Shown here piece by piece: positions 1 through 43,841 of a DNA stretch of 43,841 bases. Position numbers and translations under genes: made by a program. The notes beneath the pieces are model-generated. The model did no database searches. It saw only the letters and a program-made list of their open reading frames with translations, and had not been told where the DNA came from. How positions within the stretch are numbered: position 1 is the stretch's first letter; every line of letters starts with the position of its first letter. Location of the stretch: NCBI GenBank assembly GCA_030618315.1, contig JAUXDO010000001.1, positions 1-43,841 of the forward strand. The letters are read 5' to 3'. This stretch comes from Candidatus Peregrinibacteria bacterium (GTDB lineage: Bacteria; Patescibacteriota; Gracilibacteria; UM-FILTER-43-11).

Positions 1-138
1 GATAAATTAGAAGTTCAACCGGACAATGTAGATGTATTGGAACAGCCAAAGGATAGAAAGATTGCTACATTAATGACGTGTACACCAGTTGGCACAGCAT
101 TACGCAGATTAATCATAAAGGCTGAAGAAATCAGCTAA
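1..138 (+). CDS. Sortase-family transpeptidase, C-terminal fragment (5' end outside window)
   Basis: Frame 1 is open from base 1 to TAA at 136-138. The translation ...KIATLMTCTPVGTALRRLIIKAEEIS has the sortase TLxTC catalytic-Cys motif followed by the conserved Arg. Confidence 0.55.
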   Translation, partial: DKLEVQPDNVDVLEQPKDRKIATLMTCTPVGTALRRLIIKAEEIS

Positions 139-169
139 TAAGTAATTATACCTATTTGAACAAATAATA

Positions 170-193
170 CCCGTACAAGATACATTGTACGGG
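170..193 (+). terminator. Short GC hairpin after the sortase stop (cccgtaca / tgtacggg)
   Basis: 8-bp perfect stem at 170-177 / 186-193, followed by ATTT. The U-tract is weak. Confidence 0.4.
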
Positions 194-220
194 ATTTAAG
201 ATTGAACTTAAACTTCCCTA

Positions 221-310
221 TTTCTGATTTCGGATTTCAGATTTGTGATTCCTATTCCAGATTCTGAAATGTAACATGTTAATCTGAAATCAGAATTCAG
301 AAATCAGAAA
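221..310. repeat. Heptad-periodic palindrome, 'tgaaatc/cagaaat' family copy 1
   Basis: Arms 221-248 (tttctgatttcggatttcagatttgtga) and 283-310 (tctgaaatcagaattcagaaatcagaaa) are imperfectly complementary. It lies between the convergent sortase and ftsA genes. The arms resemble those at 31411-31583 and 36567-36704. Confidence 0.75.
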
Positions 311-313
311 TAA

Positions 314-1552
314 TTAAACTTTCATTATTCCGATAACTTTTCTAAGTGCTTTCTGAATTACAGTCTCGTCCCCTGCCAAATCAATACCCAAATTTACAAG
401 AGCTAGTGGTGTAATGTCCTGTTGATCTTTAACTTTTTTAGTTTCATCGATTATGTTGCCAAGGTCATTTGGATGAATAAAGCTCGCTTGAGGAGTGCGT
501 GCAAAATGTAGTTTTTTATACCATTTTGTGTTATTCAGAGCATCTTTTATCTCAGGTAAATGTGTTCCGCCCCCGCAAAGCAGTATTTTGGATGGAAGAA
601 CGTCGAGATCTTTAAATTCAGAAAGAGCAAGTATTACACCTTCAATCCAAATTTCTGTGTCGTCTTTAATAATATCACTGATTATTTTTTTGGATTTCTG
701 CTCCAGCTTATCCGCGGTATATGAGATCTTAAGTTTTTCGGCTTCCTGAAATGAAATATTCAATTCTACAGCTAATCTTTTTGTAAATGTCCTTCCTCCG
801 ATTGCATACATTTTTGTACCCACGACTGATCCATTTGATACTACAGCAATGTCTGTTGTTCCTCCGCCTACATCAATAAATATAGCTGACATACTTCCGC
901 CGTCCTCAAAATCAAGACATCTGGAAAGTGCGTATGGTTCTGAAATAATACTGAGTAAATCAAGTTCCAGTTCATCTGCAATACTTTGTAATGCGCTGAA
1001 GTGAACTAGTGGGGCAAATGAGTTAAATATTGACATCTGAACTTCCTTACCCTGAAAACCGAGCGGATTGGTGACTTTGTAACCATCAATTTTTACATCT
1101 ACTATCGCGGTATTAACAAGCTTTACATCTATTTCAGGATAACCTGTTTCTTCACTTAATTGTTTCCTTACTTCAGCGAAAGCTCGCCATTGCAGTTTGT
1201 GAACAATGTTTCGCAATTCTGATAGATTGATTTTCGCGTCGTGCTCATCTCTTTTATATTTGATTGTAGATGTGGCTCCTTTTACAAATTCACCGGCTAT
1301 ACCCATTACCATTTGTGTCGGCTGTAATTCGGCCTCATGGGCAGCCAATCTGATAGCTTCTTTGCAGTTATGTACAACACTCGCAATATCGGTTACAACA
1401 CCGTTTTGGATATCCCCCAATCTCTGACGTATTTTACCAAGCCCGCGAACAGCTGCACGTTTACCGATTATCTCCCCTCCCGCACTTTGCTTTTCTTCAA
1501 TTGTAAAAACCGCAGCTTTTACGATTTCGGTTCCAATGTCCAGTGCGAGAAT
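314..1552 (-). CDS. ftsA: Cell division protein FtsA (actin-like ATPase); proposed non-canonical ATT start
   Basis: The track ORF 314..1420 starts at a TTG. The same frame stays open up to 1657 and encodes ...ILALDIGTEIVKAAV (phosphate-1 DIGT motif) upstream of that TTG. There is no in-frame ATG/GTG/TTG between 1423 and 1657. AAGGAG (1559-1564) lies 6 nt before an in-frame ATT (1550-1552). A second actin-fold motif, DVGGGTTD, is present. Confidence 0.75.
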   Translation of the reverse strand: MLALDIGTEIVKAAVFTIEEKQSAGGEIIGKRAAVRGLGKIRQRLGDIQNGVVTDIASVVHNCKEAIRLAAHEAELQPTQMVMGIAGEFVKGATSTIKYKRDEHDAKINLSELRNIVHKLQWRAFAEVRKQLSEETGYPEIDVKLVNTAIVDVKIDGYKVTNPLGFQGKEVQMSIFNSFAPLVHFSALQSIADELELDLLSIISEPYALSRCLDFEDGGSMSAIFIDVGGGTTDIAVVSNGSVVGTKMYAIGGRTFTKRLAVELNISFQEAEKLKISYTADKLEQKSKKIISDIIKDDTEIWIEGVILALSEFKDLDVLPSKILLCGGGTHLPEIKDALNNTKWYKKLHFARTPQASFIHPNDLGNIIDETKKVKDQQDITPLALVNLGIDLAGDETVIQKALRKVIGIMKV

Positions 1553-1580
1553 TGCCTGCTCCTTTGGTTTGCGTTTAAAT

Positions 1581-1617
1581 AGATTGAAGATTGAAGATTG
1601 AAAATTAAAGATTAAAG
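1581..1617. repeat. Tandem heptamer array (agattga x3, aaattaa, agattaa)
   Basis: Direct 7-nt periodicity with no local complementary arm. The same unit recurs at 7349-7380. Both arrays sit just upstream of minus-strand gene starts (ftsA, glyA). Confidence 0.7.
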
Positions 1618-2127
1618 CTCCTGCAGTAATTCCAGGTAATATTTCTTCTCGAAATCCTTATGACTGTAGCCCAATTTCTTAAACATATCAACAAGTTCCT
1701 TCTTAGTTTTTGGAATCTGACTTTTACTCTTTACCACCCTTTCAATCTCTAGAAAGTAACCAAGTCTTGGTATATGATTGAGCTCAATTATAAAGCCATC
1801 TAAACTATATAATTCACTGTTTTTGGTTTTTCTGATTGTCTGGAAAATCTCACATTTTTTCAGCAATTCTTTCCATTTTTTTTCATCTTTAATTTTCCAT
1901 TCAATTTCTGTATTTAACTCAATGCCTTTTTTACAGCCTTTATCTTTTATGTTAAATATGATTTCATTATTTTGCTTTCTGATTCTAATGAAATGTTTTT
2001 TAGGATTATTGTGATATATGTCTGATTTTTTAATTTTTCCTTCAAACTTAGCTGTCTTTTTAAGCTCTTTTTGAAGCCTACAAAAATCCCTTTTATTTAT
2101 AGCCACTTTGGCCTCGATTTCGTACAT
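1612..2127 (-). CDS. CYTH-domain protein (triphosphate tunnel metalloenzyme / class IV adenylyl cyclase-like)
   Basis: The N-terminus MYEIEAKV carries the ExExK CYTH signature. Size is about 170 aa and the composition is basic and beta-rich. Confidence 0.65.
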   Translation of the reverse strand: MYEIEAKVAINKRDFCRLQKELKKTAKFEGKIKKSDIYHNNPKKHFIRIRKQNNEIIFNIKDKGCKKGIELNTEIEWKIKDEKKWKELLKKCEIFQTIRKTKNSELYSLDGFIIELNHIPRLGYFLEIERVVKSKSQIPKTKKELVDMFKKLGYSHKDFEKKYYLELLQEL

Positions 2128-2134
2128 ATTTCCA

Positions 2135-2230
2135 ATTGTGGTCCAAGTTGTGGCTCAGGTTGTGGCTCAGGGTTGTGGTTCACCATTTGAGCCACCATTT
2201 GAGCCACGCGAAGTGGAGCCACTATTGGAA
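2135..2230. repeat. 12-nt-periodic palindrome between purA and the CYTH gene
   Basis: gttgtggctcag occurs twice in perfect tandem (2147-2170), with degenerate flanking copies. ccatttgagcca occurs twice in perfect tandem (2183-2206). tggctca pairs with tgagcca in each unit. Confidence 0.75.
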
Positions 2231-3547
2231 CTATTTATAAATCATATCTGCCCGATGTACCCCAACTCCTATAAAATTGATAGGTACCTCAAGAAGTTCT
2301 TCTAATTTATTAACGTAATTCTGAGCATTTTTAGGAAGGTCCTCAAATTTTGTTACTTCACCAATGTCTTCATGCCACCCTGGCATTTCTTCATACAGAA
2401 CTTCAACATTTTCAAAGTCTTCAAGGCTTGAAGGAATAAAATTGATTGTCTCTCCATTCAATTTGTATTCAACCCCGATTCTGATTGTTTCAAGCCCTGT
2501 AAGCACATCAAGTTTTGTCAGATTAACACTGGTAGTTCCGTTCAAAACATTGGCGTTTTTAACGACGGTTGTGTCAAACCATCCACATCTTCTTGGTCTT
2601 CCGGTAGTGGAACCGAATTCACCTCCCTGGTCACGAATTTTTTTTCCTAATTCATCGGTGAGCTCAGTTGGAAAAGGCCCTGCTCCGACTCTTGTTGTGT
2701 AAGACTTTGTGATACCAATAACTGTATTAAGTTTATTAGGAGCAATACCTAGTCCGGTTGCTACACCGCCACTTGTAGTGCTGGATGAAGTGACGAATGG
2801 ATAAGTTCCATGGTCAATGTCCAAGTGAGCTCCTTGCGCTCCTTCTGCCAGAATTGTTTTACCTTTTTTGTAGATATTATCGAGGTATTCTGTAGTGTTT
2901 ACTATCATAGAATCGATAATCTCCAATGCGTCTTTATGTATATTGATTTCTTTTTCTATATCAAATTCAAAACCATATTCTTTCATGTGAAATTCAGCAT
3001 TTTTTCTCAGTTTTTCTGCAAATGAACCAAAATTTTTCAGTTCGCCCATTCTAATACCTCTTCGTGAGGTTTTATCTGTATATGCAGGTCCAATACCTTT
3101 TAATGTTGTTCCAACTTTATTATCACCTTTTCTCTCCTCCTGAATCCTATCTATCTCTCTGTGATAATTAAGAATAATATGTGCTCTATCGCTAAGAAGT
3201 AGTCTTCCTGTTAAATCAATCCCCTTCTCTTTCAACTCATGGATTTCATCCAGAAGAGCTGGAATGTGAACAACAAGCCCATTCCCAATTATACAAATTT
3301 TGTCTTCATGTAATACTCCAGATGGAAGAAGATGAAAGACAAATTTCTTAGATTCACCATCTTTATTAACACAGATTGTATGTCCGGCATTTGCTCCACC
3401 TGCTGCGCGAGCCACAACGTCATATTTTTGGGATAAAATGTCCACAAGCTTTCCTTTTCCTTCATCTCCCCATTGGGTTCCGGCAATGTAAATAACCTGA
3501 CCGAGTACATCTATTGCTTCGTCGGCATTTTTGATTGAAATTGGCAT
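2231..3547 (-). CDS. purA: Adenylosuccinate synthetase
   Basis: 438 aa with the QWGDEGKGK P-loop, GIGPAY and TTRVGAGPFPTE motifs typical of PurA. Confidence 0.95.
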   Translation of the reverse strand: MPISIKNADEAIDVLGQVIYIAGTQWGDEGKGKLVDILSQKYDVVARAAGGANAGHTICVNKDGESKKFVFHLLPSGVLHEDKICIIGNGLVVHIPALLDEIHELKEKGIDLTGRLLLSDRAHIILNYHREIDRIQEERKGDNKVGTTLKGIGPAYTDKTSRRGIRMGELKNFGSFAEKLRKNAEFHMKEYGFEFDIEKEINIHKDALEIIDSMIVNTTEYLDNIYKKGKTILAEGAQGAHLDIDHGTYPFVTSSSTTSGGVATGLGIAPNKLNTVIGITKSYTTRVGAGPFPTELTDELGKKIRDQGGEFGSTTGRPRRCGWFDTTVVKNANVLNGTTSVNLTKLDVLTGLETIRIGVEYKLNGETINFIPSSLEDFENVEVLYEEMPGWHEDIGEVTKFEDLPKNAQNYVNKLEELLEVPINFIGVGVHRADMIYK

Positions 3548-3618
3548 TTGATTAGTGGTTATAGGGCTTTATTAATTTATCAGATTAATGCTGGGTTTTC
3601 AACCTTAATAAATACTCA

Positions 3619-3646
3619 GTAGGGACGCGCCATGGCACGTCCCTAC
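3619..3646. repeat. REP-like GC-rich palindrome GTAGGGACG-N10-CGTCCCTAC
   Basis: gtagggacgcgccatggcacgtccctac. The same 9-nt outer stem recurs at 9676-9704. Confidence 0.75.
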
Positions 3647-3701
3647 GTTGGTGAATAATCACTTAATCGCATTGATCAGAATCCAGACAATAAAATAGGC
3701 A

Positions 3702-4268
3702 TTACTGGTTCAAAAACTTCTTCAATAAATCAATCGGTAATCCCACAACATTCCAATAACAGCCTTCCACCTTATCAATCCACTTCCCTCCCCTTCCCTC
3801 GATTGTCATTGAGCCAGATCTGTCTTTCCATTCTCCGGAATCAAGATATTCTTCGATTTGTTCATCTGTAAAATCTGAAAAAATCAATCTTGTCTTTTCG
3901 TAGTCGACTATTTTTTTGTTGAGTGATTTATTTACAAATGCCAAACCCGAATATACATCGCAATGAGAGTTTCGATATAAGTTGATAGTTTTTTTTGCAT
4001 CATCTCTGTTTTTTGGTTTAATCGAGATGGTTCCATTTGAAAGTATCACAATAGTATCGCATCCAATAATCCATTGATTCGGATGTTTTTTAGCGATGGA
4101 TTCTGCTTTGCGAAGCGCTATTGATTTAACAATCGCATGTGGCTTTGTGTATCCGCTATGGTGTTCGTCTATGTGAGCCGGAACAGCTTTAAAATCGATA
4201 CCCAGTTTCTTTAAAATCGTTTTTCGCTGAGGACTTTGTGATGCTAATATTATTGTTGAACTTGTCAT
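3702..4268 (-). CDS. maf: Maf-like nucleoside triphosphate pyrophosphatase
   Basis: 188 aa. IILASQSPQRKTILKKLGIDF at the N-terminus and GAYGIQ-type C-terminal region are typical of Maf/YhdE. Confidence 0.85.
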   Translation of the reverse strand: MTSSTIILASQSPQRKTILKKLGIDFKAVPAHIDEHHSGYTKPHAIVKSIALRKAESIAKKHPNQWIIGCDTIVILSNGTISIKPKNRDDAKKTINLYRNSHCDVYSGLAFVNKSLNKKIVDYEKTRLIFSDFTDEQIEEYLDSGEWKDRSGSMTIEGRGGKWIDKVEGCYWNVVGLPIDLLKKFLNQ

Positions 4269-4286
4269 TGTTTTACCTTACTTGTT

Positions 4287-4361
4287 AATAGCGGTTAGCG
4301 ACTAGCGGATAGCGGTTAGCTTATAAGGCTATTTTCTAGTCGCTAGCTACTAACCGCTATT
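4287..4361. repeat. 'tagcgg' palindromic element, copy 1 (75 nt)
   Basis: Left arm aatagcggttagcgactagcggatagcggttagc (7-nt tagcgNN units). Right arm ctagtcgctagctactaaccgctatt. It aligns end to end with 7381-7455, with most positions identical. Confidence 0.8.
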
Positions 4362-4366
4362 AAGTA

Positions 4367-6052
4367 TTATCTCATCCGACCGATCTCAACAATAGCTCTA
4401 TCTAATTGCTCATCTTTTGTAGTACTGGATGGATTTGCAATTTTTATATCAGGGATTATTCCATTTTCTTCAATATCCTGTTTTAGAGGCGTAAGCCATT
4501 TAGCTACAGTTAATTTGAGACTTGAGTTATCCACAAAATAATTAACCTCCTGAACAGAGCCTTTTCCAAAACTTGTTTCACCGACTATTTTTGCAATTCC
4601 AAAATCCTGAAGAGCACCGGCTACTATTTCAGATGCAGACGCGCTATTCTCGTTAATAAGTATCACAATCGGATAGTCAGAAAGTTCACCGTCACCAGTA
4701 CTGTATTGAGCATATTTGAAGTAATTGTATTGGATAGTTACAGATTCAGCTCCGGGTTTTAGCATGAAATCCAATATCTGTAACGCTGAATCGAGGAGAC
4801 CGCCCGGATTATCACGTACATCGATTATCAGATCTGTGATATTTGTATTGTTCTGAATGATTTCAACTACTTCTCTGAATTCACCTGGTGCATTCTGATT
4901 AAAATGTGAAAGTCCTATATACATAGTTTTTCCATTGTTTATTACTTCATATTCAATAGAACCTATTCTAATAACGTCACGAACAACATCAATAATCCTT
5001 GTACCGCCATTCCTCTTTATTGTGAGTTCAACAGTAGTTCCTTTTGGCCCCTTGATTAGATTAACTGCTTCGTAAAGAGTTTTGTCGCTAATATCAACAT
5101 CATCTACTTTTAGAATAATATCACCTGGCATAATACCTGCTCTTTCTGCCGGACTATCCGCAATCGGAGCTATGATTGCGAGCTGATTATTATCATTTAT
5201 TCCGATAAATGCTCCGATTCCCTCAATTTCACCGTCAAGGTCATCAGAGAATGCTGAGTTTTCTTCAGGATCTAAATAGGCTGAATATGGATCATTCAGT
5301 ATTTCTACCATCGCATTTATTGCCGCATCAGACATTTCCGATTGACTAAGTTCATCTCTATCTATGTAGCCAGAATTGATAATCTCCCAAGAACTTACAA
5401 TCTTTTGAAGATATAGGTCGAATTCCTGCTGAGTAGTTGTACTAGGTGAATCCAAATTTACCAAATCCATTTTGTAGATGATCATTGCTGCCTCAGCCCT
5501 TGCTACTCTTCTGTACATTCCTACATAGTCAGACTTCTGAGGTTCAATTAAACCTAAACTTAACGCTCGCATAATCAATGGAGCAAATGTTGTGTTTCTC
5601 TCGACATCAAGATACGGGATGCTCCCCTTGTATACTTTTGGGATAGGAATACTTTGTGAGTGAAAAACCAATTGTAACGCATTTATTAAAGTTAGTTTTT
5701 TGTATGGCTCCATTTTTGGTTCACGATCGGATATAATGCCTAACCTGATAGCTTCGGCGAAATAAGGTGCATACCAAGCATTATCCATTGTGTCTTCATA
5801 TGGAAGGCTGACACTTGAACCTGTTGTAAATTTAGGACTGTTTAATAATACTAAATATTTGATAAATTCAGCCTTTGAGATGATTATATCCGGATTGAAA
5901 TTCGTAGTATTTTTAAATACATCATTTCTTCTTAAATATTCAATCGCATAGAAATATTCTGATTCATTTGGAATATCGTCATATGCGTAAACTGCTTGAA
6001 ATGTTGTCAGTGCGAATATTGATAATATAATTGATGTTAGGAGTTTTTTCAT
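4367..6052 (-). CDS. S41-family C-terminal processing peptidase with signal peptide and N-terminal SLH-like repeats
   Basis: Signal-like N-terminus, a PDZ segment (GIMPGDIILKVDDVDI), and the S41 catalytic region NENSASASEIVAGALQD...GETSFGKGSVQ. Confidence 0.85.
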   Translation of the reverse strand: MKKLLTSIILSIFALTTFQAVYAYDDIPNESEYFYAIEYLRRNDVFKNTTNFNPDIIISKAEFIKYLVLLNSPKFTTGSSVSLPYEDTMDNAWYAPYFAEAIRLGIISDREPKMEPYKKLTLINALQLVFHSQSIPIPKVYKGSIPYLDVERNTTFAPLIMRALSLGLIEPQKSDYVGMYRRVARAEAAMIIYKMDLVNLDSPSTTTQQEFDLYLQKIVSSWEIINSGYIDRDELSQSEMSDAAINAMVEILNDPYSAYLDPEENSAFSDDLDGEIEGIGAFIGINDNNQLAIIAPIADSPAERAGIMPGDIILKVDDVDISDKTLYEAVNLIKGPKGTTVELTIKRNGGTRIIDVVRDVIRIGSIEYEVINNGKTMYIGLSHFNQNAPGEFREVVEIIQNNTNITDLIIDVRDNPGGLLDSALQILDFMLKPGAESVTIQYNYFKYAQYSTGDGELSDYPIVILINENSASASEIVAGALQDFGIAKIVGETSFGKGSVQEVNYFVDNSSLKLTVAKWLTPLKQDIEENGIIPDIKIANPSSTTKDEQLDRAIVEIGRMR

Positions 6053-6091
6053 GGGTTATAAACGTTATGACGTCACTACGTGGTTAGTTAA

Positions 6092-7339
6092 TTATAATTT
6101 TATTCCCGGTACAGGAAATTTCAAACACATTTCTTTTACCTCATTTTTTATTTGAGAAAGAGCTGATTCATCGCTTACATTGCTGATTGTTCGATCAATC
6201 CAATCTGCGATTTTTTCCATTTCAGGCTCTTTCATACCTCTTGTAGTAATGGCAGGAGTACCAAGACGGATTCCTGATGGGTCAAATGGTGAACGTGGAT
6301 CATCCGGCACTGTGTTTTTATTAAGAGTAATGCCGACTGAATCTAATGCAACCTGAGCATCTTTACCAGGCATACCTTTGTTTGTCAGGTCTGCCAGAAT
6401 AAGATGAGTGTCTGTTCCATCTGAAACAAGTTTAAAATCACGTTTTTTCATCTCTTCTGCCAGATGATGTGCATTTTTTCTGATCTGATTCGCATATTCT
6501 CTGAATTCAGGTTTTAATGCTTCTCCAAAGGCGATAGCCTTACCGGCAATTGCATTTTCATGAGGACCGCCTTGCAATCCTGGAAAAACCGCTCTGTCGA
6601 TATCCTTTGCAAATTTTTCCTTACACATGATTATTGCACCTCTTGGTCCTCTTAGTGTTTTATGAGTTGTTGTCATAATCACGTCAAAAAACGGAACAGG
6701 AGATTCAAGTGCTTTACCGGCTATCAGACCAGCTGTATGTGAAATATCAGCAAATGAAATCGCTCCGACTTCATCAGCAATTTCTTTAAAAGCTTTCCAG
6801 TCAATATCGCGGGGATATGCTGTGTAACCGGCGACAATCATTTTCGGTTTTTGTTCAAGTGCCATTTTTCTGACTTCATCCATATCAATTATTCCAGTTT
6901 CCGGATTTACACCGTATTGAACAAAATTATAAGCCTTACCTGAATATGCGATTGGCAGACCGTGTGTAATATGTCCGCCATGGTCCAATTTAAGCCCCAT
7001 TACTGTGTCTCCAAATTCAAGCAATGCAAAATAGATAGCAGTATTTGCCGGTGAACCGGAATAAGGCTGAACATTTACATGCTCTGCTCCAAATAACTCT
7101 TTAGCCCTATCAATTGCCATATTTTCGATAATATCTACATTCTCCTGTCCTCCATAATATCGCTTACCCGGATAGCCTTCTGAATATTTATTAGTAAGAA
7201 TCGAACCATTTGCCTCAAGCACTGCCTGAGAAACGTAGTTTTCAGATGGAATTAATTCAATACCTTCCTGCTGACGCTTTGCTTCGCTGATCATTGATTT
7301 ATGAACGTCAGGATCCTGTTCTTTTATTGCTTCGTACAT
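6092..7339 (-). CDS. glyA: Serine hydroxymethyltransferase
   Basis: 415 aa with [18 protein letters not shown] and the PLP-lysine region [12 protein letters not shown]. Confidence 0.95.
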
Positions 7340-7348
7340 AATTTTTTT

Positions 7349-7455
7349 ATTAAAGATTGAAGATTAAAGATTGAAGATTAAATAGCGGTTAGCGACTAGC
7401 GACTAGCAGTTAGCTTATGAAGCTATTCACTAATCGATAACTACTAATCGCTATT
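7349..7455. repeat. Heptamer array (gattgaa/gattaaa, 7349-7380) plus 'tagcgg' palindromic element copy 2 (7381-7455)
   Basis: 7381-7455, aatagcggttagcgactagcgactagcagttagc...actaatcgataactactaatcgctatt, is colinear with 4287-4361. The array matches the 1581-1617 unit. Confidence 0.8.
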
Positions 7456-7471
7456 TATTAGTTTTCAATTT

Positions 7472-8038
7472 TTAATCACAGTTATATACTTGTTTGTCAG
7501 TAATTATAATATTTACTGATTCATCATACTGGTCTTTTGGAATTGATTCAAGCATCTGTTCCTCAAAAGCTAGGGCGATTCTTGGAACTTGAGGAAGTTT
7601 GGACAAATAGCGGTCATAGTACCCCTTTCCCATTCCTATGCGATTCCCATTTTCGTCAAATCCAACCCCCGGAACAATAATCAAATCTAGCTTGTTTTCA
7701 TATTTCATCTCATCCTCTAGTCTGATTATTGGCTCCGGAATACTGAATGAACCTTTTTCTAAAGTATCAAAATTATGAAAAGGGAGTGCGATGAATTTAT
7801 TTTTACCAATCAGTTTTGGTAAATAAATATTTTTCTTTTTTACATACCTGTTAACAAGAGGAATTGTATCTACCTCACTTCCATATGAGTAATAAAACAA
7901 AATGTGCTCTGCGTTCTGAAAAATCTGCAGTTCCTCCAGCCTATCACTTATTTCCTTGCTTTTTTGAGCACGTACGACTGACGGAATTGAATTTCTTATT
8001 TCGAGGGCCTTTGACCTAATTTCTTTTTTATCGGACAT
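7472..8038 (-). CDS. 5-formyltetrahydrofolate cyclo-ligase
   Basis: 188 aa. The IVPGVGFDENGNRIGMGKGYYDRYL motif is characteristic of MTHFS/YgfA. It sits next to glyA (folate context). Confidence 0.8.
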   Translation of the reverse strand: MSDKKEIRSKALEIRNSIPSVVRAQKSKEISDRLEELQIFQNAEHILFYYSYGSEVDTIPLVNRYVKKKNIYLPKLIGKNKFIALPFHNFDTLEKGSFSIPEPIIRLEDEMKYENKLDLIIVPGVGFDENGNRIGMGKGYYDRYLSKLPQVPRIALAFEEQMLESIPKDQYDESVNIIITDKQVYNCD

Positions 8039-8042
8039 ATTT

Positions 8043-8113
8043 GTAATTAGTAATTAGTAAATAGTAATTTAAACTGTAAAACTGTAATAATTACAAATTA
8101 CCAATTACTAATT
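8043..8113. repeat. Heptad-periodic palindrome (gtaatta units) overlapping the dnaX stop
   Basis: Left arm 8043-8070, gtaattagtaattagtaaatagtaattt. Right arm up to 8113, ...ttaccaattactaatt. The dnaX TAG stop is at 8108-8110, inside the right arm. Confidence 0.7.
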
Positions 8114-9598
8114 TCCAAAAACCTCTTTAGCCATTTCAGCCATATTGGAATCGTTAACATTTTCATCTTTTTTTAGAACTGTGTTTAGGGAAACTTTTTT
8201 CGTTTCGAGTTTTAAATTAATCTTATTACCAAGAACTGTTTCAAATGCCTTCTGCACAACAGCCTGATTTGAAGAATTGGCAATCTTATCCATAAATGTA
8301 CTTGAATTGAAAGAGAGATACAGCGTTCCATTTTCAAATTTAACAGGTTCGCTATCTACAAAAGACATTCGAACAAATGGTGTTTCAATATTATCGATTA
8401 TCCTCTGCCAATTCTCTTTAAATTCGTTTAAATCAAGTTCTGAAATTTCTTTGTTTTCAGCGCTCTCATCAGATTCAGAAGATTTGTCCGGTTTGATTTC
8501 AACTGCTTCAGGCTTCTGAACATTTTTTTCAACCTTTACCTGTTTTGCTTCAGTCTTTACTTCTGGCGACTCTATATTCCCTGATGTTCCAAAATTACAT
8601 GCTTTAACAACTGCAATCTCCAGTGCCAGTTGCGGAATTATTGCCTGAGTTATTTTTATCTTTGCATCTGAGAATATTTCAATAAATCCTATAACAGTCT
8701 GAACTTCTTCACTATTTGTTAGATTTATAAGCATCTGCTCTCTTAAATATGCAATTATATCTGTTGTAAATTGCTGAAGGCTATGCCCCTGGGCGTTAAT
8801 TTGATTAAGGATTTCAATTGCCTTTAGTGGCTTTCTTTGGAGTAGGCACTGGAAGAATTGTTCAACGTGAATCTGCCCCCCAAGGCCTAAGTTTTCAGCG
8901 ACTTTCTCATACTGTACAACTCCGTCCATTGTCATTTGCTCAAATAGACCTATTGCATCTCTTAGTCCCCCATTGGCGATTTTTCCTATCAGATTAAGTG
9001 CCTCTACATCTGCTTTTACATTTTCCTGCTCTGCAATTTCTTCCAGTCTTTTTACAATAGTGCTCTGATTGATGCGTTTGAAATTAAACTGCTGACACCT
9101 CGAAATAATCGTCTCAGGAATTTTGTGTACTTCTGTTGTAGCTAATATGAAATATGCGTGTGATGGCGGTTCTTCAAGTGTTTTTAAAAGTGCATTAAAC
9201 GCTTCTTTTGTCAGCATATGCACTTCATCAATGATGTAGACTTTAGATCTAGCCTGAGATGGCGCGAATACTATTTTTTCTCTGAGTTCCCGTATTTCAT
9301 CAATTCCTCTGTTACTTGCGGCATCAATTTCAATCAAATCAACAAGACGACCATTATTTATACCATCACAAATCTCACATTCATTACATGGTTCAAAATC
9401 ACTGGTCAGATTTGTACAATTTAGTGCTTTGGCAACAATGCGGGCTAATGATGTTTTACCCGTACCCCTTGGGCCGGAAAAAAGATAGGCATGCGTCATT
9501 GCATTATGCTTAAGAGCGTTCTGCAAAGTTGTAATCGCATGATCCTGGCCTACGAGGTTTTTAAAGTTAAATGGTCTGTATTTTAGATAAAGTGACAT
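8108..9598 (-). CDS. dnaX: DNA polymerase III subunit gamma/tau
   Basis: Walker A GPRGTGKTS, a zinc module CNECEICDG, the DEVHML box and SRCQ sensor motif. Confidence 0.9.
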   Translation of the reverse strand: MSLYLKYRPFNFKNLVGQDHAITTLQNALKHNAMTHAYLFSGPRGTGKTSLARIVAKALNCTNLTSDFEPCNECEICDGINNGRLVDLIEIDAASNRGIDEIRELREKIVFAPSQARSKVYIIDEVHMLTKEAFNALLKTLEEPPSHAYFILATTEVHKIPETIISRCQQFNFKRINQSTIVKRLEEIAEQENVKADVEALNLIGKIANGGLRDAIGLFEQMTMDGVVQYEKVAENLGLGGQIHVEQFFQCLLQRKPLKAIEILNQINAQGHSLQQFTTDIIAYLREQMLINLTNSEEVQTVIGFIEIFSDAKIKITQAIIPQLALEIAVVKACNFGTSGNIESPEVKTEAKQVKVEKNVQKPEAVEIKPDKSSESDESAENKEISELDLNEFKENWQRIIDNIETPFVRMSFVDSEPVKFENGTLYLSFNSSTFMDKIANSSNQAVVQKAFETVLGNKINLKLETKKVSLNTVLKKDENVNDSNMAEMAKEVFGN

Positions 9599-9675
9599 TC
9601 TTAATGATTATGAATTATCTTAGGAATTGAATTATATATAAATAACCATCATTAATCCAGATTAATAATTCTATC

Positions 9676-9704
9676 GTAGGGACGTTGCATTGCAACGTCC
9701 CTAC
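9676..9704. repeat. REP-like GC-rich palindrome GTAGGGACG...CGTCCCTAC, copy 2
   Basis: gtagggacgttgcattgcaacgtccctac is a perfect 14-bp stem. It lies in the divergent dnaX / dsbA-like gap. Confidence 0.8.
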
Positions 9705-9771
9705 AGTTGTTGGAGTTGATTTTTTTGTTTTCATCGGTAAGATAAATAATGACTTGTAACTCGATATCAAA

Positions 9772-10335
9772 ATGCAAAACTTTTTATACGTACTCTTATT
9801 AATTCCTGCTTTTCTCTTATCCGCCTGTAATACTGATGTAGACAGTTCACCGCTTACAATGGGTAGCGCTGATGCACCAGTTTTAATCGAGGAGTTTTCG
9901 GATGTTGAATGTCCGGCCTGCGCAGTAATAGGTCCAGAACTTGAAAGACTAGCTAAAGCAAATTCAGATATTGTCAGACTTGAATTTTATCATTTCCCCC
10001 TTTCATATCATAAGTTCGCATTTACTGGAGCTGAGGCTGTTGAATGTGCTGAAGATCAGGATAAAGGCTGGGAATATTTAGCTAAATTATTTAAAAATCA
10101 AAAATTGATTAATGATGACTTTTTCTATTCACTAGCCGAAACTCTTAATTTAAACAAATCTAAATTTATATCCTGCTTAGACAATCACGAGAAAAAAGAT
10201 AAGATCAGAATTCATCAGGCAGAAGGAAGAAGTCGATCTTTACCAGGTACCCCAACCATATATATCAATGGACAGTATGTTAAATGGGCTGGTTATGACC
10301 AAATTGATGCTTATATTAAAGGGCTGATTAATTAG
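9772..10335 (+). CDS. DsbA-family thiol:disulfide oxidoreductase, probable lipoprotein
   Basis: Lipobox-like LLSAC after a hydrophobic N-terminus. CPAC active site within a thioredoxin-like context, and a cis-Pro region GTPTIYING. Confidence 0.7.
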   Translation: MQNFLYVLLLIPAFLLSACNTDVDSSPLTMGSADAPVLIEEFSDVECPACAVIGPELERLAKANSDIVRLEFYHFPLSYHKFAFTGAEAVECAEDQDKGWEYLAKLFKNQKLINDDFFYSLAETLNLNKSKFISCLDNHEKKDKIRIHQAEGRSRSLPGTPTIYINGQYVKWAGYDQIDAYIKGLIN

Positions 10336-10413
10336 TTGTCTGAACTGTGATTCATTATAAACCCCCTAGCCTATATAGAATTCCTCAGCCTAATCTCGCA
10401 TTTGCACCCTTGT

Positions 10414-10622
10414 CAATCCCTATATAAAACCCCCTTCACCCCTTTATCCGTATAACCAATTCATTATCCCCCTTATCAGGGGGAGGGGTTAAGTAGTTAG
10501 TTCTATAAATAGGGATTTTACCTAGCATTTAGCATTAATCATCAATTACAGAATACTTCCCCCTGATAAGGGGGATAATAAATAAATGATTGAATGACAA
10601 AGGGGGTTTTATATAGGGATTG
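10414..10622. repeat. 209-nt inverted-repeat element with nested G5/C5 hairpins
   Basis: Outer 21 nt caatccctatataaaaccccc (10414-10434) is perfectly complementary to 10602-10622. Inner 21 nt attatcccccttatcaggggg (10463-10483) is perfectly complementary to 10559-10579. Each inner part is itself a hairpin (10468-10483, 10559-10574). Confidence 0.8.
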
Positions 10623-10635
10623 AAAAATCACAAAT

Positions 10636-12015
10636 CTATTTCTCCCTCGGTGGTTTTTCCTTATATTCCAATCTAATAGGTGTTCCAGTGTATTCAAACT
10701 TTTCCCTAATTCGGTTTTCAAGATATCTGCGATATGAGAAGTGGAACGCGTTCTTTTTATTAACAAAAATCACAAAGTGAGGCGGGTTTACCTCTGGCTG
10801 AGTAATGTAATAGATTTTTGGTTTTACAAATGTTTTACCCGTAGGTGCATGTTCCAGAATAAGTTTTTCTACAAAATTATTGAGCCTTGCTGTCGGTATT
10901 CTTTTATTTCGCTCCTTAATAATAATTTCGATTTGTTCAAATATATGATGAAGATTCTTTTTTGTTATTGCTGATGTAAAGACTACAGGTGACCATGAAA
11001 GGAATGGAAACTTGTGCTTTAATCTGCCGATATACATATCCTTTCTCTTTCGTTCTTCTGGTGCATCCTCGTCTTTGATATCCCATTTATTAGCTAAAAT
11101 CACAAGTCCTTTACCGGATTTTTGGATATAGCTTGAAATCTGCTGGTCCTGATGGCTAATCGGCTGACTGCTATCTAAAACCAGAAGTGCAATATCACAT
11201 CTTTCAATGGAAGCCATGGAACGTAGTGCGCTGAATCTTTCAATACCCATTTTAGTTTTTCCGGGACGTTTGAGACCTGCAGTATCAATAAAATTGTACC
11301 TCTTTCCCTTATGAAGAATTAATGAATCCGTACTGTCACGCGTAGTGCCGGGAATCTCAGAAACAATTAGTTTTTCTTTATTCAGCAAGGCGTTGATCAG
11401 GGATGTTTTACCGACATTAGGCCTTCCTACCATGGCGATATTTCTATGAGCCTGCTCGAGTTTTAATTCGTGTATGTATTCAGGGTCATTTTTTGTTATG
11501 AAATGCTGAAATTTTAACTGCTCTACTATTTGCCCAAGTAACATATCAATCCCCGTCCTGTGTAATGCAGACACCTGTATCGGCTCACCAATACCTAAAC
11601 CGTACAAATCAGCAAGCATTGAATCATCCAAAGCTAAATCGCATTTATTTGCTACGAGAAAAACAGGCTTTTTTCCCGCCTTCTTTCTTAACAGATCCGC
11701 AGCCTTAAAGTCTTCTCCAATAAGACCTTCTTTGCTATCTATTACAAGTACTATTAAATCAGCCTCTTCAATTGCGACTCTGGCTTGAAGCTGCATGTCA
11801 TTTTCAATGATAGTATCTCCTTTTCCGAATTCCAGACCACCCGTATCTACCATAAAAAAATCAAGCGTAGGATGTTCAACCTTGTAAAAAATTCTGTCAC
11901 GAGTTGTTCCGGATTCTTTCGCGGTAATTGCAATACGTGATCCGGCTATTTTATTAAACAATGTTGATTTACCTACATTTGGCCTCCCCACAATCGTAAC
12001 GATCGGTGTTTTCAT
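10636..12015 (-). CDS. der: Ribosome-associated GTPase Der/EngA (tandem GTPase domains plus KH-like C-terminus)
   Basis: Two G1 motifs (GRPNVGKST, GRPNVGKTS), two DTGG/DTAG and two NKCD/NKWD motifs. Confidence 0.95.
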   Translation of the reverse strand: MKTPIVTIVGRPNVGKSTLFNKIAGSRIAITAKESGTTRDRIFYKVEHPTLDFFMVDTGGLEFGKGDTIIENDMQLQARVAIEEADLIVLVIDSKEGLIGEDFKAADLLRKKAGKKPVFLVANKCDLALDDSMLADLYGLGIGEPIQVSALHRTGIDMLLGQIVEQLKFQHFITKNDPEYIHELKLEQAHRNIAMVGRPNVGKTSLINALLNKEKLIVSEIPGTTRDSTDSLILHKGKRYNFIDTAGLKRPGKTKMGIERFSALRSMASIERCDIALLVLDSSQPISHQDQQISSYIQKSGKGLVILANKWDIKDEDAPEERKRKDMYIGRLKHKFPFLSWSPVVFTSAITKKNLHHIFEQIEIIIKERNKRIPTARLNNFVEKLILEHAPTGKTFVKPKIYYITQPEVNPPHFVIFVNKKNAFHFSYRRYLENRIREKFEYTGTPIRLEYKEKPPREK

Positions 12016-12021
12016 ACTATA

Positions 12022-12088
12022 CGATTTATGATTTAGGATTTATGATTTACGACCTTAATCGTTAATCTTTAATCTTAAATCTTAATTA
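12022..12088. repeat. Heptad-periodic imperfect palindrome (gatttat/gatttag units vs ttaatc units)
   Basis: gatttat gatttag gatttat gatttac (12023-12050) is followed by cttaatc gttaatc tttaatc ttaaatc. The units are partly complementary (gattt/aaatc). It lies between rpsU and der. Confidence 0.55.
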
Positions 12089-12295
12089 GGAGCTATAGAA
12101 TTGTTCTTTTGCACGTTTACCACGATAGAAATCGCGTTTAACGGCAGATTGACGAACATAACGCTTTCTTGGCGATTGTTCATGAAAACGGTGCTGTTTG
12201 GCATTTAGTAATACGCGACTTCTTTGAACCGTTTTCTTAAAGCGGTTAATCAGACGTTCATTTGACTCGTTTTGCTTCTTTATTGCGAAAATCAT
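12086..12295 (-). CDS. rpsU: 30S ribosomal protein S21
   Basis: 69 aa, very basic, with the ERLINRFKK...RFHEQSPRKRY pattern typical of bS21. AAGGAG lies upstream. Confidence 0.85.
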   Translation of the reverse strand: MIFAIKKQNESNERLINRFKKTVQRSRVLLNAKQHRFHEQSPRKRYVRQSAVKRDFYRGKRAKEQFYSS

Positions 12296-12395
12296 TGTTA
12301 CTCCTTTTAGGTTTATTAATTAAGCTAACTATTTATATAGTAAAAGGCTTGTAAAGGCAAATGTTTTTTTAATTATTACTTTTGCAAGCCTTATT

Positions 12396-12586
12396 TTCCA
12401 AATCTCAAATCCTAAATTCCAAACAACTTCAATATTCAAATTTCAATAAACAAACCGTACCTCTGAATGTGCGAATAATTATTCGCACATTCAGAGGATG
12501 TAATTAATTATATATTCCGTATTACATTTGAATTTTGAATATTGTACTTTGGATTTTGTTTGGAATTTAGGATTTGAGATTTGGAA
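12396..12586. repeat. MITE-like nested palindrome: 31-bp perfect terminal inverted repeats around a perfect 38-nt palindrome
   Basis: 12396-12426 ttccaaatctcaaatcctaaattccaaacaa is the exact reverse complement of 12556-12586. The core 12460-12497 cctctgaatgtgcgaataattattcgcacattcagagg is a perfect palindrome. The arms are heptad periodic. Confidence 0.85.
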
Positions 12587-12662
12587 TTTTCAATTTAAGT
12601 TATGATTTTCAATTATTTTTATGCTAAAATTCAATGGATTTACAACCTAACTTAAATTGACT

Positions 12663-12962
12663 ATGGGATTCATGGATAAGGCCAAGGATATGTACAAATT
12701 GCAAAAACAGGCCAAACAAATTAAAAAGGAGCTAAAGAGTATACATGTTGAGGCTGAAAGCGACGGTGTAACTGTTATCTGTAATGGTGAACAGTACTTT
12801 TTAGAATGCAAGGTCGCTGAGGGAATTCTTGGCGATGAAAAAAGAATATGCAAAGGCTTTGTCGAAGCGGCAAATAAGGCTGTTAAAAAGTCACAGACCA
12901 TTGGCGCCGAGAAGATGAAGGATGTTATGGGAGGATTTGGGGGAATGTTTGGCGAGGCTTAA
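12663..12962 (+). CDS. ybaB: YbaB/EbfC-family nucleoid-associated protein
   Basis: About 100 aa with KLQKQAKQIKKEL... and a C-terminal GGMFG tail typical of YbaB. I prefer the ATG at 12663 over the track's TTG at 12657. Confidence 0.8.
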   Translation: MGFMDKAKDMYKLQKQAKQIKKELKSIHVEAESDGVTVICNGEQYFLECKVAEGILGDEKRICKGFVEAANKAVKKSQTIGAEKMKDVMGGFGGMFGEA

Positions 12963-12979
12963 GCCTCTGGAACCTTTAA

Positions 12980-12994
12980 TCCCGCTAAGCGGGA
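12980..12994. repeat. 15-nt palindrome TCCCGC-TAA-GCGGGA, copy
   Basis: The same 15-mer occurs at 13059-13073 and 35629-35643. A loop variant (TTA) occurs at 35458-35472. Confidence 0.85.
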
Positions 12995-13058
12995 CCAGTA
13001 CCTCCAAAATATCTGTTCTCACTCTTCTCTTCCTCGCCTAACTCCGCAAGCTTCCTTC

Positions 13059-13073
13059 TCCCGCTAAGCGGGA
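13059..13073. repeat. 15-nt palindrome TCCCGC-TAA-GCGGGA, copy
   Basis: Exact copy. The extended match ctcccgctaagcgggat is shared with the tRNA-Gly fragment at 35627-35644. Confidence 0.85.
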
Positions 13074-13140
13074 TCAGGGTCTTGCTACGTACTGGCCTCG
13101 GAAGTTCATCGTTCGGTTATTTTATATTGTTAGCAGTTAC

Positions 13141-14133
13141 ATGAAAAAATTTTTATACCTTCTAGTCATCATCGCGATTGCATTTATATTCTTTGGATAT
13201 CAATATTATTCAAATGCGATTTCGTATGCACGTAATCCGGAGGGTGATGCGAGAGTTGTTATTATGATTGAAAGCGGTGAAACTGCTGACGGTGTTGCGG
13301 AAATGCTTCTTGAAAAAGAAATGATTAAAAGCGGATATGTTTTTAAGCTGTACCTTAAACAAAAGGGGCTTGGCAGTGATATAAAGGCCGGCAGAGTTGT
13401 ACTTATGGAAAATTACACACTCCCTGAAGTAATCGATGCGCTTGTAGAAGGAGGAACGTCTGAATTACCTGTAACTCTTTTGGAGGGTTGGACAGTCGCA
13501 CAGATCGGAGAGTATTTAGAGGATGCGAATCTTACAACTGCTAAAGAATTTATTGAATGTACAGAAACTTGTGAATTTGATTTTGATTTTATTCCTGATG
13601 ATTATCTGGAAGGTTATTTATACCCGGATACATATTTTGTCTCGCTCGATTCCTTTTCCAATGAACGTTTGATATCACGATTAATCAACACATTTGAAAA
13701 CCGATTAGACGATGACGATTGGTCGGCCATTAATGAATCTGACAAAGATTTTGAGGATATTGTAATAATGGCATCCATTATCGAAAAGGAAGAACGTTCA
13801 CCTAGTGAGCGCTCGACTGTCGCCGGGATTTTATGGAATAGATTTGATGCCAATATGGGTCTTGGGGCAGATGCGACCGTTTTATATGCTCTTGGCAGAA
13901 CAAAAGGCGGTTTAAGTTACGAGGATTTACAAATAGATTCACCATACAATACCCGTAAATACCGTGGCCTCCCGCCTACGCCAATATGCAATCCAAGTAT
14001 TTCCAGTATTCGCGCCGCGCTTTACCCAAAAAGCACCGATTACTGGTATTACCTGCATGATTCAGATGGCGGTGTGCACTATGCTGAGACGCTGGATGGG
14101 CATAATGTGAATAAGGCGAAGTACATTAAATGA
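13141..14133 (+). CDS. mltG: Endolytic murein transglycosylase MltG (YceG-like)
   Basis: N-terminal TM helix, a YceG domain with ASIIEKE, and the LGADATVLYA and SPYNTRKYRGLPPTPICNP motifs. Confidence 0.9.
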   Translation: MKKFLYLLVIIAIAFIFFGYQYYSNAISYARNPEGDARVVIMIESGETADGVAEMLLEKEMIKSGYVFKLYLKQKGLGSDIKAGRVVLMENYTLPEVIDALVEGGTSELPVTLLEGWTVAQIGEYLEDANLTTAKEFIECTETCEFDFDFIPDDYLEGYLYPDTYFVSLDSFSNERLISRLINTFENRLDDDDWSAINESDKDFEDIVIMASIIEKEERSPSERSTVAGILWNRFDANMGLGADATVLYALGRTKGGLSYEDLQIDSPYNTRKYRGLPPTPICNPSISSIRAALYPKSTDYWYYLHDSDGGVHYAETLDGHNVNKAKYIK

Positions 14134-14142
14134 TTTACGAAT

Positions 14143-14193
14143 ATTCAATATTGATTTTATATTTTAGATTTAGATTTGAAATCAATATTGAAT
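14143..14193. terminator. Bidirectional hairpin between convergent mltG and the 83-aa ORF
   Basis: 15-bp perfect inverted repeat attcaatattgattt (14143-14157) / aaatcaatattgaat (14179-14193). The loop contains tagattt repeats. Confidence 0.6.
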
Positions 14194-14249
14194 TTCATAC
14201 ACGTCCTATATATCTTCTTTGATTGCACCATTACTTGGCTTTCGTTTTT

Positions 14250-14501
14250 TCAGCCTTTAGGAAATATTTCACGTATTTTCGCTCTAATTCTATCTGGTAT
14301 TTTTCCTAGTGATAGCTCCTCGCGTGACGTATTATCTCTCTTTTTCCCATGGCTATCATGTATATAAACCTTCTCGAATATAACTCTTCCAGTTTTTTTA
14401 TTATATAAATATCTGGTTCCTTCGGTTTCCTCTACCCAGCTACCACTTTCTTTTGTAGTTGTATTGTCTTCAATTATTATATAATCTTTATTGTTTCTCA
14501 T
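14250..14501 (-). CDS. Hypothetical small protein, 3 nt downstream of the FecR-domain gene
   Basis: 83-aa ORF tightly coupled to the upstream gene. I recognise no motif. Confidence 0.4.
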   Translation of the reverse strand: MRNNKDYIIIEDNTTTKESGSWVEETEGTRYLYNKKTGRVIFEKVYIHDSHGKKRDNTSREELSLGKIPDRIRAKIREIFPKG

Positions 14502-14504
14502 TGT

Positions 14505-16574
14505 TTATTCTTGATAAGTAATCACAATACTCACACTGTCTGCCCCATCACCTTTTATGGTAAATGTATTATCACCGGACGTTAATGCCACTGTTTTTCG
14601 CCATTTTTCACTTCCGGGGATGTAGTCAGATAATACTTCATCATTTATATAGACTTTGGTTGTCCATTTGCCAACGTCTCCACCGATTACTAATTGGTCC
14701 AGAGTCGTACTGTATGAACCGGTAGTGGATGGCATTGTGATGGTCGGATTTCCCGATGTTCCGCTTTCTACATCAATGGTAATTGTTGCTGTTCCAAGCA
14801 CCTTACCGTCTTCGTCAAAAGCTTTTACAGTGAATTCATTTGCTTCACCAATTTCAAGATTTCCGAAACTACTTTTTGCTGAATATCGATAAGTCGTGTC
14901 CCCTTCTTCGAACAGGCTAAGTTTATAATCGTTTACTTCGACTGTAACAGTTCCTACTGGTACTGCGCCTTTAATATCGAATTCTGTTTCGGATGTTGTG
15001 AAACTTTCACCGCCATTTGGGTCAGTAATCGTTACACCGCCTTCGGATGTGGATGCAGGAACGGGCTCTGGCTCGTCAGCCTCATCCGCCTCTTCCGTGG
15101 ACGCAGGATCCTGCGTCCCTACAGCGTCATCATCGGATTCGGATTCGTCTTCTGATTCGGTTTCTGCCTCATCTACGGTTTCCTGCTCCAGAACTAATGT
15201 AATCGTTGCCACGTCACTTACATTACCTGCTTTGTCTTCAGCGAATACTTCGTATTCATTTTCTCCAACTTCCAGATTTCCGTAGGCTGTTTTTGCGTAA
15301 TACGCAAATTTCTTACTTCCAGGTACGTATTTGCTTAGGCGATAGTCATTAACAATCACCACATATGTATCCTTGCTGACTGTACCCTCGATGATCTGTT
15401 CGATATCTTCAATTGTAACTGTCTCATCATTTACACCCGGATCAACTATTATAGGTGTTGCTGGCGGGGTTTTGTCGTAAGTTATTATGAACGAATCAAG
15501 TTCGGTTCTTACTCCTGATAAATCTTCAGCTTCAATTTTAAGTTCATTTTCCCCCTCTACTGCTAATGTTAATTTGCTGATTTTCCACTTATTCTTATCA
15601 AGATTACTGGCTTTTTTTCCGTGCACATAAACAGCTTGAACTTTTTCCGGATCATAAAGTCCTTCTATTGAAATAGTTGACGATGCAGTGGCACTATTTG
15701 GCGAAGGTTTTGTAATTGAAACCATTCTATCGGGATTGATTGTGATGTCATCATCATCTTCATCGTCCGTAGACGCAAGATCTTGCGTCTCTACGTCCTC
15801 TTCGTCTGATTCTTCGAATGCTGTAATTGCGCCATCTTTCTGCACATTCCACCTGTACCATGCGGATGTTTTGAATGAATCACTAAGAGCAAAAATAAGA
15901 TCCGGCTCAATACCCTGATTTATTTCAGCAATTATCTCGTCATCAATAACTAATTGCTGACCAACTCCTACATTTACTGTTTTTATAATCTCATCGTCAA
16001 ATTTAATGCTGACCTGAGCTGTCCCGTCTAACACATAAACTGTTCCCGGTGCCTCAACAGCAATATCTCCGCCTCTTGAATCAACAGCTAGTAAATCAGT
16101 TGAAATTGTAAATCTTGAATCCGGATTACTAATCCGTTCAATTTTTGTCCATACCTGACCATCGACCAGTGAAACTTCAATGACAATAGCTTCATTTTTC
16201 TTCTTTAACTGAATAAGATCGACTTGCGAATTGTTATCCACGCGAACAATACTTTGATCGGTAAAAGTAAGCGATACTCTGCCATCTGAACCTGTCTTTA
16301 GCTTTTCACCTTTATACAGATAAATGTTGTCAGGGGCATTATCCCAATCACTGCTTCCAACGGTCATTGCTTTTGCACTGCCGTTTTCGATGTTTAAAAA
16401 GACCTTTTCAGTAAAAGTATTTCTATTGTCATCAATAAAAACCTGATTAAGCGTACGCCATCCAAAAATTATTATTGCAATAATTACAACAATAATAAAA
16501 AAAGGCATAAAGTAATCGCGATTGCGTTTTCTTGGTGCTCGGTTTGGGTAATACATAGTAATATAATTTAGCAA
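14505..16574 (-). CDS. Membrane-anchored FecR-domain protein with Ig-like repeats and acidic linkers
   Basis: N-terminal TM helix. FecR-like segment (GSDGRVSLTFTDQSIVRVDNNSQVDL). Repeated roughly 90-aa beta-rich modules (..YVPGSKKFAYYAKT..GNLEVGENEYEV.A.D.AGN..). D/E/T-rich linkers. Confidence 0.6.
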   Translation of the reverse strand: MLNYITMYYPNRAPRKRNRDYFMPFFIIVVIIAIIIFGWRTLNQVFIDDNRNTFTEKVFLNIENGSAKAMTVGSSDWDNAPDNIYLYKGEKLKTGSDGRVSLTFTDQSIVRVDNNSQVDLIQLKKKNEAIVIEVSLVDGQVWTKIERISNPDSRFTISTDLLAVDSRGGDIAVEAPGTVYVLDGTAQVSIKFDDEIIKTVNVGVGQQLVIDDEIIAEINQGIEPDLIFALSDSFKTSAWYRWNVQKDGAITAFEESDEEDVETQDLASTDDEDDDDITINPDRMVSITKPSPNSATASSTISIEGLYDPEKVQAVYVHGKKASNLDKNKWKISKLTLAVEGENELKIEAEDLSGVRTELDSFIITYDKTPPATPIIVDPGVNDETVTIEDIEQIIEGTVSKDTYVVIVNDYRLSKYVPGSKKFAYYAKTAYGNLEVGENEYEVFAEDKAGNVSDVATITLVLEQETVDEAETESEDESESDDDAVGTQDPASTEEADEADEPEPVPASTSEGGVTITDPNGGESFTTSETEFDIKGAVPVGTVTVEVNDYKLSLFEEGDTTYRYSAKSSFGNLEIGEANEFTVKAFDEDGKVLGTATITIDVESGTSGNPTITMPSTTGSYSTTLDQLVIGGDVGKWTTKVYINDEVLSDYIPGSEKWRKTVALTSGDNTFTIKGDGADSVSIVITYQE

Positions 16575-16700
16575 TTAACATTTATCATTTATCATTTTTG
16601 TTTTTTGTTTTTTTGCTCACAAATTCTACTTTAGAGGTGTGTTTTTGTCAATTAATGAACGAGATGACGAGATGATTGGAGATACTACAATCCGCCAGAA

Positions 16701-16927
16701 CAATGACTCACCATCAATTCACCAAATCCATCAGCCTCTCTTTCTCATTGAAAAAGAGGCTTTCAGTAATTCAGTAAAACAATGTTTTGTAAAACTGCTT
16801 ACAGTATTTTCTGAATGCAGTTTTGCTGTATTGCTAAATTTGGACGCACTGATACCCCTCTTTTGCGTGGTAAGCAAGAGAGGGGTGGATTTGTATGAAT
16901 TGATTGGAATAACGGGGTGAGTCATTG
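16701..16927. other. 227-nt highly structured intergenic segment (long closing stem plus two internal hairpins)
   Basis: caatgactcacc (16701-16712) is perfectly complementary to 16916-16927, and the adjacent 20 nt pair imperfectly. Internal hairpins: agcctct/agaggct (16733-16761) and cccctcttttgc/gcaagagagggg (16855-16885). Confidence 0.6.
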
Positions 16928-17175
16928 TACGGTTTGAAATAATGTTCTACTACTTTCAAATTTCCCAATTTCGTATTTCCAACTTATCAGCTTTATAGTA
17001 TCTTTATTCCGCTATAATAACAAAAATTCAATAGGTTAAACACTTGAATTACTTGTAAAATTTCCGCAATGCTTCAATTTTATACAGTAATTCATCCTCA
17101 CTTTACTTCGTCCACCTTCGCTTAAAGCTATGGAGGACTGCGTTCCATTCGGAACGCGTTTACGCACTACTAGCT

Positions 17176-19806
17176 ATGCTGAAAAAATTATCAAAACTTA
17201 TATTCGGAGATTACAATGAAAAAGAGCTTAAAAAGAAGAAGCCAATAGTAGCACAAATCAATGAGAAGGAACAGGAATACCAATCGCTTACTGATGATGA
17301 ACTTAAAGCTAAAACCCCTGAATTTATCGAACGAATTGAAAAAGGTGAAACTACTGATGATATTTTAGTAGAGGCATACGCAGTGGTAAAAAATGCGTGT
17401 AGACGTCTTGTTGGAACAAAGTTTATGTCAGGAAAAGACGAAAAGGAGTGGGATATGATTCCTTATGACTGCCAGCTTGTCGGTGGAATAATGCTCCACG
17501 AGGGGAAGATATCAGAAATGAAAACAGGTGAAGGTAAAACACTTGTTGCCTGTTTGCCGATGTATTTAAATGCGCTTGCCAAAAAAGGTGCACATCTTGT
17601 AACAGTAAATGATTATCTTGCACAGCGTGATGCGGAATGGATGAGTGTTGTCTATGAATATCTTGGACTTTCCGTCGGTGTTATAATCCACGACTTAACA
17701 CCTGACCAAAGAAGAGAAGCTTACTCCGCGGATATTACTTACGGAACAAATAATGAATTTGGTTTTGATTATCTTCGTGACAATATGGCAACTTCGCTGG
17801 AGGCTCGTGTTCAACGTGATTATTATTACGCGATTGTGGATGAGGTGGATTCAATTTTAATTGATGAAGCCAGAACTCCTCTAATTATCTCTGCACCTGC
17901 TGAAGAATCAACTTCTAAATATTATCAGTATTCGCAACTGATCAATCAGTTAAAACTCAACGCCGACTATGCAATCGATGAAAAAGCAAGGGCTGTTACT
18001 CTTACTGAAGATGGTATAGCAAAAATGGAACAGCTTCTTGGTGTTGAAAATATTTATACCGATGCGGGATTTATGGAAGTCCATCACATTGAGCAAGCAC
18101 TTAAAGCCCATGCAATTTTTCAGAAAGATACAGATTACCTTGTAAAAGATGGTGAAATCGTAATTGTAGATGAATTTACAGGTCGTTTAATGGCCGGAAG
18201 ACGTTATGGCGACGGACTGCATCAGGCCATAGAAGCCAAGGAAGGTGTTGAAGTAAAACGCGAGAGCAGAACGCTTGCAACAATTACTTTCCAGAATTAT
18301 TTCAGATTATTTAAGAAGCTTTCCGGTATGACTGGTACCGCAAAAACTGAGGAAGAGGAATTCTATAAAATTTATGGTCTTGAAACCATTGTAATTCCTA
18401 CAAATCAGCCGATTTGCCGTGATGACAAATCCGATCAGATATTCAAAAATACTAAAGGTAAATGGCAGGCGGTTGTGGATGCCATTAAGGAATATAACGA
18501 AAAAGGCCAACCAGTCTTAGTCGGTACAATCTCTGTTGAAACATCCGAGATGCTCTCCAAAATGCTAAAGATGACAGGAATCAAACATGAAGTTTTGAAT
18601 GCCAAACATCACGAACGTGAAGCTGAAATCGTATCGCTCGCTGGCCAAAAAGGTGCTGTTACCATAGCCACTAACATGGCTGGTCGTGGTACGGATATTA
18701 AACTCGGTGAAGGTGTTACAGATCTTGGCGGGCTCGCAATAATCGGTACAGAAAGACATGATTCCCGTCGTATCGATAATCAGCTAAGAGGTAGATCCGG
18801 ACGTCAGGGTGACCCAGGTGCCAGTCGTTTTTATATTTCGATGGACGATGAACTTATGCGCCTATTCGGTTCCGATAAAATCAAGGCGATGATGGATAGA
18901 CTCGGACTGCCTGATGATATGCCAATCGAAAATATAATTATCTCGAGAAGTATTGAATCCGCTCAAAAAAGAGTTGAGGGTAATAACTTTGATATTCGTA
19001 AACATCTTCTGGAATACGATGATGTGATGAATAAACATCGTGAAATTATCTATTCAAGACGTTTAAAAACACTAAAAAGTGATGATTTAAAGGAAGATAT
19101 TCTTGAATTAATGGCAGATGAAGCCAGAAATATCACCCTTTTTCATACATCAACCTCAAATAGAGCCGAGTGGGATTTTTCTTCGATCGCCGATGCGATT
19201 AACGCAATACTCCCCCATCAGGATAAGAAAATCGATTCATCCGATATTGAAAAGCTGGATACTGCAGATGAAATCATTGAGAATCTTACAAATATTTTAC
19301 ATAATGAATATAAGATAAAAGAGGAATCTCTTCCCGAAGCAAAAATGCTCCGTGATGTTGAAAAACGTGTATATCTGCATATAATCGACAGTCTTTGGAT
19401 GGAGCATATCGACAGCATGACTCAATTACGCGAAACCGTTTCCCTTCGTGGTTACGGTCAGCGTGATCCATTAATGGAATACAAACAGGAGGCTTTTCAG
19501 AAACTTAAAAAGCTTCTGGATGCCATACAGCACAATACAATCAATACCCTATTTAAGGTTGCTATTAAAATTGAGGAGCCTATTTCCAATAAAGCAGTAG
19601 CTCCTAAAAATATGCAGACAAATAAGGATGCTATCGAGGGCAATATCTCCGGACCAAAATTCCGTGCTCGTCCAGCTACTGCCGAATCTGCCGTCGCTCA
19701 GAGGATTTCTGCTGATGCACCACAAAAATCAAATGTTCCTGTGGTTGGGCGGAATGAGCCGTGTCCTTGTGGGAGTGGGAAGAAATATAAGAAGTGTTGT
19801 GGGTGA
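17176..19806 (+). CDS. secA: Preprotein translocase ATPase SecA
   Basis: 876 aa. Walker [37 protein letters not shown], and the C-terminal zinc motif [14 protein letters not shown]. Confidence 0.97.
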
Positions 19807-19830
19807 AATAAAATTTATGATTAATGATTT

Positions 19831-20322
19831 ATGAAAAATAATAAAGAAATCTTTAGGAGTACACTTATATGGTTAATGTTTTCATTTCCCTTTGGCTACC
19901 TAGTAGGTGTAATTCTTGTAACCTTAATATTTATACCTAGCATGATAGAAGCTAGTGCAGTGGCGGGATTAGCAGAGTCTATGTTCGGTTTAGCTATAAT
20001 GTATAAAACAGGGTTCGTATTTAGTCTTGGATTATTCGTCGCAATGGCACCAATATTTTTATTGATAACTAATTTCTGGTTAAGAATCTCAAGGAAAAGA
20101 AAAAGCCTTGATAAGTCGTGGATTTACATTGTATTGCTTACTCTTTTAATCGGTATTATAAGCGCATTTACCTTGAATACTATAATGAATACTATAACTG
20201 GCTTTAGCTCCAATTATCAGCCAATATCCATAATATCCATTACTGGATTTTTTGGAGGATGGTTCGGCACACTTCTGCCAAGAATATTTATAAAAAAACT
20301 TAGGCCGGGTAAACTGTGCTAA
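19831..20322 (+). CDS. Hypothetical multi-pass membrane protein
   Basis: 163 aa with about four hydrophobic helices and no recognised motif. Confidence 0.5.
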   Translation: MKNNKEIFRSTLIWLMFSFPFGYLVGVILVTLIFIPSMIEASAVAGLAESMFGLAIMYKTGFVFSLGLFVAMAPIFLLITNFWLRISRKRKSLDKSWIYIVLLTLLIGIISAFTLNTIMNTITGFSSNYQPISIISITGFFGGWFGTLLPRIFIKKLRPGKLC

Positions 20323-20347
20323 GATAATAAAAATTAAACATAAAATC

Positions 20348-20536
20348 ATGAAAAAACACATAATAATCGTAGATCTTCTGTTGATATTAGTATTTTTATT
20401 AATTCTATTATCAAAATTGATTGTCTTACCATTCGCAAAGGTCATCCAGCCGATTTTCTTTGTTCTTTTGGTCACACATATTATTCAGCACTGGAAGATT
20501 ATTGTTTTTATGTTTAAGAATTTGTGGAAGAAATAA
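20348..20536 (+). CDS. Hypothetical small membrane protein
   Basis: 62 aa with two hydrophobic segments. Weak support only. Confidence 0.35.
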   Translation: MKKHIIIVDLLLILVFLLILLSKLIVLPFAKVIQPIFFVLLVTHIIQHWKIIVFMFKNLWKK

Positions 20537-20559
20537 GTGTTACGTAATCCCCCACCCTA

Positions 20560-23172
20560 TTAAATTTTATTATTATTGTTTTCTATATTCCGCCGGAAAT
20601 ATTTCACCATTTCCATATAGACGAGATTAAGAGAGGCGGCACCTATGCAAATCAGCCAATCTGTAAGTTTTAGAGGAACAAGCTCGAAGATGGCCTGAGT
20701 TGTCGGCTGATACATCACAAATAGTGTAATTCCCAAAATCAAAAGAACCGCAGTCATCAAAAAGCGATTGTTAAACACCCCTGTAACCGCAATCGATTCA
20801 CGAAGAGAGCGGAAGTTGTATGTACCTACGATTACCATAATCACAATAGTCGTAAATACCATTGTACGCGCCATTTCAATGTTTGTAACAGGATCTTGTG
20901 TAATAAAAACAATCAAGGCAATAAGTGCACTAAAAATTGCGATACTGAATACGATAAACGCGTTCCATCTGTTCATGACAGCTTCGTCCGGCGGACGCGG
21001 AGGACGGGACATCAGATCTCCGTGAGCCTTGTCGAGTCCTAATCCGATTGCCGGCATCTGTTCATCAAAGGCATTAATAAATAATATCTGGAGAGCCAGC
21101 AGCGGCAGAAGTTTAAAATCAAATAACAGAATACCAAGAAAGATCAGAATCACTTCCGTGAAGTTTCTGGAAATAAGATAGGATGAGAATTTTTCTATAT
21201 TCTGGTAAATCCGCCGGCCTTCTTTTACTGCTCCGACGATAGTCACAAAGTTGTCATCCTGCAGTACCATATCAGCGGCCTCTTTTGTCACATCAGTTCC
21301 TTTAACACCCATTGCAATGCCAATATCAGCTTTTTTTAAGGCTGGCGCGTCATTCACACCATCACCTGTCATAGCTACGATTTCACCATCTTTTTTTAAG
21401 AGGCTGACGATACGAAGTTTATGTTCGGGTTTGGTGCGGGCAAAAATTTTAATTTCTCTTAGTTTTTGGCGTAATTCTTTATCACTCAGTTCATCAATAG
21501 CCTTACCTGTCATCGCTTTGGCTTCTCCGCCTGCTATAAGCCCTATTTGTCTGGCAATCGAAATAGCAGTATGTTCATTGTCACCTGTAATCATCATCAC
21601 TTTAATACCTGCACGTTTACATGTTTCCAGAGCCTCTTTTACTTCCGGCCTGGCCGGGTCACGCATGGCAACAAGGCCTAAAAATATTAAGTCTTTTTCA
21701 ATGTCCTTTGTGGGAATTTTTTTTGTATCATACATTTTTGTGGCAAGTGCGAGCACGCGTAATCCTTTTCTGGCAAAATTGTGATTTTGTTTTAGGATCG
21801 CGTCTTTATCTTTTGAAGTCAGCTTGTGGTGTTTCCCGTTTAAAAGCTGATGACTACAGCGTTCTAATATTTCTTCCGGTGCTCCTTTGTTGTAAATCAC
21901 AAATCCCCCCTCGCTCTTATGAATGGTTGTCATCATTTTACGACTTGAAGAAAACAGTATTTCTTCCACGCGCTTAAGCTTTTCTTCCAGATTTTCTTTT
22001 TTGAAACCGGCTTTTCTGCCAAGTGTTATAAGGGCCACTTCCGTTGGATCACCAATCGGCTCCCAAAAATTATGATCAGACTCAAATAAATCTGAATTAT
22101 TGCAAAGAACACCTGCTTTAAAAATCTCATTCCATTTTGAAAAACTTTTTATCTCTTTATCATTTAGCTGGAAAATACCTTTTGGTTTATATCCGACGCC
22201 CGTAATAGAAATGATCTGATTATTCACAAATAATTTTTGTACTGTCATTTCATTTTTAGTGAGCGTTCCTGTTTTATCGGTACAAATGACGGTAGTACTG
22301 CCAAGCGTTTCTACAGCCATCATTCTGCGCATTATAGCGTTTTTTTTCGCCATTTTATACATACCAAACGAAAGCGCGATAGTCATAGTAAGCGGTAAGC
22401 CTTCCGGTACAGATGCAACCGCTAAAGCTAACGCTACAATCAGCATTTCTGCCATCGAAGCACCACGGATAATTCCGATAATCAAAATCATAACGGAGGC
22501 TGTGATTGCAATCATAGCCAATAACTTTCCAAGTCTGCTCATGCGTTTTTGAAGCGGTGTAGGCTCCTCTACTTCCTGAATCATAGTAGCGATATCACCA
22601 AGTTTTGTTTTCATCCCGGTTGCTGTTATGCGTGCCTGGCAGCGTCCGCTTACAATCTGTGTCCCGGCATAAATTAAATCTCCATTTTCTCTGTGTACTG
22701 AAATACTTTCGCCGGTCAGCATCGATTCGTCGACTTCGACACCTGTACTATGTATTAATTCCGCGTCAGCCGGAACACGATCACCGACTTCTAGTGACAG
22801 TATGTCTTCAGGAACCACATCCTTGGCATCGATTATCATCAAACGCCCGTCTCGGATAACAGTCGTTTTAGGCCGGACTATCTGCCGAAGAGCTTCCATT
22901 GCACGTTCAGCTTTATATTCCTGAATAAAACCCATCAAAATCACAAATACAATGATGAAATTAATCACCCAGAAGTTTATTACTTCACCTATTCCATAGG
23001 AAATAAGTGATGCGACTATCAGAATCCATACAATCACATCTACAAACTGCCGTAAAAAAACTTTTAATACAGTAAATTTTCGTTTAACCCTGATCTCATT
23101 CAATCCAAATTTTTCAAGCGCCTTAACTGCCTGTTCGCTGGTAAGACCTATAATTTTCTTTGAAATAGTCAT
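20560..23172 (-). CDS. P-type cation-transporting ATPase (type II, Ca2+/Mg2+-ATPase-like)
   Basis: 870 aa. TGES actuator motif, the phosphorylation site CTDKTGTLT, TGDN, and the GDGVNDAPALKKADIGIAMG hinge. Confidence 0.9.
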   Translation of the reverse strand: MTISKKIIGLTSEQAVKALEKFGLNEIRVKRKFTVLKVFLRQFVDVIVWILIVASLISYGIGEVINFWVINFIIVFVILMGFIQEYKAERAMEALRQIVRPKTTVIRDGRLMIIDAKDVVPEDILSLEVGDRVPADAELIHSTGVEVDESMLTGESISVHRENGDLIYAGTQIVSGRCQARITATGMKTKLGDIATMIQEVEEPTPLQKRMSRLGKLLAMIAITASVMILIIGIIRGASMAEMLIVALALAVASVPEGLPLTMTIALSFGMYKMAKKNAIMRRMMAVETLGSTTVICTDKTGTLTKNEMTVQKLFVNNQIISITGVGYKPKGIFQLNDKEIKSFSKWNEIFKAGVLCNNSDLFESDHNFWEPIGDPTEVALITLGRKAGFKKENLEEKLKRVEEILFSSSRKMMTTIHKSEGGFVIYNKGAPEEILERCSHQLLNGKHHKLTSKDKDAILKQNHNFARKGLRVLALATKMYDTKKIPTKDIEKDLIFLGLVAMRDPARPEVKEALETCKRAGIKVMMITGDNEHTAISIARQIGLIAGGEAKAMTGKAIDELSDKELRQKLREIKIFARTKPEHKLRIVSLLKKDGEIVAMTGDGVNDAPALKKADIGIAMGVKGTDVTKEAADMVLQDDNFVTIVGAVKEGRRIYQNIEKFSSYLISRNFTEVILIFLGILLFDFKLLPLLALQILFINAFDEQMPAIGLGLDKAHGDLMSRPPRPPDEAVMNRWNAFIVFSIAIFSALIALIVFITQDPVTNIEMARTMVFTTIVIMVIVGTYNFRSLRESIAVTGVFNNRFLMTAVLLILGITLFVMYQPTTQAIFELVPLKLTDWLICIGAASLNLVYMEMVKYFRRNIENNNNKI

Positions 23173-23412
23173 TTTATTTTATTTTTTAATATCAACAACA
23201 ACAATATTATATGAGAAAATTAATTAATAAGCCAACATGCTTTGCGTCAATCCCCTATTTTTAAATAGGATAGGGTATTTTGATAAATACTGACTATTGC
23301 TGAATATTAGACTGATGAACCTTTTTAAAGGCTTGAATGAATTGTTCTAAATGAGGTAATTTAAAAAATGGAGATTACTTTATCTAATTTCCTTTTTTTG
23401 TCAAATATATAT

Positions 23413-23441
23413 TTGACTTTCGTTCTAACTTATGTTATACT
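23413..23441 (+). promoter_or_regulatory. Near-consensus sigma70-type promoter with extended -10
   Basis: TTGACT (23413-23418), a 17-nt spacer ending in TGT, then TATACT (23436-23441). Confidence 0.55.
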
Positions 23442-23447
23442 ATCTTC

Positions 23448-23670
23448 CTTCAACCGAGAGGACCGGGTAATCAATACTAATTATTGATGGGCACAATTAT
23501 GGATTGGCGGGCGTATAGCTTAGCCTTGACCGATTGTGATCTGAAACCGGACGACCTCTCTGGAATTGGCACTTTGTGTCGATAGGTGAGCTGAGGATCG
23601 GTGGGCGTATAGCCCGACCGTGACAGACGCAAAAGGGGGAAAAGTTGTTCTGCAACATCCCCTATTTTTT
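23448..23670 (+). ncRNA. Candidate structured small RNA of unknown class (about 220 nt)
   Basis: A GC-rich island in an AT-rich gap, bracketed by the promoter at 23413-23441 and a terminator at 23634-23670. Stems: gagagg/cctctc (23456-61 / 23555-60), ccgg/ccgg (23463-66 / 23547-50), tcaata/tattga. Two similar modules contain gggcgtatagc (23509-19, 23603-13). Confidence 0.45.
23634..23670 (+). terminator. Rho-independent terminator
   Basis: The stem aggggg...ccccct encloses gttg-ttctg-caac and is followed by ATTTTTT (23664-23670). Confidence 0.6.
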
Positions 23671-23680
23671 ATATGTGGAT

Positions 23681-23709
23681 TTGACTTAAAAACGAATCTT
23701 TGCGAAAAT
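23681..23709 (+). promoter_or_regulatory. Putative hrcA promoter
   Basis: TTGACT (23681-86), a 17-nt spacer, then GAAAAT (23704-09). Confidence 0.35.
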
Positions 23710-23712
23710 CAA

Positions 23713-23739
23713 TTAGCACTCACCCACTTAATCTGCTAA
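23713..23739 (+). promoter_or_regulatory. CIRCE-like operator with a degenerate right half
   Basis: TTAGCACTC-acccactta-ATCTGCTAA compared with the consensus TTAGCACTC-N9-GAGTGCTAA. The left half is perfect and the right half matches 6 of 9. It abuts the hrcA ATG. Confidence 0.45.
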
Positions 23740-24446
23740 TGGATTTACGAAAGCAACAAATACTGGAGGCGATAATCGATTCTTTTATAAAGAATGCATT
23801 GCCTGTTGGCTCAAAATATATTCGTGAGTCGTATGATTTCGGTGTATCCCCTGCTACGATAAGGAATGAGATGGCTGCGCTGGAAGCTGAGGGATATATT
23901 GCTCAGCCACATACATCTGCCGGGCGCGTCCCGACTAACAGAGCTTATCGAATGCTTGTTGACCAGATGCAGATTCAGAATCAATTAATGAATCGTGTTA
24001 AACGTGATATGGAAACGGTTCGTAAACAATATTATTTAAAAAAAACTAAAGAAAAGCTATTTGATATTGTCGCAATACTCGCAGGAGTTACAAATAACAT
24101 CAGTTTTGCTACCTTGCCGGATAAAGACAGGGTATTTTATATCGGAATAAGCAATCTGCTAAAAAAACCTGAGTTTATTATGGAGCCGGAAAAGGCTTCT
24201 CAGGTAATTGAGATTCTTGAAAATGACTTATATGGCATTTTATCCGATTTGGAGTTAACGGATGAAGGTACTATTTATATCGGTGAAGAAAATATACTTC
24301 CTGAGTTCCAAAGCTGTAGTCTGCTTGCAATCCCCTATCAGTTAAACGGATTCAGAGGCATTATCGGGGTTCTTGGCTCTACGAGAATGGATTATCCGTA
24401 TAATCTTGCTGCGATTAGGACTGCTATTCAACTATTATCGGATTGA
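23739..24446 (+). CDS. hrcA: Heat-inducible transcription repressor HrcA (short form)
   Basis: MDLRKQQILEAIIDSFIKNALPVGSK...ATIRNEMAALEAEGYI..PHTSAGRVPT... and a C-terminal GVLGSTRMDYPYN. I prefer the ATG at 23739 over the track's TTG at 23700. Confidence 0.85.
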   Translation: MDLRKQQILEAIIDSFIKNALPVGSKYIRESYDFGVSPATIRNEMAALEAEGYIAQPHTSAGRVPTNRAYRMLVDQMQIQNQLMNRVKRDMETVRKQYYLKKTKEKLFDIVAILAGVTNNISFATLPDKDRVFYIGISNLLKKPEFIMEPEKASQVIEILENDLYGILSDLELTDEGTIYIGEENILPEFQSCSLLAIPYQLNGFRGIIGVLGSTRMDYPYNLAAIRTAIQLLSD

Positions 24447-24448
24447 GG

Positions 24449-24568
24449 AACGGATAGGTAAACGGATAGGTAAACGGATAGGTAAACGAATTGAAGAACG
24501 TATAGGAAAACGGATAGAAAAACAATTCGTCCAACAATACGTCCATCAATTAGTCCAACAATACGAAT
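24449..24568. repeat. Ten tandem 12-nt units filling the hrcA-ruvC gap
   Basis: aacggataggta occurs 3 times perfectly (24449-24484). Then come aacgaattgaag, aacgtataggaa and aacggatagaaa. The unit type then switches to aacaattcgtcc, aacaatacgtcc, atcaattagtcc and aacaatacgaat. The array ends 1 nt before the ruvC ATG. Confidence 0.8.
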
Positions 24569-24569
24569 T

Positions 24570-25076
24570 ATGAATTATTATTTAGGAATAGATCCAGGGC
24601 TCTCCGAAGTCGGTTTCGGCATTATTAAGTCTGATGGTAATGAGACTGAATTTGTTGACTGTGGGATTATTAAAACTACTCCTAAAAATACTTTTGCCGA
24701 GAGATTATCGATTATTAAAAAGGATATGGAGGAAATTCTTGCTATGCATAAATACGAAGCTGTTGGAATTGAGGAATTGTTTTTCGCAAAAAATGTTACC
24801 AATGCTATCAAGGTTGCTCATGCACGAGGAATAATCGTGCAGACGGTTCACGATTTACGATTTCCGATTTACGAGTTTACTCCATTGCAGGTCAAAAATA
24901 ATATCTGCGGTTATGGCGGAGCGGATAAATTGATGGTGCAGGAGATGGTTAAACGGCTCCTTAATCTAAAAGTCCTGCCAAAGCCTCATGATGCGGCGGA
25001 TGCGCTTGCGATTGCGATGATAGCTGCCCAAACTCAAAACTCAAAACTCAAAACTCTAAACCCAAAATATACCTAA
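24570..25076 (+). CDS. ruvC: Holliday junction resolvase RuvC
   Basis: LGIDPG at the N-terminus, EELFF, and the HDAADALAIA catalytic C-terminal motif. The last roughly 14 aa are encoded by a repeat arm. Confidence 0.9.
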   Translation: MNYYLGIDPGLSEVGFGIIKSDGNETEFVDCGIIKTTPKNTFAERLSIIKKDMEEILAMHKYEAVGIEELFFAKNVTNAIKVAHARGIIVQTVHDLRFPIYEFTPLQVKNNICGYGGADKLMVQEMVKRLLNLKVLPKPHDAADALAIAMIAAQTQNSKLKTLNPKYT

Positions 25077-25125
25077 ATATTTACCATTCAACAAATTTGA
25101 GTTTTGAATTTTGAGTTTTGAGTTT
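25030..25125 (+). terminator. Heptad-periodic hairpin (caaaact units); the 5' arm lies inside the ruvC coding sequence
   Basis: 25030-25056 aaactcaaaactcaaaactcaaaactc pairs with 25096-25125 tttgagttttgaattttgagttttgagttt (1 mismatch). The loop contains the ruvC stop (25074-25076). Confidence 0.7.
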
Positions 25126-25165
25126 ATTTTGCTATTATTTGAATTGAAACAAATAAAAACTTTTT

Positions 25166-26641
25166 ATGCGTAAATTCCTTGCTTTCCTTCTCGCGATAAT
25201 ACTTGCAATAGTTTTAGTAACTGGCGCACTTTTCTATAAGCAGGAGGGGTCTTTTAATGATATCAGTATTGATTCTGTAATTCATCTTTGGTCTGACGTT
25301 ATTTCTATTGATGAAGGTATCGTAGTTTATGATGGTGATGGTGAGCCTGAAATAATTGTAGTTGAGCCAGAGCCTGAACAGAATCTGACTTATGATGAAC
25401 GCATTGAAAAAGGTGATTATTATTTTGAACGAGGCTTTTTAACCTTCGCTTCGAATGAATATGTAAAAGCGGTAAATCTTGAACCTGATAGAGTCGAACC
25501 TTATTCAAAACTGCTGAAAACAAATTATGAACTCGGTGATTATGTAAAAGCACAGAAAAATGCCGAGATTATTCTGCAAAAAAATCCTAATGACATAAAT
25601 ACACTATTTGATCTGGCTTTGATTTACATAAAACAAAGTGATTTTGAAAACGCATCATTTGTTTTGGATAAATTAGCTCTTGCTGAAAATCCGGATCCAC
25701 GAATCACCTATTACCGTGCTTTATTAGAAATTGTTAATGAGAACCACGACGAAGGTAAGAAGCTCCTAAAGGAAGCTTTAAGAGATAGTACTGACCCTGA
25801 ATTGGATGATGATATTTCCAGTCTTTTATCCTCATATACCGAATTTGAATTTGCCAAGGCAGCGGATGAACTTTATTTATCTGAACTGCTTTCGAGGTCA
25901 TTTAATAAACTTGGTGAATATGAAATGGCAATTCATAAGCTAAAAGGAATACTAAAGACCAGAAATGATCTTAGAGATGCCTGGATACTGTTCGGTTTCG
26001 CATATTTGAATCTTGAAGAATATTATTTTGCGCAGTTAGCATTTGAACGAGCTTACGAACTTGATTCCGAATGGCCTACCACTCAATATTTTTTAGGAGT
26101 TACACTTGCTGAATTGGGCACATTGGATGATGCGATTTTATACCTGAATTATGCACTTAATAACAATTTTCAGCCGGAAGTAGTTGTTCATCAAAAACTC
26201 GCCGATTTATATATGGATTCTGGTGATTATGCAAAGTCTGTTGAATCGTATGAGAAAGTACTATCGATTAATAAAGATGATATCAATTCTTTTGTCAGAC
26301 CTATTTGGATTTATATTGATTATTTAAATGAGCCAAAAAAGGCACTGAATATCGCTGAAGTTGCAAATGCCACATTCCCTGAATCTGCAATGAGTTACAA
26401 CTTACTTGGCTGGAGTCAGATCGGAACAAATGACTATACTGAGGCTGAAAAGAATTTGAAAAAAGCCATTGAGCTTGAACCGGGTCTGCCTGCCGCACAT
26501 TATAATCTTGCAAGACTTTATGAAGTGCAGAATAGAAATGAGTTGGCACTTGAGGAGTATCAAAAAGCTTATGAGCTGGATACCAATGGAAGTATTGGAA
26601 ATCTGGCTGCTCAGGCTTATAACGAATTGATGGTCAAATAG
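25166..26641 (+). CDS. TPR-repeat protein with N-terminal membrane anchor
   Basis: N-terminal hydrophobic helix and multiple 34-aa TPR-like repeats (e.g. AHYNLARLYEVQNRNELALEEYQKAYELD). Confidence 0.75.
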   Translation: MRKFLAFLLAIILAIVLVTGALFYKQEGSFNDISIDSVIHLWSDVISIDEGIVVYDGDGEPEIIVVEPEPEQNLTYDERIEKGDYYFERGFLTFASNEYVKAVNLEPDRVEPYSKLLKTNYELGDYVKAQKNAEIILQKNPNDINTLFDLALIYIKQSDFENASFVLDKLALAENPDPRITYYRALLEIVNENHDEGKKLLKEALRDSTDPELDDDISSLLSSYTEFEFAKAADELYLSELLSRSFNKLGEYEMAIHKLKGILKTRNDLRDAWILFGFAYLNLEEYYFAQLAFERAYELDSEWPTTQYFLGVTLAELGTLDDAILYLNYALNNNFQPEVVVHQKLADLYMDSGDYAKSVESYEKVLSINKDDINSFVRPIWIYIDYLNEPKKALNIAEVANATFPESAMSYNLLGWSQIGTNDYTEAEKNLKKAIELEPGLPAAHYNLARLYEVQNRNELALEEYQKAYELDTNGSIGNLAAQAYNELMVK

Positions 26642-26643
26642 AA

Positions 26644-34879: not shown

Positions 34880-35317
34880 TCAGACAAGTTCCGCACATTC
34901 AGCCCCACATCGCTTTAAAGCTACTATTAGAAGCATTCTGCAATAGGCTGTTTTCCTTATCCAATCCTCACGCTTTGAACTAATGATATTTCCTATAAGT
35001 CTTTCATCGTTCATATCATCAACAAATTCAAGACCGATTTCATAAGCCTTTTTTGAAAATTTATCTTTTGATGCCAAATCAACTTCTTTCAAATTGTCTC
35101 TTAACGCCATTATGACATATTCAACATCACGCATTTTAGGATTTAATCCTTCATTTTTAGCTTGTCGCAGATATTTTGCGTTATCCTCTGTTTGTATCTC
35201 TATAAAACCCGCGATTTCACGCTCATCCAAAGGTCTTGTTTCACAATCTTCCCCTGCTTTCACAGGATTATCTGTAATTTCTTTGCCGGATGTAATATTA
35301 AATATTCGTCCCATCAT
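34880..35317 (-). CDS. Hypothetical protein
   Basis: 145-aa ORF with no recognised motif. Confidence 0.45.
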   Translation of the reverse strand: MMGRIFNITSGKEITDNPVKAGEDCETRPLDEREIAGFIEIQTEDNAKYLRQAKNEGLNPKMRDVEYVIMALRDNLKEVDLASKDKFSKKAYEIGLEFVDDMNDERLIGNIISSKREDWIRKTAYCRMLLIVALKRCGAECAELV

Positions 35318-35431
35318 ATTCGGGTATCTTAAGGTAGCGATTATATCCTAGAGATTGGCAAAGTCAATTAAAATGAAAAAGACCTTGAACTCTGACTGAA
35401 AACTATCTAGAATAATTTAGCAAATTGACAA

Positions 35432-35486
35432 GCGGGTATCGTATAATGGCTATTACCTCCCGCTTAGCGGGATGATAGGGGTTCGA
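35432..35486 (+). pseudogene. tRNA-Gly 5' fragment with the anticodon arm replaced by a 15-nt palindrome
   Basis: 35432-35457 is identical to tRNA positions 1-26. 35458-35472 is tcccgcttagcggga. 35473-35486 is identical to tRNA positions 44-57. The sequence then diverges, with no 3' T-stem or acceptor strand. Confidence 0.8.
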
Positions 35487-35504
35487 AATCATAGGAAAAA
35501 ATAT

Positions 35505-35579
35505 GCGGGTATCGTATAATGGCTATTACCACGGCCTTCCAAGCCGTTGATAGGGGTTCGATCCCCCTTACCCGCTCCA
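35505..35579 (+). tRNA. tRNA-Gly (anticodon UCC), CCA encoded
   Basis: Manual cloverleaf. Acceptor gcgggta/tacccgc, anticodon stem acggc/gccgt with loop cuUCCaa, T arm agggg-ttcgatc-cccct, discriminator U, then CCA. Confidence 0.85.
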
Positions 35580-35617
35580 AAAAATTCTTCACTATGTTAA
35601 GTGGAGTTTTTTGTTAG

Positions 35618-35675
35618 TGGCTATTACCTCCCGCTAAGCGGGATGATAGGGGTTCGATCCCCCTTACCCGCTCCA
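35618..35675 (+). pseudogene. tRNA-Gly 3' fragment with the anticodon arm replaced by a 15-nt palindrome
   Basis: 35618-35628 is identical to tRNA positions 16-26. 35629-35643 is tcccgctaagcggga. 35644-35675 is identical to tRNA positions 44-75, including CCA. There is no 5' acceptor strand. Confidence 0.8.
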
Positions 35676-35771
35676 ATAGCAATCTGAATAACGAATTGAG
35701 AACAAATGATTGTTTGTTTTTGGCTTATTTCTGATTTACTATTTCTTAAATAAAAAAATATTTAAAAAACC

Positions 35772-35792
35772 ATCTCCACCAGAGGTGGAGAT
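35772..35792 (-). terminator. Rho-independent terminator (bidirectional context)
   Basis: atctccacc-aga-ggtggagat is flanked by an A-run upstream and a T-rich tract downstream. On the minus strand it is followed by TTTTTT after the zinc-ribbon gene. Confidence 0.65.
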
Positions 35793-35819
35793 TGTCTTTT
35801 AATCGATAAAGAAAGTAGG

Positions 35820-35969
35820 CTATTTCTTCTTTGAAGGAAGAATCCTGTACATTCCGCATCCGCATGTACCACATTTACCTTTCATAGCAGGTCGGCCATT
35901 CTTCATTTTTACTTCTTTAGCGTCTTCAATTTCACGCTTTTTCTTACATTTTACACAATATCCTTGCAT
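35820..35969 (-). CDS. Small zinc-ribbon protein (DUF5679-like)
   Basis: MQGYCVKCKKKREIEDAKEVKMKNGRPAMKGKCGTCGCGMYRILPSKKK has a CxxC...CxxC layout. I prefer the start at 35969 over the longer track ORF. Confidence 0.6.
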   Translation of the reverse strand: MQGYCVKCKKKREIEDAKEVKMKNGRPAMKGKCGTCGCGMYRILPSKKK

Positions 35970-36077
35970 ATTTGTTTGTATTATAAAATAAACTGTATGA
36001 AGTATAGCACATAGGATGTATTTAACCATAGCTAAATTTATTTTTTATTAGTATAAAATATTACTAGCTATCGCTCA

Positions 36078-36115
36078 ATTTAAAATTTGTAATTTAAAAT
36101 TTAAAATTTGTAATT
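36078..36115. repeat. Tandem heptamer array (tttaaaa / tttgtaa units)
   Basis: atttaaaatttgtaatttaaaatttaaaatttgtaatt. The related unit aaattgt/aaatttg is used at 42011-42133. Confidence 0.7.
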
Positions 36116-36158
36116 ATAATGTTAGTCTGTTTCAGCTTACTTCATAAAATAAAATCCA

Positions 36159-36566
36159 ATGACCGCTGTTAAACCAAATCAAATTGAGAATAAACTTGTT
36201 GAGCTTATGGGGCTTAAAGACAAGCTTTTGGACTCAAAAGAAATGTTAAAATCATTTAAAATAAAGTCGGATAGGCTTAAGGATTTACAGACTGCCTACA
36301 AGGATCTTAGAGATCAGATTTCTGAAGAAAAGGATAAAATTGAGAATGAATTTTACGAGGATAAAGATTATGAAAAAGCAAAAAATGATGACTTAACTTA
36401 TAAGAATCAAATAAAGGAAAAAAGTTCAGAGCTTCGTGAGATCATGAAAGAGGTTGATATTGATAAACAACTTGCGACTTATGATTACAACATCAAAGGT
36501 GAAAAACTTAAGATGCAGGTCGAAAGAGTTGTGAAGGTTTATATTAATGGGAGAGAGGAGAAGTAA
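36159..36566 (+). CDS. Hypothetical coiled-coil protein
   Basis: 135 aa, K/E/D-rich with heptad-like composition and no recognised motif. Confidence 0.5.
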   Translation: MTAVKPNQIENKLVELMGLKDKLLDSKEMLKSFKIKSDRLKDLQTAYKDLRDQISEEKDKIENEFYEDKDYEKAKNDDLTYKNQIKEKSSELREIMKEVDIDKQLATYDYNIKGEKLKMQVERVVKVYINGREEK

Positions 36567-36704
36567 TTCAGATTTCGGATTTCTGATTTGTGAATCGATT
36601 TGAGATTTTTCATTTCGTATTTTTCGTATAATTAATACTGCTCACAAAATGCAACATCTAGAATAAAAAATATGAATCTGAAATCAGAAATCTGAAATCT
36701 GAAT
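36567..36704. repeat. 'tgaaatc' family element, copy 3 (138 nt)
   Basis: Arms ttcagatttcggatttctgatttgtgaatc (36567-36596) and gaatctgaaatcagaaatctgaaatctgaat (36674-36704) are complementary apart from a few mismatches. It fills the convergent gap exactly, from stop to near stop. Confidence 0.8.
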
Positions 36705-36710
36705 TGTACT

Positions 36711-37328
36711 CTATTTAGCTCGAAAGTGAATGGAAACAACTCCGTTTATTACGATTACGACTGTATAGAAAGTTAGAACCAGTTGCGCAATTACAAGGCC
36801 TTTTGCACCTGCAGAAAGTGGGATTATATCGCCATAACCTACTGTTAAAAGTGTAACGACGCTGAAGTACAGACTATCCAGAATTGATAGTGCTCTGGAG
36901 AAAGATGCCGGCTCCCAGAAGCTTATCAATCTATACCAAATTGCGAATACGAGTACTACCTGAATAATATTAAAACTAAACATCAGTATCAGCCACTGAC
37001 CTCTTCTTCCTGGTGTTTTAAAATCAGTAAAGATCCGTCCTTTGTTTAATATGAAATTTCGTGAATAGACTATTAAAAACTCAATAACCCGCTGAATTAA
37101 TAAAATTGAGATTACTAATGCCAGCCAATAAGGAAATAGATGTACTGTAAATAATAATACCGCACAAATTGCTGTAATAATAACCATCATCACTTCCAGC
37201 TTGCTGAAAATATGCTCCTGCGATCTGAATATCCAGTTAGACAGTGTAAACCATCTATTACCGAATTCAACAGCTCTGCTGAAATGATCAACAATTACGC
37301 CTCTTTTTGGTTCATTTAGATGTTCCAT
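36711..37328 (-). CDS. Potassium channel-family protein (pore-loop TVGYGD)
   Basis: 205 aa. Hydrophobic helices flank the K+ selectivity filter LLTVGYGDIIP. Confidence 0.75.
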   Translation of the reverse strand: MEHLNEPKRGVIVDHFSRAVEFGNRWFTLSNWIFRSQEHIFSKLEVMMVIITAICAVLLFTVHLFPYWLALVISILLIQRVIEFLIVYSRNFILNKGRIFTDFKTPGRRGQWLILMFSFNIIQVVLVFAIWYRLISFWEPASFSRALSILDSLYFSVVTLLTVGYGDIIPLSAGAKGLVIAQLVLTFYTVVIVINGVVSIHFRAK

Positions 37329-37430
37329 ATTTTTTTTTGTTTATTTATAATTTATATCTTGATTATATCACGTAATATTTTATGTACCCAAAAAAATACT
37401 AGTATGTAATTTATCTATCCTCAATATCTC

Positions 37431-37988
37431 CTAGTTCCACCTATTTCTTTCATGAGTTCTATCTATTCCTCTTTGAGCCCTTTTTTTCCTCCTATTTATA
37501 CCACCTCTCTCCCTTCTTCCAATAAATACCGAATTGCTTAGCGGACTGTCAGACAATTCGATAAGAATACTACTGTCATTCACTCTGGGTTCCTCAGTAT
37601 CTGACAACGTACGTTCCTCAAGTTCACAAAGTATTTTTTCAACAAACCTTCTGATTTTTTCAGGTGCAATCATATGTAGACCCTTTGCATCGACTAGGAC
37701 TGTTGACCTTTTTTTAATCTCATTTATATCGTCTCTTATCTCAGTCAATAATACTCTGATTTTCGGGAATTTTTTTGATCTTTTTGGATGGACATCCCAA
37801 TATATACAGCATCCTCTTGCTACATCATCGGCCTGATTTAGAAATCCAATCGGTTTTTTAGCTCTTAATAATTCATACATCGAATCTCTTAATCTTTTTA
37901 TTTCTATATTTTTTAGGTTAGGTAAACAATCAACTAAATAGGCTAGTAGGTCGTCAAATTTCCTCTCAATATTAATAACTTCTTCCAT
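37431..37988 (-). CDS. Hypothetical protein with a basic C-terminal tail
   Basis: The ORF is open to 38036, but its first 16 codons are encoded by the 38027-38060 palindrome. MEEVINIERK... (ATG at 37988) is the more plausible start. No recognised motif. Confidence 0.4.
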   Translation of the reverse strand: MEEVINIERKFDDLLAYLVDCLPNLKNIEIKRLRDSMYELLRAKKPIGFLNQADDVARGCCIYWDVHPKRSKKFPKIRVLLTEIRDDINEIKKRSTVLVDAKGLHMIAPEKIRRFVEKILCELEERTLSDTEEPRVNDSSILIELSDSPLSNSVFIGRRERGGINRRKKRAQRGIDRTHERNRWN

Positions 37989-38026
37989 ACTTGTTTTAAA
38001 TGTAAAAAATAATTGGTAAGCAAAAT

Positions 38027-38060
38027 ACCATATCACTTGATATATGTCAAGTGATATGGT
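38027..38060. promoter_or_regulatory. Perfect 14-bp inverted repeat in a divergent gap (operator-like)
   Basis: accatatcacttga-tatatg-tcaagtgatatggt. Both flanking track ORFs 'start' at GTG inside the arms and so both read MIWY. Confidence 0.5.
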
Positions 38061-38363
38061 ACAATTGCGAGATAAAACAATTTTTATTCAACAAAGCACT
38101 TAGGGCACTTTTAATAACAAACGGCATGATTTTGATTGCCACAGCTATGCTTGGATCAATATATGCATTATTTGTTGAGAAGATCGGCGGTGATTCGCTC
38201 GACGCAAGTATTGCCGGTGCTATATTTGCCTTAACTGCCGGTTTTGTAACGAGGGCTAATCGTTACAAGATTTGGATTCGACGCGATCTTTATTATCATG
38301 GCCGCACTTAGTTATATAAGTGCTTCTTATCTTCTTTTACTATCACCAAAAAAAGTACTTTAA
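38051..38363 (+). pseudogene. MFS-transporter remnant (N-terminal and C-terminal pieces joined out of frame)
   Basis: Frame A reads ...FNKALRALLITNGMILIATAMLGSIYALFVEKIGGDSLDASIAGAIFALTAGFVT, like MFS TM1-TM2. The +1 frame from 38250 reads RGLIVTRFGFDAIFIIMAALSYISASYLLLLSPKKVL, like a final MFS helix, up to the stop at 38361-38363. The roughly 300 aa between them are absent. Confidence 0.45.
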
Positions 38364-38422
38364 ATTGACTTTTATATAAAATATTGGAATAATGATGTCT
38401 AATATTTTTTTAATGCCCCTCC

Positions 38423-38698
38423 GTGTTTTTTAATTCATCCTCAAAATCCTCTATTGATGAACTTATTTGGTATTACAAACAAAATGAAACTATTTTTCAG
38501 GATACAATAAATTGCTGTTCACACAATGAATTAAAAAATCTTAGATGTGCAATTGCTAAACAGATTAGACGTTTGTCAGCTTCCATAAAAAAAGGGCTGA
38601 AATCAAAAGATTGCGTTGATCAATATACACAGCTTACAACACTAAAAAAAATCAGAGCTAAGATAAAAATCAGACTAGATATGGAATCAAGTGATTGA
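38423..38698 (+). CDS. Hypothetical protein
   Basis: 91-aa ORF with a GTG start and no recognised motif. Weak support. Confidence 0.3.
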   Translation: MFFNSSSKSSIDELIWYYKQNETIFQDTINCCSHNELKNLRCAIAKQIRRLSASIKKGLKSKDCVDQYTQLTTLKKIRAKIKIRLDMESSD

Positions 38699-38738
38699 TA
38701 ATAATCAATAATATTTAATAATTTATTACTTTACTTTT

Positions 38739-39629
38739 ATGACTGAAGTTAACCCGATTTTAGAAGCATCAAAACGACTGATTAATTCTGCCAATGCAGG
38801 TAACGATATTTCTGATATATTAAAATACCTTTCACGCGAAAATCTTGAAGATGTCTTAATTCATCTTAAGTCACATCGGGTTATTTTTGCTGATTTGTTT
38901 AAATCTCCCAAGAAGGCCGATAAAATTGTACATAGTGTAATAATCAAAATTCAGGAGGCTATTAAAACTAGTGAGCCATCTCCTTCAAAACCAGTACGTC
39001 AAACTGTGACTAATAAAACATCTCACTCTCAGGATAACCTTCCTAAATCACTTCCGTCCAGATTGTCGCCAGATAGAATTGTTGATCTGCTAGCGGAAAA
39101 ACTTACTACGCGTAAAGAAATCCTTGACCCCCGGCACGTCAAAGAAATAATTAAGGAGGTCCGTCAGAATACTAATACTAAAAACACACGCACTACTTTA
39201 GATAGCTCCAGTAACTCTCGTGATTTAAAACCAAATGAATTTATGACTTTTGGGGGAGACTTAATTGTCCACGGAATAAGAACTGATAAATTACCTGTCT
39301 CATTTAAAGGAAAAACCACTGATTCACCTATTAAAGCCAAAGAAAAAACCCTAGAAATACCGTCTAAAATGACTGAAGCAGATGAAATTGTAGGTTTTCT
39401 GATAGAGAGAGTGGTTGATACCGAGGAATCTGCTATAAGATCTGCGCTAAATAAGCTTAAGAATAAACTTTTAAACGAAGTTGTTGAAGATGCTTTTAAT
39501 CATCCGGATACATCGCTTGAAATAAAATCTGTTATGCATATTGTTCAGGGCGTACGAGCGTCAAGAAAAGTAAAGCCTGACGATTCGTCTTCTACAATAC
39601 CTGCATTTACCAATAATATATTAGATTAG
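38739..39629 (+). CDS. Hypothetical protein
   Basis: 296-aa ORF with a low-complexity S/T/K-rich centre and no recognised motif. Confidence 0.45.
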   Translation: MTEVNPILEASKRLINSANAGNDISDILKYLSRENLEDVLIHLKSHRVIFADLFKSPKKADKIVHSVIIKIQEAIKTSEPSPSKPVRQTVTNKTSHSQDNLPKSLPSRLSPDRIVDLLAEKLTTRKEILDPRHVKEIIKEVRQNTNTKNTRTTLDSSSNSRDLKPNEFMTFGGDLIVHGIRTDKLPVSFKGKTTDSPIKAKEKTLEIPSKMTEADEIVGFLIERVVDTEESAIRSALNKLKNKLLNEVVEDAFNHPDTSLEIKSVMHIVQGVRASRKVKPDDSSSTIPAFTNNILD

Positions 39630-39635
39630 AAAGCA

Positions 39636-42041
39636 TCAATTTGTGTTTTCAATAATCTTCTCCAAAAACTCCGTTGGATACAGCTGAGGTTTTTCTTCGA
39701 GTGCCTGATGATAAATTACAGTGGATGGCGTTAAACCAGGAGTAGTATTTGCTTCGATAATGATTAGCTCACCTGTTTTTATGTGCATAAAAGCATCTAT
39801 TCGGCAGTAACCCGAAAACCCCATGGCTTTTGCAACTTTTTCCACTCTCTCCATCGCCTTTTTAACAGCGGATGGCTTTACATAAGGGGTTGGAGGTGGA
39901 GTAATATTCACGCCAGTCCCCCCTTGAAACTTTTCTTCCAGACTTAGGATATTGCCAACTGCTACGGTTATACTTGGTGACATCGCTTTCATCTTACCTT
40001 TTCGTTCCAAAAGACCCATTGTTATTTCAATCCAATTATTCCTTGTTTGCCATTTGAGTTTATTTTTGATTACGCGGACTTTGTCGGTTGTAATAAATTG
40101 CTCAAACATTATGTTCTTCATTTTCTGATGAGGCATATCGATAATCCCATGTTGCTTTGTTAATTTTCCTTCAGGAATCATAGGAGACGCTTTTAGAGCG
40201 TATTTTAAATAAACCTCCAGATCTTTTGGTGTGTAAAGCCTTGCAATGCCCGAACTGCACCCATCATCAACGGGTTTTACGATTATTGTTCGGCTTTCAA
40301 GTTCTTGTGCCAATCCTCTCCAATACCTTTTGTAATCGACTGGTTTAAACTTTTTAAACTGAATCATTTTTTCCACTCTTTTGAACGCTGAGCTAATGCC
40401 TTCTTTTTTTAGATGCTTAATAGCTTCACCCGTTTTATATTTATCTATACCAAGTTTTGATGCTACTCCGCCAGAACCATTAAATGGAACTTTTGCTTTT
40501 TCCAGCATTTTCTGCAGAGTGCCGTCTTCCCCAATCCCGCCATGTAAACCAATAAATACATATTTAGATTTTTTGATGAAGTCTTTGAGTGTCATCTTTT
40601 CCGGGAAGAACCACGGTTCTGAAATATCACCTTCATCCGGACTTAATTTTTCAATTACGCGTTCTATTAAAGCTCGCAACCTATCTTCATCATCTTTTGC
40701 ATTAACACAATTTTTCATAATCTCTTCTACAGTATGATTCAATGTAAGAGAATACGGCAGATGCCAAACATTATGATTCATATCGAGCAGGTATGGTTCC
40801 GGTTTGTATTTATCTGAACGCTTGAGCTTGAGCCATACGTTTGTACCGGACATGACGGAAACTTGGCGCTCGGCTGTCTTGCCTCCGAAGAGGACGTTGA
40901 TTTGTGATTTGTGATTTTTGATTTGTGATTTCAAATTCTCAATTCTCAAATCACAATTCTCAAATTTTATACCGTATCGTCGACAGGCACTCTTCACAAT
41001 ATAAAGCAAAACGTCCCTATGGCTCATTCCTATTCTGGATGACTGCATAAAAAGAAAACTGTTTTGCTCCATTCCGCTTATCGGATTGAAGTCTGAAAAC
41101 CATAAATTTCCATCCGGCATCAACCACCCATCGAACCTTGCAAAGTTTCTCATTCCGAGAAGTTTAAATAATTGCTCTGACTGGATTTGAATCCTTCTGA
41201 TTACATCTTCAGAAAAACGCGGCGGACAGTGATATGTTACCTGTCTTGATGCTAAATATTTTTTTCTATAATCGAATATCTGATGGTCACTATAATCTAG
41301 CTCCATTTCTGTAGGAAGGACTGCTACCGGCATACCAAAGCGATTCTCTAATATGATTACAGTAAACTCAACCCCATTACAAAAAGGTTCAACAACTAAC
41401 CTTGTATCTACTCTTTTTGAGAAAAGATCATGAGCAACTTTTAGGGCCTCATCTACTGTTGAAACTGAACTTACTCCAATGCTTGAACCTCCTGTTGCAG
41501 GTTTCACTACTGCACGTTTGATTTTATGGTCCTTAAAAAACTTATTGATTATCTGTTTGTGATTTTTTAAATGACTTTTTAATAAAACAGATGGAAGAGT
41601 ATAGAATCCATTATCTCTTATAAACTCATTCGCATTAAATTTATCAAATGCCCGTTTACATGCGTCTTCCGGTGAGCCAATACATGGAATTTTGTATCTT
41701 TTAAGAATGCGCTGGATTTCCCCGTCCTCACCAAATGGGCCGTGCATTACAGGAAATGCAAGGTCGACTGTTTTGAGATATTTACCTAAGGCAGATTTGG
41801 ATAATGGCTTTCCTGATGAGTGTAATTTAAAATCAAAATCTGATGGAGTATTTGAATAAAGCTGGCTTCTGGAAATCAGATAGGCATTTTTTTTATGGTC
41901 GAAATAGATTGGAAGTATTTCTATCTCCTCTGAATGTAAGTGGTCGCAAACGGAGCGTGCGGAGTTGAGGGAGATACCTCTCTCCAATGATGGACCGCCA
42001 CACAACAAAGCAATTTTCAATTTACAATTTACAATTTTCAT
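39636..42041 (-). CDS. ddl: Tandem-fused D-alanine--D-alanine ligase-family protein (two complete ATP-grasp Ddl-like modules)
   Basis: Module 1: KIALLCGGPSLERGISLNSA..., VKPATGGSSIGV, ARFDGWL..DGNLWFSDFNPISGM. Module 2: INVLFGGKTAERQVSVMSG..., VKPVDDGCSSGI, CRIDAFM...ELIIIEANTTPGLTPSTV. They are joined by ENCDLRIENLKSQIKNHKSQ. Confidence 0.85.
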   Translation of the reverse strand: MKIVNCKLKIALLCGGPSLERGISLNSARSVCDHLHSEEIEILPIYFDHKKNAYLISRSQLYSNTPSDFDFKLHSSGKPLSKSALGKYLKTVDLAFPVMHGPFGEDGEIQRILKRYKIPCIGSPEDACKRAFDKFNANEFIRDNGFYTLPSVLLKSHLKNHKQIINKFFKDHKIKRAVVKPATGGSSIGVSSVSTVDEALKVAHDLFSKRVDTRLVVEPFCNGVEFTVIILENRFGMPVAVLPTEMELDYSDHQIFDYRKKYLASRQVTYHCPPRFSEDVIRRIQIQSEQLFKLLGMRNFARFDGWLMPDGNLWFSDFNPISGMEQNSFLFMQSSRIGMSHRDVLLYIVKSACRRYGIKFENCDLRIENLKSQIKNHKSQINVLFGGKTAERQVSVMSGTNVWLKLKRSDKYKPEPYLLDMNHNVWHLPYSLTLNHTVEEIMKNCVNAKDDEDRLRALIERVIEKLSPDEGDISEPWFFPEKMTLKDFIKKSKYVFIGLHGGIGEDGTLQKMLEKAKVPFNGSGGVASKLGIDKYKTGEAIKHLKKEGISSAFKRVEKMIQFKKFKPVDYKRYWRGLAQELESRTIIVKPVDDGCSSGIARLYTPKDLEVYLKYALKASPMIPEGKLTKQHGIIDMPHQKMKNIMFEQFITTDKVRVIKNKLKWQTRNNWIEITMGLLERKGKMKAMSPSITVAVGNILSLEEKFQGGTGVNITPPPTPYVKPSAVKKAMERVEKVAKAMGFSGYCRIDAFMHIKTGELIIIEANTTPGLTPSTVIYHQALEEKPQLYPTEFLEKIIENTN
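40897..40966. repeat. Heptamer arrays inside the Ddl-Ddl linker coding sequence
   Basis: gatttgt gatttgt gattttt gatttgt gatttca, followed by aattctc aattctc aaatcac aattctc aaatttt. Only ttgtgattt/aaatcacaa is truly complementary. Confidence 0.7.
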
Positions 42042-42133
42042 TTAACAAATGTAATTATTCGCAAGGATTGTACATTAAATTTTTGGCTTAAGCAAAGTGT
42101 TTTAAAATTTAAAATTGTAAATTGTAAATTTGT
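42011..42133. repeat. Heptad-periodic palindrome straddling the ddl start codon
   Basis: 42019-42038 aatttacaatttacaatttt is the exact reverse complement of 42111-42130 aaaattgtaaattgtaaatt (20 bp). The left arm encodes Ddl residues 2-8 (KIVNCKL). Confidence 0.8.
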
Positions 42134-42169
42134 GACGATTTTTTCGCATAATTAAAAATACAATAAGTT

Positions 42170-42197
42170 TTGACAAATATTAAAAAATTGTTAAAAT
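42170..42197 (+). promoter_or_regulatory. Sigma70-type promoter with extended -10
   Basis: TTGACA (42170-75), a 16-nt spacer ending in TGT, then TAAAAT (42192-97). Confidence 0.5.
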
Positions 42198-42259
42198 TAG
42201 AATCTCGTGAATGTCGTATTGGCTAATAGTGGTCATACGATGATCGAGACAACAACAAA

Positions 42260-42277
42260 GGTATTGATATCAATACC
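42260..42277 (+). promoter_or_regulatory. Perfect 18-nt palindrome in the 5' leader, immediately before the SD
   Basis: ggtattgatatcaatacc is followed by acttttGGAGGGaaaATG. Nearly the same hairpin recurs in the terminator at 42492-42508. Confidence 0.55.
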
Positions 42278-42292
42278 ACTTTTGGAGGGAAA

Positions 42293-42469
42293 ATGCCTAG
42301 ACCTAGTAAACTGCCGTTCGGGAAACATGAATCGGATAATTTTAAAAAGTCCGCAACTGTAAAGATTGCGAAAAGTCAGCACAAGTGTCCCAGATGCGGG
42401 ACAATGCTTGGAAATATAAATGACCACAGCAATTGTCCTACATGCAAGGCAAAGTTTAAATTTTTCTAG
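42293..42469 (+). CDS. Small zinc-ribbon protein (58 aa; below the ORF-track cut-off)
   Basis: MPRPSKLPFGKHESDNFKKSATVKIAKSQHKCPRCGTMLGNINDHSNCPTCKAKFKFF. A GGAGGG SD lies 3 nt upstream. CPRC...CPTC pairs. It has its own promoter and terminator. Confidence 0.55.
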   Translation: MPRPSKLPFGKHESDNFKKSATVKIAKSQHKCPRCGTMLGNINDHSNCPTCKAKFKFF

Positions 42470-42487
42470 TCACCTCCCCTCCTTTTA

Positions 42488-42516
42488 GAAAGGTATGATA
42501 TCAATACCTTTTTTCC
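42488..42516 (+). terminator. Rho-independent terminator
   Basis: gaaaggtat-gatatca-atacctttt followed by a T-run. Confidence 0.65.
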
Positions 42517-42585
42517 CTACATATTTTTTTTCTACATGATAAAATACTTTCGCAATAATTATGAATTATCAATTACAAATTACGA

Positions 42586-43841
42586 ATGAAAATAAATCAA
42601 AAAATCTTCCGTGCATATGACATCAGAGGCACCTATCCCGACCAGCTTAATGCGGAGAGTGCTGAGTTGATTGGGAAGGGGTTTGGGACCTATTTATATA
42701 GGAAATTCAAAACTCAAAATTCAAAACTCAAAGTGGTTGTGGGGATGGATTGCCGTACTCATTCTCTTGAGCTTCATAAGGCTTTTGTAAATGGACTACT
42801 ATCAACTGGATGCGATGTGACAAATATTGACAAATGCCCGTCTCCTTATCTCTATTTTGTGAATACTGAGGGTAAATTTGATGGAGGTTGTGTAATTACT
42901 GCCAGTCATAATCCTAAGGAATATAATGGGTTTAAGTTGATAACTCATAATGCGCATGCGGTTTTTGGTGATGAATTGCAGAAGGTCTATCAGATTATTG
43001 AGAAAGGTGAATTTGCGACTGGAAATGGGAAAATGATCAGTGCTGATTATTATGATTTTTATCTACAAAAGATTAAAAGTATCTTCACTTTCTCTCGTCC
43101 TCTAAAATTAGTTATTGATACTGGTAACGGTATTGCCGGTATTATGTATCCCAAAATCCTAAAGGAGTTGGGGCATGATGTCGTCGAATTATATACGGAA
43201 TGTGACGGTACTTTTCCAAATCATGAAGCTGATCCGATCGTTGAGGAAAATGTAGAGGATTTGAAGAAAATGGTCGTAGATGAAAATGCGGATCTTGGCA
43301 TTGCATTTGATGGCGATGGTGACAGATGCGGTGTTATTACGGAAAAAGGTGAGTTTGTTAATGCTGACAAATTGTTAATGCTTCTCACTAAAGATGTTTT
43401 AAGCAGACATCCTGATAAATCAGTTGTATTCACTGTTTCTAACTCTCAATCCCTATTCGATCTTGTGAAGGAGTGGGGCGGAAAACCTGTGATGTGTGAG
43501 GTGGGTCATTCTTATGTTGAGGATGCTATGACTGCGCATGATGCCATTTTAGGAGGTGAACAGTCAGGTCATTTCTTTTTGCCCGAGGATTATTACAAAT
43601 ATGACGACGCATTAATCACGTCATGTCGTGTTCTCAAAATACTGGCTGATTCAGATAAAACTATTTCAGAGCTATTTGAGCAATTTCCTAAAACATATGA
43701 TCAGCCGGAGATGAGACCGTTTTGCCCTGATGAAAAAAAGTTTGAAATACTGGAACAGGTCAAAAAATACTTTAAAGACAAATATCCAAATACAACTATC
43801 GACGGAATACGTATGGATTTTGGGAATGGCGGTTGGGCTGG
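42586..43841 (+). CDS. Phosphomannomutase/phosphoglucomutase-family protein (3' end outside window)
   Basis: MKINQKIFRAYDIRG..., the active-site loop TASHNPKEYNGFK and the metal loop FDGDGDR. The frame is open to the window end. Confidence 0.9.
   Translation, partial: MKINQKIFRAYDIRGTYPDQLNAESAELIGKGFGTYLYRKFKTQNSKLKVVVGMDCRTHSLELHKAFVNGLLSTGCDVTNIDKCPSPYLYFVNTEGKFDGGCVITASHNPKEYNGFKLITHNAHAVFGDELQKVYQIIEKGEFATGNGKMISADYYDFYLQKIKSIFTFSRPLKLVIDTGNGIAGIMYPKILKELGHDVVELYTECDGTFPNHEADPIVEENVEDLKKMVVDENADLGIAFDGDGDRCGVITEKGEFVNADKLLMLLTKDVLSRHPDKSVVFTVSNSQSLFDLVKEWGGKPVMCEVGHSYVEDAMTAHDAILGGEQSGHFFLPEDYYKYDDALITSCRVLKILADSDKTISELFEQFPKTYDQPEMRPFCPDEKKFEILEQVKKYFKDKYPNTTIDGIRMDFGNGGWA
42705..42733. 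repeat. 'caaaact' heptamer repeat embedded in frame in the mutase gene
   Basis: 42708-42732 caaaactcaaaattcaaaactcaaa is the exact reverse complement of 25096-25120. It encodes KTQNSKLK. Confidence 0.85.

Follow-up and report, generated by a model that had tools for sequence, protein, structure and literature searches.

The window, a stretch of 43,841 nucleotides from a Candidatus Peregrinibacteria bacterium, carries hairpins whose arms are tandem 7-nt units, and this signal is real and far above chance. We read these elements best as STRR/LSSR-type heptanucleotide hairpins that might be ORF-less miniature relatives of an IVS-type cassette, a reading to which we give a probability of about 0.5. 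The same arm design as in the window flanks the four-helix-bundle ("23S rRNA intervening-sequence") gene in many bacteria. The original prediction knew of no described class with such a heptad design, which has to be corrected as the class is partly known already: heptanucleotide repeats, inverted heptad pairs from Xanthomonas and heptamers in the stem of the Coxiella IVS have all been published.

Period-7 arrays and hairpins in the window

Using autocorrelation, the intergenic DNA of the window showed a lag-7 match fraction of 0.368 compared to 0.290 in dinucleotide shuffles (z +14.7), with further signals at lags 14 (z +8.2), 21 (+4.9) and 12 (+3.8), and its coding DNA showed 3-periodicity only. 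A lag scan of the window found 9–23 period-7 runs depending on the threshold and zero runs at periods 3–6, 8–11, 13 and 15; in 20 dinucleotide shuffles it found zero runs. At least three near-perfect 7- or 12-nt units are present in 13 of 34 gaps (all gaps of at least 39 nt were counted) versus 0.18 on average, and never more than 1, after dinucleotide shuffling of the gaps, the control proposed originally. About half of the window arrays have a GATT/AATC core.

TRF and inverted-repeat scans recovered every example listed in the original prediction at its coordinates, namely the palindromes at 221–310, 8043–8113, 12022–12088, 12396–12586, 25030–25125, 31411–31583, 32189–32252, 36567–36704 and 42019–42130, the 12-nt-unit palindrome at 2135–2230 and the unpaired arrays at 1581–1617, 7349–7380 and 36078–36115. 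The design does occur between convergent, divergent and tandem gene pairs as described. That most gaps carry such palindromes was overstated: periodic arrays do recur, with some array in about 19 of the 34 gaps on a looser reading, and in 13 with a strict cut, but true palindromes with periodic arms occupy about 13–14 of them, or about 40%. Individual elements fold with z values of −3 to −15; almost no folding is seen for the pair of 12-nt elements (24447 and 26642). The elements are not assembly artefacts, because an independent Logan assembly, a check also suggested beforehand, is identical to the window over 28663–31489 and related genomes carry the same kind of element. They are listed here, with the strand where one is assigned.

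219..312, TTTCWGA/TTTCGGA-family palindrome, convergent gap sortase/pilM-like gene (fold z −3.8/−4.0); L117 642–737 matches it at 83% over 96 nt, in a different gene context there
1581..1617, unpaired AGATTGA/AGATTAA array lying between CYTH stop and pilM-like start; unit family recurs at 7349–7382, related arrays in the orthologous gaps of L082 and L084
2138..2218, 12-nt-unit palindrome (GTTGTGGCTCAG / CCATTTGAGCCA), purA-CYTH gap (fold z −6.4); orthologous gap has a different 12-nt palindrome in L084 and a 7/14-nt palindrome in L082
4285..4363, TAGCGGT-family palindrome, copy 1, ctpB-maf gap (fold z −4.1/−7.7); orthologous gap in L082 only 29 nt
7349..7382, unpaired ATTAAAG/ATTGAAG array directly upstream of glyA (TRF)
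7379..7457, TAGCGGT-family palindrome, copy 2, 5-FTHF ligase-glyA gap
8040..8118, GTAATTA/AATTAC palindrome occupying the entire dnaX-5-FTHF ligase gap; orthologous gap empty (20–22 nt) in L082 and L085
12022..12088, GATTTAT/TTAATC palindrome, rpsU-der gap; homologous to L082 5899–5969 (83%), other units at the same site in L084 and L085
12396..12586, 191-nt palindrome, arms made of degenerate heptads (AATCTCA, AATCCTA, others), divergent rpsU/ybaB gap (z −15); mirror register clearly best (0.75 vs 0.51)
14143..14193, hairpin with central GATTTTA/GATTTAG units, convergent mltG/orf83 gap (z −5.5)
16562..16613, unpaired TATCATT/CATTTAT and TTTTTGT arrays, divergent gap
19813..19834, short ATTTATG array, secA-orf163 gap
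24447..24569, 12-nt periodic element, copy 1 (AACGGATAGGTA... / AACAATTCGTCC...), hrcA-ruvC gap, weak fold (z −0.7); orthologous gap in L087 6 nt
24850..24880 (+), ACGATTT x4 array within ruvC, protein length unaltered; same array in L090 ruvC
25030..25125, AAACTCA/TGAGTTT palindrome (z −9), the ruvC ORF ending in a C-terminal tail made by the left arm
26642..26740, 12-nt periodic element, copy 2, TPR-orf187 gap; absent from the 37-nt orthologous gap in L087
29473..29509, ATGATTT/ACGATTT array, rplK-rplA gap, beside a conserved leader block; other units at this site in L086 and L087
31411..31583, wide TTTCWGA-family element just 3' of the SLOG gene stop, upstream of secE (z −9.9), arms of 29 nt each and 115 nt apart; only ATTTCAGATTTC at this site in L086
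32189..32252, AAGATTC/GAATTTT palindrome, divergent SLOG/PBP2 gap; missing from L086
32312..32397, weakly periodic palindrome, PBP2 leader; L086 has an unrelated one here (ACGAAGCA... units, about 95 nt)
36077..36109, unpaired AATTTAA array (TRF)
36565..36705, TTTCWGA-family element, convergent orf135/K-channel gap (z −5.9/−7.1)
40898..40965 (−), TGATTTG/AATTCTC palindrome encoding the linker of a Ddl-Ddl fusion protein; 5 units in the window (KSQIKNHKSQI) vs 11 in L087, a 42 nt difference, in frame
42011..42131, CAATTTA/AAATTGT palindrome, the ddl ORF opening with codons from the left arm
42557..42587, AATTACG-type array terminating in the PGM/PMM start codon
42703..42732 (+), AAACTCA/AAATTCA array within PGM/PMM, at the loop flanked by GFGTYL and KVVVG; GAAGACC array in this loop in L087

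Near 219..312 there is a separate ordinary hairpin at 170–193, and ordinary GTAG-type hairpins, distinct from the heptad elements, are present in the window.

U-tracts are missing, in line with the original prediction that few copies have one: a T-run on the sense strand was found in 0 of 6 tandem minus-strand hairpins. Together with the AT-rich stems and a consensus terminator scan that showed no enrichment and did not pick up the elements, this shows that they are not canonical rho-independent terminators. Of 21 hairpins, just 5 have a sense RNA more stable than the antisense (Wilcoxon p 0.009 in favour of antisense), which does not agree with a stable stem being selected for in the message.

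Dispersed families and their turnover

The elements form dispersed multi-copy families with fast gain, loss and replacement among relatives. Identity is 82% between the two TAGCGGT copies, with the loop counted in, and 77% between the two 12-nt periodic copies (24447..24569 and 26642..26740). The TTTCWGA family has three copies in the window, which share the non-periodic inner motif GAWTCCCATTYTAGA with copies on other contigs. Comparison of orthologous loci, as the original prediction had proposed, revealed elements filled, empty or replaced: gaps between syntenic relatives measure 123 vs 6 nt, 112 vs 37 nt and 173 vs 14 nt, and different relatives can have different palindromes at the same spot between conserved flanks. 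Copy number varies by whole units, and in the window arrays also enter ORFs at tails, start regions, linkers and loops. Neither the dispersed families nor the arrays entering ORFs had been part of the original prediction, and the same applies to the tie between arm design and four-helix-bundle genes.

The four-helix-bundle gene and the possible origin of the elements

In an automated test, 13 of the 21 four-helix-bundle genes and 2 of the 58 control genes had heptad arrays at both sides (Fisher 6e-8), and requiring an inverted match in addition left 11 of 21 versus 0 of 58. The positives originate from cyanobacteria, Chloroflexota, Treponema, viral and metagenome contigs and a related Peregrinibacteria genome. 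Inverted heptad arms enclose the gene in L176, L116 (two genes) and L134. Flanking arrays were also seen by eye in all five distinct homologues on viral contigs and in ten plasmid homologues (Nostoc, Planktothrix, Gloeocapsa, Euhalothece, Chlorohelix, Treponema and others), and within 30 kb of a Treponema plasmid 6 of 6 period-7 arrays adjoin the four-helix-bundle gene. Direct instead of inverted flanking arrays occur at a few of the genes (Bernardetia and, in part, Anabaena cylindrica).

No four-helix-bundle gene was found in the window. GCA_016932505.1, to which L082 and L087 belong, has a homologue, and the protein of L176 is encoded on a 461,782-nt contig that also holds Peregrinibacteria homologues. 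The L176 cassette ends in a stretch that agrees with window positions 31540–31583 at 91% over 44 nt (arm and inner motif), and the arm of the L230 cassette matches positions 16566–16594 with 93% and an ORF-less palindrome in L085 with 96%. Only two unit families of the window are tied by sequence to cassettes in related genomes, TTTCWGA, a palindrome family there, and CATTTAT, a solo array; the remaining families are tied to them by design alone.

In the full cassette, two inverted heptad arrays enclose a small gene for a four-helix-bundle protein (PF05635/TIGR02436, S23p or Avd-like). Upon transcription the arms might pair to a long stem that is cut by RNase III, as is the Coxiella 23S rRNA IVS, and such cuts would then part adjacent messages without ending transcription. 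Replication slippage could lengthen or shorten the arms in 7-nt steps, and one arm might be copied as the mirror of the other via inverted duplication or template switching. The reverse direction could also apply, with four-helix-bundle genes preferentially inserting into pre-existing heptad hairpins.

It is conceivable, although rather unlikely, that the elements are a pure mutational by-product of 7-nt-preferring slippage in unconstrained DNA and of template-switch palindromes, having neither function nor mobility, and that four-helix-bundle genes merely insert into such hairpins or survive in them. Polymerase slippage has already been proposed (Mrazek 2007, as summarised in PMC4679880), tandem arrays among 80 unrelated bacterial loci are almost exclusively of period 7, and the arrays in ORFs sit at tolerant loops and linkers with steps that keep the frame. 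Furthermore, arms slid by 7 nt pair nearly as well, the arms in L086 seem to extend from a conserved flank (..CACGAA) and a strand bias towards the message is absent. However, whole elements including their non-periodic loops are found again at unrelated loci and in different organisms, so that slippage in place is not sufficient, and the tie to a single gene family is very strong. RNA structures selected by the host, as terminators lacking U-tracts, operon insulators or 3'-end stabilisers whose junction is kept while the sequence drifts, would agree with the very low fold z-scores, with the location of 5 of 8 TTTCWGA-family copies in convergent gaps and with periodic hairpins of differing units in 3–4 of 4 relatives at rpsU-der, purA-CYTH and 5-FTHF ligase-glyA. 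We consider them improbable, as close relatives have no element in many of the orthologous gaps, several elements lie within ORFs or divergent promoter regions, U-tracts are absent, the antisense fold is the stabler one, and occupancy is about 50% with fully occupied junctions, by estimate, not clearly above expectation.

Terminal inverted repeats, multi-copy dispersed families, presence or absence among relatives and the preference for gene ends would be expected from classical MITEs whose transposase is encoded at another site and recognises the reiterated subterminal heptads. This origin seems very doubtful, as the TTAA/TAAA ends of the two TAGCGGT copies belong to the inverted repeat with no target-site duplication visible, a transposase was found neither in the window nor adjoining any copy, and one 7-nt period across many phyla is hard to attribute to many different transposases. 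Binding sites for a nucleoid or regulatory protein would account for the regular spacing and for the frequent GATT/AATC core, whose enrichment over chance is an estimate, but the units vary by locus and by genome and no candidate protein was identified, making this explanation highly unlikely.

Comparison with known repeat systems

Cyanobacterial STRR sequences were reportedly described by Mazel et al. in 1990. Heptanucleotide tandem repeats are over-represented in bacteria (Mrazek 2007, as summarised in PMC4679880), and according to the summaries of LSSR/STRR sequences these resemble the window in the strong over-representation of 7-nt units versus other periods, the mainly intergenic location, several dispersed loci per unit and a copy number that varies among relatives (Mrazek et al. 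2007; PMC4679880, PMC4692102). Unlike them, most arrays of the window form inverted hairpin-forming pairs, with many different units together in 44 kb, and the host is a small-genome CPR bacterium instead of a cyanobacterium, Xanthomonas or Burkholderia with a large genome. Xanthomonas has 70–75 convergent, hairpin-forming pairs of GGGAATC arrays, which like those of the window lie close together on opposite strands with stem-loop potential, their single or paired type being conserved across related genomes and their length variable (PMC4692102). They use one G-rich, quadruplex-capable unit, whereas the window units are AT-rich, vary between loci and are without G-runs. The TAACTGA repeats of Beggiatoaceae, cyanobacteria and Bacteroidetes likewise show heptad arrays in distant phyla, often abutting start codons, but they are direct (1 inverted set among 170) and differ in their unit (PMC4679880). 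No TAACTGA array is present in the TRF table of the window.

The palindromic elements of Rickettsia were reportedly found inserted in frame into genes by Ogata et al. in 2000. They resemble the window copies as palindromic repeats tolerated in coding sequence, where they add peptide segments, but are 100–150 bp long and not heptad-periodic, whereas the window has its coding copies as short arrays at ORF ends and in loops and linkers. REP/REPIN sequences and MITEs are also short dispersed palindromes at gene ends, often in convergent gaps and sometimes within genes, with presence or absence among relatives (PMC3733652, PMC3116915). REPs differ by their G+C-rich stems of 20–40 bp, their GTAG or CGTC tag and their RAYT transposases, the window arms being tandem heptads without a tag.

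The cassette reading leads to the 23S rRNA IVS, known with an S23p/four-helix-bundle ORF from Coxiella (PMC4990558) and Leptospira (Ralph and McClelland 1993, as cited in PMC4990558). In Coxiella the terminal stem of the IVS measures 28 bp, and the IVS has 2–3 strain-variable GACAGAT heptamers in the stem region and is cut by RNase III at the first heptamer repeat (PMC4990558); such cutting is demonstrated there and would apply to the window hairpins by analogy. In contrast to the IVS, the window copies lie between or within protein genes, not in rRNA, and have no ORF. Both have a long stem built from terminal inverted repeats, with variable-copy tandem heptamers in the stem region (PMC4990558), and in both the full form encloses a PF05635 gene and short ORF-less forms exist.

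Heptad periodicity in the gaps of the window

The heptad feature of the window is real and statistically overwhelming. TRF returned 34 rows of period 7, those of periods 14 and 21 being the same arrays, and our own scans gave 9–23 period-7 runs depending on the threshold (lag scan) and 23 arrays (array scan). In the window the lag scan yielded zero runs at periods 3–6, 8–11, 13 and 15, and zero in 20 dinucleotide shuffles. The lag-7 match fraction of the intergenic DNA (6.2 kb) is 0.368 vs 0.290 after shuffling (z +14.7), with lags 14 and 21 next in signal and lag 12 at z +3.8; coding DNA of the window shows codon periodicity only. Although intergenic DNA makes up 14% of the window, it holds 17 of the 23 arrays. 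The palindromes listed in the original prediction were all recovered by an inverted-repeat scan, single elements fold with z between -3 and -15, and the excess over dinucleotide-shuffled controls is borne out both by the lag-7 signal and by the gaps with at least three near-perfect units (13 of 34 vs 0.18 in shuffled gaps). Over 28663–31489 an independent Logan assembly agrees with the window base for base. Their placement in "most" gaps was overstated: of the 34, about 19 show some array, 13 remain under the strict cut, and palindromes with periodic arms occur in about 13–14.

With a G+C content of 37% and housekeeping genes (purA, glyA, dnaX, der, secA, hrcA, ruvC, the secE-nusG-rplK-rplA cluster, PBP2, a Ddl-Ddl fusion and one tRNA-Gly) the window is an ordinary piece of bacterial chromosome. 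Its closest named relatives are Candidatus Peregrinibacteria MAGs, and in the species-representative genome set its SecA reaches a best identity of only 50–58%. Syntenic relatives were reached by protein look-ups with homologues of 5-FTHF cyclo-ligase and PBP2, and the loci compared were L082 and L087 (both from GCA_016932505.1), L084, L085, L086, L088, L089 and L090. At the gathering threshold Rfam matched the tRNA-Gly alone in the window and no known RNA family for the heptad elements; rRNA is absent from the window, and a CRISPR reading was dropped as there is no spacer-repeat layout. Two genes deserve mention. Between nusG and rplK lies an ORF of about 200 aa (29968–30579) without Pfam match, whose position is kept in L086, L087, L088 and L090. 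At the start of the pilM-like gene (1583–1660) the conserved N-terminus KPKEQAILALDIGTE has no in-frame ATG, GTG or TTG back to the CYTH stop, so that the gene may use a non-canonical start codon; the protein is truncated by gene callers in relatives.

The elements had been predicted not to be ordinary rho-independent terminators, and we agree: they lack the G+C-rich stem with U-tract downstream of a stop codon, a consensus terminator scan of the window gave no excess over shuffles (12 vs 13.1 and 15 vs 12.7) and did not have them among its matches, and none of six hairpins between minus-strand tandem genes carries a T-run on the sense strand. A separate conventional hairpin is located at 170–193 in the sortase/pilM gap and is found in L084 as well. 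The sigma-70 promoter consensus scan showed no enrichment and likewise did not match the heptad elements, and at 80 metagenome loci with a TTTCWGA array no preferred orientation or distance to start or stop codons was seen, a weak test given its crude ORF calls. In a set of 21 hairpins that separate co-directional genes (from the window, L082, L084, L085, L086 and L087) the sense RNA was more stable in 5 and the antisense RNA in 16 (Wilcoxon p 0.009, favouring antisense). The comparison goes the wrong way and so gives no support to the idea that messages are selected for stable stems; the antisense-favoured folding hints at a bias towards transitions on one strand, linked to transcription.

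Other repeats and structures were noticed in the same DNA. The tRNA-Gly (35505–35576) is flanked by two partial self-copies (35430–35500 and 35610–35680) that carry the palindrome CCCGCTWAGCGGG in place of an anticodon arm; this 13-mer is also found twice downstream of ybaB (12981–12993, 13060–13072) and in a 294-nt nusG-secE insert of L086, giving 4 copies in the window vs 0 expected. The rplA-rplJ gap, where one would expect an L10 leader, contains 2.5 tandem copies of a 39-nt unit together with a long, imperfect hairpin (28457–28552 and 28545–28648), without Rfam match. In the 527-nt gap upstream of hrcA the motif GG(C/T)GGGCGTATAGC..GACCG occurs twice (23480–23640); it is not CIRCE and could belong to a structured RNA or serve as an operator.

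Anatomy of the elements and turnover among relatives

The arms of homogeneous arrays pair nearly as well after a 7-nt slide. In the diverged elements at 12396–12586, 4285–4363 and 7379–7457 the exact mirror register is clearly best, so that here one arm has been copied from the other in mirror fashion. The elements fall into families: two TAGCGGT elements share 82% identity, loop included, two 12-nt elements share 77%, and three TTTCWGA elements have a common order of variant units and a common non-periodic inner motif.

Turnover of the elements is fast. Orthologous gaps often contain periodic hairpins as well, built from other units. In the purA-CYTH gap both the window and L084 follow the 12-nt design, their sequences being unrelated, and the rpsU-der gap exists in four different versions, of which those of the window and L082 are homologous. 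A block upstream of PBP2 is conserved between the window and L086 (PBP2 identity 89%), and the palindromes that come after it, about 95 nt long, are quite different; in the rplK-rplA gap an identical conserved leader adjoins a different array. The check for presence or absence at orthologous loci of relatives revealed replaced palindromes as well as filled and nearly empty gaps; presence/absence differences are common, with gap sizes of 123 vs 6, 112 vs 37, 69 vs 20 and 98 vs 29 nt. The secE-SLOG site carries a 173-nt element in the window, 1.7 units in L086 and a short palindrome of TTTGAGA units in L087. Copy number shifts by whole units, as at this site (full arms vs 1.7 units) and in the Ddl linker described below. 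Arrays are sparser in the more distant L088, L089 and L090, at about 0–0.5 per 10 kb vs 5 in the window. An element in another locus, L117, was considered as ortholog of the sortase/pilM gap and discarded since tblastn gave no matches.

The arrays also encroach on ORFs:

Ddl-Ddl fusion (window 39636–42041, L087 16569–19001, about 800 aa): linker of (AAATCAC)n, 5 units in the window and 11 in L087, a difference of 42 nt, in frame
PGM, loop between GFGTYL and KVVVG: AAACTCA units in the window, GAAGACC units in L087
ruvC: one array within the gene and one (25030–25076) forming its C-terminal tail
42011–42041: array forming the first codons of ddl
42557–42588: array ending in the PGM start codon
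L082 10555–10571: array forming the end of 5-FTHF cyclo-ligase

The Ddl-Ddl fusion is conserved across the clade (790–810 aa in three relatives). Arrays overlapping ORF ends can mislead gene callers; by creating, extending or fusing ORF ends and by breaking assemblies, arrays matter in practice for annotation.

Four-helix-bundle genes between inverted heptad arrays

The full TTTCWGA element with the same inner motif occurs in low-GC metagenome contigs in other gene contexts, in 5 of 8 cases in convergent gaps. In one of these contigs, L176, two arms 475 nt apart enclose an ORF of 123 aa that belongs to PF05635 ("23S rRNA intervening sequence protein") and also to TIGR02436 (four helix bundle protein), an arrangement that we call a cassette. 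A profile search over all ORFs of all stored loci found three further four-helix-bundle genes (two in L116, one in L134), each between inverted heptad arrays and one of them with the quite different unit AAGGCGA/TCGCCTT. Additional homologues were picked by protein similarity alone from viral-contig loci and from plasmid loci of named organisms; heptad arrays flank the gene at five of five distinct viral-contig loci and likewise at ten plasmid loci.

Heptad arrays flanking four-helix-bundle genes on plasmids of named organisms
Gloeocapsa plasmid: TAGATTT, gene, CTAAAAT
Planktothrix plasmid: CCCCAAT and CGTAAAT, gene, ATTTACG
Nostoc punctiforme plasmid: GGAGGTC, gene, GACCTCC
Euhalothece plasmid: CAGTTAC, gene, ACTGGTC x13
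Treponema and Chlorohelix plasmids: further examples among the ten

In the Gloeocapsa plasmid (L228, 9629–9847) AATCAAA and ATTTTAG arrays lie within a DUF1156 gene adjoining the cassette.

The tie is statistical as well. In an automated test 13 of 21 four-helix-bundle genes had arrays on both sides vs 2 of 58 controls (Fisher 6e-8), and with an inverted match required the numbers were 11 of 21 vs 0 of 58; by eye about 19 of the 21 are positive. Within 30 kb of the Treponema plasmid, the period-7 arrays number six and all adjoin this one gene. The flanking arrays are direct, not inverted, in Bernardetia and partly in Anabaena cylindrica. In the plasmid loci L218–L227 of cyanobacteria and other bacteria some of the genes sit between partners such as cas2/cas1, RND adaptor/permease, DUF1156/HEPN and drmD/MmeI, which fits an inserted cassette that leaves the host operon undisrupted. 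Our literature search found no paper stating a general link of four-helix-bundle genes with heptad arrays, and nothing on Peregrinibacteria repeats or on the array sequence.

Two element families connect the cassettes to the window by sequence. The L176 protein is encoded on a 461,782-nt contig also bearing Peregrinibacteria homologues of window genes, and the end of its cassette (arm plus inner motif) is 91% identical to window 31540–31583 over 44 nt. A homologue (L230) in GCA_016932505.1, which is the best sampled among the close relatives of the window, has an arm that matches the solo array at window 16566–16594 with 93% and an ORF-less palindrome of L085 with 96%. Another homologue, from a Patescibacteria MAG (L232), has the arms ATTTCTG / CAGAAAT. 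No four-helix-bundle gene was found in the window by jackhmmer over all ORFs.

Origin of the hairpins and comparison with known systems

Our favoured reading, to which we give about even odds, is that the hairpins of the window are ORF-less forms of the cassette; their arms would change by 7-nt slippage and mirror copying, and by analogy with rRNA intervening sequences RNase III might cut the stems of their transcripts. A bolder reading, tentative at a probability of about one in four, would make heptad hairpins and solo arrays non-autonomous members of a pan-bacterial cassette that carries the Avd-like S23p gene and no other, the pentameric protein recognising, protecting or propagating the arrays. 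The main rival of the favoured reading is that slippage alone makes the hairpins and that the four-helix-bundle gene merely lodges in them. The antisense-biased fold stability is a main weakness of the favoured reading, for which the sequence links of the two families speak.

The window shows a streamlined CPR genome that still carries heptad repeats in a large share of its intergenic gaps, and the same arm design encloses the gene in cyanobacteria, Chloroflexota, spirochaetes and CPR bacteria. Two puzzles are thereby linked: to our knowledge heptanucleotide repeats, recognised since 2007 as the long simple repeat with the strongest excess in many bacteria, have no accepted cause, and we know of no function assigned since the 1990s to the "23S rRNA intervening-sequence" four-helix-bundle protein. 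The link supplies a concrete protein-DNA/RNA pair to test. If the bolder reading is true, it would give one explanation for the bacterial heptanucleotide excess, the origin of 23S rRNA IVS and the function of a very common orphan family.

MITEs, among mobile elements, likewise end in inverted repeats and occur in multiple copies at dispersed sites. A transposase was found neither in the window nor beside any copy, the four-helix-bundle gene being the sole ORF found between matching arms, and no direct target-site duplication was seen at the two TAGCGGT copies, whose flanks are AT-rich and whose number is small. The convergent DsbA/der gap contains a MITE-like element of about 217 nt (10410–10626) whose inverted repeats are nested, with an inner 40-nt pair and 27-nt ends that are 96% complementary; it is not heptad-periodic and has no second copy in any stored locus. 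REP/REPIN sequences are G+C-rich palindromes of 20–40 bp with a GTAG or CGTC tag, which the heptad elements lack. GTAG-tagged REP-type perfect G+C-rich hairpins GTAGGGACG...CGTCCCTAC are present as a separate repeat class at window 3619–3646 and 9676–9704 and at L085 4537–4564 (compare PMC3733652), with variants at matching or nearby gaps in L084, L085 and L087.

The original prediction knew of no described class with this design, which does not hold. An excess of heptanucleotide repeats in many bacteria was described, and slippage brought up, by Mrazek et al. 2007, according to the summary in PMC4679880. About 185 GGGAATC arrays are known in Xanthomonas, 70–75 of which occur as convergent pairs with the potential for stem-loops (PMC4692102), and TAACTGA arrays are common to Beggiatoaceae, cyanobacteria and Bacteroidetes (PMC4679880); the TRF table of the window contains no TAACTGA direct arrays. 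Across 80 unrelated loci retrieved by SecA, arrays have a period of 7 almost exclusively, and a Hydrogenedentota locus has the same palindromic design. Because of these published repeats and the design in other loci the element class is not new. A metagenome scan for TTTCWGATTTCGGATTTCWGA hit at least 120 contigs (GC 0.31–0.71); we make no claim for (ATTTCNG)n as a special universal unit, as other arrays in those contigs use many different units and, with roughly 1200 heptad classes by our own estimate, counts of at least 120 contigs need not be special.

Like LSSR/STRR, the window arrays consist of at least three head-to-tail 7-nt units, are longer and commoner than chance and than other periods, are mostly intergenic and vary in copy number by whole units between relatives. 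With the Xanthomonas inverted pairs they share two arrays of one unit on opposite strands close together, whereas the Xanthomonas unit is G-rich and G-quadruplex-capable and the window units are AT-rich without G3 runs. The 23S rRNA IVS of Coxiella burnetii contains an S23p ORF, terminal inverted repeats forming a 28-bp stem and 2–3 strain-variable GACAGAT heptamers in its 5' region, and it is excised by RNase III with a cut at the start of the first repeat; such cutting of the stem is shown for Coxiella and other rRNA intervening sequences only (PMC4990558). Avd, which serves diversity-generating retroelements as accessory protein, is a PF05635 member as well (PMC10053308). The window elements too have terminal inverted repeats forming a long stem, and tandem heptamers in the stem region, the heptamers being common to them, the ORF-containing cassettes and the Coxiella IVS. 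The window elements differ in that they have no PF05635/TIGR02436 ORF in the loop, two families being linked by sequence to ORF-bearing cassettes, and in lying between or within protein genes instead of in helix 25 or 45 of 23S rRNA. They are a variant of heptanucleotide repeat hairpins or IVS-type stems in a CPR lineage.

What the first reader, a model, noticed from the sequence alone, without database searches (positions are those of the whole stretch)
23413..23670. Candidate novel structured sRNA with its own promoter and terminator, upstream of hrcA
A GC-rich island sits in a 527-nt AT-rich gap. It is preceded by TTGACT-17-TGtTATACT and closed by a stem followed by a U-tract. The downstream hrcA has its own TTGACT promoter and CIRCE-like site, so this looks like an independent transcript rather than a leader. 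By hand, a multi-helix fold emerges. GAGAGG-A-CCGG pairs with CCGG-ACGA-CCUCUC, enclosing the hairpin UCAAUA/UAUUGA and a CACA...AUUGG / CCGAU-UGUG stem. Two similar modules are present, GGAU(U/C)GG(C/U)GGGCGUAUAGC...GACCG...UGA, at 23501-23539 and 23595-23623. Each forms a GGGC-GUAUA-GCCC-type hairpin. GGGCGUAUAGC resembles the start of a tRNA (acceptor plus D stem), but there is no T-arm or 3' acceptor strand. I could not match it from memory to SRP, RNase P, tmRNA or 6S RNA, or to common riboswitch cores.
Basis: partly seen in the sequence, partly recalled or inferred. Interest (0 to 1): 0.65.

Follow-up and report, generated by a model that had tools for sequence, protein, structure and literature searches.

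The report
Orphan candidate small RNA gene
A GC-rich stretch of about 220 bases upstream of hrcA in a Peregrinibacteria genome has the signals of a self-contained small RNA gene and matches no known RNA family, but no relative carries it, so its function cannot be tested by comparison.

Summary
A GC-rich island (0.52-0.55 GC in a 0.37 GC window) is preceded by TTGACT-17-TGtTATACT. One hairpin exists only on the + strand. Rfam 15 gives no match, even at E<=10, and ARAGORN finds no tRNA.

The flanking genes both have their own promoters, conserved in relatives: hrcA (with CIRCE) and the divergent P-type ATPase. The element is therefore neither gene's leader.

I found no homologue. Relatives with 85-95% identical HrcA or 84-86% identical ATPase lack it. 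Pattern scans of the genome, metagenome and viral collections found nothing, nor did BLAST of phage and plasmid records or a covariance model run on the held loci. The segment lies in a strain-variable spot and is bracketed by a 13-nt exact direct repeat. No covariation test is possible.

Best reading: a strain-specific small RNA cassette that acts in trans (confidence about 0.42). Main rival: a non-functional recombination remnant, possibly with tRNA-Ile 5' fragments. Interest is modest.

The parts
23448..23670 (+). Predicted transcript of about 220 nt. The start is inferred 7 nt after the -10 box and the end lies in the U-tract.
   Evidence: Promoter. Fold -74.6 kcal/mol, z -2.6 to -2.7 on +, -1.2 to -1.3 on -. 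No Rfam match. The start and end are inferred, not measured.
23413..23441 (+). Sigma-70-type promoter with an extended -10 box: TTGACT-17-TGtTATACT.
   Evidence: 10/12 plus TG. It is one of only four TG-bearing strong matches in the window.
23400..23417 (.). 18-nt perfect palindrome GTCAAATATATATTTGAC overlapping the -35 box. It could be an operator; that is inferred.
   Evidence: Self-match. It is unique in the window at 0 mismatches.
23454..23563 (+). 5' domain: closing helices CCGAGAGG/CCUCUC.GG and CCGG/CCGG around the hairpin AUCAAUA-CUAAU-UAUUGAU and a long arm that carries module 1.
Evidence: Minimum-energy fold -35.5 kcal/mol, z = -2.8 on + and -2.3 on -.
23505..23526 (+). Module 1 hairpin: (U)GGC-GGGC-GUAUA-GCUU-A-GCC(U).
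23565..23584 (+). Hairpin AUUGGCAC-UUU-GUGUCGAU with two G-U pairs. It forms only on the + strand.
   Evidence: z = -4.7 on +, +0.5 on -.
23599..23620 (+). Module 2 hairpin: CGGU-GGGC-GUAUA-GCCC-G-ACCG.
   Evidence: Compared with module 1 there is one compensatory change (C-G to U-A) and two G-C to G-U changes.
23635..23670 (+). Intrinsic terminator: interrupted GC-rich hairpin followed by A and UUUUUU.
   Evidence: -13.7 kcal/mol, z = -3.0. Listed by my own scan.
23250..23262 (+). Left copy of the 13-nt exact direct repeat ATCCCCTATTTTT. It is part of a + strand hairpin plus T-run at 23253-23285.
   Evidence: A repeat of 13 nt or more occurs in 24 of 2000 shuffles of the gap.
23657..23669 (+). 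Right copy of ATCCCCTATTTTT. It forms the 3' half of the RNA terminator.
23362..23400 (.). A7-hairpin-U7 element that resembles a bidirectional terminator, just upstream of the RNA promoter.
   Evidence: Fold. It was picked up as a meaningless 'mir-1252' hairpin.
23681..23739 (+). hrcA's own promoter (TTGACT-17-TGcGAAAAT, 23681-23709) and CIRCE-like operator (23713-23739). Not part of the RNA.
   Evidence: Conserved in 10 relatives.
23206..23235 (-). The P-type ATPase's own promoter, TTGGCT-18-TATAAT, about 35 nt before ATG 23172. Not part of the RNA.
   Evidence: The equivalent promoter is in L113 and L163-L166, and homology ends about 50-65 nt upstream of the ATG.

Best explanation
This is a strain-specific ('orphan') small RNA gene cassette.

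**What the sequence shows.**
- A strong sigma-70 promoter with an extended -10 box would start transcription near 23448.
- The RNA of about 220 nt folds into four parts: a 110-nt multi-helix 5' domain, a short G-U-containing hairpin, a second copy of a GGGC-GUAUA-GCYY hairpin, and an intrinsic terminator ending at about 23670.
- The cassette sits between the separate, conserved promoters of the ATPase and hrcA.
- It is bracketed by a 13-nt direct repeat and preceded by a terminator-like hairpin.

**What I infer, without a test.**
- The cassette was probably inserted or duplicated into a variable spot.
- The RNA acts in trans.
- The most likely route is the two near-identical pentaloop hairpins. 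Their loops fit G-N-R-N-A, as in boxB-type loops, and they may bind a protein or make tertiary contacts.
- Base-pairing with an mRNA is the alternative route.
For: - Promoter, terminator and GC island.
- Strand-specific folding, including a G-U-dependent hairpin.
- No coding signal: codon-usage log-likelihood ratios of -0.29 to 0.00 per codon, against a real-gene 5th percentile of 0.06. No Pfam match. No real protein homologue among 1.84 billion representatives.
- Both neighbours keep their own conserved promoters.
- All seven differences between the two hairpin copies are compatible with the hairpin. One is a C-G to U-A double change.
- The island GC (0.51) exceeds the coding GC of this genome (0.38) and resembles that of the tRNA gene (0.56).
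- A 13-nt direct repeat brackets the unit.
- An independent Logan assembly reproduces 23395-24942 exactly.
Against: - No homologue was found, so there is no conservation or covariation:
  - relatives with 85-95% identical HrcA;
  - relatives with 84-86% identical ATPase;
  - covariance model R1 on the window plus 72 loci;
  - pattern scans of GTDB genomes, JGI metagenomes and IMG/VR;
  - phage and plasmid BLAST.
- The folding z-score is only about -2.7.
- The paralogue comparison has two sequences and no statistical power.
- There are no expression data.
- The collection scans were exact-match patterns. Diverged homologues could have been missed.
Confidence: 0.42

Rival explanations
1. It is a non-functional recombination remnant. 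The segment is debris left at a rearrangement junction in a strain-variable spot. It may derive from partial copies of a tRNA-Ile leader plus 5' end, a kind of duplication common in CPR genomes. Its promoter and terminator are relics or chance matches, and any transcript has no selected function.
For: - The region between the 62-aa ORF (20348-20536) and the hrcA promoter differs in every relative. L108 has a KilA-N gene plus a 204-aa gene, L110 has an HTH gene plus a 270-aa gene, and L112 has one small ORF.
- The element is absent from all relatives.
- GGGCGTATAGC (14 of 15 nt in module 1) equals the tRNA-Ile 5' end. Tandem copies of 'leader plus tRNA 5' part' at 92-119-nt spacing occur in many CPR loci. 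The spacing here is 94 nt.
- A direct repeat brackets the unit.
Against: - The near-consensus promoter and a good terminator sit exactly at the two ends of the island.
- There is no residual tRNA similarity beyond 15 nt. No T-arm is present, and the tRNA model gives nothing at E<=10.
- The differences between the two hairpin copies preserve pairing.
- No relative's tRNA locus carries the GGATYGGY leader.
Confidence: 0.3
2. It is a cis-acting leader or attenuator of hrcA. Transcription from the strong upstream promoter reads into hrcA unless the terminator forms, under control of a ligand, temperature or a protein.
For: - Same strand as hrcA.
- The terminator ends 10 nt before the hrcA -35 box.
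- A structured 5' domain is followed by a terminator.
Against: - hrcA has its own promoter and CIRCE, conserved in relatives that have no such leader.
- On inspection I found no alternative antiterminator pairing with the terminator arms.
- No riboswitch or T-box model matches.
Confidence: 0.07
3. It is a divergent or reduced member of a known housekeeping RNA (RNase P, 6S, a tRNA-like or Y-like RNA) that the Rfam models miss.
For: - GAGAGGACCGGG and GAAACCGGAC faintly recall the two strands of RNase P helix P4 (my recollection only, not a test).
- The tRNA-like 11-mer.
Against: - No hit to any RNase P, 6S, tRNA, tmRNA, SRP or Y-RNA model, even at E<=10 on 241 nt.
- The length and fold do not fit: there is no end-to-end closing stem with a central bubble.
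- An essential RNA would be conserved, yet model R1 finds nothing in the held loci. Whole relative genomes could not be scanned.
Confidence: 0.05
4. It is protein-coding or a gene remnant: either a small ORF (for example + 23487-23585, 32 aa, or + 23368-23487, a 39-aa hydrophobic peptide of type I toxin style) or a decayed foreign coding sequence.
For: - Genes in this genome often lack a Shine-Dalgarno sequence.
- The 39-aa ORF is hydrophobic with a charged tail.
- The - strand is open in all three frames.
Against: - Codon-usage scores fall in the non-coding range for every candidate ORF.
- No Pfam match.
- No tblastx match to any held locus.
- The 63-aa stop-free frame hits only a low-complexity repeat protein.
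- The 39-aa ORF contains the terminator-like hairpin and the promoter.
- AT-rich DNA yields hydrophobic ORFs by default.
Confidence: 0.06
5. It is a minus-strand 5' leader or riboswitch of the P-type cation ATPase.
For: - The island lies upstream of the divergent ATPase gene.
- Metal-sensing riboswitches often precede P-type ATPases (established knowledge).
Against: - The ATPase promoter is 35 nt from its ATG and is conserved. Homology with five relatives ends 50-65 nt upstream, and none has the element.
- The - strand folds worse, and one hairpin vanishes there.
- No M-box, yybP-ykoY, NiCo or other model matches on either strand.
Confidence: 0.03

Closest known systems
Independently transcribed bacterial sRNA genes (sigma-70 promoter, structured body, intrinsic terminator), many of them strain-specific and island-borne
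   Same: The promoter, a structured body of about 220 nt and a terminator are all present. It lies in the intergenic space between divergent genes, in a strain-variable region. No coding signal.
   Different: No expression evidence, no homologues, no identified target or chaperone. The body is more structured and more GC-rich than a typical base-pairing sRNA.
boxB-type hairpins of lambdoid nut sites and rRNA leaders (G-N-R-N-A pentaloops bound by arginine-rich peptides)
   Same: Two short GC-closed hairpins whose 5-nt loop GUAUA fits G-N-R-N-A. They occur as a pair in one transcript.
   Different: No boxA. No N-like protein or phage context was found. The resemblance is at loop-pattern level, from memory only, and was not tested.
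Partial tRNA-Ile/Val 5'-end duplications upstream of tRNA genes in CPR genomes (seen here in L018, L021, L038, L039, L044, L056, L061, L071, L083)
   Same: The same 11-15-nt start (GGGCGUAUAGCU.AG), repeated in tandem at a spacing of about 92-119 nt (94 nt here).
   Different: Those copies include the real leader and sit directly before an intact tRNA. Here there is no tRNA, the flanks differ, and the sequence folds back into its own hairpin.
GC-rich intergenic structured RNAs found by GC-IGR screening in AT-rich genomes (PMC8632094)
   Same: The same discovery logic: an island of GC content in a long AT-rich intergenic region.
   Different: Those candidates are accepted only with covariation across homologues. 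None is available here.

Membership tests
Any Rfam 15 family | Covariance-model score at or above the gathering threshold | tested here: not met
   The whole window gives only tRNA-Gly at 35505. The 651-nt scan gives only noise, E 0.45-4.9, outside or on the edges of the island. The 241-nt scan gives zero hits at E<=10.
tRNA / tRNA-like | Cloverleaf with a T-arm and a 3' acceptor strand | tested here: not met
   ARAGORN finds none. RF00005 gives no hit at E<=10. Only the first 11-15 nt resemble tRNA-Ile.
Riboswitch / cis leader of hrcA | The downstream gene depends on the leader's promoter, and the association is conserved | tested here: not met
   hrcA has its own conserved promoter and CIRCE. 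Relatives at 85-95% identity lack the element.
Riboswitch / leader of the P-type ATPase (- strand) | Lies between the promoter and the start codon, and is conserved with the gene | tested here: not met
   The promoter is 35 nt from the ATG. The element lies upstream of it and is absent from five relatives.
RNase P RNA | Conserved P4 and CR-I to CR-V core; match to the bacterial, archaeal or type-T models | tested here: not met
   No RNase P model hit at E<=10. Only a faint recalled resemblance of two short strings.
6S RNA | Long end-to-end helix with a large central bubble | tested here: not met
   The minimum-energy and centroid folds are multi-branched, and the 5' end pairs at nt 103-112 of the transcript. 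No RF00013 hit.
T-box | Stem I specifier and the conserved T-box sequence forming an antiterminator | tested here: not met
   No RF00230 hit. UGGC/CGGU before the hairpins is only a 4-nt resemblance.
Bacterial trans-acting sRNA gene (generic kind) | Own promoter and intrinsic terminator | tested here: met
   (sequence-level prediction only).
Bacterial trans-acting sRNA gene (generic kind) | A discrete transcript is detected | not testable with these tools
   No expression data are available.
Structured non-coding RNA (comparative standard) | Homologues with compensatory base changes | tested here: inconclusive
   No homologues found. The only evidence is a two-copy internal comparison with one compensatory pair and no statistical power.
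Type I toxin-antitoxin | A conserved small hydrophobic ORF with an overlapping antisense RNA | tested here: inconclusive
   The 39-aa hydrophobic ORF 23368-23487 has non-coding codon usage, and a terminator-like hairpin and the promoter lie inside it. No homologues to test.

The most novel reading that the evidence does not exclude
It is the first sampled member of a new class of structured RNA in Peregrinibacteria/CPR. Its twin hairpins copy the 5' end of tRNA-Ile (GGGCGUAUAGC) and act as decoys or binding sites for a tRNA- or RNA-binding factor. The cassette moves as a small unit bounded by the repeat ATCCCCTATTTTT.
Probability: 0.08. Interest if true: 0.6.

Novelty: new member of a known kind. 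Interest (0 to 1): 0.3.

Why it matters
Almost nothing is known about regulatory RNAs in CPR bacteria. A validated, independently transcribed structured RNA there would be a useful entry point, and a tRNA-end-mimicking pair of hairpins would be unusual. As it stands, this is a single-genome candidate. Its main value is as a well-delimited target, with strand and coordinates given, for metatranscriptome mapping and a full homology search. It also illustrates that GC-island logic alone cannot separate a functional RNA from junction debris.

Tried and rejected
- **Rfam.** Gathering threshold on the whole window, then E<=10 on 651 nt and on 241 nt: nothing.
- **tRNA/tmRNA.** None in the region.
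- **Synteny with hrcA.** I fetched 15 GTDB loci and 5 closer contigs (91-95% identity). All have the hrcA promoter and CIRCE, and none has the element.
- **Synteny with the ATPase.** I fetched 48 GTDB loci and 4 closer contigs (85-86% identity). None has the element.
- **DNA pattern scans.**
  - GGGCGTATAGC twice: only tandem tRNAs and tRNA 5' duplications.
  - GGATYGGYGGGCGTATAGC in genomes, metagenomes and viral contigs: only chance hits in high-GC coding sequence.
  - Three further patterns in viral contigs: nothing or chance hits.
- **Phage and plasmid BLAST.** No match.
- **Covariance model R1.** Only the self-match, in the window plus 72 loci.
- **Other copies in the window.** None.
- **Coding or pseudogene.** tblastx, Pfam, codon usage and a search of 1.84 billion protein representatives were all negative. 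The one hit, P0241, is a low-complexity repeat protein.
- **The 92%-conserved stretch at 20317-20549.** I suspected an RNA gene or att site. It is a conserved 62-aa membrane ORF.
- **A 9-nt repeat ATTTGACTT around the unit.** I considered it a target-site duplication. I rejected that because ATTTGAC is simply the local -35 context in relatives too.
- **Target prediction with RNAduplex.** The duplexes were meaningless and I dropped it.
- **Literature.** No paper on Peregrinibacteria small RNAs in the library.
- **My own labelling error.** I provisionally called the genes after hrcA 'grpE/dnaK'. They are ruvC and a TPR protein.

Full report
**Setting.**
- The window is a chromosomal stretch of a Peregrinibacteria (CPR/Patescibacteria) genome. 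The nearest HrcA and ATPase homologues all come from such MAGs.
- Around the finding lie, in order:
  - secA (17176-19806, +);
  - a 163-aa ORF;
  - a conserved 62-aa membrane ORF (20348-20536, +);
  - a P-type cation ATPase (20560-23172, -);
  - the gap;
  - hrcA (ATG 23739-24446, +; Pfam HrcA);
  - ruvC and a TPR protein.
- hrcA starts at ATG 23739, giving the 235 aa of all its homologues. The gap is therefore 566 nt, not 527.

- GC rises to 0.46-0.54 across 23450-23650, against 0.20-0.29 in the flanks. The whole window is 0.37 and coding sequence is 0.38. The island is the third-highest 150-nt GC peak in the window.
- TTGACT-17-TGtTATACT lies at 23413-23441. Matches of this quality are rare: 15 in 87.7 kb of both strands, four of them with TG. 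Most lie in front of genes.
- The island ends in an interrupted hairpin at 23635-23663, followed by A and UUUUUU (-13.7 kcal/mol, z = -3.0).
- Folding is better than in shuffles on the + strand (z -2.6 to -2.7) and less so on the - strand (z -1.2 to -1.3).
- The hairpin at 23565-23584 uses two G-U pairs. It therefore exists only on the + strand: z = -4.7 against +0.5.
- The two modules are a true internal repeat: 33 nt, 76% identity, 94 nt apart.
- Each module is a hairpin with a lower stem, the upper stem GGGC/GCYY, the loop GUAUA and a bulged purine on the 3' side.
- All seven differences between the two hairpins keep them intact, including one C-G to U-A double change. Two sequences give no statistical power, however.

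**It is not a leader of either neighbour.**
- Upstream of hrcA, ten relatives share the block TTGAC(N)-17-TGCGAAAAT followed by TTAGCACT-N-CTGCTAATG. Their similarity to the window begins at about the -35 box.
- Upstream of the ATPase, five relatives share a promoter about 35 nt before the ATG. Similarity ends 50-65 nt upstream.
- About 440 nt (23240-23680) therefore belongs to neither gene.

**It is an orphan in a variable spot.**
- Contigs whose HrcA is 91-95% identical (L108-L112) carry the conserved 62-aa ORF and then different genes, or only about 300 nt, before hrcA. They have no ATPase there and nothing like the RNA.
- ATPase genes that are 84-86% identical sit in other contexts and also lack it. 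L110 and L164 come from one sample, and neither locus has it.
- A covariance model of the 179-nt core found only itself in the window and 72 related loci.
- Exact-pattern scans returned only tRNA arrays or chance hits in high-GC coding sequence. They covered 185,579 species genomes, the JGI metagenomes and IMG/VR.
- Phage and plasmid records have no match.
- An independent Logan contig reproduces 23395-24942 exactly, so the RNA-hrcA junction is not an assembly artefact of one contig.
- The unit is bracketed by a 13-nt exact direct repeat, ATCCCCTATTTTT (23250-23262 and 23657-23669). A repeat of 13 nt or more occurs in 24 of 2000 shuffles of the gap.
- An A7-hairpin-U7 element at 23362-23400 sits just before the promoter.
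- Taken together, this looks like a small self-contained cassette. That reading is inferred.

**It is not coding.**
- Every small ORF in the island scores in the non-coding range for this genome's codon usage. The log-likelihood ratios are -0.29 to 0.00 per codon, against a real-gene mean of 0.34 and 5th percentile of 0.06.
- None has a Pfam match.
- tblastx against all held loci is empty.
- The longest stop-free frame (63 aa) matched only a low-complexity repeat protein among 1.84 billion representatives.

**Comparison with known families.**
- No Rfam family matches at any threshold. This covers tRNA, tmRNA, RNase P, 6S, SRP, T-box and the metal riboswitches that often precede P-type ATPases.
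- The 11-mer GGGCGUAUAGC is the 5' end of CPR tRNA-Ile and tRNA-Val. Module 1 matches tRNA-Ile at 14 of its first 15 nt.
- Following this up showed that many CPR genomes carry tandem partial copies of 'leader plus tRNA 5' part' directly upstream of the intact tRNA, at 92-119-nt spacing. The 94-nt spacing here is similar.
- That makes a tRNA-locus remnant a serious rival. Against it, nothing beyond 15 nt resembles a tRNA, no tRNA follows, and the flanks differ.
- The loop GUAUA fits the G-N-R-N-A pattern of boxB-type pentaloops. This is my recollection of that family and a lead, not a test.

**Verdict.**
- The anatomy is what one expects of an independently transcribed, structured small RNA, and the rival readings as leader or coding sequence are disfavoured.
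- The claim of a functional structured RNA rests on a single sequence.
- I put about 0.42 on a functional trans-acting RNA cassette and about 0.30 on non-functional junction or tRNA-fragment debris. The rest is spread over the minor rivals.
- It is a new member of a known kind (an orphan sRNA candidate), of modest interest until expression or homologues are shown.

Noticed in passing
window 28467-28720: A 254-nt GC-rich spacer (0.52 overall, up to 0.65) lies between rplA (L1) and the dUTPase gene. It contains the tandem repeat GTGGGGCTGTTTGAGTACAAACGTAGGGCT (two copies) and a long imperfect inverted repeat. Folding z is -7.7 on the - strand and -7.2 on the + strand. No Rfam match. It is a stronger structure signal than the finding itself.
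   Followed up: partly
window 12960-13100: A C-rich (+ strand) intergenic stretch holds two identical hairpins, TCCCGCTAAGCGGGA, about 75 nt apart, upstream of the yceG-like gene. It is one of the top GC peaks in the window.
   Followed up: no
L018, L021, L038, L039, L044, L056, L061, L071, L083 (positions): In Saccharibacteria, Parcubacteria, Falkowbacteria, Moranbacteria and Gottesmanbacteria MAGs, the tRNA-Ile or tRNA-Val gene is preceded by one to five tandem partial copies of its own leader plus 5' part. L039, L061 and L083 share an architecture of the tRNA 5' end followed by two 6-bp triloop hairpins, with compensatory differences between genomes. This could be a mobile mini-element or a tRNA-like RNA.
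   Followed up: partly
window 20550-23710 compared with L108-L112: The space between the conserved 62-aa membrane ORF and the hrcA promoter is a strain-variable slot. It holds the ATPase plus this element here, a KilA-N gene plus a 204-aa gene in L108/L109, an HTH gene plus a 270-aa gene in L110, and one extra small ORF in L112.
   Followed up: partly
window 23713-23741 and relatives L001-L013: In this lineage the hrcA start codon lies inside the right arm of the CIRCE-like operator (…CTGCTAATG). HrcA is short (235 aa), and hrcA is followed by ruvC and a TPR gene rather than grpE-dnaK.
   Followed up: partly
window 23400-23417: The 18-nt perfect palindrome GTCAAATATATATTTGAC supplies TTGAC -35 boxes on both strands. 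It is unique in the window and could be an operator.
   Followed up: partly
window 38037-38738: A 702-nt gap holds three strong promoter-like sites on the + strand (38037, 38365, 38695; the first two with TG), terminator-like hairpins and a local GC rise to 0.50. It may hold other small transcription units.
   Followed up: no

What the first reader, a model, noticed from the sequence alone, without database searches (positions are those of the whole stretch)
25030..25125. Repeat arms are translated: the same 'caaaact' repeat encodes TQNSKLK in RuvC and in the phosphohexomutase
The 5' arm of the hairpin after ruvC lies inside the gene and encodes its last roughly 14 residues (QTQNSKLKTLNPKYT). 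These follow the conserved HDAADALAIA motif, where RuvC proteins normally end soon after. In the mutase gene, 42708-42732 is a 25-nt exact reverse complement of the other arm (25096-25120). There it encodes KTQNSKLK in frame, between the conserved FRAYDIRG... and VVVGMD segments. Two unrelated proteins therefore share a peptide only because they share repeat DNA. This recalls Rickettsia palindromic elements, which are known to insert in frame into ORFs. I cannot tell whether the direction is repeat into gene or gene tail into terminator.
Basis: partly seen in the sequence, partly recalled or inferred. Interest (0 to 1): 0.7.

Follow-up and report, generated by a model that had tools for sequence, protein, structure and literature searches.

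The report
Seven-base tandem repeats translated into protein
Two unrelated enzymes of an uncultured Peregrinibacteria bacterium share the peptide TQNSKLK because both genes run through short tandem arrays of the same 7-base unit (CAAAACT); this is a local case of a known class of bacterial simple-sequence repeat, not a mobile element.

Summary
ruvC (24570-25076) ends inside a (CAAAACT)n array. An inverted array follows at 25096-25125. A 25-nt exact reverse complement of that arm lies in frame in the phosphomannomutase gene (42708-42732). Both proteins contain TQNSKLK.

The shared DNA is a heptanucleotide tandem repeat, not a dispersed palindromic element. The window holds 17-25 period-7 arrays and none at periods 4-6, 8-11 or 13. 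That is about 200 times the density in 1.2 Mb of control loci. Most arrays are intergenic, sit against start or stop codons, and often form inverted pairs.

Because 7 and 3 share no factor, an array encodes the same cyclic heptapeptide in all three frames. The opposite strand of CAAAACT carries TGA, so a shared peptide is automatic.

Orthologues show in-situ evolution. The ruvC tail and array are shared with close relatives, and the window changed a TAA stop to AAA, adding 8 residues. The mutase loop is rebuilt in each close relative by a different heptamer.

The same 25-mer occurs in more than 120 metagenome contigs from other phyla, including inside eight other enzyme families.

Verdict: a real feature and a new member of a known kind, namely heptanucleotide repeats as in cyanobacteria, Beggiatoaceae and Xanthomonas. 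The RPE analogy fails.

The parts
24570..25076 (+). ruvC ORF (168 aa). The RuvC fold ends near residue 152. The last helix is 140-157 and residues 158-168 are coil, with pLDDT below 50 for 163-168.
25030..25067 (+). 5' hairpin arm. This is a (CAAAACT)n heptamer array (5.4 copies, degenerating at its 3' end) that encodes RuvC residues 154-164 (QTQNSKLKTLN).
25050..25052 (+). Codon AAA (K161). The closest relatives L002 and L004 have the stop codon TAA at the aligned codon. The change makes the unit identical to its neighbours and extends the ORF by 8 codons (KTLNPKYT).
   Evidence: ungapped codon comparison
25074..25076 (+). ruvC stop codon TAA, lying in the 42-nt hairpin loop.
25096..25125 (+). 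3' hairpin arm, an (AGTTTTG/AATTTTG)n array of 4.3 copies. This orientation has a stop codon in every frame (cyclic peptide SFEF*VL).
42586..43841 (+). Phosphomannomutase/phosphoglucomutase ORF (PGM_PMM domains I-III), cut off by the end of the window.
42703..42732 (+). Solitary in-frame array (AAATTCA AAACTCA)x2.1 encoding K40-K49 (KFKTQNSKLK). It replaces the ancestral 6-residue loop between helix 23-41 and strand 49-54. Bases 42708-42732 are the reverse complement of 25096-25120.
24850..24880 (+). A second translated array inside ruvC, (ACGATTT)x4.3. It encodes DLRFPIYEF, close to its cyclic peptide DLRFTIY, with no length change against orthologues.
40898..40965 (-). Two adjacent, partly complementary heptamer arrays translated as the linker (ENCDLRIENLKSQIKNHKSQI) between the two D-Ala-D-Ala ligase modules. 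The orthologue in L010 has exactly 6 more units (14 aa).
42011..42130 (-). Heptamer hairpin at the start of the ddl-ddl gene. One arm (42101-42130) lies in the 5' leader. The other (42011-42037) forms codons 2-10 (KIVNCKLKI), which includes 4 residues absent from orthologues.
219..312 (.). Example of the same system elsewhere: a (GATTTCN)n / (NGAAATC)n inverted pair directly after a stop codon. Pairs of the same family lie at 31411-31583 and 36565-36705. Other heptamer pairs lie at 4285-4363, 7379-7457, 8040-8118 and 12396-12586.

Best explanation
**What it is**
The shared DNA is a heptanucleotide simple-sequence repeat, meaning head-to-tail copies of a 7-nt unit, here CAAAACT/CAAAATT. This Peregrinibacteria (CPR) lineage is crowded with such arrays. 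They have many different units, run 4-5 copies each, sit mostly between genes directly against start and stop codons, and are often arranged as inverted pairs that can form long A/U-rich hairpins.

**How arrays come to be translated**
Where an array forms over, or drifts into, a tolerant stretch of coding sequence, it is simply translated. Tolerant stretches seen here are a C-terminal tail, a surface loop, an interdomain linker and an N-terminus.

**Why the peptide is shared (shown)**
Because 7 and 3 share no factor, an array gives one and the same cyclic heptapeptide in all three reading frames; for CAAAACT it is QNSKLKT. The complementary strand AGTTTTG contains TGA in every frame, so only one orientation can survive inside an ORF. 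Two genes that contain the same unit therefore share a peptide automatically.

**The two genes (shown)**
- In ruvC the array overlies an ancestral tail. A single TAA-to-AAA change made the unit identical to its neighbours, removed the stop and added 8 residues.
- In the mutase the array has overwritten a 6-residue loop.

**Inferred steps**
- The arrays arise and change by replication slippage and homogenisation seeded on local sequence, such as the ancestral codons AAA CTC GAA in the mutase.
- The inverted pairs are kept because the hairpin, whether a 3'-end stem-loop or a 5' leader structure, matters for the transcript.
- The translated peptides themselves have no function beyond being tolerated.
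For: **Tandem structure and specificity for period 7**
- Tandem Repeats Finder lists dozens of period-7 and period-14 arrays.
- My own scan finds 17 arrays at period 7. It finds 8 at period 14 and 3 at period 21 (multiples of 7), 4 at period 12, and none at any other period from 4 to 20. Shuffled sequence gives about 0.

**Density**
- The window has 3.9 arrays per 10 kb. Loci from close relatives range from 0 to 5.2 per 10 kb (2.3-5.2 in L004, L006, L007 and L008). 1.24 Mb of non-CPR control loci have 0.02 per 10 kb.

**Position**
- 19 of 25 arrays are intergenic although 82% of the window is coding (P = 5e-10).
- Seven genes have an array at the stop codon and seven at the start codon.
- Ten heptamer inverted pairs are present.

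**Cyclic peptides**
- CAAAACT gives QNSKLKT and AGTTTTG gives SFEF*VL.
- TGA is used as a stop in 5 of 35 ORFs, so the standard code applies.

**ruvC orthologues**
- L002 (88% identity) and L004 (84%) have an orthologous array of the same length but more degenerate, plus an inverted 3' arm.
- Both have TAA where the window has AAA.
- Their hairpins still fold, at -17.4 and -29.3 kcal/mol. The arm units have changed on both sides: CAAAACU/AGUUUUG in the window and CUAAACU/AGUUUAG in L004.

**Mutase orthologues**
- The loop is lengthened mainly in the closest clade, with a few scattered cases, among 120 orthologues.
- In each relative examined it equals the cyclic peptide of a different heptamer:
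  - GAAACTC gives EDRNSKLE in L009.
  - (GAAGACC)3 gives EDRRPKT in L010.
  - (CAGGACA)4 gives QDTGHRTQDT in L092.

**Frame-preserving copy change**
- The ddl linker differs by exactly 6 units (42 nt, 14 aa) between the window and L010.

**Structural tolerance**
- The mutase array maps to a helix end and loop with a dip in confidence.
- The RuvC tail is coil with low pLDDT.

**Generality**
- The same 25-mer lies in frame inside eight other enzyme families in metagenome contigs: DEAD helicase, class I aminoacyl-tRNA synthetase, thioredoxin-reductase-type oxidoreductase, amidohydrolase, NRPS, pseudouridine synthase, topoisomerase I and a radical-SAM/TRAM enzyme.

**Literature**
- An excess of heptamer repeats in bacteria, and the proposal that polymerase slippage causes it, are reviewed in PMC4679880 and PMC4692102.
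Against: - Slippage alone does not explain why complementary arrays sit on both sides of a spacer.
- Slippage alone also does not explain why the identical A/T-rich 25-mer occurs in genomes of 33-67% G+C from at least four other phyla: Prevotella/Leyella, Capnocytophaga, Roseiflexaceae, cyanobacteria and Thiodiazotropha. In those contigs 75% of all heptamer arrays belong to this one unit family. This points to selection for the sequence, or to transfer, on top of slippage.
- The ruvC 3' arm and the mutase array share 26 nt including the same C/T variant pattern. That could reflect ectopic conversion rather than independent in-situ growth.
- No expression or read-level data were available. Translation of the tail, the role of the hairpin and copy-number instability are all inferred.
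Confidence: 0.8

Rival explanations
1. A small mobile palindromic element, like a Rickettsia palindromic element or a MITE, inserted in frame into ruvC and into the mutase gene.
For: - A strong hairpin lies at the end of ruvC.
- There is a 25-26 nt exact identity between two loci 17.6 kb apart.
- The mutase segment is lineage-specific.
- The same 25-mer is spread over many unrelated genomes.
Against: - The mutase copy is one solitary array with no inverted partner.
- The shared sequence is nothing but heptamer units.
- Three hairpins of the GATTTCN family share only their arrays. Their loops are 30-36, 115-118 and 77-86 nt long and unrelated.
- Orthologous positions hold different heptamers and copy numbers.
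- The ruvC array aligns without gaps, codon for codon, with the tails of relatives. No insertion is visible there.
- The net length change in the mutase is only 2 aa.
Confidence: 0.04
2. The arrays are functional cis-elements selected for their sequence. Possible roles are binding sites for a single-strand nucleic-acid-binding protein, unstructured G-poor leaders or Rho-loading sites, or the arms of regulatory or terminator hairpins. They would be kept similar between loci by selection, conversion or transfer. Translation in ruvC and the mutase would be a side effect of their position. This overlaps with the best explanation and differs on origin and maintenance.
For: - The arrays hug start and stop codons.
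- Hairpin pairing is kept in L002 and L004 while the arm units change on both sides.
- Heptamer arms flank canonical G+C hairpins at 12396-12586 and 31411-31583.
- The identical 25-mer is present in genomes of 33-67% G+C. In Prevotella-type contigs it lies 0-15 nt upstream of ATG, alternating with short G+C palindromes in 44-48 nt modules.
- PMC4679880 proposed a post-transcriptional regulator for TAACTGA repeats in the same position.
Against: - Units in this window are very diverse: 18 canonical units among 25 arrays. That argues against one sequence-specific reader.
- No canonical terminator pattern was found, and promoter-like matches are at chance level.
- No candidate factor was identified, and there are no expression data.
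Confidence: 0.3
3. The peptides are ancestral protein features and the DNA identity is coincidental.
For: RuvC relatives without an array still show T, S, L and K at aligned tail positions: RTFGSTLKP and RSSKF. Several orthologue tails end in ...SKL...SKLKN or ...SKF.
Against: - For the mutase, most of the 120 orthologues have an unrelated 6-residue loop.
- The DNA is 86-100% heptamer-periodic at both sites.
- The extra 8 RuvC residues exist only in the window.
- A 25-nt exact match cannot come from codon choice alone.
Confidence: 0.05
4. The arrays are contingency loci, that is, phase-variable repeats. A change of one unit (7 nt) would shift the frame and switch the mutase or the ddl fusion off, or remodel the RuvC C-terminus, as a population-level strategy.
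For: - The unit length is not a multiple of 3.
- Copy number differs between relatives.
- Orthologue loops are hypervariable.
Against: - There are only about 4 copies, often imperfect, so slippage rates should be low.
- The genes are housekeeping genes.
- All observed differences between orthologues preserve the frame.
- No read-level variation could be examined.
Confidence: 0.05

Closest known systems
Heptanucleotide long simple-sequence repeats in bacteria, including the STRR repeats of heterocystous cyanobacteria (Calothrix, Nostoc). Sources are the accounts in PMC4692102 and PMC4679880, plus my own recollection of Mazel et al. 1990 and Mrazek et al. 2007, which I did not read here.
   Same: - Tandem 7-nt units with a few to a few dozen copies.
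- A strong excess of period 7 over neighbouring periods.
- Intergenic preference.
- The same unit at many loci.
- Length and sequence variation between close relatives.
   Different: - The host is a CPR/Peregrinibacteria genome, for which I found no report.
- Many unit families coexist, rather than one to three.
- Units are A/T-rich.
- Inverted pairing of arrays is the rule rather than the exception.
TAACTGA direct repeats of marine Beggiatoaceae, also found in cyanobacteria and Bacteroidetes (MacGregor 2015, PMC4679880).
   Same: - Heptamer arrays of 2-6 copies a few nucleotides upstream of start codons.
- Arrays overlapping stop codons, and about 25 ORFs that contain or overlap arrays.
- Strand-dependent stop codons that limit where arrays can sit in ORFs.
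- A puzzling cross-phylum distribution.
   Different: - A different unit.
- There, one unit dominates and inverted pairs are nearly absent (one indirect repeat in 170 sets).
- Here, units are diverse and hairpin pairs are common.
- TAACTGA carries stops in its forward orientation, whereas CAAAACT is open in all three frames.
GGGAATC repeats of Xanthomonas and GGGGA(C/T)T repeats of Nostoc PCC 7120 (Rehm et al. 2015, PMC4692102).
   Same: - Heptamer arrays, mostly of about 4 units.
- Intergenic location and conserved position between related species, with variable length and sequence.
- Some arrays arranged as inverted repeats able to form stem-loops.
   Different: Those are G-rich and discussed as G-quadruplex formers. 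The arrays here are A/T-rich, cannot form G4 structures, and reach into coding sequence.
This rests on my own knowledge of Ogata et al. 2000, not read here.
   Same: Repeat DNA translated in frame inside conserved proteins at structurally tolerant, surface positions, so that unrelated proteins share a peptide.
   Different: - RPEs are dispersed elements of about 100-150 bp with a conserved sequence containing both palindrome arms, inserted as a unit.
- Here there is only a tandem array of about 30 nt, solitary in the mutase, evolving in situ, with a different unit in each orthologue.

Membership tests
Heptanucleotide simple-sequence repeats (LSSR/STRR-type) | Head-to-tail copies of a 7-nt unit, at least 3 copies | tested here: met
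   Tandem Repeats Finder gives 25030-25067 x5.4, 25096-25125 x4.3 and 42703-42732 x4.3. My own scan agrees.
Heptanucleotide simple-sequence repeats (LSSR/STRR-type) | Genome-level excess of period 7 over other periods and over chance | tested here: met
   There are 17 arrays at period 7, and 0 at periods 4-6, 8-11 and 13; shuffles give about 0. Density is 3.9 per 10 kb against 0.02 per 10 kb in 1.24 Mb of control loci. Only 44 kb of this genome was available.
Heptanucleotide simple-sequence repeats (LSSR/STRR-type) | Preference for intergenic DNA near gene boundaries | tested here: met
   19 of 25 arrays are intergenic with 82% of the window coding, P = 5e-10. Arrays lie at 7 stop and 7 start codons.
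Heptanucleotide simple-sequence repeats (LSSR/STRR-type) | Orthologous arrays differ in copy number and unit sequence between related genomes | tested here: met
   Seen at the ruvC tail, the mutase loop and the ddl linker, which has about 5 versus 11 units.
Heptanucleotide simple-sequence repeats (LSSR/STRR-type) | Generated by replication slippage | not testable with these tools
   Inferred only. It needs read-level length polymorphism or mutation-accumulation data.
Rickettsia palindromic element-like in-frame mobile elements | A dispersed element with conserved sequence that contains both palindrome arms and is inserted as a unit | tested here: not met
   The mutase array has no inverted partner. 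Hairpins of one unit family share only the arrays.
Rickettsia palindromic element-like in-frame mobile elements | Presence/absence polymorphism: orthologues lack the whole segment (an empty site) | tested here: not met
   The ruvC tails align without gaps. The mutase loop is replaced by different heptamers, with a net gain of 2 aa in the window.
Rickettsia palindromic element-like in-frame mobile elements | Located at surface-exposed, structurally tolerant positions | tested here: met
   Mutase residues K40-K49 map to the end of helix 23-41 and the loop 42-48, in a block with pLDDT 79. RuvC residues 158-168 are coil, with pLDDT below 50 for 163-168.
Intrinsic (Rho-independent) terminator | G+C-rich stem, short loop, and a U-tract directly after the stem | tested here: inconclusive
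   The consensus scan finds none in 23500-26800. The hairpin is stable (-35.7 kcal/mol) but A/U-rich with a 42-nt loop, and is followed by AUUUUGCUAUUAUUUG.
Phase-variable contingency locus | Length variants of the repeat within a population that switch the reading frame | not testable with these tools
   No reads were available. All differences between genomes preserve the frame.

The most novel reading that the evidence does not exclude
CAAAAYT arrays, and heptamer arrays generally, may not be passive slippage products. They could be a cross-phylum, sequence-specific system.
- The identical A/T-rich 25-mer sits in Peregrinibacteria, Prevotella/Leyella, Capnocytophaga and Roseiflexaceae (67% G+C), and arrays of the same CAAAACT unit occur in cyanobacteria and Thiodiazotropha. 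It often lies directly upstream of start codons, in modules with small G+C hairpins, or in frame inside conserved enzymes.
- This would fit an unrecognised trans-acting factor that reads 7-nt registers on RNA or single-stranded DNA, or a mechanism that writes or transfers such arrays between loci and genomes.
- On that reading, the hairpins at gene ends would be modular regulatory devices, and the hypervariable protein loops would be their collateral.
Probability: 0.2. Interest if true: 0.7.

Novelty: new member of a known kind. Interest (0 to 1): 0.4.

Why it matters
**For annotation.** In heptamer-rich genomes, gene ends and starts are unstable. A single base change inside an array moved the ruvC stop by 8 codons. 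Arrays that are open in all frames also inflate ORF calls: the database holds dozens of 30-74 aa 'proteins' that are nothing but QNSKLKT repeats.

**For protein evolution.** This is a simple rule-based way to spot repeat-derived segments, because a peptide with a 7-residue period corresponds to a DNA repeat with a 7-nt period. It shows that one surface loop can be rebuilt repeatedly from different repeats.

**For CPR biology.** The finding adds a genome-wide, lineage-specific repeat class concentrated at gene boundaries, where it could affect transcript ends and translation starts.

**The open question.** The cross-phylum recurrence of the same unit is the part worth following up.

Tried and rejected
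1. **An extra heptamer causing a frameshift.** I first thought the longer RuvC tail came from one extra heptamer (+7 nt). I rejected this because the window, L002 and L004 align codon for codon without gaps. The difference is AAA versus TAA at one codon.

2. **Concerted evolution between the two loci.** I compared the ruvC arms and mutase arrays within a genome and between genomes, using the window and the pair L004/L008 from the same sample. All pairings were about 28/32 identical, so the test does not discriminate. The finding that the 25-mer is common in unrelated genomes further weakens the identity as evidence of intragenomic copying.

3. **Consensus folding of the three ruvC hairpins.** The result was uninformative because the longer L004 loop broke the alignment. 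I folded each sequence singly instead.

4. **Terminator, promoter and RNA-family scans.**
   - No terminator pattern was found, and promoter-like hits were at chance level.
   - Rfam returned only one tRNA, at 35505-35576.

5. **Peptide search with (TQNSKLK)6.** It returned only short ORFs made wholly of the repeat, from cyanobacteria, Thiodiazotropha and others. It did not find enzymes with embedded copies. Those were found through the DNA scan instead.

6. **The genome-contig scan with RuvC.** It returned mostly Firmicutes, so it served as a control set rather than as a sample of relatives.

7. **Single-linkage clustering of units.** At one mismatch it chains nearly all A/T-rich units together, so it is not meaningful.

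8. **Literature.** No paper in the library links CPR/Patescibacteria with heptamer or simple-sequence repeats. None contains the 14-mers of this array.
Full report
**1. The observation**

The ruvC ORF runs from 24570 to 25076 and encodes 168 aa. Pfam RuvC covers residues 5-150.

Tandem Repeats Finder reports a period-7 array at 25030-25067 (5.4 copies, 90% matches, unit AAACTCA). It reports the complementary array at 25096-25125 (4.3 copies). The first array encodes residues 154-164. The protein ends ...HDAADALAIAMIAAQTQNSKLKTLNPKYT, and the stop codon lies in the loop.

As RNA the region folds into a stem of about 26 bp around a 42-nt loop. The energy is -35.7 kcal/mol, with z = -9.6.

The PMM/PGM gene starts at 42586 and runs off the window. 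Bases 42708-42732 are the exact reverse complement of 25096-25120, and the match extends one base further. They are read in frame as KTQNSKLK, residues 42-49. TQNSKLK is the longest peptide shared by the two proteins.

A 14-mer of two units matches 12 times with up to 2 mismatches, against 0.94 expected. An independent assembly of the same run is identical over 5.4 kb.

**2. What the shared DNA is**

It is a tandem repeat of a 7-nt unit, and it is not alone. With one scoring rule applied to every period, the window has 17 arrays at period 7. It has 8 at period 14 and 3 at period 21 (multiples of 7), 4 at period 12, and none at any other period from 4 to 20. Shuffled sequence gives essentially none.

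At a looser threshold there are 25 arrays with 18 different canonical units, such as GATTTCN, AGATTGA, AATTACN, TGATTTG and CAAAAYT.

Nineteen of the 25 are intergenic although 82% of the window is coding (P = 5e-10). Seven genes have an array directly at the stop codon and seven directly at the start codon.

Ten loci are inverted pairs of complementary arrays: 219-312, 4285-4363, 7379-7457, 8040-8118, 12396-12586, 25006-25149, 31411-31583, 36565-36705, 40900-40965 and 42012-42130. Several fold far better than shuffles.

The organism is a Candidatus Peregrinibacteria (CPR) bacterium, judging by the names attached to RuvC and mutase homologues. Loci from close relatives range from 0 to 5.2 arrays per 10 kb (2.3-5.2 in L004, L006, L007 and L008) and a more distant Peregrinibacteria genome has 0.5-0.9. 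By contrast, 1.24 Mb of non-CPR loci fetched with the same RuvC query have 0.02.

**3. Why the two proteins share a peptide**

Since 7 is congruent to 1 modulo 3, shifting the reading frame by one base is the same as moving one unit along the array. A heptamer array therefore encodes one cyclic heptapeptide whatever the frame. (CAAAACT)n gives QNSKLKT, and the variant CAAAATT changes only a synonymous Asn codon in this register.

The opposite strand (AGTTTTG)n reads SFEF*VL, with TGA in every frame. TGA is a stop in this genome, used by 5 of 35 ORFs. Only one orientation can therefore exist inside an ORF, and any two ORFs containing it must share the peptide.

Unit families recur in the window. 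The GATTTCN family supplies 6 of the 25 arrays and CAAAAYT supplies 4-5. At least five arrays are translated. Some pair of proteins sharing a heptapeptide is therefore expected rather than surprising. This last step is my inference.

**4. ruvC: which came first**

Most orthologues are 157 aa. The closest ones (79-88% identity) are 160-162 aa, with tails such as AQAQNSKL, SQTLSSNI, SRTFGSTLKP and SRVYDSKLKN.

L002 (88%) and L004 (84%) carry an array of the same length at the same place, more degenerate, with an inverted 3' arm. Their codons align with the window without gaps. Both have TAA where the window has AAA (25050-25052), and the next three codons (ACT CTA AAC) are identical in L004. The window lineage therefore lost the stop by a T-to-A change that made the unit a perfect copy of its neighbours. 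It now reads 8 codons further (KTLNPKYT). My first idea, an extra unit causing a frameshift, is wrong.

Relatives without an array, L012 (80%) and L011 (76%), still have tails of similar length with T, S, L and K at aligned positions. The tail thus existed before the array, and the array formed over it.

The hairpin persists in L002 and L004 with changed units on both arms: CUAAACU with AGUUUAG in L004, against CAAAACU with AGUUUUG in the window. That fits either selection on pairing or copying from one arm to the other.

In the AlphaFold model (pLDDT 91.8) the last helix is 140-157, and residues 158-168 are coil with low confidence.

**5. The mutase loop**

Most of 120 orthologues (typically 459-460 aa) read GTYL-RRK-LDLEAP-KVVVG. 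The closest clade, plus a few scattered orthologues, has longer, variable loops.

At the DNA level each close relative examined carries a different heptamer array:
- the window: [gaaattc][aaaactc][aaaattc][aaaactc];
- L009 (92%): [gaaactc][gaagatc][gaaattc][gaaactc], read as EDRNSKLE;
- L008 (88%): the same array as the window, with 3 differences in 33 nt, plus 30 more nt;
- L010: (GAAGACC)3, read as EDRRPKT;
- L092: (CAGGACA)4, read as QDTGHRTQDT.

L094, which has no array, has AAA CTT GAT TTA GAG GCG CCA. The arrays in the window, L009, L008 and L010 begin at AGG AAA CTC (G/A)AA, that is, at the ancestral Lys-Leu-Asp/Glu codons, which already contain GAA...GAA seven bases apart. This points to seeding in place. 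That step is inference.

The window's loop is a replacement of 6 residues by 8, not an insertion of an element. Against the Pseudomonas aeruginosa PMM/PGM structure it is 5 residues longer. In the model (pLDDT 90) it is the end of helix 23-41 plus loop 42-48, before strand 49-54, with a local dip in confidence. There is no inverted partner nearby.

**6. Other translated arrays in the window**

- ruvC 24850-24880 (ACGATTT x4.3) encodes DLRFPIYEF. This is close to the cyclic peptide DLRFTIY and shows no length change against orthologues.
- The linker between the two D-Ala-D-Ala ligase modules (40898-40965) is two partly complementary arrays read as ENCDLRIENLKSQIKNHKSQI. L010 has exactly six more units (14 aa). 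L006 has a 16-nt G+C-rich repeat instead.
- Codons 2-10 of that same gene are one arm of a hairpin whose other arm lies in the 5' leader. Four of those residues are absent from orthologues.

**7. Not a mobile palindromic element**

The three GATTTCN hairpins share only their arrays. Their loops are 30-36, 115-118 and 77-86 nt long and unrelated, and one contains an ordinary G+C hairpin. Together with sections 4 and 5, this fails the defining features of RPE-like or MITE-like elements.

**8. Beyond this genome**

The 80 fetched loci (575 kb, G+C 0.33-0.67) have 4.1 heptamer arrays per 10 kb, and 75% of those arrays belong to the CAAAACT/CAAAATT family.

Exact protein look-ups name Leyella (Prevotella) stercorea, Prevotella sp., Capnocytophaga gingivalis and a Roseiflexaceae bacterium. 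The peptide search adds cyanobacteria and Candidatus Thiodiazotropha.

In the Prevotella-type contigs the arrays alternate with short G+C palindromes in modules of 44-48 nt. They often end 0-15 nt before an ATG.

In at least eight loci the 25-mer lies deep inside a conserved enzyme. The families are DEAD helicase, class I aminoacyl-tRNA synthetase, thioredoxin-reductase-type oxidoreductase, amidohydrolase, NRPS, pseudouridine synthase, topoisomerase I and a radical-SAM/TRAM enzyme. Each gives QNSK(L/F)K(T/I) peptides.

The identity between the ruvC arm and the mutase array is weak evidence for copying within this genome.

**9. Comparison with what is known**

An excess of heptamer repeats in bacteria, and the idea that about 7 nt matches the stretch held by the polymerase and so favours slippage, are summarised in PMC4679880 and PMC4692102.
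- TAACTGA repeats in Beggiatoaceae sit just upstream of start codons, overlap stop codons, occur in about 25 ORFs, and show an unexplained distribution across sulfur oxidisers, cyanobacteria and Bacteroidetes (PMC4679880).
- GGGAATC repeats in Xanthomonas keep their position but vary in length between species, and sometimes form inverted pairs (PMC4692102).

This case shares all of those properties. It differs in host (CPR), in the diversity of units, in the frequency of hairpin pairs, and in a unit that is open in all three frames. I found no paper linking CPR with such repeats, nor any paper containing this array's sequence.

**10. Verdict**

The best explanation is in-situ evolution of heptanucleotide simple-sequence repeats at tolerant coding positions, in a lineage that is full of them (confidence 0.8 for what it is; the slippage origin and the hairpin function are inferred).

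It is a new member of a known kind, with interest 0.4. The part that could be more than ordinary is the cross-phylum recurrence of the same unit at gene boundaries. Slippage alone does not explain that.

Noticed in passing
window 28445-28725: A G+C-rich insert of about 260 nt lies between a dUTPase-like ORF and rplA. It has a 39-nt unit (TTGAGTACAAACGTAGGGCTACCTTCGGCGTGGGGCTGT, x2.5) with complementary copies about 150 nt away. It folds into one long palindrome (-113 kcal/mol, z = -7.3). The orthologous spacer in L004 is only 18 nt. It is unlike the A/T-rich heptamer arrays and looks more like a true inserted palindromic element.
   Followed up: partly
window 24449-24562: Two 12-nt tandem arrays (AACGGATAGGTA x5.8 and AACAATTCGTCC x3.5) fill the hrcA-ruvC spacer. 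Relatives L002 and L004 have related 12-periodic 'atcaatccgaaa' arrays at the same place. Period 12 is the only repeat period present other than 7 and its multiples.
   Followed up: no
window 12396-12586 and 31411-31583: Heptamer arms flank ordinary G+C hairpins: cctctgaatgtgcgaataattattcgcacattcagagg at about 12455-12492, and cctgcctgccggcaggcagg at about 31445-31465. It looks as if the arrays extend the stems of existing terminator-like hairpins.
   Followed up: partly
L163 2650-2835 and 4599-4753; also L113, L122, L129: In Prevotella/Leyella-type gut contigs, CAAAAYT arrays alternate with short G+C palindromes in higher-order tandem modules of 44-48 nt (x3.5). These lie immediately upstream of genes. 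I found no description of this in the paper library.
   Followed up: partly
L006 5167-5228: In a close relative the ddl-ddl linker carries a perfect 16-nt G+C-rich tandem repeat (CCGCTTCGCTGTGGCG x3.9, 100% matches) where the window has heptamer arrays. The linker accepts repeats of other periods too.
   Followed up: no
L022 9869-9991: A Parcubacteria genome (GW2011_GWA2_38_13) has an inverted heptamer pair (AAAGTTC x4.7 / TTAACTT x5) directly upstream of its ruvC. Heptamer hairpins therefore occur in other CPR lineages as well.
   Followed up: no
L097 (Roseiflexaceae, 67% G+C), helicase ORF residues about 380-401: A DEAD/DEAH helicase carries (CGACCAA)n followed by (CAAAAYT)n in frame (RPTTNDQLQGGETQNSKFKTQNS). 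The TNDQ-type peptide also appears in the mutase loops of two Peregrinibacteria orthologues (P0131, P0136). Other unit families may therefore also recur across phyla.
   Followed up: no
window 10410-10626: Nested inverted repeats containing GGGGG/CCCCC runs: 10410-10436 pairs with 10600-10626 (96% complementary), and 10459-10498 pairs with 10544-10583. They lie in the spacer after the ORF 9772-10335 and are not heptamer-based.
   Followed up: no

What the first reader, a model, noticed from the sequence alone, without database searches (positions are those of the whole stretch)
35432..35675. Intact tRNA-Gly(UCC) flanked by two partial copies whose anticodon arm is swapped for a dispersed 15-nt palindrome
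Fragment 1 (35432-35486) matches tRNA positions 1-26 and 44-57 exactly. Fragment 3 (35618-35675) matches positions 16-26 and 44-75 exactly. In both, the 17-nt anticodon arm is replaced by TCCCGC-T(T/A)A-GCGGGA, a 6-bp stem with a 3-nt loop. The two fragments overlap by about 40 nt (D-loop to T-loop). They look like one variant, anticodon-less tRNA-like gene split by a 131-bp insert carrying the functional tRNA, with a 40-nt duplication. The same palindrome occurs twice after ybaB (12980-12994 and 13059-13073). The flanks are perfectly identical to the live tRNA, which implies a recent event or ongoing gene conversion. Possible explanations include palindrome-mediated recombination, remnants of an integration (att) event, or a tRNA-like decoy RNA.
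Basis: seen in the sequence. Interest (0 to 1): 0.7.

Follow-up and report, generated by a model that had tools for sequence, protein, structure and literature searches.

The report
Nuclease-element scar around a tRNA-Gly gene
The two broken tRNA copies beside the working tRNA-Gly gene are what remains after a small selfish nuclease gene was lost; the "palindrome" is that nuclease family's recognition hairpin, and in many uncultured bacteria related nucleases sit at tRNA genes in the same way, which the one paper on the family does not mention.

Summary
It lies in a Candidatus Peregrinibacteria genome.

The interpretation needs revising. Three related genomes have the same fragment 1 with the same hairpin. 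In them an 85-aa single-domain GIY-YIG nuclease gene fills exactly the 18-bp gap that separates fragment 1 from the tRNA in the window. Two of these loci have no fragment 3, so fragments 1 and 3 are separate scars, not one gene split by an insert.

I then examined 80 metagenomic relatives of this nuclease:
- 66 lie within 350 nt of a co-oriented tRNA gene, of many different isoacceptors.
- They are typically flanked by partial or complete copies of that tRNA.
- In those copies the D, anticodon or T arm is replaced by a GC-rich hairpin (TCCCGC, TCCGCC or TCCCGA stems).
- The stem type co-varies with the nuclease's C-terminal motif.

The hairpin core equals the core of the Neisseria NTS/dRS3 repeat. 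That repeat is the ssDNA recognition site of the Ssn nuclease family (Chenal 2025), whose paper never mentions tRNA.

The window therefore holds a nuclease-less relic of an Ssn-like nuclease/hairpin module, plus two orphan hairpins after ybaB. How the module duplicates tRNA segments is inferred, not shown.

The parts
35385..35413 (+). Promoter-like site (TTGAAC-17-TAGAAT) upstream of fragment 1. It is probably the native tRNA promoter.
   Evidence: Consensus scan. The region is about 66% identical to the stretch upstream of fragment 1 in L007. In L011 the native promoter of the empty-site relative L008 lies upstream of fragment 1.
35432..35457 (+). Fragment 1, 5' part: an exact copy of tRNA-Gly positions 1-26.
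   Evidence: blastn-short, 26/26. Alignment A3.
35458..35472 (+). Hairpin P1, TCCCGC-TTA-GCGGGA, replacing the anticodon arm. It is an Ssn/NTS-core-type hairpin.
   Evidence: The same stem sits at the same place in L007, L011 and L100. The core equals the NTS core (PMC11893778).
35473..35486 (+). Fragment 1, 3' part: tRNA positions 44-57, ending in the T loop.
   Evidence: blastn-short, 14/14.
35487..35504 (+). 18-bp spacer (aatcataggaaaaaatat). This is the position that an 85-aa GIY-YIG ORF occupies in relatives, so it is the presumed deletion scar.
   Evidence: In L007, L011 and L100 the ORF starts 5-12 nt after the T-loop remnant and ends with TAG inside the D loop of the intact tRNA. No GIY-YIG remnant is detectable in the window by tblastn.
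35505..35579 (+). Intact, functional-looking tRNA-Gly(UCC).
   Evidence: ARAGORN. Rfam RF00005, 61.4 bits.
35587..35612 (+). Intrinsic-terminator-like hairpin and T run after the tRNA.
   Evidence: A similar ...AGTGGAG-T-run follows the tRNA in L007.
35618..35628 (+). Fragment 3, 5' part: tRNA positions 16-26.
   Evidence: blastn-short, 11/11.
35629..35643 (+). Hairpin P2, TCCCGC-TAA-GCGGGA, the reverse complement of P1.
35644..35675 (+). Fragment 3, 3' part: tRNA positions 44-75, including CCA.
   Evidence: blastn-short, 32/32.
12980..12994 (.). Orphan copy of the hairpin in the ybaB-downstream intergenic region.
   Evidence: No tRNA-like or GIY-YIG signal nearby.
13059..13073 (.). Second orphan copy. 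Its immediate flanks (C...T, then TCAGGG) resemble the tRNA-fragment context.
   Evidence: 17/17 identity to 35628-35644 and 20/21 to the L011 and L100 fragment 1 context.

Best explanation
The locus is a decayed, nuclease-less copy of an Ssn-like module: a small single-domain GIY-YIG nuclease gene plus its cognate hairpin. In Peregrinibacteria this module sits at the tRNA-Gly(UCC) gene.

Shown. In relatives an 85-aa GIY-YIG gene lies exactly between fragment 1 and the tRNA, and the window keeps only 18 bp there. Fragments 1 and 3 are partial copies of the resident tRNA in which the anticodon arm has been exchanged for the hairpin TCCCGC-NNN-GCGGGA. The live tRNA is untouched and keeps its promoter-like site and terminator. 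The same arrangement recurs with many other tRNAs. Hairpin type co-varies with nuclease type.

Inferred. The hairpin is the nuclease's binding site on single-stranded DNA, as demonstrated for Neisseria SsnA and its NTS repeat. The tRNA-derived segments act as portable homology that lets the module recombine into, or next to, the cognate tRNA gene. One arm pairs with the 5' or 3' part of the tRNA and the other with the whole tRNA. The result is either 5'-fragment, ORF, tRNA or tRNA, ORF, 3'-fragment, without inactivating the essential gene. Replacing an arm by the hairpin breaks the continuity of homology and makes the spare copy non-functional. Repeated events would give tandem arrays. The window then combines one scar of each layout and has since lost the ORF or ORFs. 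The two ybaB hairpins would be dispersed solo copies.
For: Architecture in relatives. L007, L011 and L100 each have fragment 1 with the TCCCGC hairpin, then the GIY-YIG ORF (Pfam PF01541, E 1.3e-19), then tRNA-Gly(UCC). L008 has the same gene context as L011 with a plain tRNA, that is, an empty site.

Generality.
- Of 80 metagenomic relatives, 66 have a co-oriented tRNA within 350 nt and 48 within 60 nt.
- Partial copies of that same tRNA flank the ORF in most loci.
- TCC[CG][GC]-type hairpins occur at 0.90/kb within 600 nt of the ORFs and 0.08/kb elsewhere.
- 49 of 93 such hairpins have a 10-nt flank identical to the neighbouring tRNA, and together they replace D, anticodon or T arms.
- Full-length hairpin variants and tandem arrays are seen in L080, L086, L054, L065 and L061.

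Cognate pairing. The nuclease C-terminal motif class tracks the hairpin stem class (chi-square 43.9, p 7e-9, not corrected for relatedness). The Peregrinibacteria proteins fall in the TCCCGC class.

Constraint. Fragment 1 is 81-97% identical among four genomes, against 69-74% for the ORF DNA and 51-66% for the upstream DNA. All hairpin stems are 12/12 conserved.

Known biology. Ssn nucleases are about 94-aa single-domain GIY-YIG proteins. They bind hairpin repeats such as NTS (CGTCATTCCCGCGMAVGCGGGAATCYRG) only as ssDNA and cut upstream of them. 71% of ssn homologues have flanking hairpins (PMC11893778). The family profile A2 has invariant Y6, Y17 and E63, against the SsnA catalytic residues Y6, Y17 and E64. 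A2 aligns over its full length to a Sphingobium homologue flanked by canonical Ssn-related motifs (SRMs) (hhalign 97.6%).
Against: - No nuclease gene or remnant is detectable in the window. Whether this genome still encodes one elsewhere is unknown.
- The hairpins lack the GTCWY 5' flank and do not match the published SRM search pattern.
- Membership of the nuclease in CDD cd10448 could not be tested. It is about equally similar to UPF0213 structures (1zg2).
- No biochemical data exist for this clade.
- The recombination mechanism is inference. The intact tRNA sits next to the element, and nothing shows what, if anything, the nuclease cuts in vivo.
- A test for a cut-site signature failed: tRNA-identical stretches are short on both sides of the hairpins, not only upstream.
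- In some loci the hairpins replace only half an arm, so 'arm for arm' is not exact.
Confidence: 0.72

Rival explanations
1. One reading: an anticodon-less tRNA-like gene (1-26, hairpin, 44-75) was split in its T loop by a 131/171-bp insert that carries the functional tRNA, creating a 40-nt target duplication.
For: It is formally consistent with the window. Recombination between the two 40-nt repeats would leave a complete hairpin-bearing tRNA-like gene. Full-length hairpin-bearing tRNA-like genes exist in other loci, namely L080, L086 and L075.
Against: L011 and L100 have fragment 1 and the tRNA but no fragment 3. The orthologous empty site (L008) holds a normal tRNA-Gly, not a variant gene. 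The two hairpins differ at the centre. The 5'-type and 3'-type fragments occur independently in dozens of loci.
Confidence: 0.08
2. Remnants of integrase-mediated site-specific integration and excision at a tRNA gene (attL/attR-type repeats).
For: tRNA genes are classical integration sites, and the direct repeats are of tRNA sequence.
Against: There is no recombinase in this locus or in any of the 83 related loci inspected. The repeats are internal tRNA segments (16-57) rather than the 3' end. A conserved foreign hairpin replaces an arm. The gene that travels with the structure is a GIY-YIG nuclease.
Confidence: 0.04
3. The hairpin-bearing tRNA copies are functional RNAs: for example an mRNA leader or trailer for the nuclease, a decoy, or a guide-like partner of the nuclease. 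They would then not be DNA-level homology or recognition elements.
For: Fragment 1 lies between the promoter-like site and the tRNA, so it is probably transcribed. In L080, L086 and L089 complete variants lie next to promoter-like TTGACA/TATATT boxes or T runs (read by eye, not scanned). Fragment 1 is more conserved than the ORF.
Against: In the window neither fragment can form an acceptor stem, and fragment 3 lies behind a terminator. The hairpins are almost always perfect palindromes, with no excess of G-T over A-C mismatches, which gives no sign of RNA-level selection. SsnA does not bind RNA (PMC11893778).
Confidence: 0.12
4. Assembly artefact or chance duplication.
For: Short-read metagenome assemblies can mis-join repeats, and I found no independent contig spanning fragment 3.
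Against: An independent assembly reproduces fragment 1 plus the tRNA and breaks exactly at the repeat boundary. The architecture recurs in three other Peregrinibacteria assemblies and in many unrelated contigs. The 15-mer occurs 4 times against 0.02 expected.
Confidence: 0.03

Closest known systems
Ssn nucleases and their hairpin repeats (SsnA with NTS/dRS3 of Neisseria; the wider set of Ssn-related motifs, SRMs), Chenal et al., Nat Commun 2025 (PMC11893778)
   Same: Both have a small single-domain GIY-YIG protein of 80-95 aa with Y6, Y17 and E63/64. In both, the gene is flanked by GC-rich hairpin repeats, and solo copies are dispersed in intergenic DNA. The hairpin core TCCCGC...GCGGGA is identical to the NTS core. 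Hairpin and nuclease co-vary as cognate pairs.
   Different: The hairpins here lack the oriented GTCWY/RNCY flanks and fail the published SRM pattern. The genes sit at tRNA genes, and the hairpins are embedded in copies of that tRNA in place of its arms. The paper never mentions tRNA, and I did not see this context at the two alphaproteobacterial homologues checked. The window itself has no nuclease gene. ssDNA cleavage is untested for this clade.
REP/BIME repeats with RAYT transposases, and IS200/IS605 (hairpin-recognising ssDNA transposases)
   Same: A small nuclease gene is flanked by its own hairpin repeats, which also proliferate as solo copies. The nuclease's action is presumed to be on single-stranded DNA.
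   Different: The enzyme fold is different (HUH Y1 transposase against GIY-YIG). No tRNA-copy context is described for them. This comparison rests on the Ssn paper's discussion and general knowledge, not on a test here.
Free-standing GIY-YIG homing endonuclease elements that carry a replacement piece of their target gene (fungal mitochondrial atp6/cox elements; T4 SegB in the tRNA gene cluster)
   Same: Insertion leaves the essential target gene functional, and a displaced partial copy of it sits next to the nuclease ORF. The target is a highly conserved gene.
   Different: Those enzymes have separate DNA-binding domains and cut double-stranded DNA, and no signature hairpin replaces part of the displaced copy. 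This is recalled from the literature and was not tested here.
Integrative elements that target tRNA genes through tyrosine integrases
   Same: Direct repeats of tRNA sequence lie beside an intact tRNA gene.
   Different: There is no integrase. The repeats are internal tRNA segments. A hairpin substitutes an arm. The element is only about 0.3-0.45 kb.

Membership tests
Ssn nuclease / SRM hairpin system (PMC11893778) | A single-domain GIY-YIG protein of about 90 aa with the catalytic Tyr, Tyr and Glu | tested here: met
   This holds for the relatives, not the window. P0001, P0002 and P0042 are 85 aa and match only PF01541. The family alignment A2 has invariant Y6, Y17, R27, H31 and E63, against SsnA Y6, Y17 and E64.
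Ssn nuclease / SRM hairpin system (PMC11893778) | The protein belongs to CDD cd10448 (GIY-YIG_unchar_3) | not testable with these tools
   No CDD library is available. hhalign to an SRM-flanked Sphingobium homologue gives 97.6%, but the PDB profile search gives UPF0213 (1zg2) at E 1e-14. The subfamily is unresolved.
Ssn nuclease / SRM hairpin system (PMC11893778) | The nuclease gene is flanked by cognate hairpin repeats, with solo copies elsewhere | tested here: met
   49 of 80 loci have at least one hairpin within 400 nt and 14 have them on both sides. Density is 11-fold higher near the ORFs. Hairpin class co-varies with nuclease class. The window has two solo copies at 12980 and 13059.
Ssn nuclease / SRM hairpin system (PMC11893778) | The hairpin matches the published SRM pattern HGTCWY..YYVSBRH..WNVSBRG..RNCYNB | tested here: not met
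   The regular expression finds none of the window copies and only 2 sites in the 83 loci. It does find both flanking repeats of the Sphingobium control. Only the palindromic core (TCCCGC/GCGGGA) is shared with NTS.
Ssn nuclease / SRM hairpin system (PMC11893778) | Site-specific cleavage of ssDNA only, a few nt upstream of the hairpin | not testable with these tools
   This needs biochemistry. An indirect test, the length of tRNA-identical DNA upstream against downstream of the hairpins, was inconclusive.
Ssn nuclease / SRM hairpin system (PMC11893778) | A nuclease gene is present at the locus under study | tested here: not met
   tblastn of three family members against the whole 43.8-kb window gives nothing better than E 4. 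The window locus is an ORF-less relic.
tRNA (RF00005), for fragments 1 and 3 | A complete cloverleaf with an acceptor stem and an anticodon loop | tested here: not met
   Only 35505-35579 is called by ARAGORN and Rfam. The fragments lack one acceptor strand each and have a 3-nt loop in place of the anticodon loop.
Integrase-type tRNA att site | A linked tyrosine or serine recombinase, and repeats that cover the 3' end of the tRNA | tested here: not met
   None of the neighbouring window ORFs scanned against Pfam is a recombinase, and none appeared among the called genes of L100. The other related loci were read only around the tRNA and nuclease ORF. The repeat covers tRNA positions 16-57 plus a foreign hairpin.

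The most novel reading that the evidence does not exclude
A large clade of Ssn-like single-domain GIY-YIG nucleases, found in Patescibacteria, Ignavibacteriota, Marinimicrobia and Bacteroidota, forms a so far undescribed kind of tRNA-gene-associated selfish element. It uses pieces of the target tRNA as portable homology arms. It swaps tRNA arms for its own recognition hairpin in the spare copies. It can switch between tRNA species. The window shows its fossil. If so, these loci give the Ssn family, whose role outside Neisseria is unknown, a concrete genomic behaviour and a testable target.
Probability: 0.4. Interest if true: 0.8.

Novelty: new variant of a known kind. Interest (0 to 1): 0.62.

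Why it matters
Ssn nucleases were described only in 2025. Their role outside Neisseria is open, and the describing paper merely notes that hairpin-gene-hairpin 'looks like an insertion sequence'.

The loci found here add three things:
- a consistent genomic target, namely tRNA genes of many specificities;
- a characteristic product, namely tRNA copies whose arms are replaced by the cognate hairpin, sometimes in tandem arrays;
- co-variation between nuclease and hairpin.

This turns 'are Ssn modules mobile, and how?' into a question that can be tested with oligonucleotide cleavage assays and comparative genomics.

It also has practical consequences. It explains a class of pseudo-tRNA fragments and odd tRNA calls in metagenome-assembled genomes. 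For example, ARAGORN called hairpin-bearing copies tRNA-Ile, tRNA-Ala and 'tRNA-???'. It also flags a repeat structure that breaks short-read assemblies at tRNA genes.

Tried and rejected
1. A metagenome scan for the exact D-arm plus hairpin junction (GGCTATTANNTCCCGCNNNGCGGGA) found nothing.

2. A viral-contig scan for hairpin plus T arm found only GC-rich phage tRNA-like genes with no GIY-YIG nearby. They are probably unrelated.

3. I asked whether the hairpin is selected as RNA, by looking for a G-T excess over A-C among imperfect stems. There were too few mismatches and no excess.

4. I asked whether fragment boundaries mark an SsnA-like cut about 9 nt upstream of the hairpin. tRNA-identical stretches are short (8-14 nt) on both sides, so there is no directional signal.

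5. Permuted or split-tRNA and head-to-tail junction readings of the palindrome were rejected. CCCGC/GCGGG equals the acceptor-stem strands, but the flanking bases do not fit and the same hairpin occurs with unrelated tRNAs.

6. A CRISPR-like reading of the two ybaB copies was rejected. They share nothing beyond the 15-17-mer.

7. The Rfam low-threshold scan of the ybaB intergenic region gave only noise.

8. Independent contigs across fragment 3 were not on record.

9. Literature searches for a GIY-YIG and tRNA link in bacteria found nothing. Two searches turned up the Ssn paper.

Full report
**1. The observation**

The window carries one tRNA, tRNA-Gly(UCC), at 35505-35579 (ARAGORN; Rfam RF00005 at 61.4 bits). 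blastn-short of this tRNA against the window returns four further exact segments:
- positions 1-26 at 35432-35457;
- positions 44-57 at 35473-35486;
- positions 16-26 at 35618-35628;
- positions 44-75 at 35644-35675.

Between the paired segments lie the 15-mers TCCCGCTTAGCGGGA (35458-35472) and TCCCGCTAAGCGGGA (35629-35643). These two are reverse complements of each other. The 15-mer recurs at 12980-12994 and 13059-13073, in the intergenic region after the ybaB-like ORF. That is 4 matches against 0.02 expected. Each copy folds as a 6-bp, 3-nt-loop DNA hairpin of about -6.2 to -7.5 kcal/mol.

An independent Logan assembly (L001, SRR14923477) reproduces fragment 1, the 18-bp spacer and the tRNA. 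It stops at the last base shared with fragment 3, as a de Bruijn graph would at a repeat. Only fragment 3 lacks direct independent confirmation.

**2. Organism and comparative anatomy**

The neighbouring penicillin-binding protein finds its relatives in Candidatus Peregrinibacteria/Patescibacteria MAGs. All six related loci have a tRNA-Gly(UCC) nearby.

Four of them have a plain tRNA with no fragments: L003, L004, L006 and L008. In L005, whose tRNA matched only in part, no fragments were seen either.

L007 has the window's architecture with one addition:
- fragment 1, made of positions 1-27, then TCCCGCCTAGCGGGA, then the variable loop and 5' T stem;
- an 85-aa ORF;
- the intact tRNA, followed by a terminator-like stretch;
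- a degenerate 3' fragment beginning with TCCCGCGAAGCGGGA.

The ORF is a GIY-YIG domain protein (PF01541, E 1.3e-19). Its ATG follows the T-loop remnant by a few bases. Its last four codons and its TAG stop are tRNA positions 1-15.

Two closer homologues of this protein (69-71% identity) lie on other contigs. These are L011 (ENA ERZ27227323) and L100 (ENA ERZ23491059). Both show fragment 1, TCCCGCTAAGCGGGA, the ORF and tRNA-Gly(UCC), and neither has a fragment 3.

L011 has the same flanking genes as L008: the Ion_trans_2 gene, the tRNA and the homologue of the window's 135-aa ORF. L008 is therefore an empty site and L011 a filled one. The native promoter region lies upstream of fragment 1.

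In the window the ORF position is occupied by 18 bp. No GIY-YIG remnant is detectable anywhere in the 43.8 kb. The window is thus an ORF-less derivative.

In all four genomes the fragments carry the lineage-specific bases of their own tRNA (alignment A3). Fragment 1 is 81-97% identical between genomes. The ORF DNA is 69-74% identical and the upstream DNA 51-66%. The hairpin stems are invariant.

**3. The arrangement is general**

A scan of metagenome contigs with an alignment of the three nucleases returned 80 loci at 40-57% identity.
- In 66 of them a co-oriented tRNA gene lies within 350 nt of the ORF, and in 48 within 60 nt, often overlapping the stop codon.
- The tRNAs are of many kinds: Gly, Ser, Gln, Tyr, Asp, Met, Val, Asn, Arg, Pro, Lys, Ala, Glu, His and Cys.
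- In most loci, partial copies of that same tRNA lie on the other side of the ORF. Two layouts occur: 5' fragment, ORF, tRNA, and tRNA, ORF, 3' fragment. Sometimes both are present, as in L022, L035, L072 and the window.

Reading these loci shows that the part of the tRNA missing from the copies is replaced by a GC-rich perfect hairpin. The stems are TCCCGC(C), TCCGCC or TCCCGA(T).
- Such hairpins occur at 0.90 per kb within 600 nt of the ORFs, against 0.08 per kb in the rest of the loci.
- 49 of 93 have a 10-nt flank identical to the neighbouring tRNA.
- They stand in for the D arm, the anticodon arm or half of it, the variable region, or the T arm.

Complete hairpin-bearing tRNA-like copies exist in L080, L086, L075 and L089. 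Tandem arrays exist in L054, L061, L065 and L080. ARAGORN mis-calls some of these as tRNA-Ile, tRNA-Ala or 'tRNA-???'.

The nuclease's C-terminal motif tracks the hairpin class:

| C-terminal motif | Dominant hairpin stem | Loci |
|---|---|---|
| [WYFH]K[GS]G | TCCCGC | 5 of 6 |
| KSxxGR | TCCGCC | 17 of 19 |
| [WMK]K[SN][RK] | TCCCGA | 10 of 12 |

The chi-square is 43.9 (p 7e-9), not corrected for relatedness. The Peregrinibacteria proteins (FKGG, YKSG) belong to the TCCCGC class, which matches the window's palindrome.

**4. What is known**

The literature search led to Chenal et al. 2025 (PMC11893778).
- Ssn nucleases are single-domain GIY-YIG proteins (SsnA is 94 aa; CDD cd10448; catalytic Y6, Y17 and E64).
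- They bind a hairpin repeat only as single-stranded DNA and cut a few nucleotides upstream of it.
- In Neisseria the repeat is NTS, CGTCATTCCCGCGMAVGCGGGAATCYRG. This is the core of the long-known dRS3 repeat.
- 71% of ssn homologues have such Ssn-related motifs (SRMs) in their flanks.
- The authors remark that hairpin-ssn-hairpin resembles an insertion sequence, and that the role outside Neisseria is unknown.
- The paper contains no occurrence of 'tRNA'.

The window's palindrome has the same six-base-pair core as NTS. The family profile A2 has invariant Y6, Y17 and E63. It aligns end to end (97.6% and 98.5% hhalign probability) with alphaproteobacterial small GIY-YIG proteins. One of these, from Sphingobium, is flanked on both sides by canonical SRMs.

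Two membership criteria fail or remain open.
- The hairpins here lack the oriented GTCWY flank and do not match the published SRM pattern, which does find the Sphingobium control.
- The CDD subfamily could not be determined. UPF0213 structures are about equally close.

I therefore call the system Ssn-like, not a tested member.

**5. Mechanism**

Shown:
- the anatomy and its recurrence;
- the empty and filled sites;
- the nuclease-hairpin co-variation;
- conservation of the hairpin and concerted evolution of the fragments with the tRNA.

Inferred:
- The hairpin is the nuclease's ssDNA recognition element.
- The tRNA-derived segments serve as homology. One arm pairs with part of the tRNA and the other with the whole tRNA. 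A double crossover, or annealing of single-stranded DNA at a fork or during transformation, then inserts 'hairpin, remnant, ORF, 5' part' or its mirror image. The tRNA stays intact under its own promoter.
- This reproduces the junctions seen in L011 against L008, and it explains why the copies start or end at tRNA boundaries.
- Replacing an arm by the hairpin interrupts the homology, so recombination yields an insertion rather than simple replacement. It also keeps the spare copy from acting as a tRNA.
- Repeated events would give arrays.

I rate this specific mechanism at roughly one in three. What the nuclease cuts in vivo is unknown. A search for a directional cut-site signature was negative.

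**6. Rivals**

- The 'one split variant gene' model is contradicted by L011 and L100, which lack fragment 3, and by the normal tRNA at the empty site.
- An integrase att site is contradicted by the absence of any recombinase and by the nature of the repeats.
- A functional decoy or guide RNA cannot be excluded for the full-length variants elsewhere. It is unlikely for the two truncated copies in the window, one of which lies behind a terminator. SsnA does not bind RNA.
- An assembly artefact is unlikely, given L001 and the recurrence in other assemblies.

**7. Verdict**

The finding is real. It is best read as the fossil of an Ssn-like nuclease/hairpin module at the tRNA-Gly gene, plus two solo hairpins.

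The window's locus by itself is a relic of modest interest. The broader pattern it exposes is more interesting: small GIY-YIG nucleases nested at tRNA genes, among tRNA copies whose arms are replaced by the cognate hairpin. I did not find this described in the held literature. It gives a testable handle on the biology of a newly described nuclease family.

Novelty: a new variant of a known kind.

Noticed in passing
L013 297-324, L015 4224-4251 (-), L016 2632-2659, L017 7694-7721 (IMG/VR contigs): Homologous GC-rich viral contigs carry a complete tRNA-like gene whose anticodon arm is TCCCGC-CTT/CAT-GCGGGA. This reads as a 3-nt loop, or as a 7-nt loop closed by two extra G-C pairs. ARAGORN does not call it, and no GIY-YIG gene is nearby. 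It may be an unrelated kind of closed-loop phage tRNA-like gene.
   Followed up: partly
L012 1-660 (Logan SRR26074222): A GIY-YIG ORF 49% identical to P0001 is flanked by three copies of a tRNA 3'-half-like repeat (...GGTTCGAGTCCG..CGCTACA). No intact tRNA is present on the 1-kb contig.
   Followed up: partly
L053 2361-2434, L077 2699-2772, L078 2845-2918: Clusters of 10-11 tRNA genes include a tRNA with anticodon CTA, which ARAGORN labels 'tRNA-Pyl' and which could be an amber suppressor. It lies next to a GIY-YIG ORF. This may indicate a phage or a recoded genome.
   Followed up: no
L080 2440-3362: A 420-bp unit is repeated in tandem: an 83-nt hairpin-bearing tRNA-Asp-like gene, a terminator and a GIY-YIG ORF. 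The unit lies just downstream of a normal tRNA-Asp. ARAGORN calls one of the three variant copies (2860-2942) tRNA-Ile(GAT).
   Followed up: partly
window 35772-35792 and 35820-35969 (-): A perfect 9-bp bidirectional terminator-like hairpin (ATCTCCACC-AGA-GGTGGAGAT) follows a small Cys-rich ORF with a DUF5679 domain (PF18930, E 2e-14).
   Followed up: no
window 13059-13095: The second ybaB hairpin shares its immediate flanks with the tRNA-fragment context: C-hairpin-T, then TCAGGG against TGAGAGGGG. CCAGTAC after the first hairpin is complementary to GTACTGG after the second. This may be a decayed fragment or a larger structure.
   Followed up: partly
L019 1011-1024, L030 510-521, L040 2699-2710: The long variable arms of normal tRNA-Ser genes in these loci are themselves TCCCGC-TT-GCGGGA or TCCGC-AA-GCGGA hairpins. 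They resemble the element hairpins, which may hint at the motif's origin or at a source of false positives.
   Followed up: no

What the first reader, a model, noticed from the sequence alone, without database searches (positions are those of the whole stretch)
39636..42041. Two complete Ddl-like ATP-grasp modules fused into one 801-aa ORF through a repeat-encoded linker
Residues 9 to about 360 and about 385 to 801 each contain a full D-Ala-D-Ala-ligase-like N-domain and ATP-grasp motif set. The junction (ENCDLRIENLKSQIKNHKSQ) is encoded by two heptamer arrays (40897-40966) of the type that elsewhere fills intergenic gaps. This suggests two adjacent ddl-family genes were fused by read-through of an intergenic repeat. 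At the 5' end, residues 2-8 (KIVNCKL) are encoded by one arm of a 20-bp perfect inverted repeat (42019-42038 / 42111-42130). A TTG at 42018-42020 would give the canonical start MKIALLCGG. A duplicated or fused Ddl could imply two substrate specificities (for example D-Ala-D-Ala plus D-Ala-D-X). This has not been checked.
Basis: partly seen in the sequence, partly recalled or inferred. Interest (0 to 1): 0.7.

Follow-up and report, generated by a model that had tools for sequence, protein, structure and literature searches.

The report
Plant-type tandem D-Ala-D-Ala ligase, repeat-encoded linker
This is one genuine, ancient gene for a double D-alanine-D-alanine ligase, the same two-module cell-wall enzyme that plants have; it is conserved in hundreds of Peregrinibacteria-like bacteria, and only its floppy linker has been taken over by this genome's 7-base repeats.

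Summary
ORF 39636-42041 (-) encodes 801 aa with two complete Ddl modules. They are joined by a linker encoded by two heptamer arrays. One arm of a 20-bp perfect inverted repeat covers codons 2-8.

The proposed origin, a recent fusion by read-through of an intergenic repeat, is not supported. The fusion is old:
- 573 species-representative genomes carry family-specific motifs of both modules.
- In 81 of 81 fetched loci (80 distinct), both modules lie in one stop-free frame.
- A Coffea (plant) DDL aligns end to end at about 42% identity, module 1 to module 1 and module 2 to module 2.
- Plant DDL is already described as a fusion of two DDLs (PMC9954125).

The usual linker is about 20 aa. Only this genome and its closest named relative have heptamer DNA there, and they differ by 6 units (42 nt), which keeps the frame.

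Both modules keep every ATP, Mg and catalytic residue. Module 1 has the canonical E-S-Y triad. Module 2 has an invariant E-C-F triad plus S281T, in bacteria and the plant alike. A second specificity therefore remains possible but untested.

Some relatives are fused to MurF, or to MurF plus alanine racemase, which ties the family to peptidoglycan synthesis.

Verdict: a new bacterial member of a known kind, of moderate interest.

The parts
39636..42041 (-). Complete ORF for the tandem Ddl-Ddl protein (801 aa plus TGA stop)
   Evidence: More than 120 full-length homologues at 60-88% identity and 99% coverage.
40977..42017 (-). Module 1 (residues 9-355): canonical Ddl. Key residues are E20, S186, K261, Y262, R302, D304, D317, N319 and S328.
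   Evidence: Pfam. TIGR01205 gives 200.1 bits for this module alone. Residue map against E. coli DdlB.
40899..40976 (-). Inter-module linker (residues 356-381). It is hypervariable in the family and predicted to be disordered.
   Evidence: Mean pairwise identity in A1 is 0.17 in the linker, against 0.73 and 0.63 in the modules. pLDDT is below 50 at residues 363-375. Alignment; linker survey.
40934..40963 (-). Heptamer array (GAGAATT)n on the coding strand, including one GTGATTT unit. It encodes the ENCDLRIEN part of the linker.
   Evidence: TRF; codon view.
40898..40931 (-). Heptamer array (AAATCAC)n on the coding strand, about 5 units. It encodes LKSQIKNHKSQI. The relative L001 has about 11 units.
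   Evidence: The difference from L001 is 42 nt, which is 6 units or 14 codons.
39639..40898 (-). Module 2 (residues 382-801): divergent Ddl with insertions. All ATP and Mg residues are kept, but the pocket is E391 / C595 / F705 / T774.
   Evidence: Pfam. TIGR01205 gives only 130 bits. Residue map. Codons checked.
40257..40259 (-). Codon TGC for Cys595, at the position of DdlB Ser150
   Evidence: Invariant in 38 of 38 sequences in A1; Cys in about 240 of the 245 module-2 sequences scored.
39927..39929 (-). Codon TTT for Phe705, at the position of DdlB Tyr216 in the omega loop
42011..42048 (-). 5' heptamer array overlapping the ATG and codons 2-8 (KIVNCKL). It is one arm of the inverted repeat.
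42104..42130 (-). Upstream arm of the inverted repeat, 65 nt from the other arm
   Evidence: The RNA fold gives -27.4 kcal/mol with a z-score of only -1.9.
42018..42020 (-). Alternative TTG start (codon 8), not favoured

Best explanation
The ORF is one real gene for a plant-type tandem D-alanine-D-alanine ligase.

**Shown**
- The fusion of two Ddl paralogues is ancient. It is conserved in a large, mostly Peregrinibacteria/Patescibacteria family and is homologous, module for module, to the double DDL of plants.
- Both modules are under strong purifying selection and keep the full ATP-grasp catalytic set.
- The linker is a short, variable segment with low model confidence. In this sublineage the genome's own heptamer repeats have replaced and lengthened it. 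Between the two genomes compared, the copy number differs by a multiple of three units, so the frame is kept.

**Inferred**
- The enzyme supplies D-Ala-D-Ala to MurF for peptidoglycan synthesis.
- The two modules pack as an intramolecular counterpart of the usual Ddl homodimer.
- Module 1 is the canonical D-Ala-D-Ala site.
- Module 2 is also catalytic, but its second-substrate pocket is altered (E-C-F triad, Thr for Ser281) and may be more permissive.
For: **Conservation of the fusion**
- More than 120 full-length homologues.
- 573 species-representative genomes carry both motifs, and the best 80 all match residues about 7-800.
- Both modules lie in one stop-free segment in 81 of 81 loci.
- Short hits are fragments. 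They sit on contigs of 1.3-4.5 kb or are marked 'partial', and their 90% clusters contain members of about 800 aa.

**Link to plants**
- Coffea XP_027176337.1 (P0146) gives a single HSP at about 42% identity over its residues about 80-950.
- The module-1 HMM scores 389 bits on its first module and the module-2 HMM scores 448 bits on its second. Cross scores are 34-46 bits.
- PMC9954125 states that At-DDL and Pp-DDL are fusions of two DDLs found throughout the plant lineage.

**Catalytic residues**
- Module 1 reads EHKKSSEEKYRDDNSF and module 2 reads EHKKCSEEKFRDENTV at the DdlB positions. These exact signatures occur in 186 of 226 and 209 of 245 sequences, the plant included.

**Selection**
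- Against L001, pN is 0.10-0.12 while pS is about 0.77, in both modules.

**Structure**
- The AF2 model has pLDDT 88.7 and pTM 0.87. Only residues 1-4 and 363-375 fall below 50.
- Foldseek matches Ddl, VanA and VanG chains with target-normalised TM-scores of 0.74-0.86.

**Pathway**
- One relative is fused to MurF (TIGR01143, 323 bits against a cut-off of 288.6). Another is fused to MurF plus Alr (TIGR00492, 298 bits against 168).
- One relative (P0170, in the plant-like clade of the NJ tree) lies next to a gene whose product has Mur ligase and alanine racemase domains.
- A PBP2-type transpeptidase lies about 5 kb away in the window and in L001.

**Linker**
- The modal linker is about 20 aa with no repeat. 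Period-7 DNA is seen only in the window and L001 (L013 is the same contig).
- The difference from L001 is 42 nt and in frame.
Against: - No enzyme activity has been measured for any bacterial member or for either module.
- Neither module alone reaches the curated Ddl cut-off of NCBIfam (200.1 and 130.0 bits against 245.65).
- The pseudo-dimer packing rests only on a high pTM; I could not inspect the coordinates.
- I could not check whether these genomes carry a second, ordinary ddl.
- The taxon labels of the MAGs are heterogeneous. A few are labelled Bdellovibrionales, Gammaproteobacteria or Moanabacter, so the host range is only roughly known.
Confidence: 0.8

Rival explanations
1. One reading: two adjacent ddl genes were recently fused in this genome, or by assembly error, through read-through of an intergenic heptamer repeat.
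For: - The linker DNA is made of heptamer arrays that are otherwise mostly intergenic.
- The first array contains GTGATTT, the reverse complement of the AAATCAC unit, which recalls the inverted array pairs seen between genes.
Against: - The fusion is uninterrupted in 81 of 81 related loci and in a plant.
- Relatives at 84-88% identity (P0002, P0004) have non-repeat linkers.
- The modal linker is about 20 aa of ordinary sequence.
- The modules are only 21% identical.
- No stand-alone module 2 was found among 287 clusters at E below 1e-30.
Confidence: 0.02
2. Bifunctional enzyme. Module 1 makes D-Ala-D-Ala. Module 2, with Cys, Phe and Thr at the positions of DdlB S150, Y216 and S281, ligates D-Ala to a different partner such as D-lactate, D-Ser or another D-amino acid.
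For: - The three pocket substitutions are invariant from these bacteria to the Coffea protein, while all ATP, Mg and catalytic residues are kept.
- From my own knowledge, not retrieved here: DdlB Y216F and S150A mutants gain D-Ala-D-lactate synthesis (Park, Lin and Walsh 1996), and the Leuconostoc D-Ala-D-Lac ligase has Phe at this position. The corresponding PDB entries 1iow and 1ehi appear.
Against: - Module 2 scores far below the D-Ala-D-Lac and D-Ala-D-Ser models (54 bits against 550, 64 bits against 520).
- In moss, the precursors found by mass spectrometry match those of typical Gram-negative bacteria (PMC9434261).
- From my own knowledge: the Y216F mutant of DdlB still makes D-Ala-D-Ala.
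Confidence: 0.25
3. One module is a catalytically silent scaffold or regulatory partner: a pseudo-enzyme that only stabilises the dimer.
For: - Module 2 is divergent (130 bits on TIGR01205) and has large insertions in its N-terminal and central domains.
- Its substrate triad is broken.
Against: - Every ATP, Mg and catalytic position is invariant in both modules across more than 200 sequences. This is not expected of a pseudo-enzyme.
- pN is equally low in both modules.
[quoted passage not shown] This is indirect evidence.
Confidence: 0.1
4. The in-ORF heptamer tract is a slipped-strand contingency switch. A gain or loss of 1 or 2 units truncates the protein after module 1, so the cell toggles between the tandem enzyme and a module-1-only enzyme.
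For: - Simulated changes of 1 or 2 units give stops 30-50 codons downstream and leave module 1 intact. Removing 3 units keeps the frame.
- The tract has about 5 units here and about 11 in L001.
- The linker DNA is much more conserved than synonymous sites nearby (pS 0.32 against 0.77).
Against: - Only in-frame states are observed, in both genomes that carry the tract.
- The tract is short.
- Most family members have no repeat at all.
- No population data are available.
Confidence: 0.07

Closest known systems
Plant 'fused' D-Ala-D-Ala ligase (Arabidopsis At-DDL, Physcomitrium Pp-DDL; here Coffea XP_027176337.1)
   Same: - Two Ddl modules in one chain, in the same order.
- About 42% identity end to end in one HSP.
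- Module-specific HMMs match module to module.
- Identical active-site signatures in both modules, including C, F and T in module 2.
   Different: - The plant protein has an N-terminal extension of about 75 aa, presumably a transit peptide, and longer internal insertions (956 aa against 801 aa).
- The bacterial protein has no such extension.
- The heptamer-encoded linker is specific to this bacterial sublineage.
Canonical single-module Ddl (E. coli DdlB, PDB 2dln; DdlA-type enzymes)
   Same: - Same fold (target-normalised TM-score 0.74-0.86).
- All ATP, Mg and catalytic residues are present in both modules.
- Module 1 keeps the E15-S150-Y216 triad.
   Different: - From my own knowledge, canonical Ddl is a homodimer of about 300-370 aa; here two diverged paralogues (21% identity) are joined covalently.
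- Module 1 has E270D and L282F.
- Module 2 has S150C, Y216F, S281T, L282V and insertions.
- Each module alone falls below the TIGR01205 cut-off.
D-Ala-D-lactate ligases (Leuconostoc LmDdl2, PDB 1ehi; VanA)
   Same: From my own knowledge, LmDdl2 has Phe at the Y216 position, as module 2 does. The fold is the same.
   Different: - Far below the family model cut-offs.
- No vanH or vanX context was seen within the window.
- Cys at position 150 is not a feature of those enzymes, as far as I know.
Other Ddl fusions: chlamydial MurC-Ddl (NF011171); the tandem-DDL-MurF and tandem-DDL-MurF-Alr proteins found here (P0165, P0204)
   Same: A Ddl module fused to another enzyme of the D-Ala branch of peptidoglycan synthesis.
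   Different: The window protein has no Mur ligase or racemase domain. It scores 147.8 bits on NF011171 against a cut-off of 1015.

Membership tests
D-alanine-D-alanine ligase family (Pfam PF01820 + PF07478; TIGR01205) | N-terminal Ddl domain followed by the ATP-grasp C-terminal domain | tested here: met
   Both domains are found in each half above the gathering scores.
D-alanine-D-alanine ligase family (Pfam PF01820 + PF07478; TIGR01205) | Score at or above the curated NCBIfam cut-off (TIGR01205, 245.65 bits) | tested here: inconclusive
   The whole protein scores 324.7 bits and passes. Module 1 alone scores 200.1 and module 2 alone 130.0, and both fail.
D-alanine-D-alanine ligase family (Pfam PF01820 + PF07478; TIGR01205) | ATP, Mg and catalytic residues (DdlB K97, K144, E180, E187, K215, R255, D257, E270, N272) | tested here: met
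   All are present and invariant in both modules. Module 1 has Asp at the E270 position.
D-alanine-D-alanine ligase family (Pfam PF01820 + PF07478; TIGR01205) | Substrate-positioning triad E15-S150-Y216 | tested here: inconclusive
   Module 1 has E20-S186-Y262, so the feature is met. Module 2 has E391-C595-F705, so it is not met.
D-alanine-D-alanine ligase family (Pfam PF01820 + PF07478; TIGR01205) | Ddl three-domain fold | tested here: met
   AF2 pLDDT 88.7. Foldseek top hits are Ddl, VanA and VanG chains, with E-values down to 7e-27 and target-normalised TM-scores of 0.74-0.86.
D-alanine-D-alanine ligase family (Pfam PF01820 + PF07478; TIGR01205) | ATP-dependent formation of D-Ala-D-Ala | not testable with these tools
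   Needs an enzyme assay or a complementation experiment.
Plant-type tandem (fused) DDL | Two Ddl modules in one polypeptide | tested here: met
Plant-type tandem (fused) DDL | Colinear full-length homology to a plant DDL, with module-to-module correspondence | tested here: met
   The Coffea protein gives one HSP at about 42% identity. HMM scores are 389 and 448 bits on the matching modules, against 34-46 bits on the other module.
Plant-type tandem (fused) DDL | Shared module-specific active-site signatures | tested here: met
   The 16-position signatures of the window protein and Coffea P0146 are identical in both modules.
Plant-type tandem (fused) DDL | N-terminal plastid-targeting extension | tested here: not met
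   The window protein starts 8 residues before the first strand. In Coffea, module 1 starts at about residue 76. This is expected for a bacterial homologue.
D-Ala-D-Lac / D-Ala-D-Ser ligases (Van-type, NF000206, NF000207 and others) | Score at or above the family cut-offs | tested here: not met
   Best scores are 95-141 bits for module 1 and 54-77 bits for module 2, against cut-offs of 495-775.
Bifunctional MurC-Ddl (NF011171) | Mur ligase domain plus a Ddl module; cut-off 1015 bits | tested here: not met
   147.8 bits and no Mur ligase domain.

The most novel reading that the evidence does not exclude
The Cys/Phe/Thr pocket of module 2 is invariant from Peregrinibacteria-type bacteria to a flowering plant, while all catalytic residues are kept. 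This could mark a second, distinct ligase chemistry, such as D-Ala-D-X or a depsipeptide. The 'DDL' of plants and of these bacteria would then be a two-activity enzyme. That would bear on why Arabidopsis lines that still transcribe the second-module half of DDL show no chloroplast phenotype.
Probability: 0.25. Interest if true: 0.7.

Novelty: new member of a known kind. Interest (0 to 1): 0.4.

Why it matters
1. **Origin.** The work replaces an attractive but wrong origin story. The fusion is ancient and the repeat is a late passenger.
2. **Link to plants.** The plant double DDL, whose function in angiosperms is still debated (PMC9954125), now has a large bacterial family with identical module-specific active sites. 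The small bacterial protein could serve as a tractable model for asking which module makes D-Ala-D-Ala.
3. **Annotation.** NCBI records call these proteins 'hypothetical'. Each module alone falls below the Ddl model cut-off, so peptidoglycan pathway reconstructions for these bacteria may wrongly miss ddl.
4. **Repeat biology.** The linker is a clean example of intergenic-type heptamer arrays tolerated inside a gene. The one copy-number difference seen is a multiple of three units.

Tried and rejected
- **Literature on the bacterial family.** Searches combining Peregrinibacteria with 'D-alanine ligase', or with 'peptidoglycan' and 'ddl', found nothing. The Peribacteria genome paper says only that all peptidoglycan genes are present.
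- **Papers not held.** Sato and Takano 2017 and Hirano et al. 2016 are not in the library. Their statements on DDL origin and activity could not be read.
- **Exact look-up of the window protein.** The look-up of encoding contigs found no record for it.
- **Taxon names.** The listing of cluster members gave no organism names for the relatives closest to the plant protein or for the 880-920-aa subfamily. Gene neighbours show only that P0170 is bacterial and lies in a gene context of the D-Ala branch of peptidoglycan synthesis.
- **Stand-alone module 2.** Hits of about 300-480 aa turned out to be fragments. One contig has a 302-aa and a 360-aa piece, probably from a frameshift.
- **Promoter and the 5' hairpin.** Promoter-like sites are no more frequent than in shuffles (11 against 9.3). 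The hairpin z-score is only -1.9. No conclusion on regulation.
- **Pseudo-dimer geometry.** Model coordinates cannot be read with these tools, so only pTM could be used.
- **Phylogeny.** The neighbour-joining tree puts a plant-like clade as sister to the Peregrinibacteria-type clade. Its bootstrap support is only 42 of 100 and most leaves are unnamed, so I draw no donor inference.
Full report
**1.

The minus-strand ORF 39636..42041 starts with ATG, ends with TGA and encodes 801 aa. Pfam finds Dala_Dala_lig_N and Dala_Dala_lig_C twice. Scanned separately, residues 1-373 score 86 and 94 bits and residues 374-801 score 75 and 53 bits, all above the gathering cut-offs.

TRF finds two adjacent heptamer arrays inside the ORF, at 40898-40931 and 40934-40963. 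On the coding strand they read (GAGAATT)n then (AAATCAC)n and encode ENCDLRIENLKSQIKNHKSQ.

The window holds 33 period-7 arrays. ORFs of 150 aa or more cover 74% of the window, yet 24 arrays overlap none of them and 6 only touch an ORF edge. Only 3 are internal to a long ORF, and 2 of those are this linker pair.

The 5' inverted repeat is real, with a 20-bp perfect core at 42019-42038 / 42111-42130. Codon 8 is TTG at 42018-42020.

**2. The fusion is ancient, not a local accident**

- A protein search returned more than 120 homologues of 780-830 aa covering 99% of the query at 60-88% identity. Where named, most are called Candidatus Peregrinibacteria or Patescibacteria.
- A scan of one genome per species used one motif from each module (SGMEQNSF and EEKFQGGT). 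It found 573 genomes. The best 80 all match residues about 7-800 at 54-82% identity.
- In all 81 loci held (80 distinct; L001 and L013 are the same contig), both modules lie in one stop-free segment.
- Module 2 alone, searched against 1.84 billion cluster representatives, gave 287 clusters at E below 1e-30. Nearly all are about 800 aa, with the match at about 365-790.
- The few hits of 300-480 aa are fragments. They sit on contigs of 1.3-4.5 kb or are marked 'partial', and their 90% clusters contain members of about 800 aa.
- A more distant subfamily of 880-920 aa has the same two-module plan.

**3. It is the bacterial counterpart of the plant double DDL**

One representative, P0146, is a Coffea nuclear protein, XP_027176337.1.

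- It aligns with the window family in a single HSP at about 42% identity over its residues about 80-950.
- HMMs built from the two modules score 389 bits on its first module and 448 bits on its second. Cross scores are only 34-46 bits. The modules therefore correspond one to one.
[quoted passage not shown] - PMC7432710 lists the plant enzyme as a functionally characterised D-Ala-D-Ala ligase.

The architecture as such is therefore already known. I found no paper that describes the bacterial family.

A neighbour-joining tree places a small plant-like clade as sister to the Peregrinibacteria-type clade. Support is weak and most leaves are unnamed. I do not infer a donor.

**4. The linker is a variable tether that the repeats colonised**

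- In the alignment of 38 homologues, the flanks of the linker are invariant but the linker itself has a mean identity of 0.17, against 0.73 and 0.63 for the modules.
- Across about 70 species the modal linker is about 20 aa of the form FPE...KKKKxVN. No linker contains a stop.
- Period-7 DNA occurs there only in the window and in the closest named relative (GCA_016932505.1, fetched as both L001 and L013).
- That relative has the same (AAATCAC)n array with 42 more bases, which is 6 units or 14 codons, so the frame is kept.
- Relatives that are closer overall (P0002 at 88%, P0004 at 84-85%) have unrelated linkers. The linker is therefore a recurrent site of sequence replacement.
- The AF2 model is confident everywhere (pLDDT 88.7, pTM 0.87) except residues 1-4 and 363-375.
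- Between the window and L001, synonymous sites are saturated in both modules (pS about 0.77). In the linker pS is only 0.32. A rough binomial estimate gives p of about 1e-4. This fits homogenisation of the array by slippage, or some constraint at the DNA level.
- Simulated gain or loss of 1 or 2 units truncates the protein 30-50 codons later and leaves module 1 intact. Removing 3 units keeps the frame.

**5. Both modules look catalytic, but their pockets differ**

I checked my recalled E. coli DdlB sequence against PDB 2dln and 1iov; it matches over residues 1-306 at 666 bits. I then mapped the key positions.

| DdlB position | Module 1 | Module 2 |
|---|---|---|
| E15 | E20 | E391 |
| H63 | H100 | H500 |
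| K97 | K134 | K534 |
| K144 | K180 | K589 |
| S150 | S186 | C595 |
| S151 | S187 | S596 |
| E180 | E218 | E647 |
| E187 | E225 | E672 |
| K215 | K261 | K704 |
| Y216 | Y262 | F705 |
| R255 | R302 | R747 |
| D257 | D304 | D749 |
| E270 | D317 | E763 |
| N272 | N319 | N765 |
| S281 | S328 | T774 |
| L282 | F329 | V775 |

- Module 1 is canonical except for E270D and L282F.
- Module 2 keeps every ATP, Mg and catalytic residue but has S150C, Y216F, S281T and L282V.
- These two signatures are invariant in the 38-sequence alignment. They recur exactly in 186 of 226 and 209 of 245 diverse tandem proteins, including Coffea. The 880-920-aa subfamily has the same pattern except at the L282 position.
- Non-synonymous divergence is equally low in both modules. 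Neither half is a decaying copy.
- The halves share only 21% identity. This is no more than each shares with ordinary Ddl enzymes.
- From my own knowledge, not retrieved here: Y216F and S150A mutants of DdlB gain D-Ala-D-lactate synthesis, and natural D-Ala-D-Lac ligases of lactic acid bacteria have Phe at this position. A relaxed or different second-substrate specificity for module 2 is therefore plausible. It is untested, and module 2 falls far below the Van-type models.

**6. Function and context**

- Some family members carry extra domains. P0165 has a MurF domain (TIGR01143, 323 bits against a cut-off of 288.6). P0204 has MurF plus alanine racemase (TIGR00492, 298 bits against 168). P0225 has a PASTA domain and P0178 a GNAT domain.
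- A relative from the plant-like clade (P0170) lies next to a gene whose product has Mur ligase and alanine racemase domains, and near a gene with MR_MLE domains.
- In the window and in L001 the gene shares a neighbourhood with a PBP2-type transpeptidase.

These fusions and neighbours place the enzyme in the D-Ala branch of peptidoglycan synthesis.

The idea that the two modules pack like the usual Ddl homodimer is an inference. It rests on the high pTM and on general knowledge that Ddl enzymes are dimers. I could not inspect the coordinates.

**7. Start codon and the 5' repeat**

The closest relatives begin M-x(2-4)-KLKIALLCGG, with Leu where the window has TTG. The ATG at 42041 is therefore the more likely start. 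The array (AAATTGT)n supplies codons 2-6.

The inverted repeat could form a hairpin that covers the start region. Its z-score is only -1.9, and the promoter position is unresolved.

**8. Verdict**

The feature is real and correctly described, but its origin was misread. It is a new bacterial member of the known plant-type tandem DDL, with a linker colonised by repeats. Three points go beyond the ordinary:
- the module-2 pocket is conserved from these bacteria to plants;
- NCBI annotates these proteins as 'hypothetical', and each module alone falls below the Ddl cut-off;
- heptamer arrays inside a gene whose one observed copy-number difference is a multiple of three units.

Noticed in passing
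window 220-250/281-311; 25030-25067/25096-25125; 31411-31439/31555-31583; 36567-36589/36675-36703; 42011-42048/42101-42131: Intergenic heptamer arrays often come as pairs whose units are reverse complements of each other, for example ATTTCAG with TCTGAAA and AAACTCA with TTTGAGT. Such pairs could form long hairpins. There are 33 period-7 arrays in 43.8 kb. At a syntenic spot after the LDcluster4 gene, L001 (19737-19811) also has an inverted pair, but with a different unit.
   Followed up: partly
window 24850-24880 and 25030-25067, within ORF 24570-25076 (+): This is the only other long ORF with heptamer arrays inside it. Either it is a second case of coding arrays, or the ORF is over-extended at its 3' end.
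   Followed up: no
window 28457-28552: A 39-nt unit (TTGAGTACAAACGTAGGGCTACCTTCGGCGTGGGGCTGT) is repeated 2.5 times at 89% identity. It lies between the ribosomal protein L1 gene (28721-29422, -) and the next ORF (28011-28466, -). It is G+C-rich with hairpin potential and could be an RNA element.
   Followed up: no
window 24449-24562: Two adjacent 12-nt arrays (AACGGATAGGTA x5.8 and AACAATTCGTCC x3.5) fill the gap between ORFs 23700-24446 and 24570-25076.
   Followed up: no
Linkers of P0002, P0007 and P0020 (homologues at 88%, 76% and 72% identity): The same linker peptide, APQRSG(S/A)TAKR.HSEA, recurs in three relatives that are not each other's closest relatives. This suggests that another mobile or repeated DNA element inserts at the same linker.
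   Followed up: no
P0165 (1262 aa), P0204 (1638 aa), P0225 (1244 aa), P0178 (987 aa): Family members carry extra domains: tandem DDL plus MurF; tandem DDL plus MurF plus alanine racemase; tandem DDL plus PASTA; and an N-terminal GNAT domain plus tandem DDL.
   Followed up: partly
L058 (CBDDCD010000002.1, a 2.9-Mb contig labelled Candidatus Moanabacter sp., 54% GC); also L012, L014, L039, L064, L071, L048: Full-length tandem DDLs at 55-63% identity sit in records labelled Moanabacter, Bdellovibrionales, Deltaproteobacteria or Gammaproteobacteria. Either the family extends beyond Patescibacteria, or these MAG labels are unreliable.
   Followed up: no
NCBI names listed: NCBI records name these 800-aa proteins 'hypothetical protein', while JGI calls them D-alanine--D-alanine ligase. 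Each module alone scores below the TIGR01205 cut-off.
   Followed up: partly
P0235 (360 aa) and P0322 (302 aa), on one 7530-bp ENA contig: Two short pieces of module 2 lie on the same contig, and their cluster has an 804-aa full-length member. This is probably a frameshifted or pseudogenised copy.
   Followed up: no
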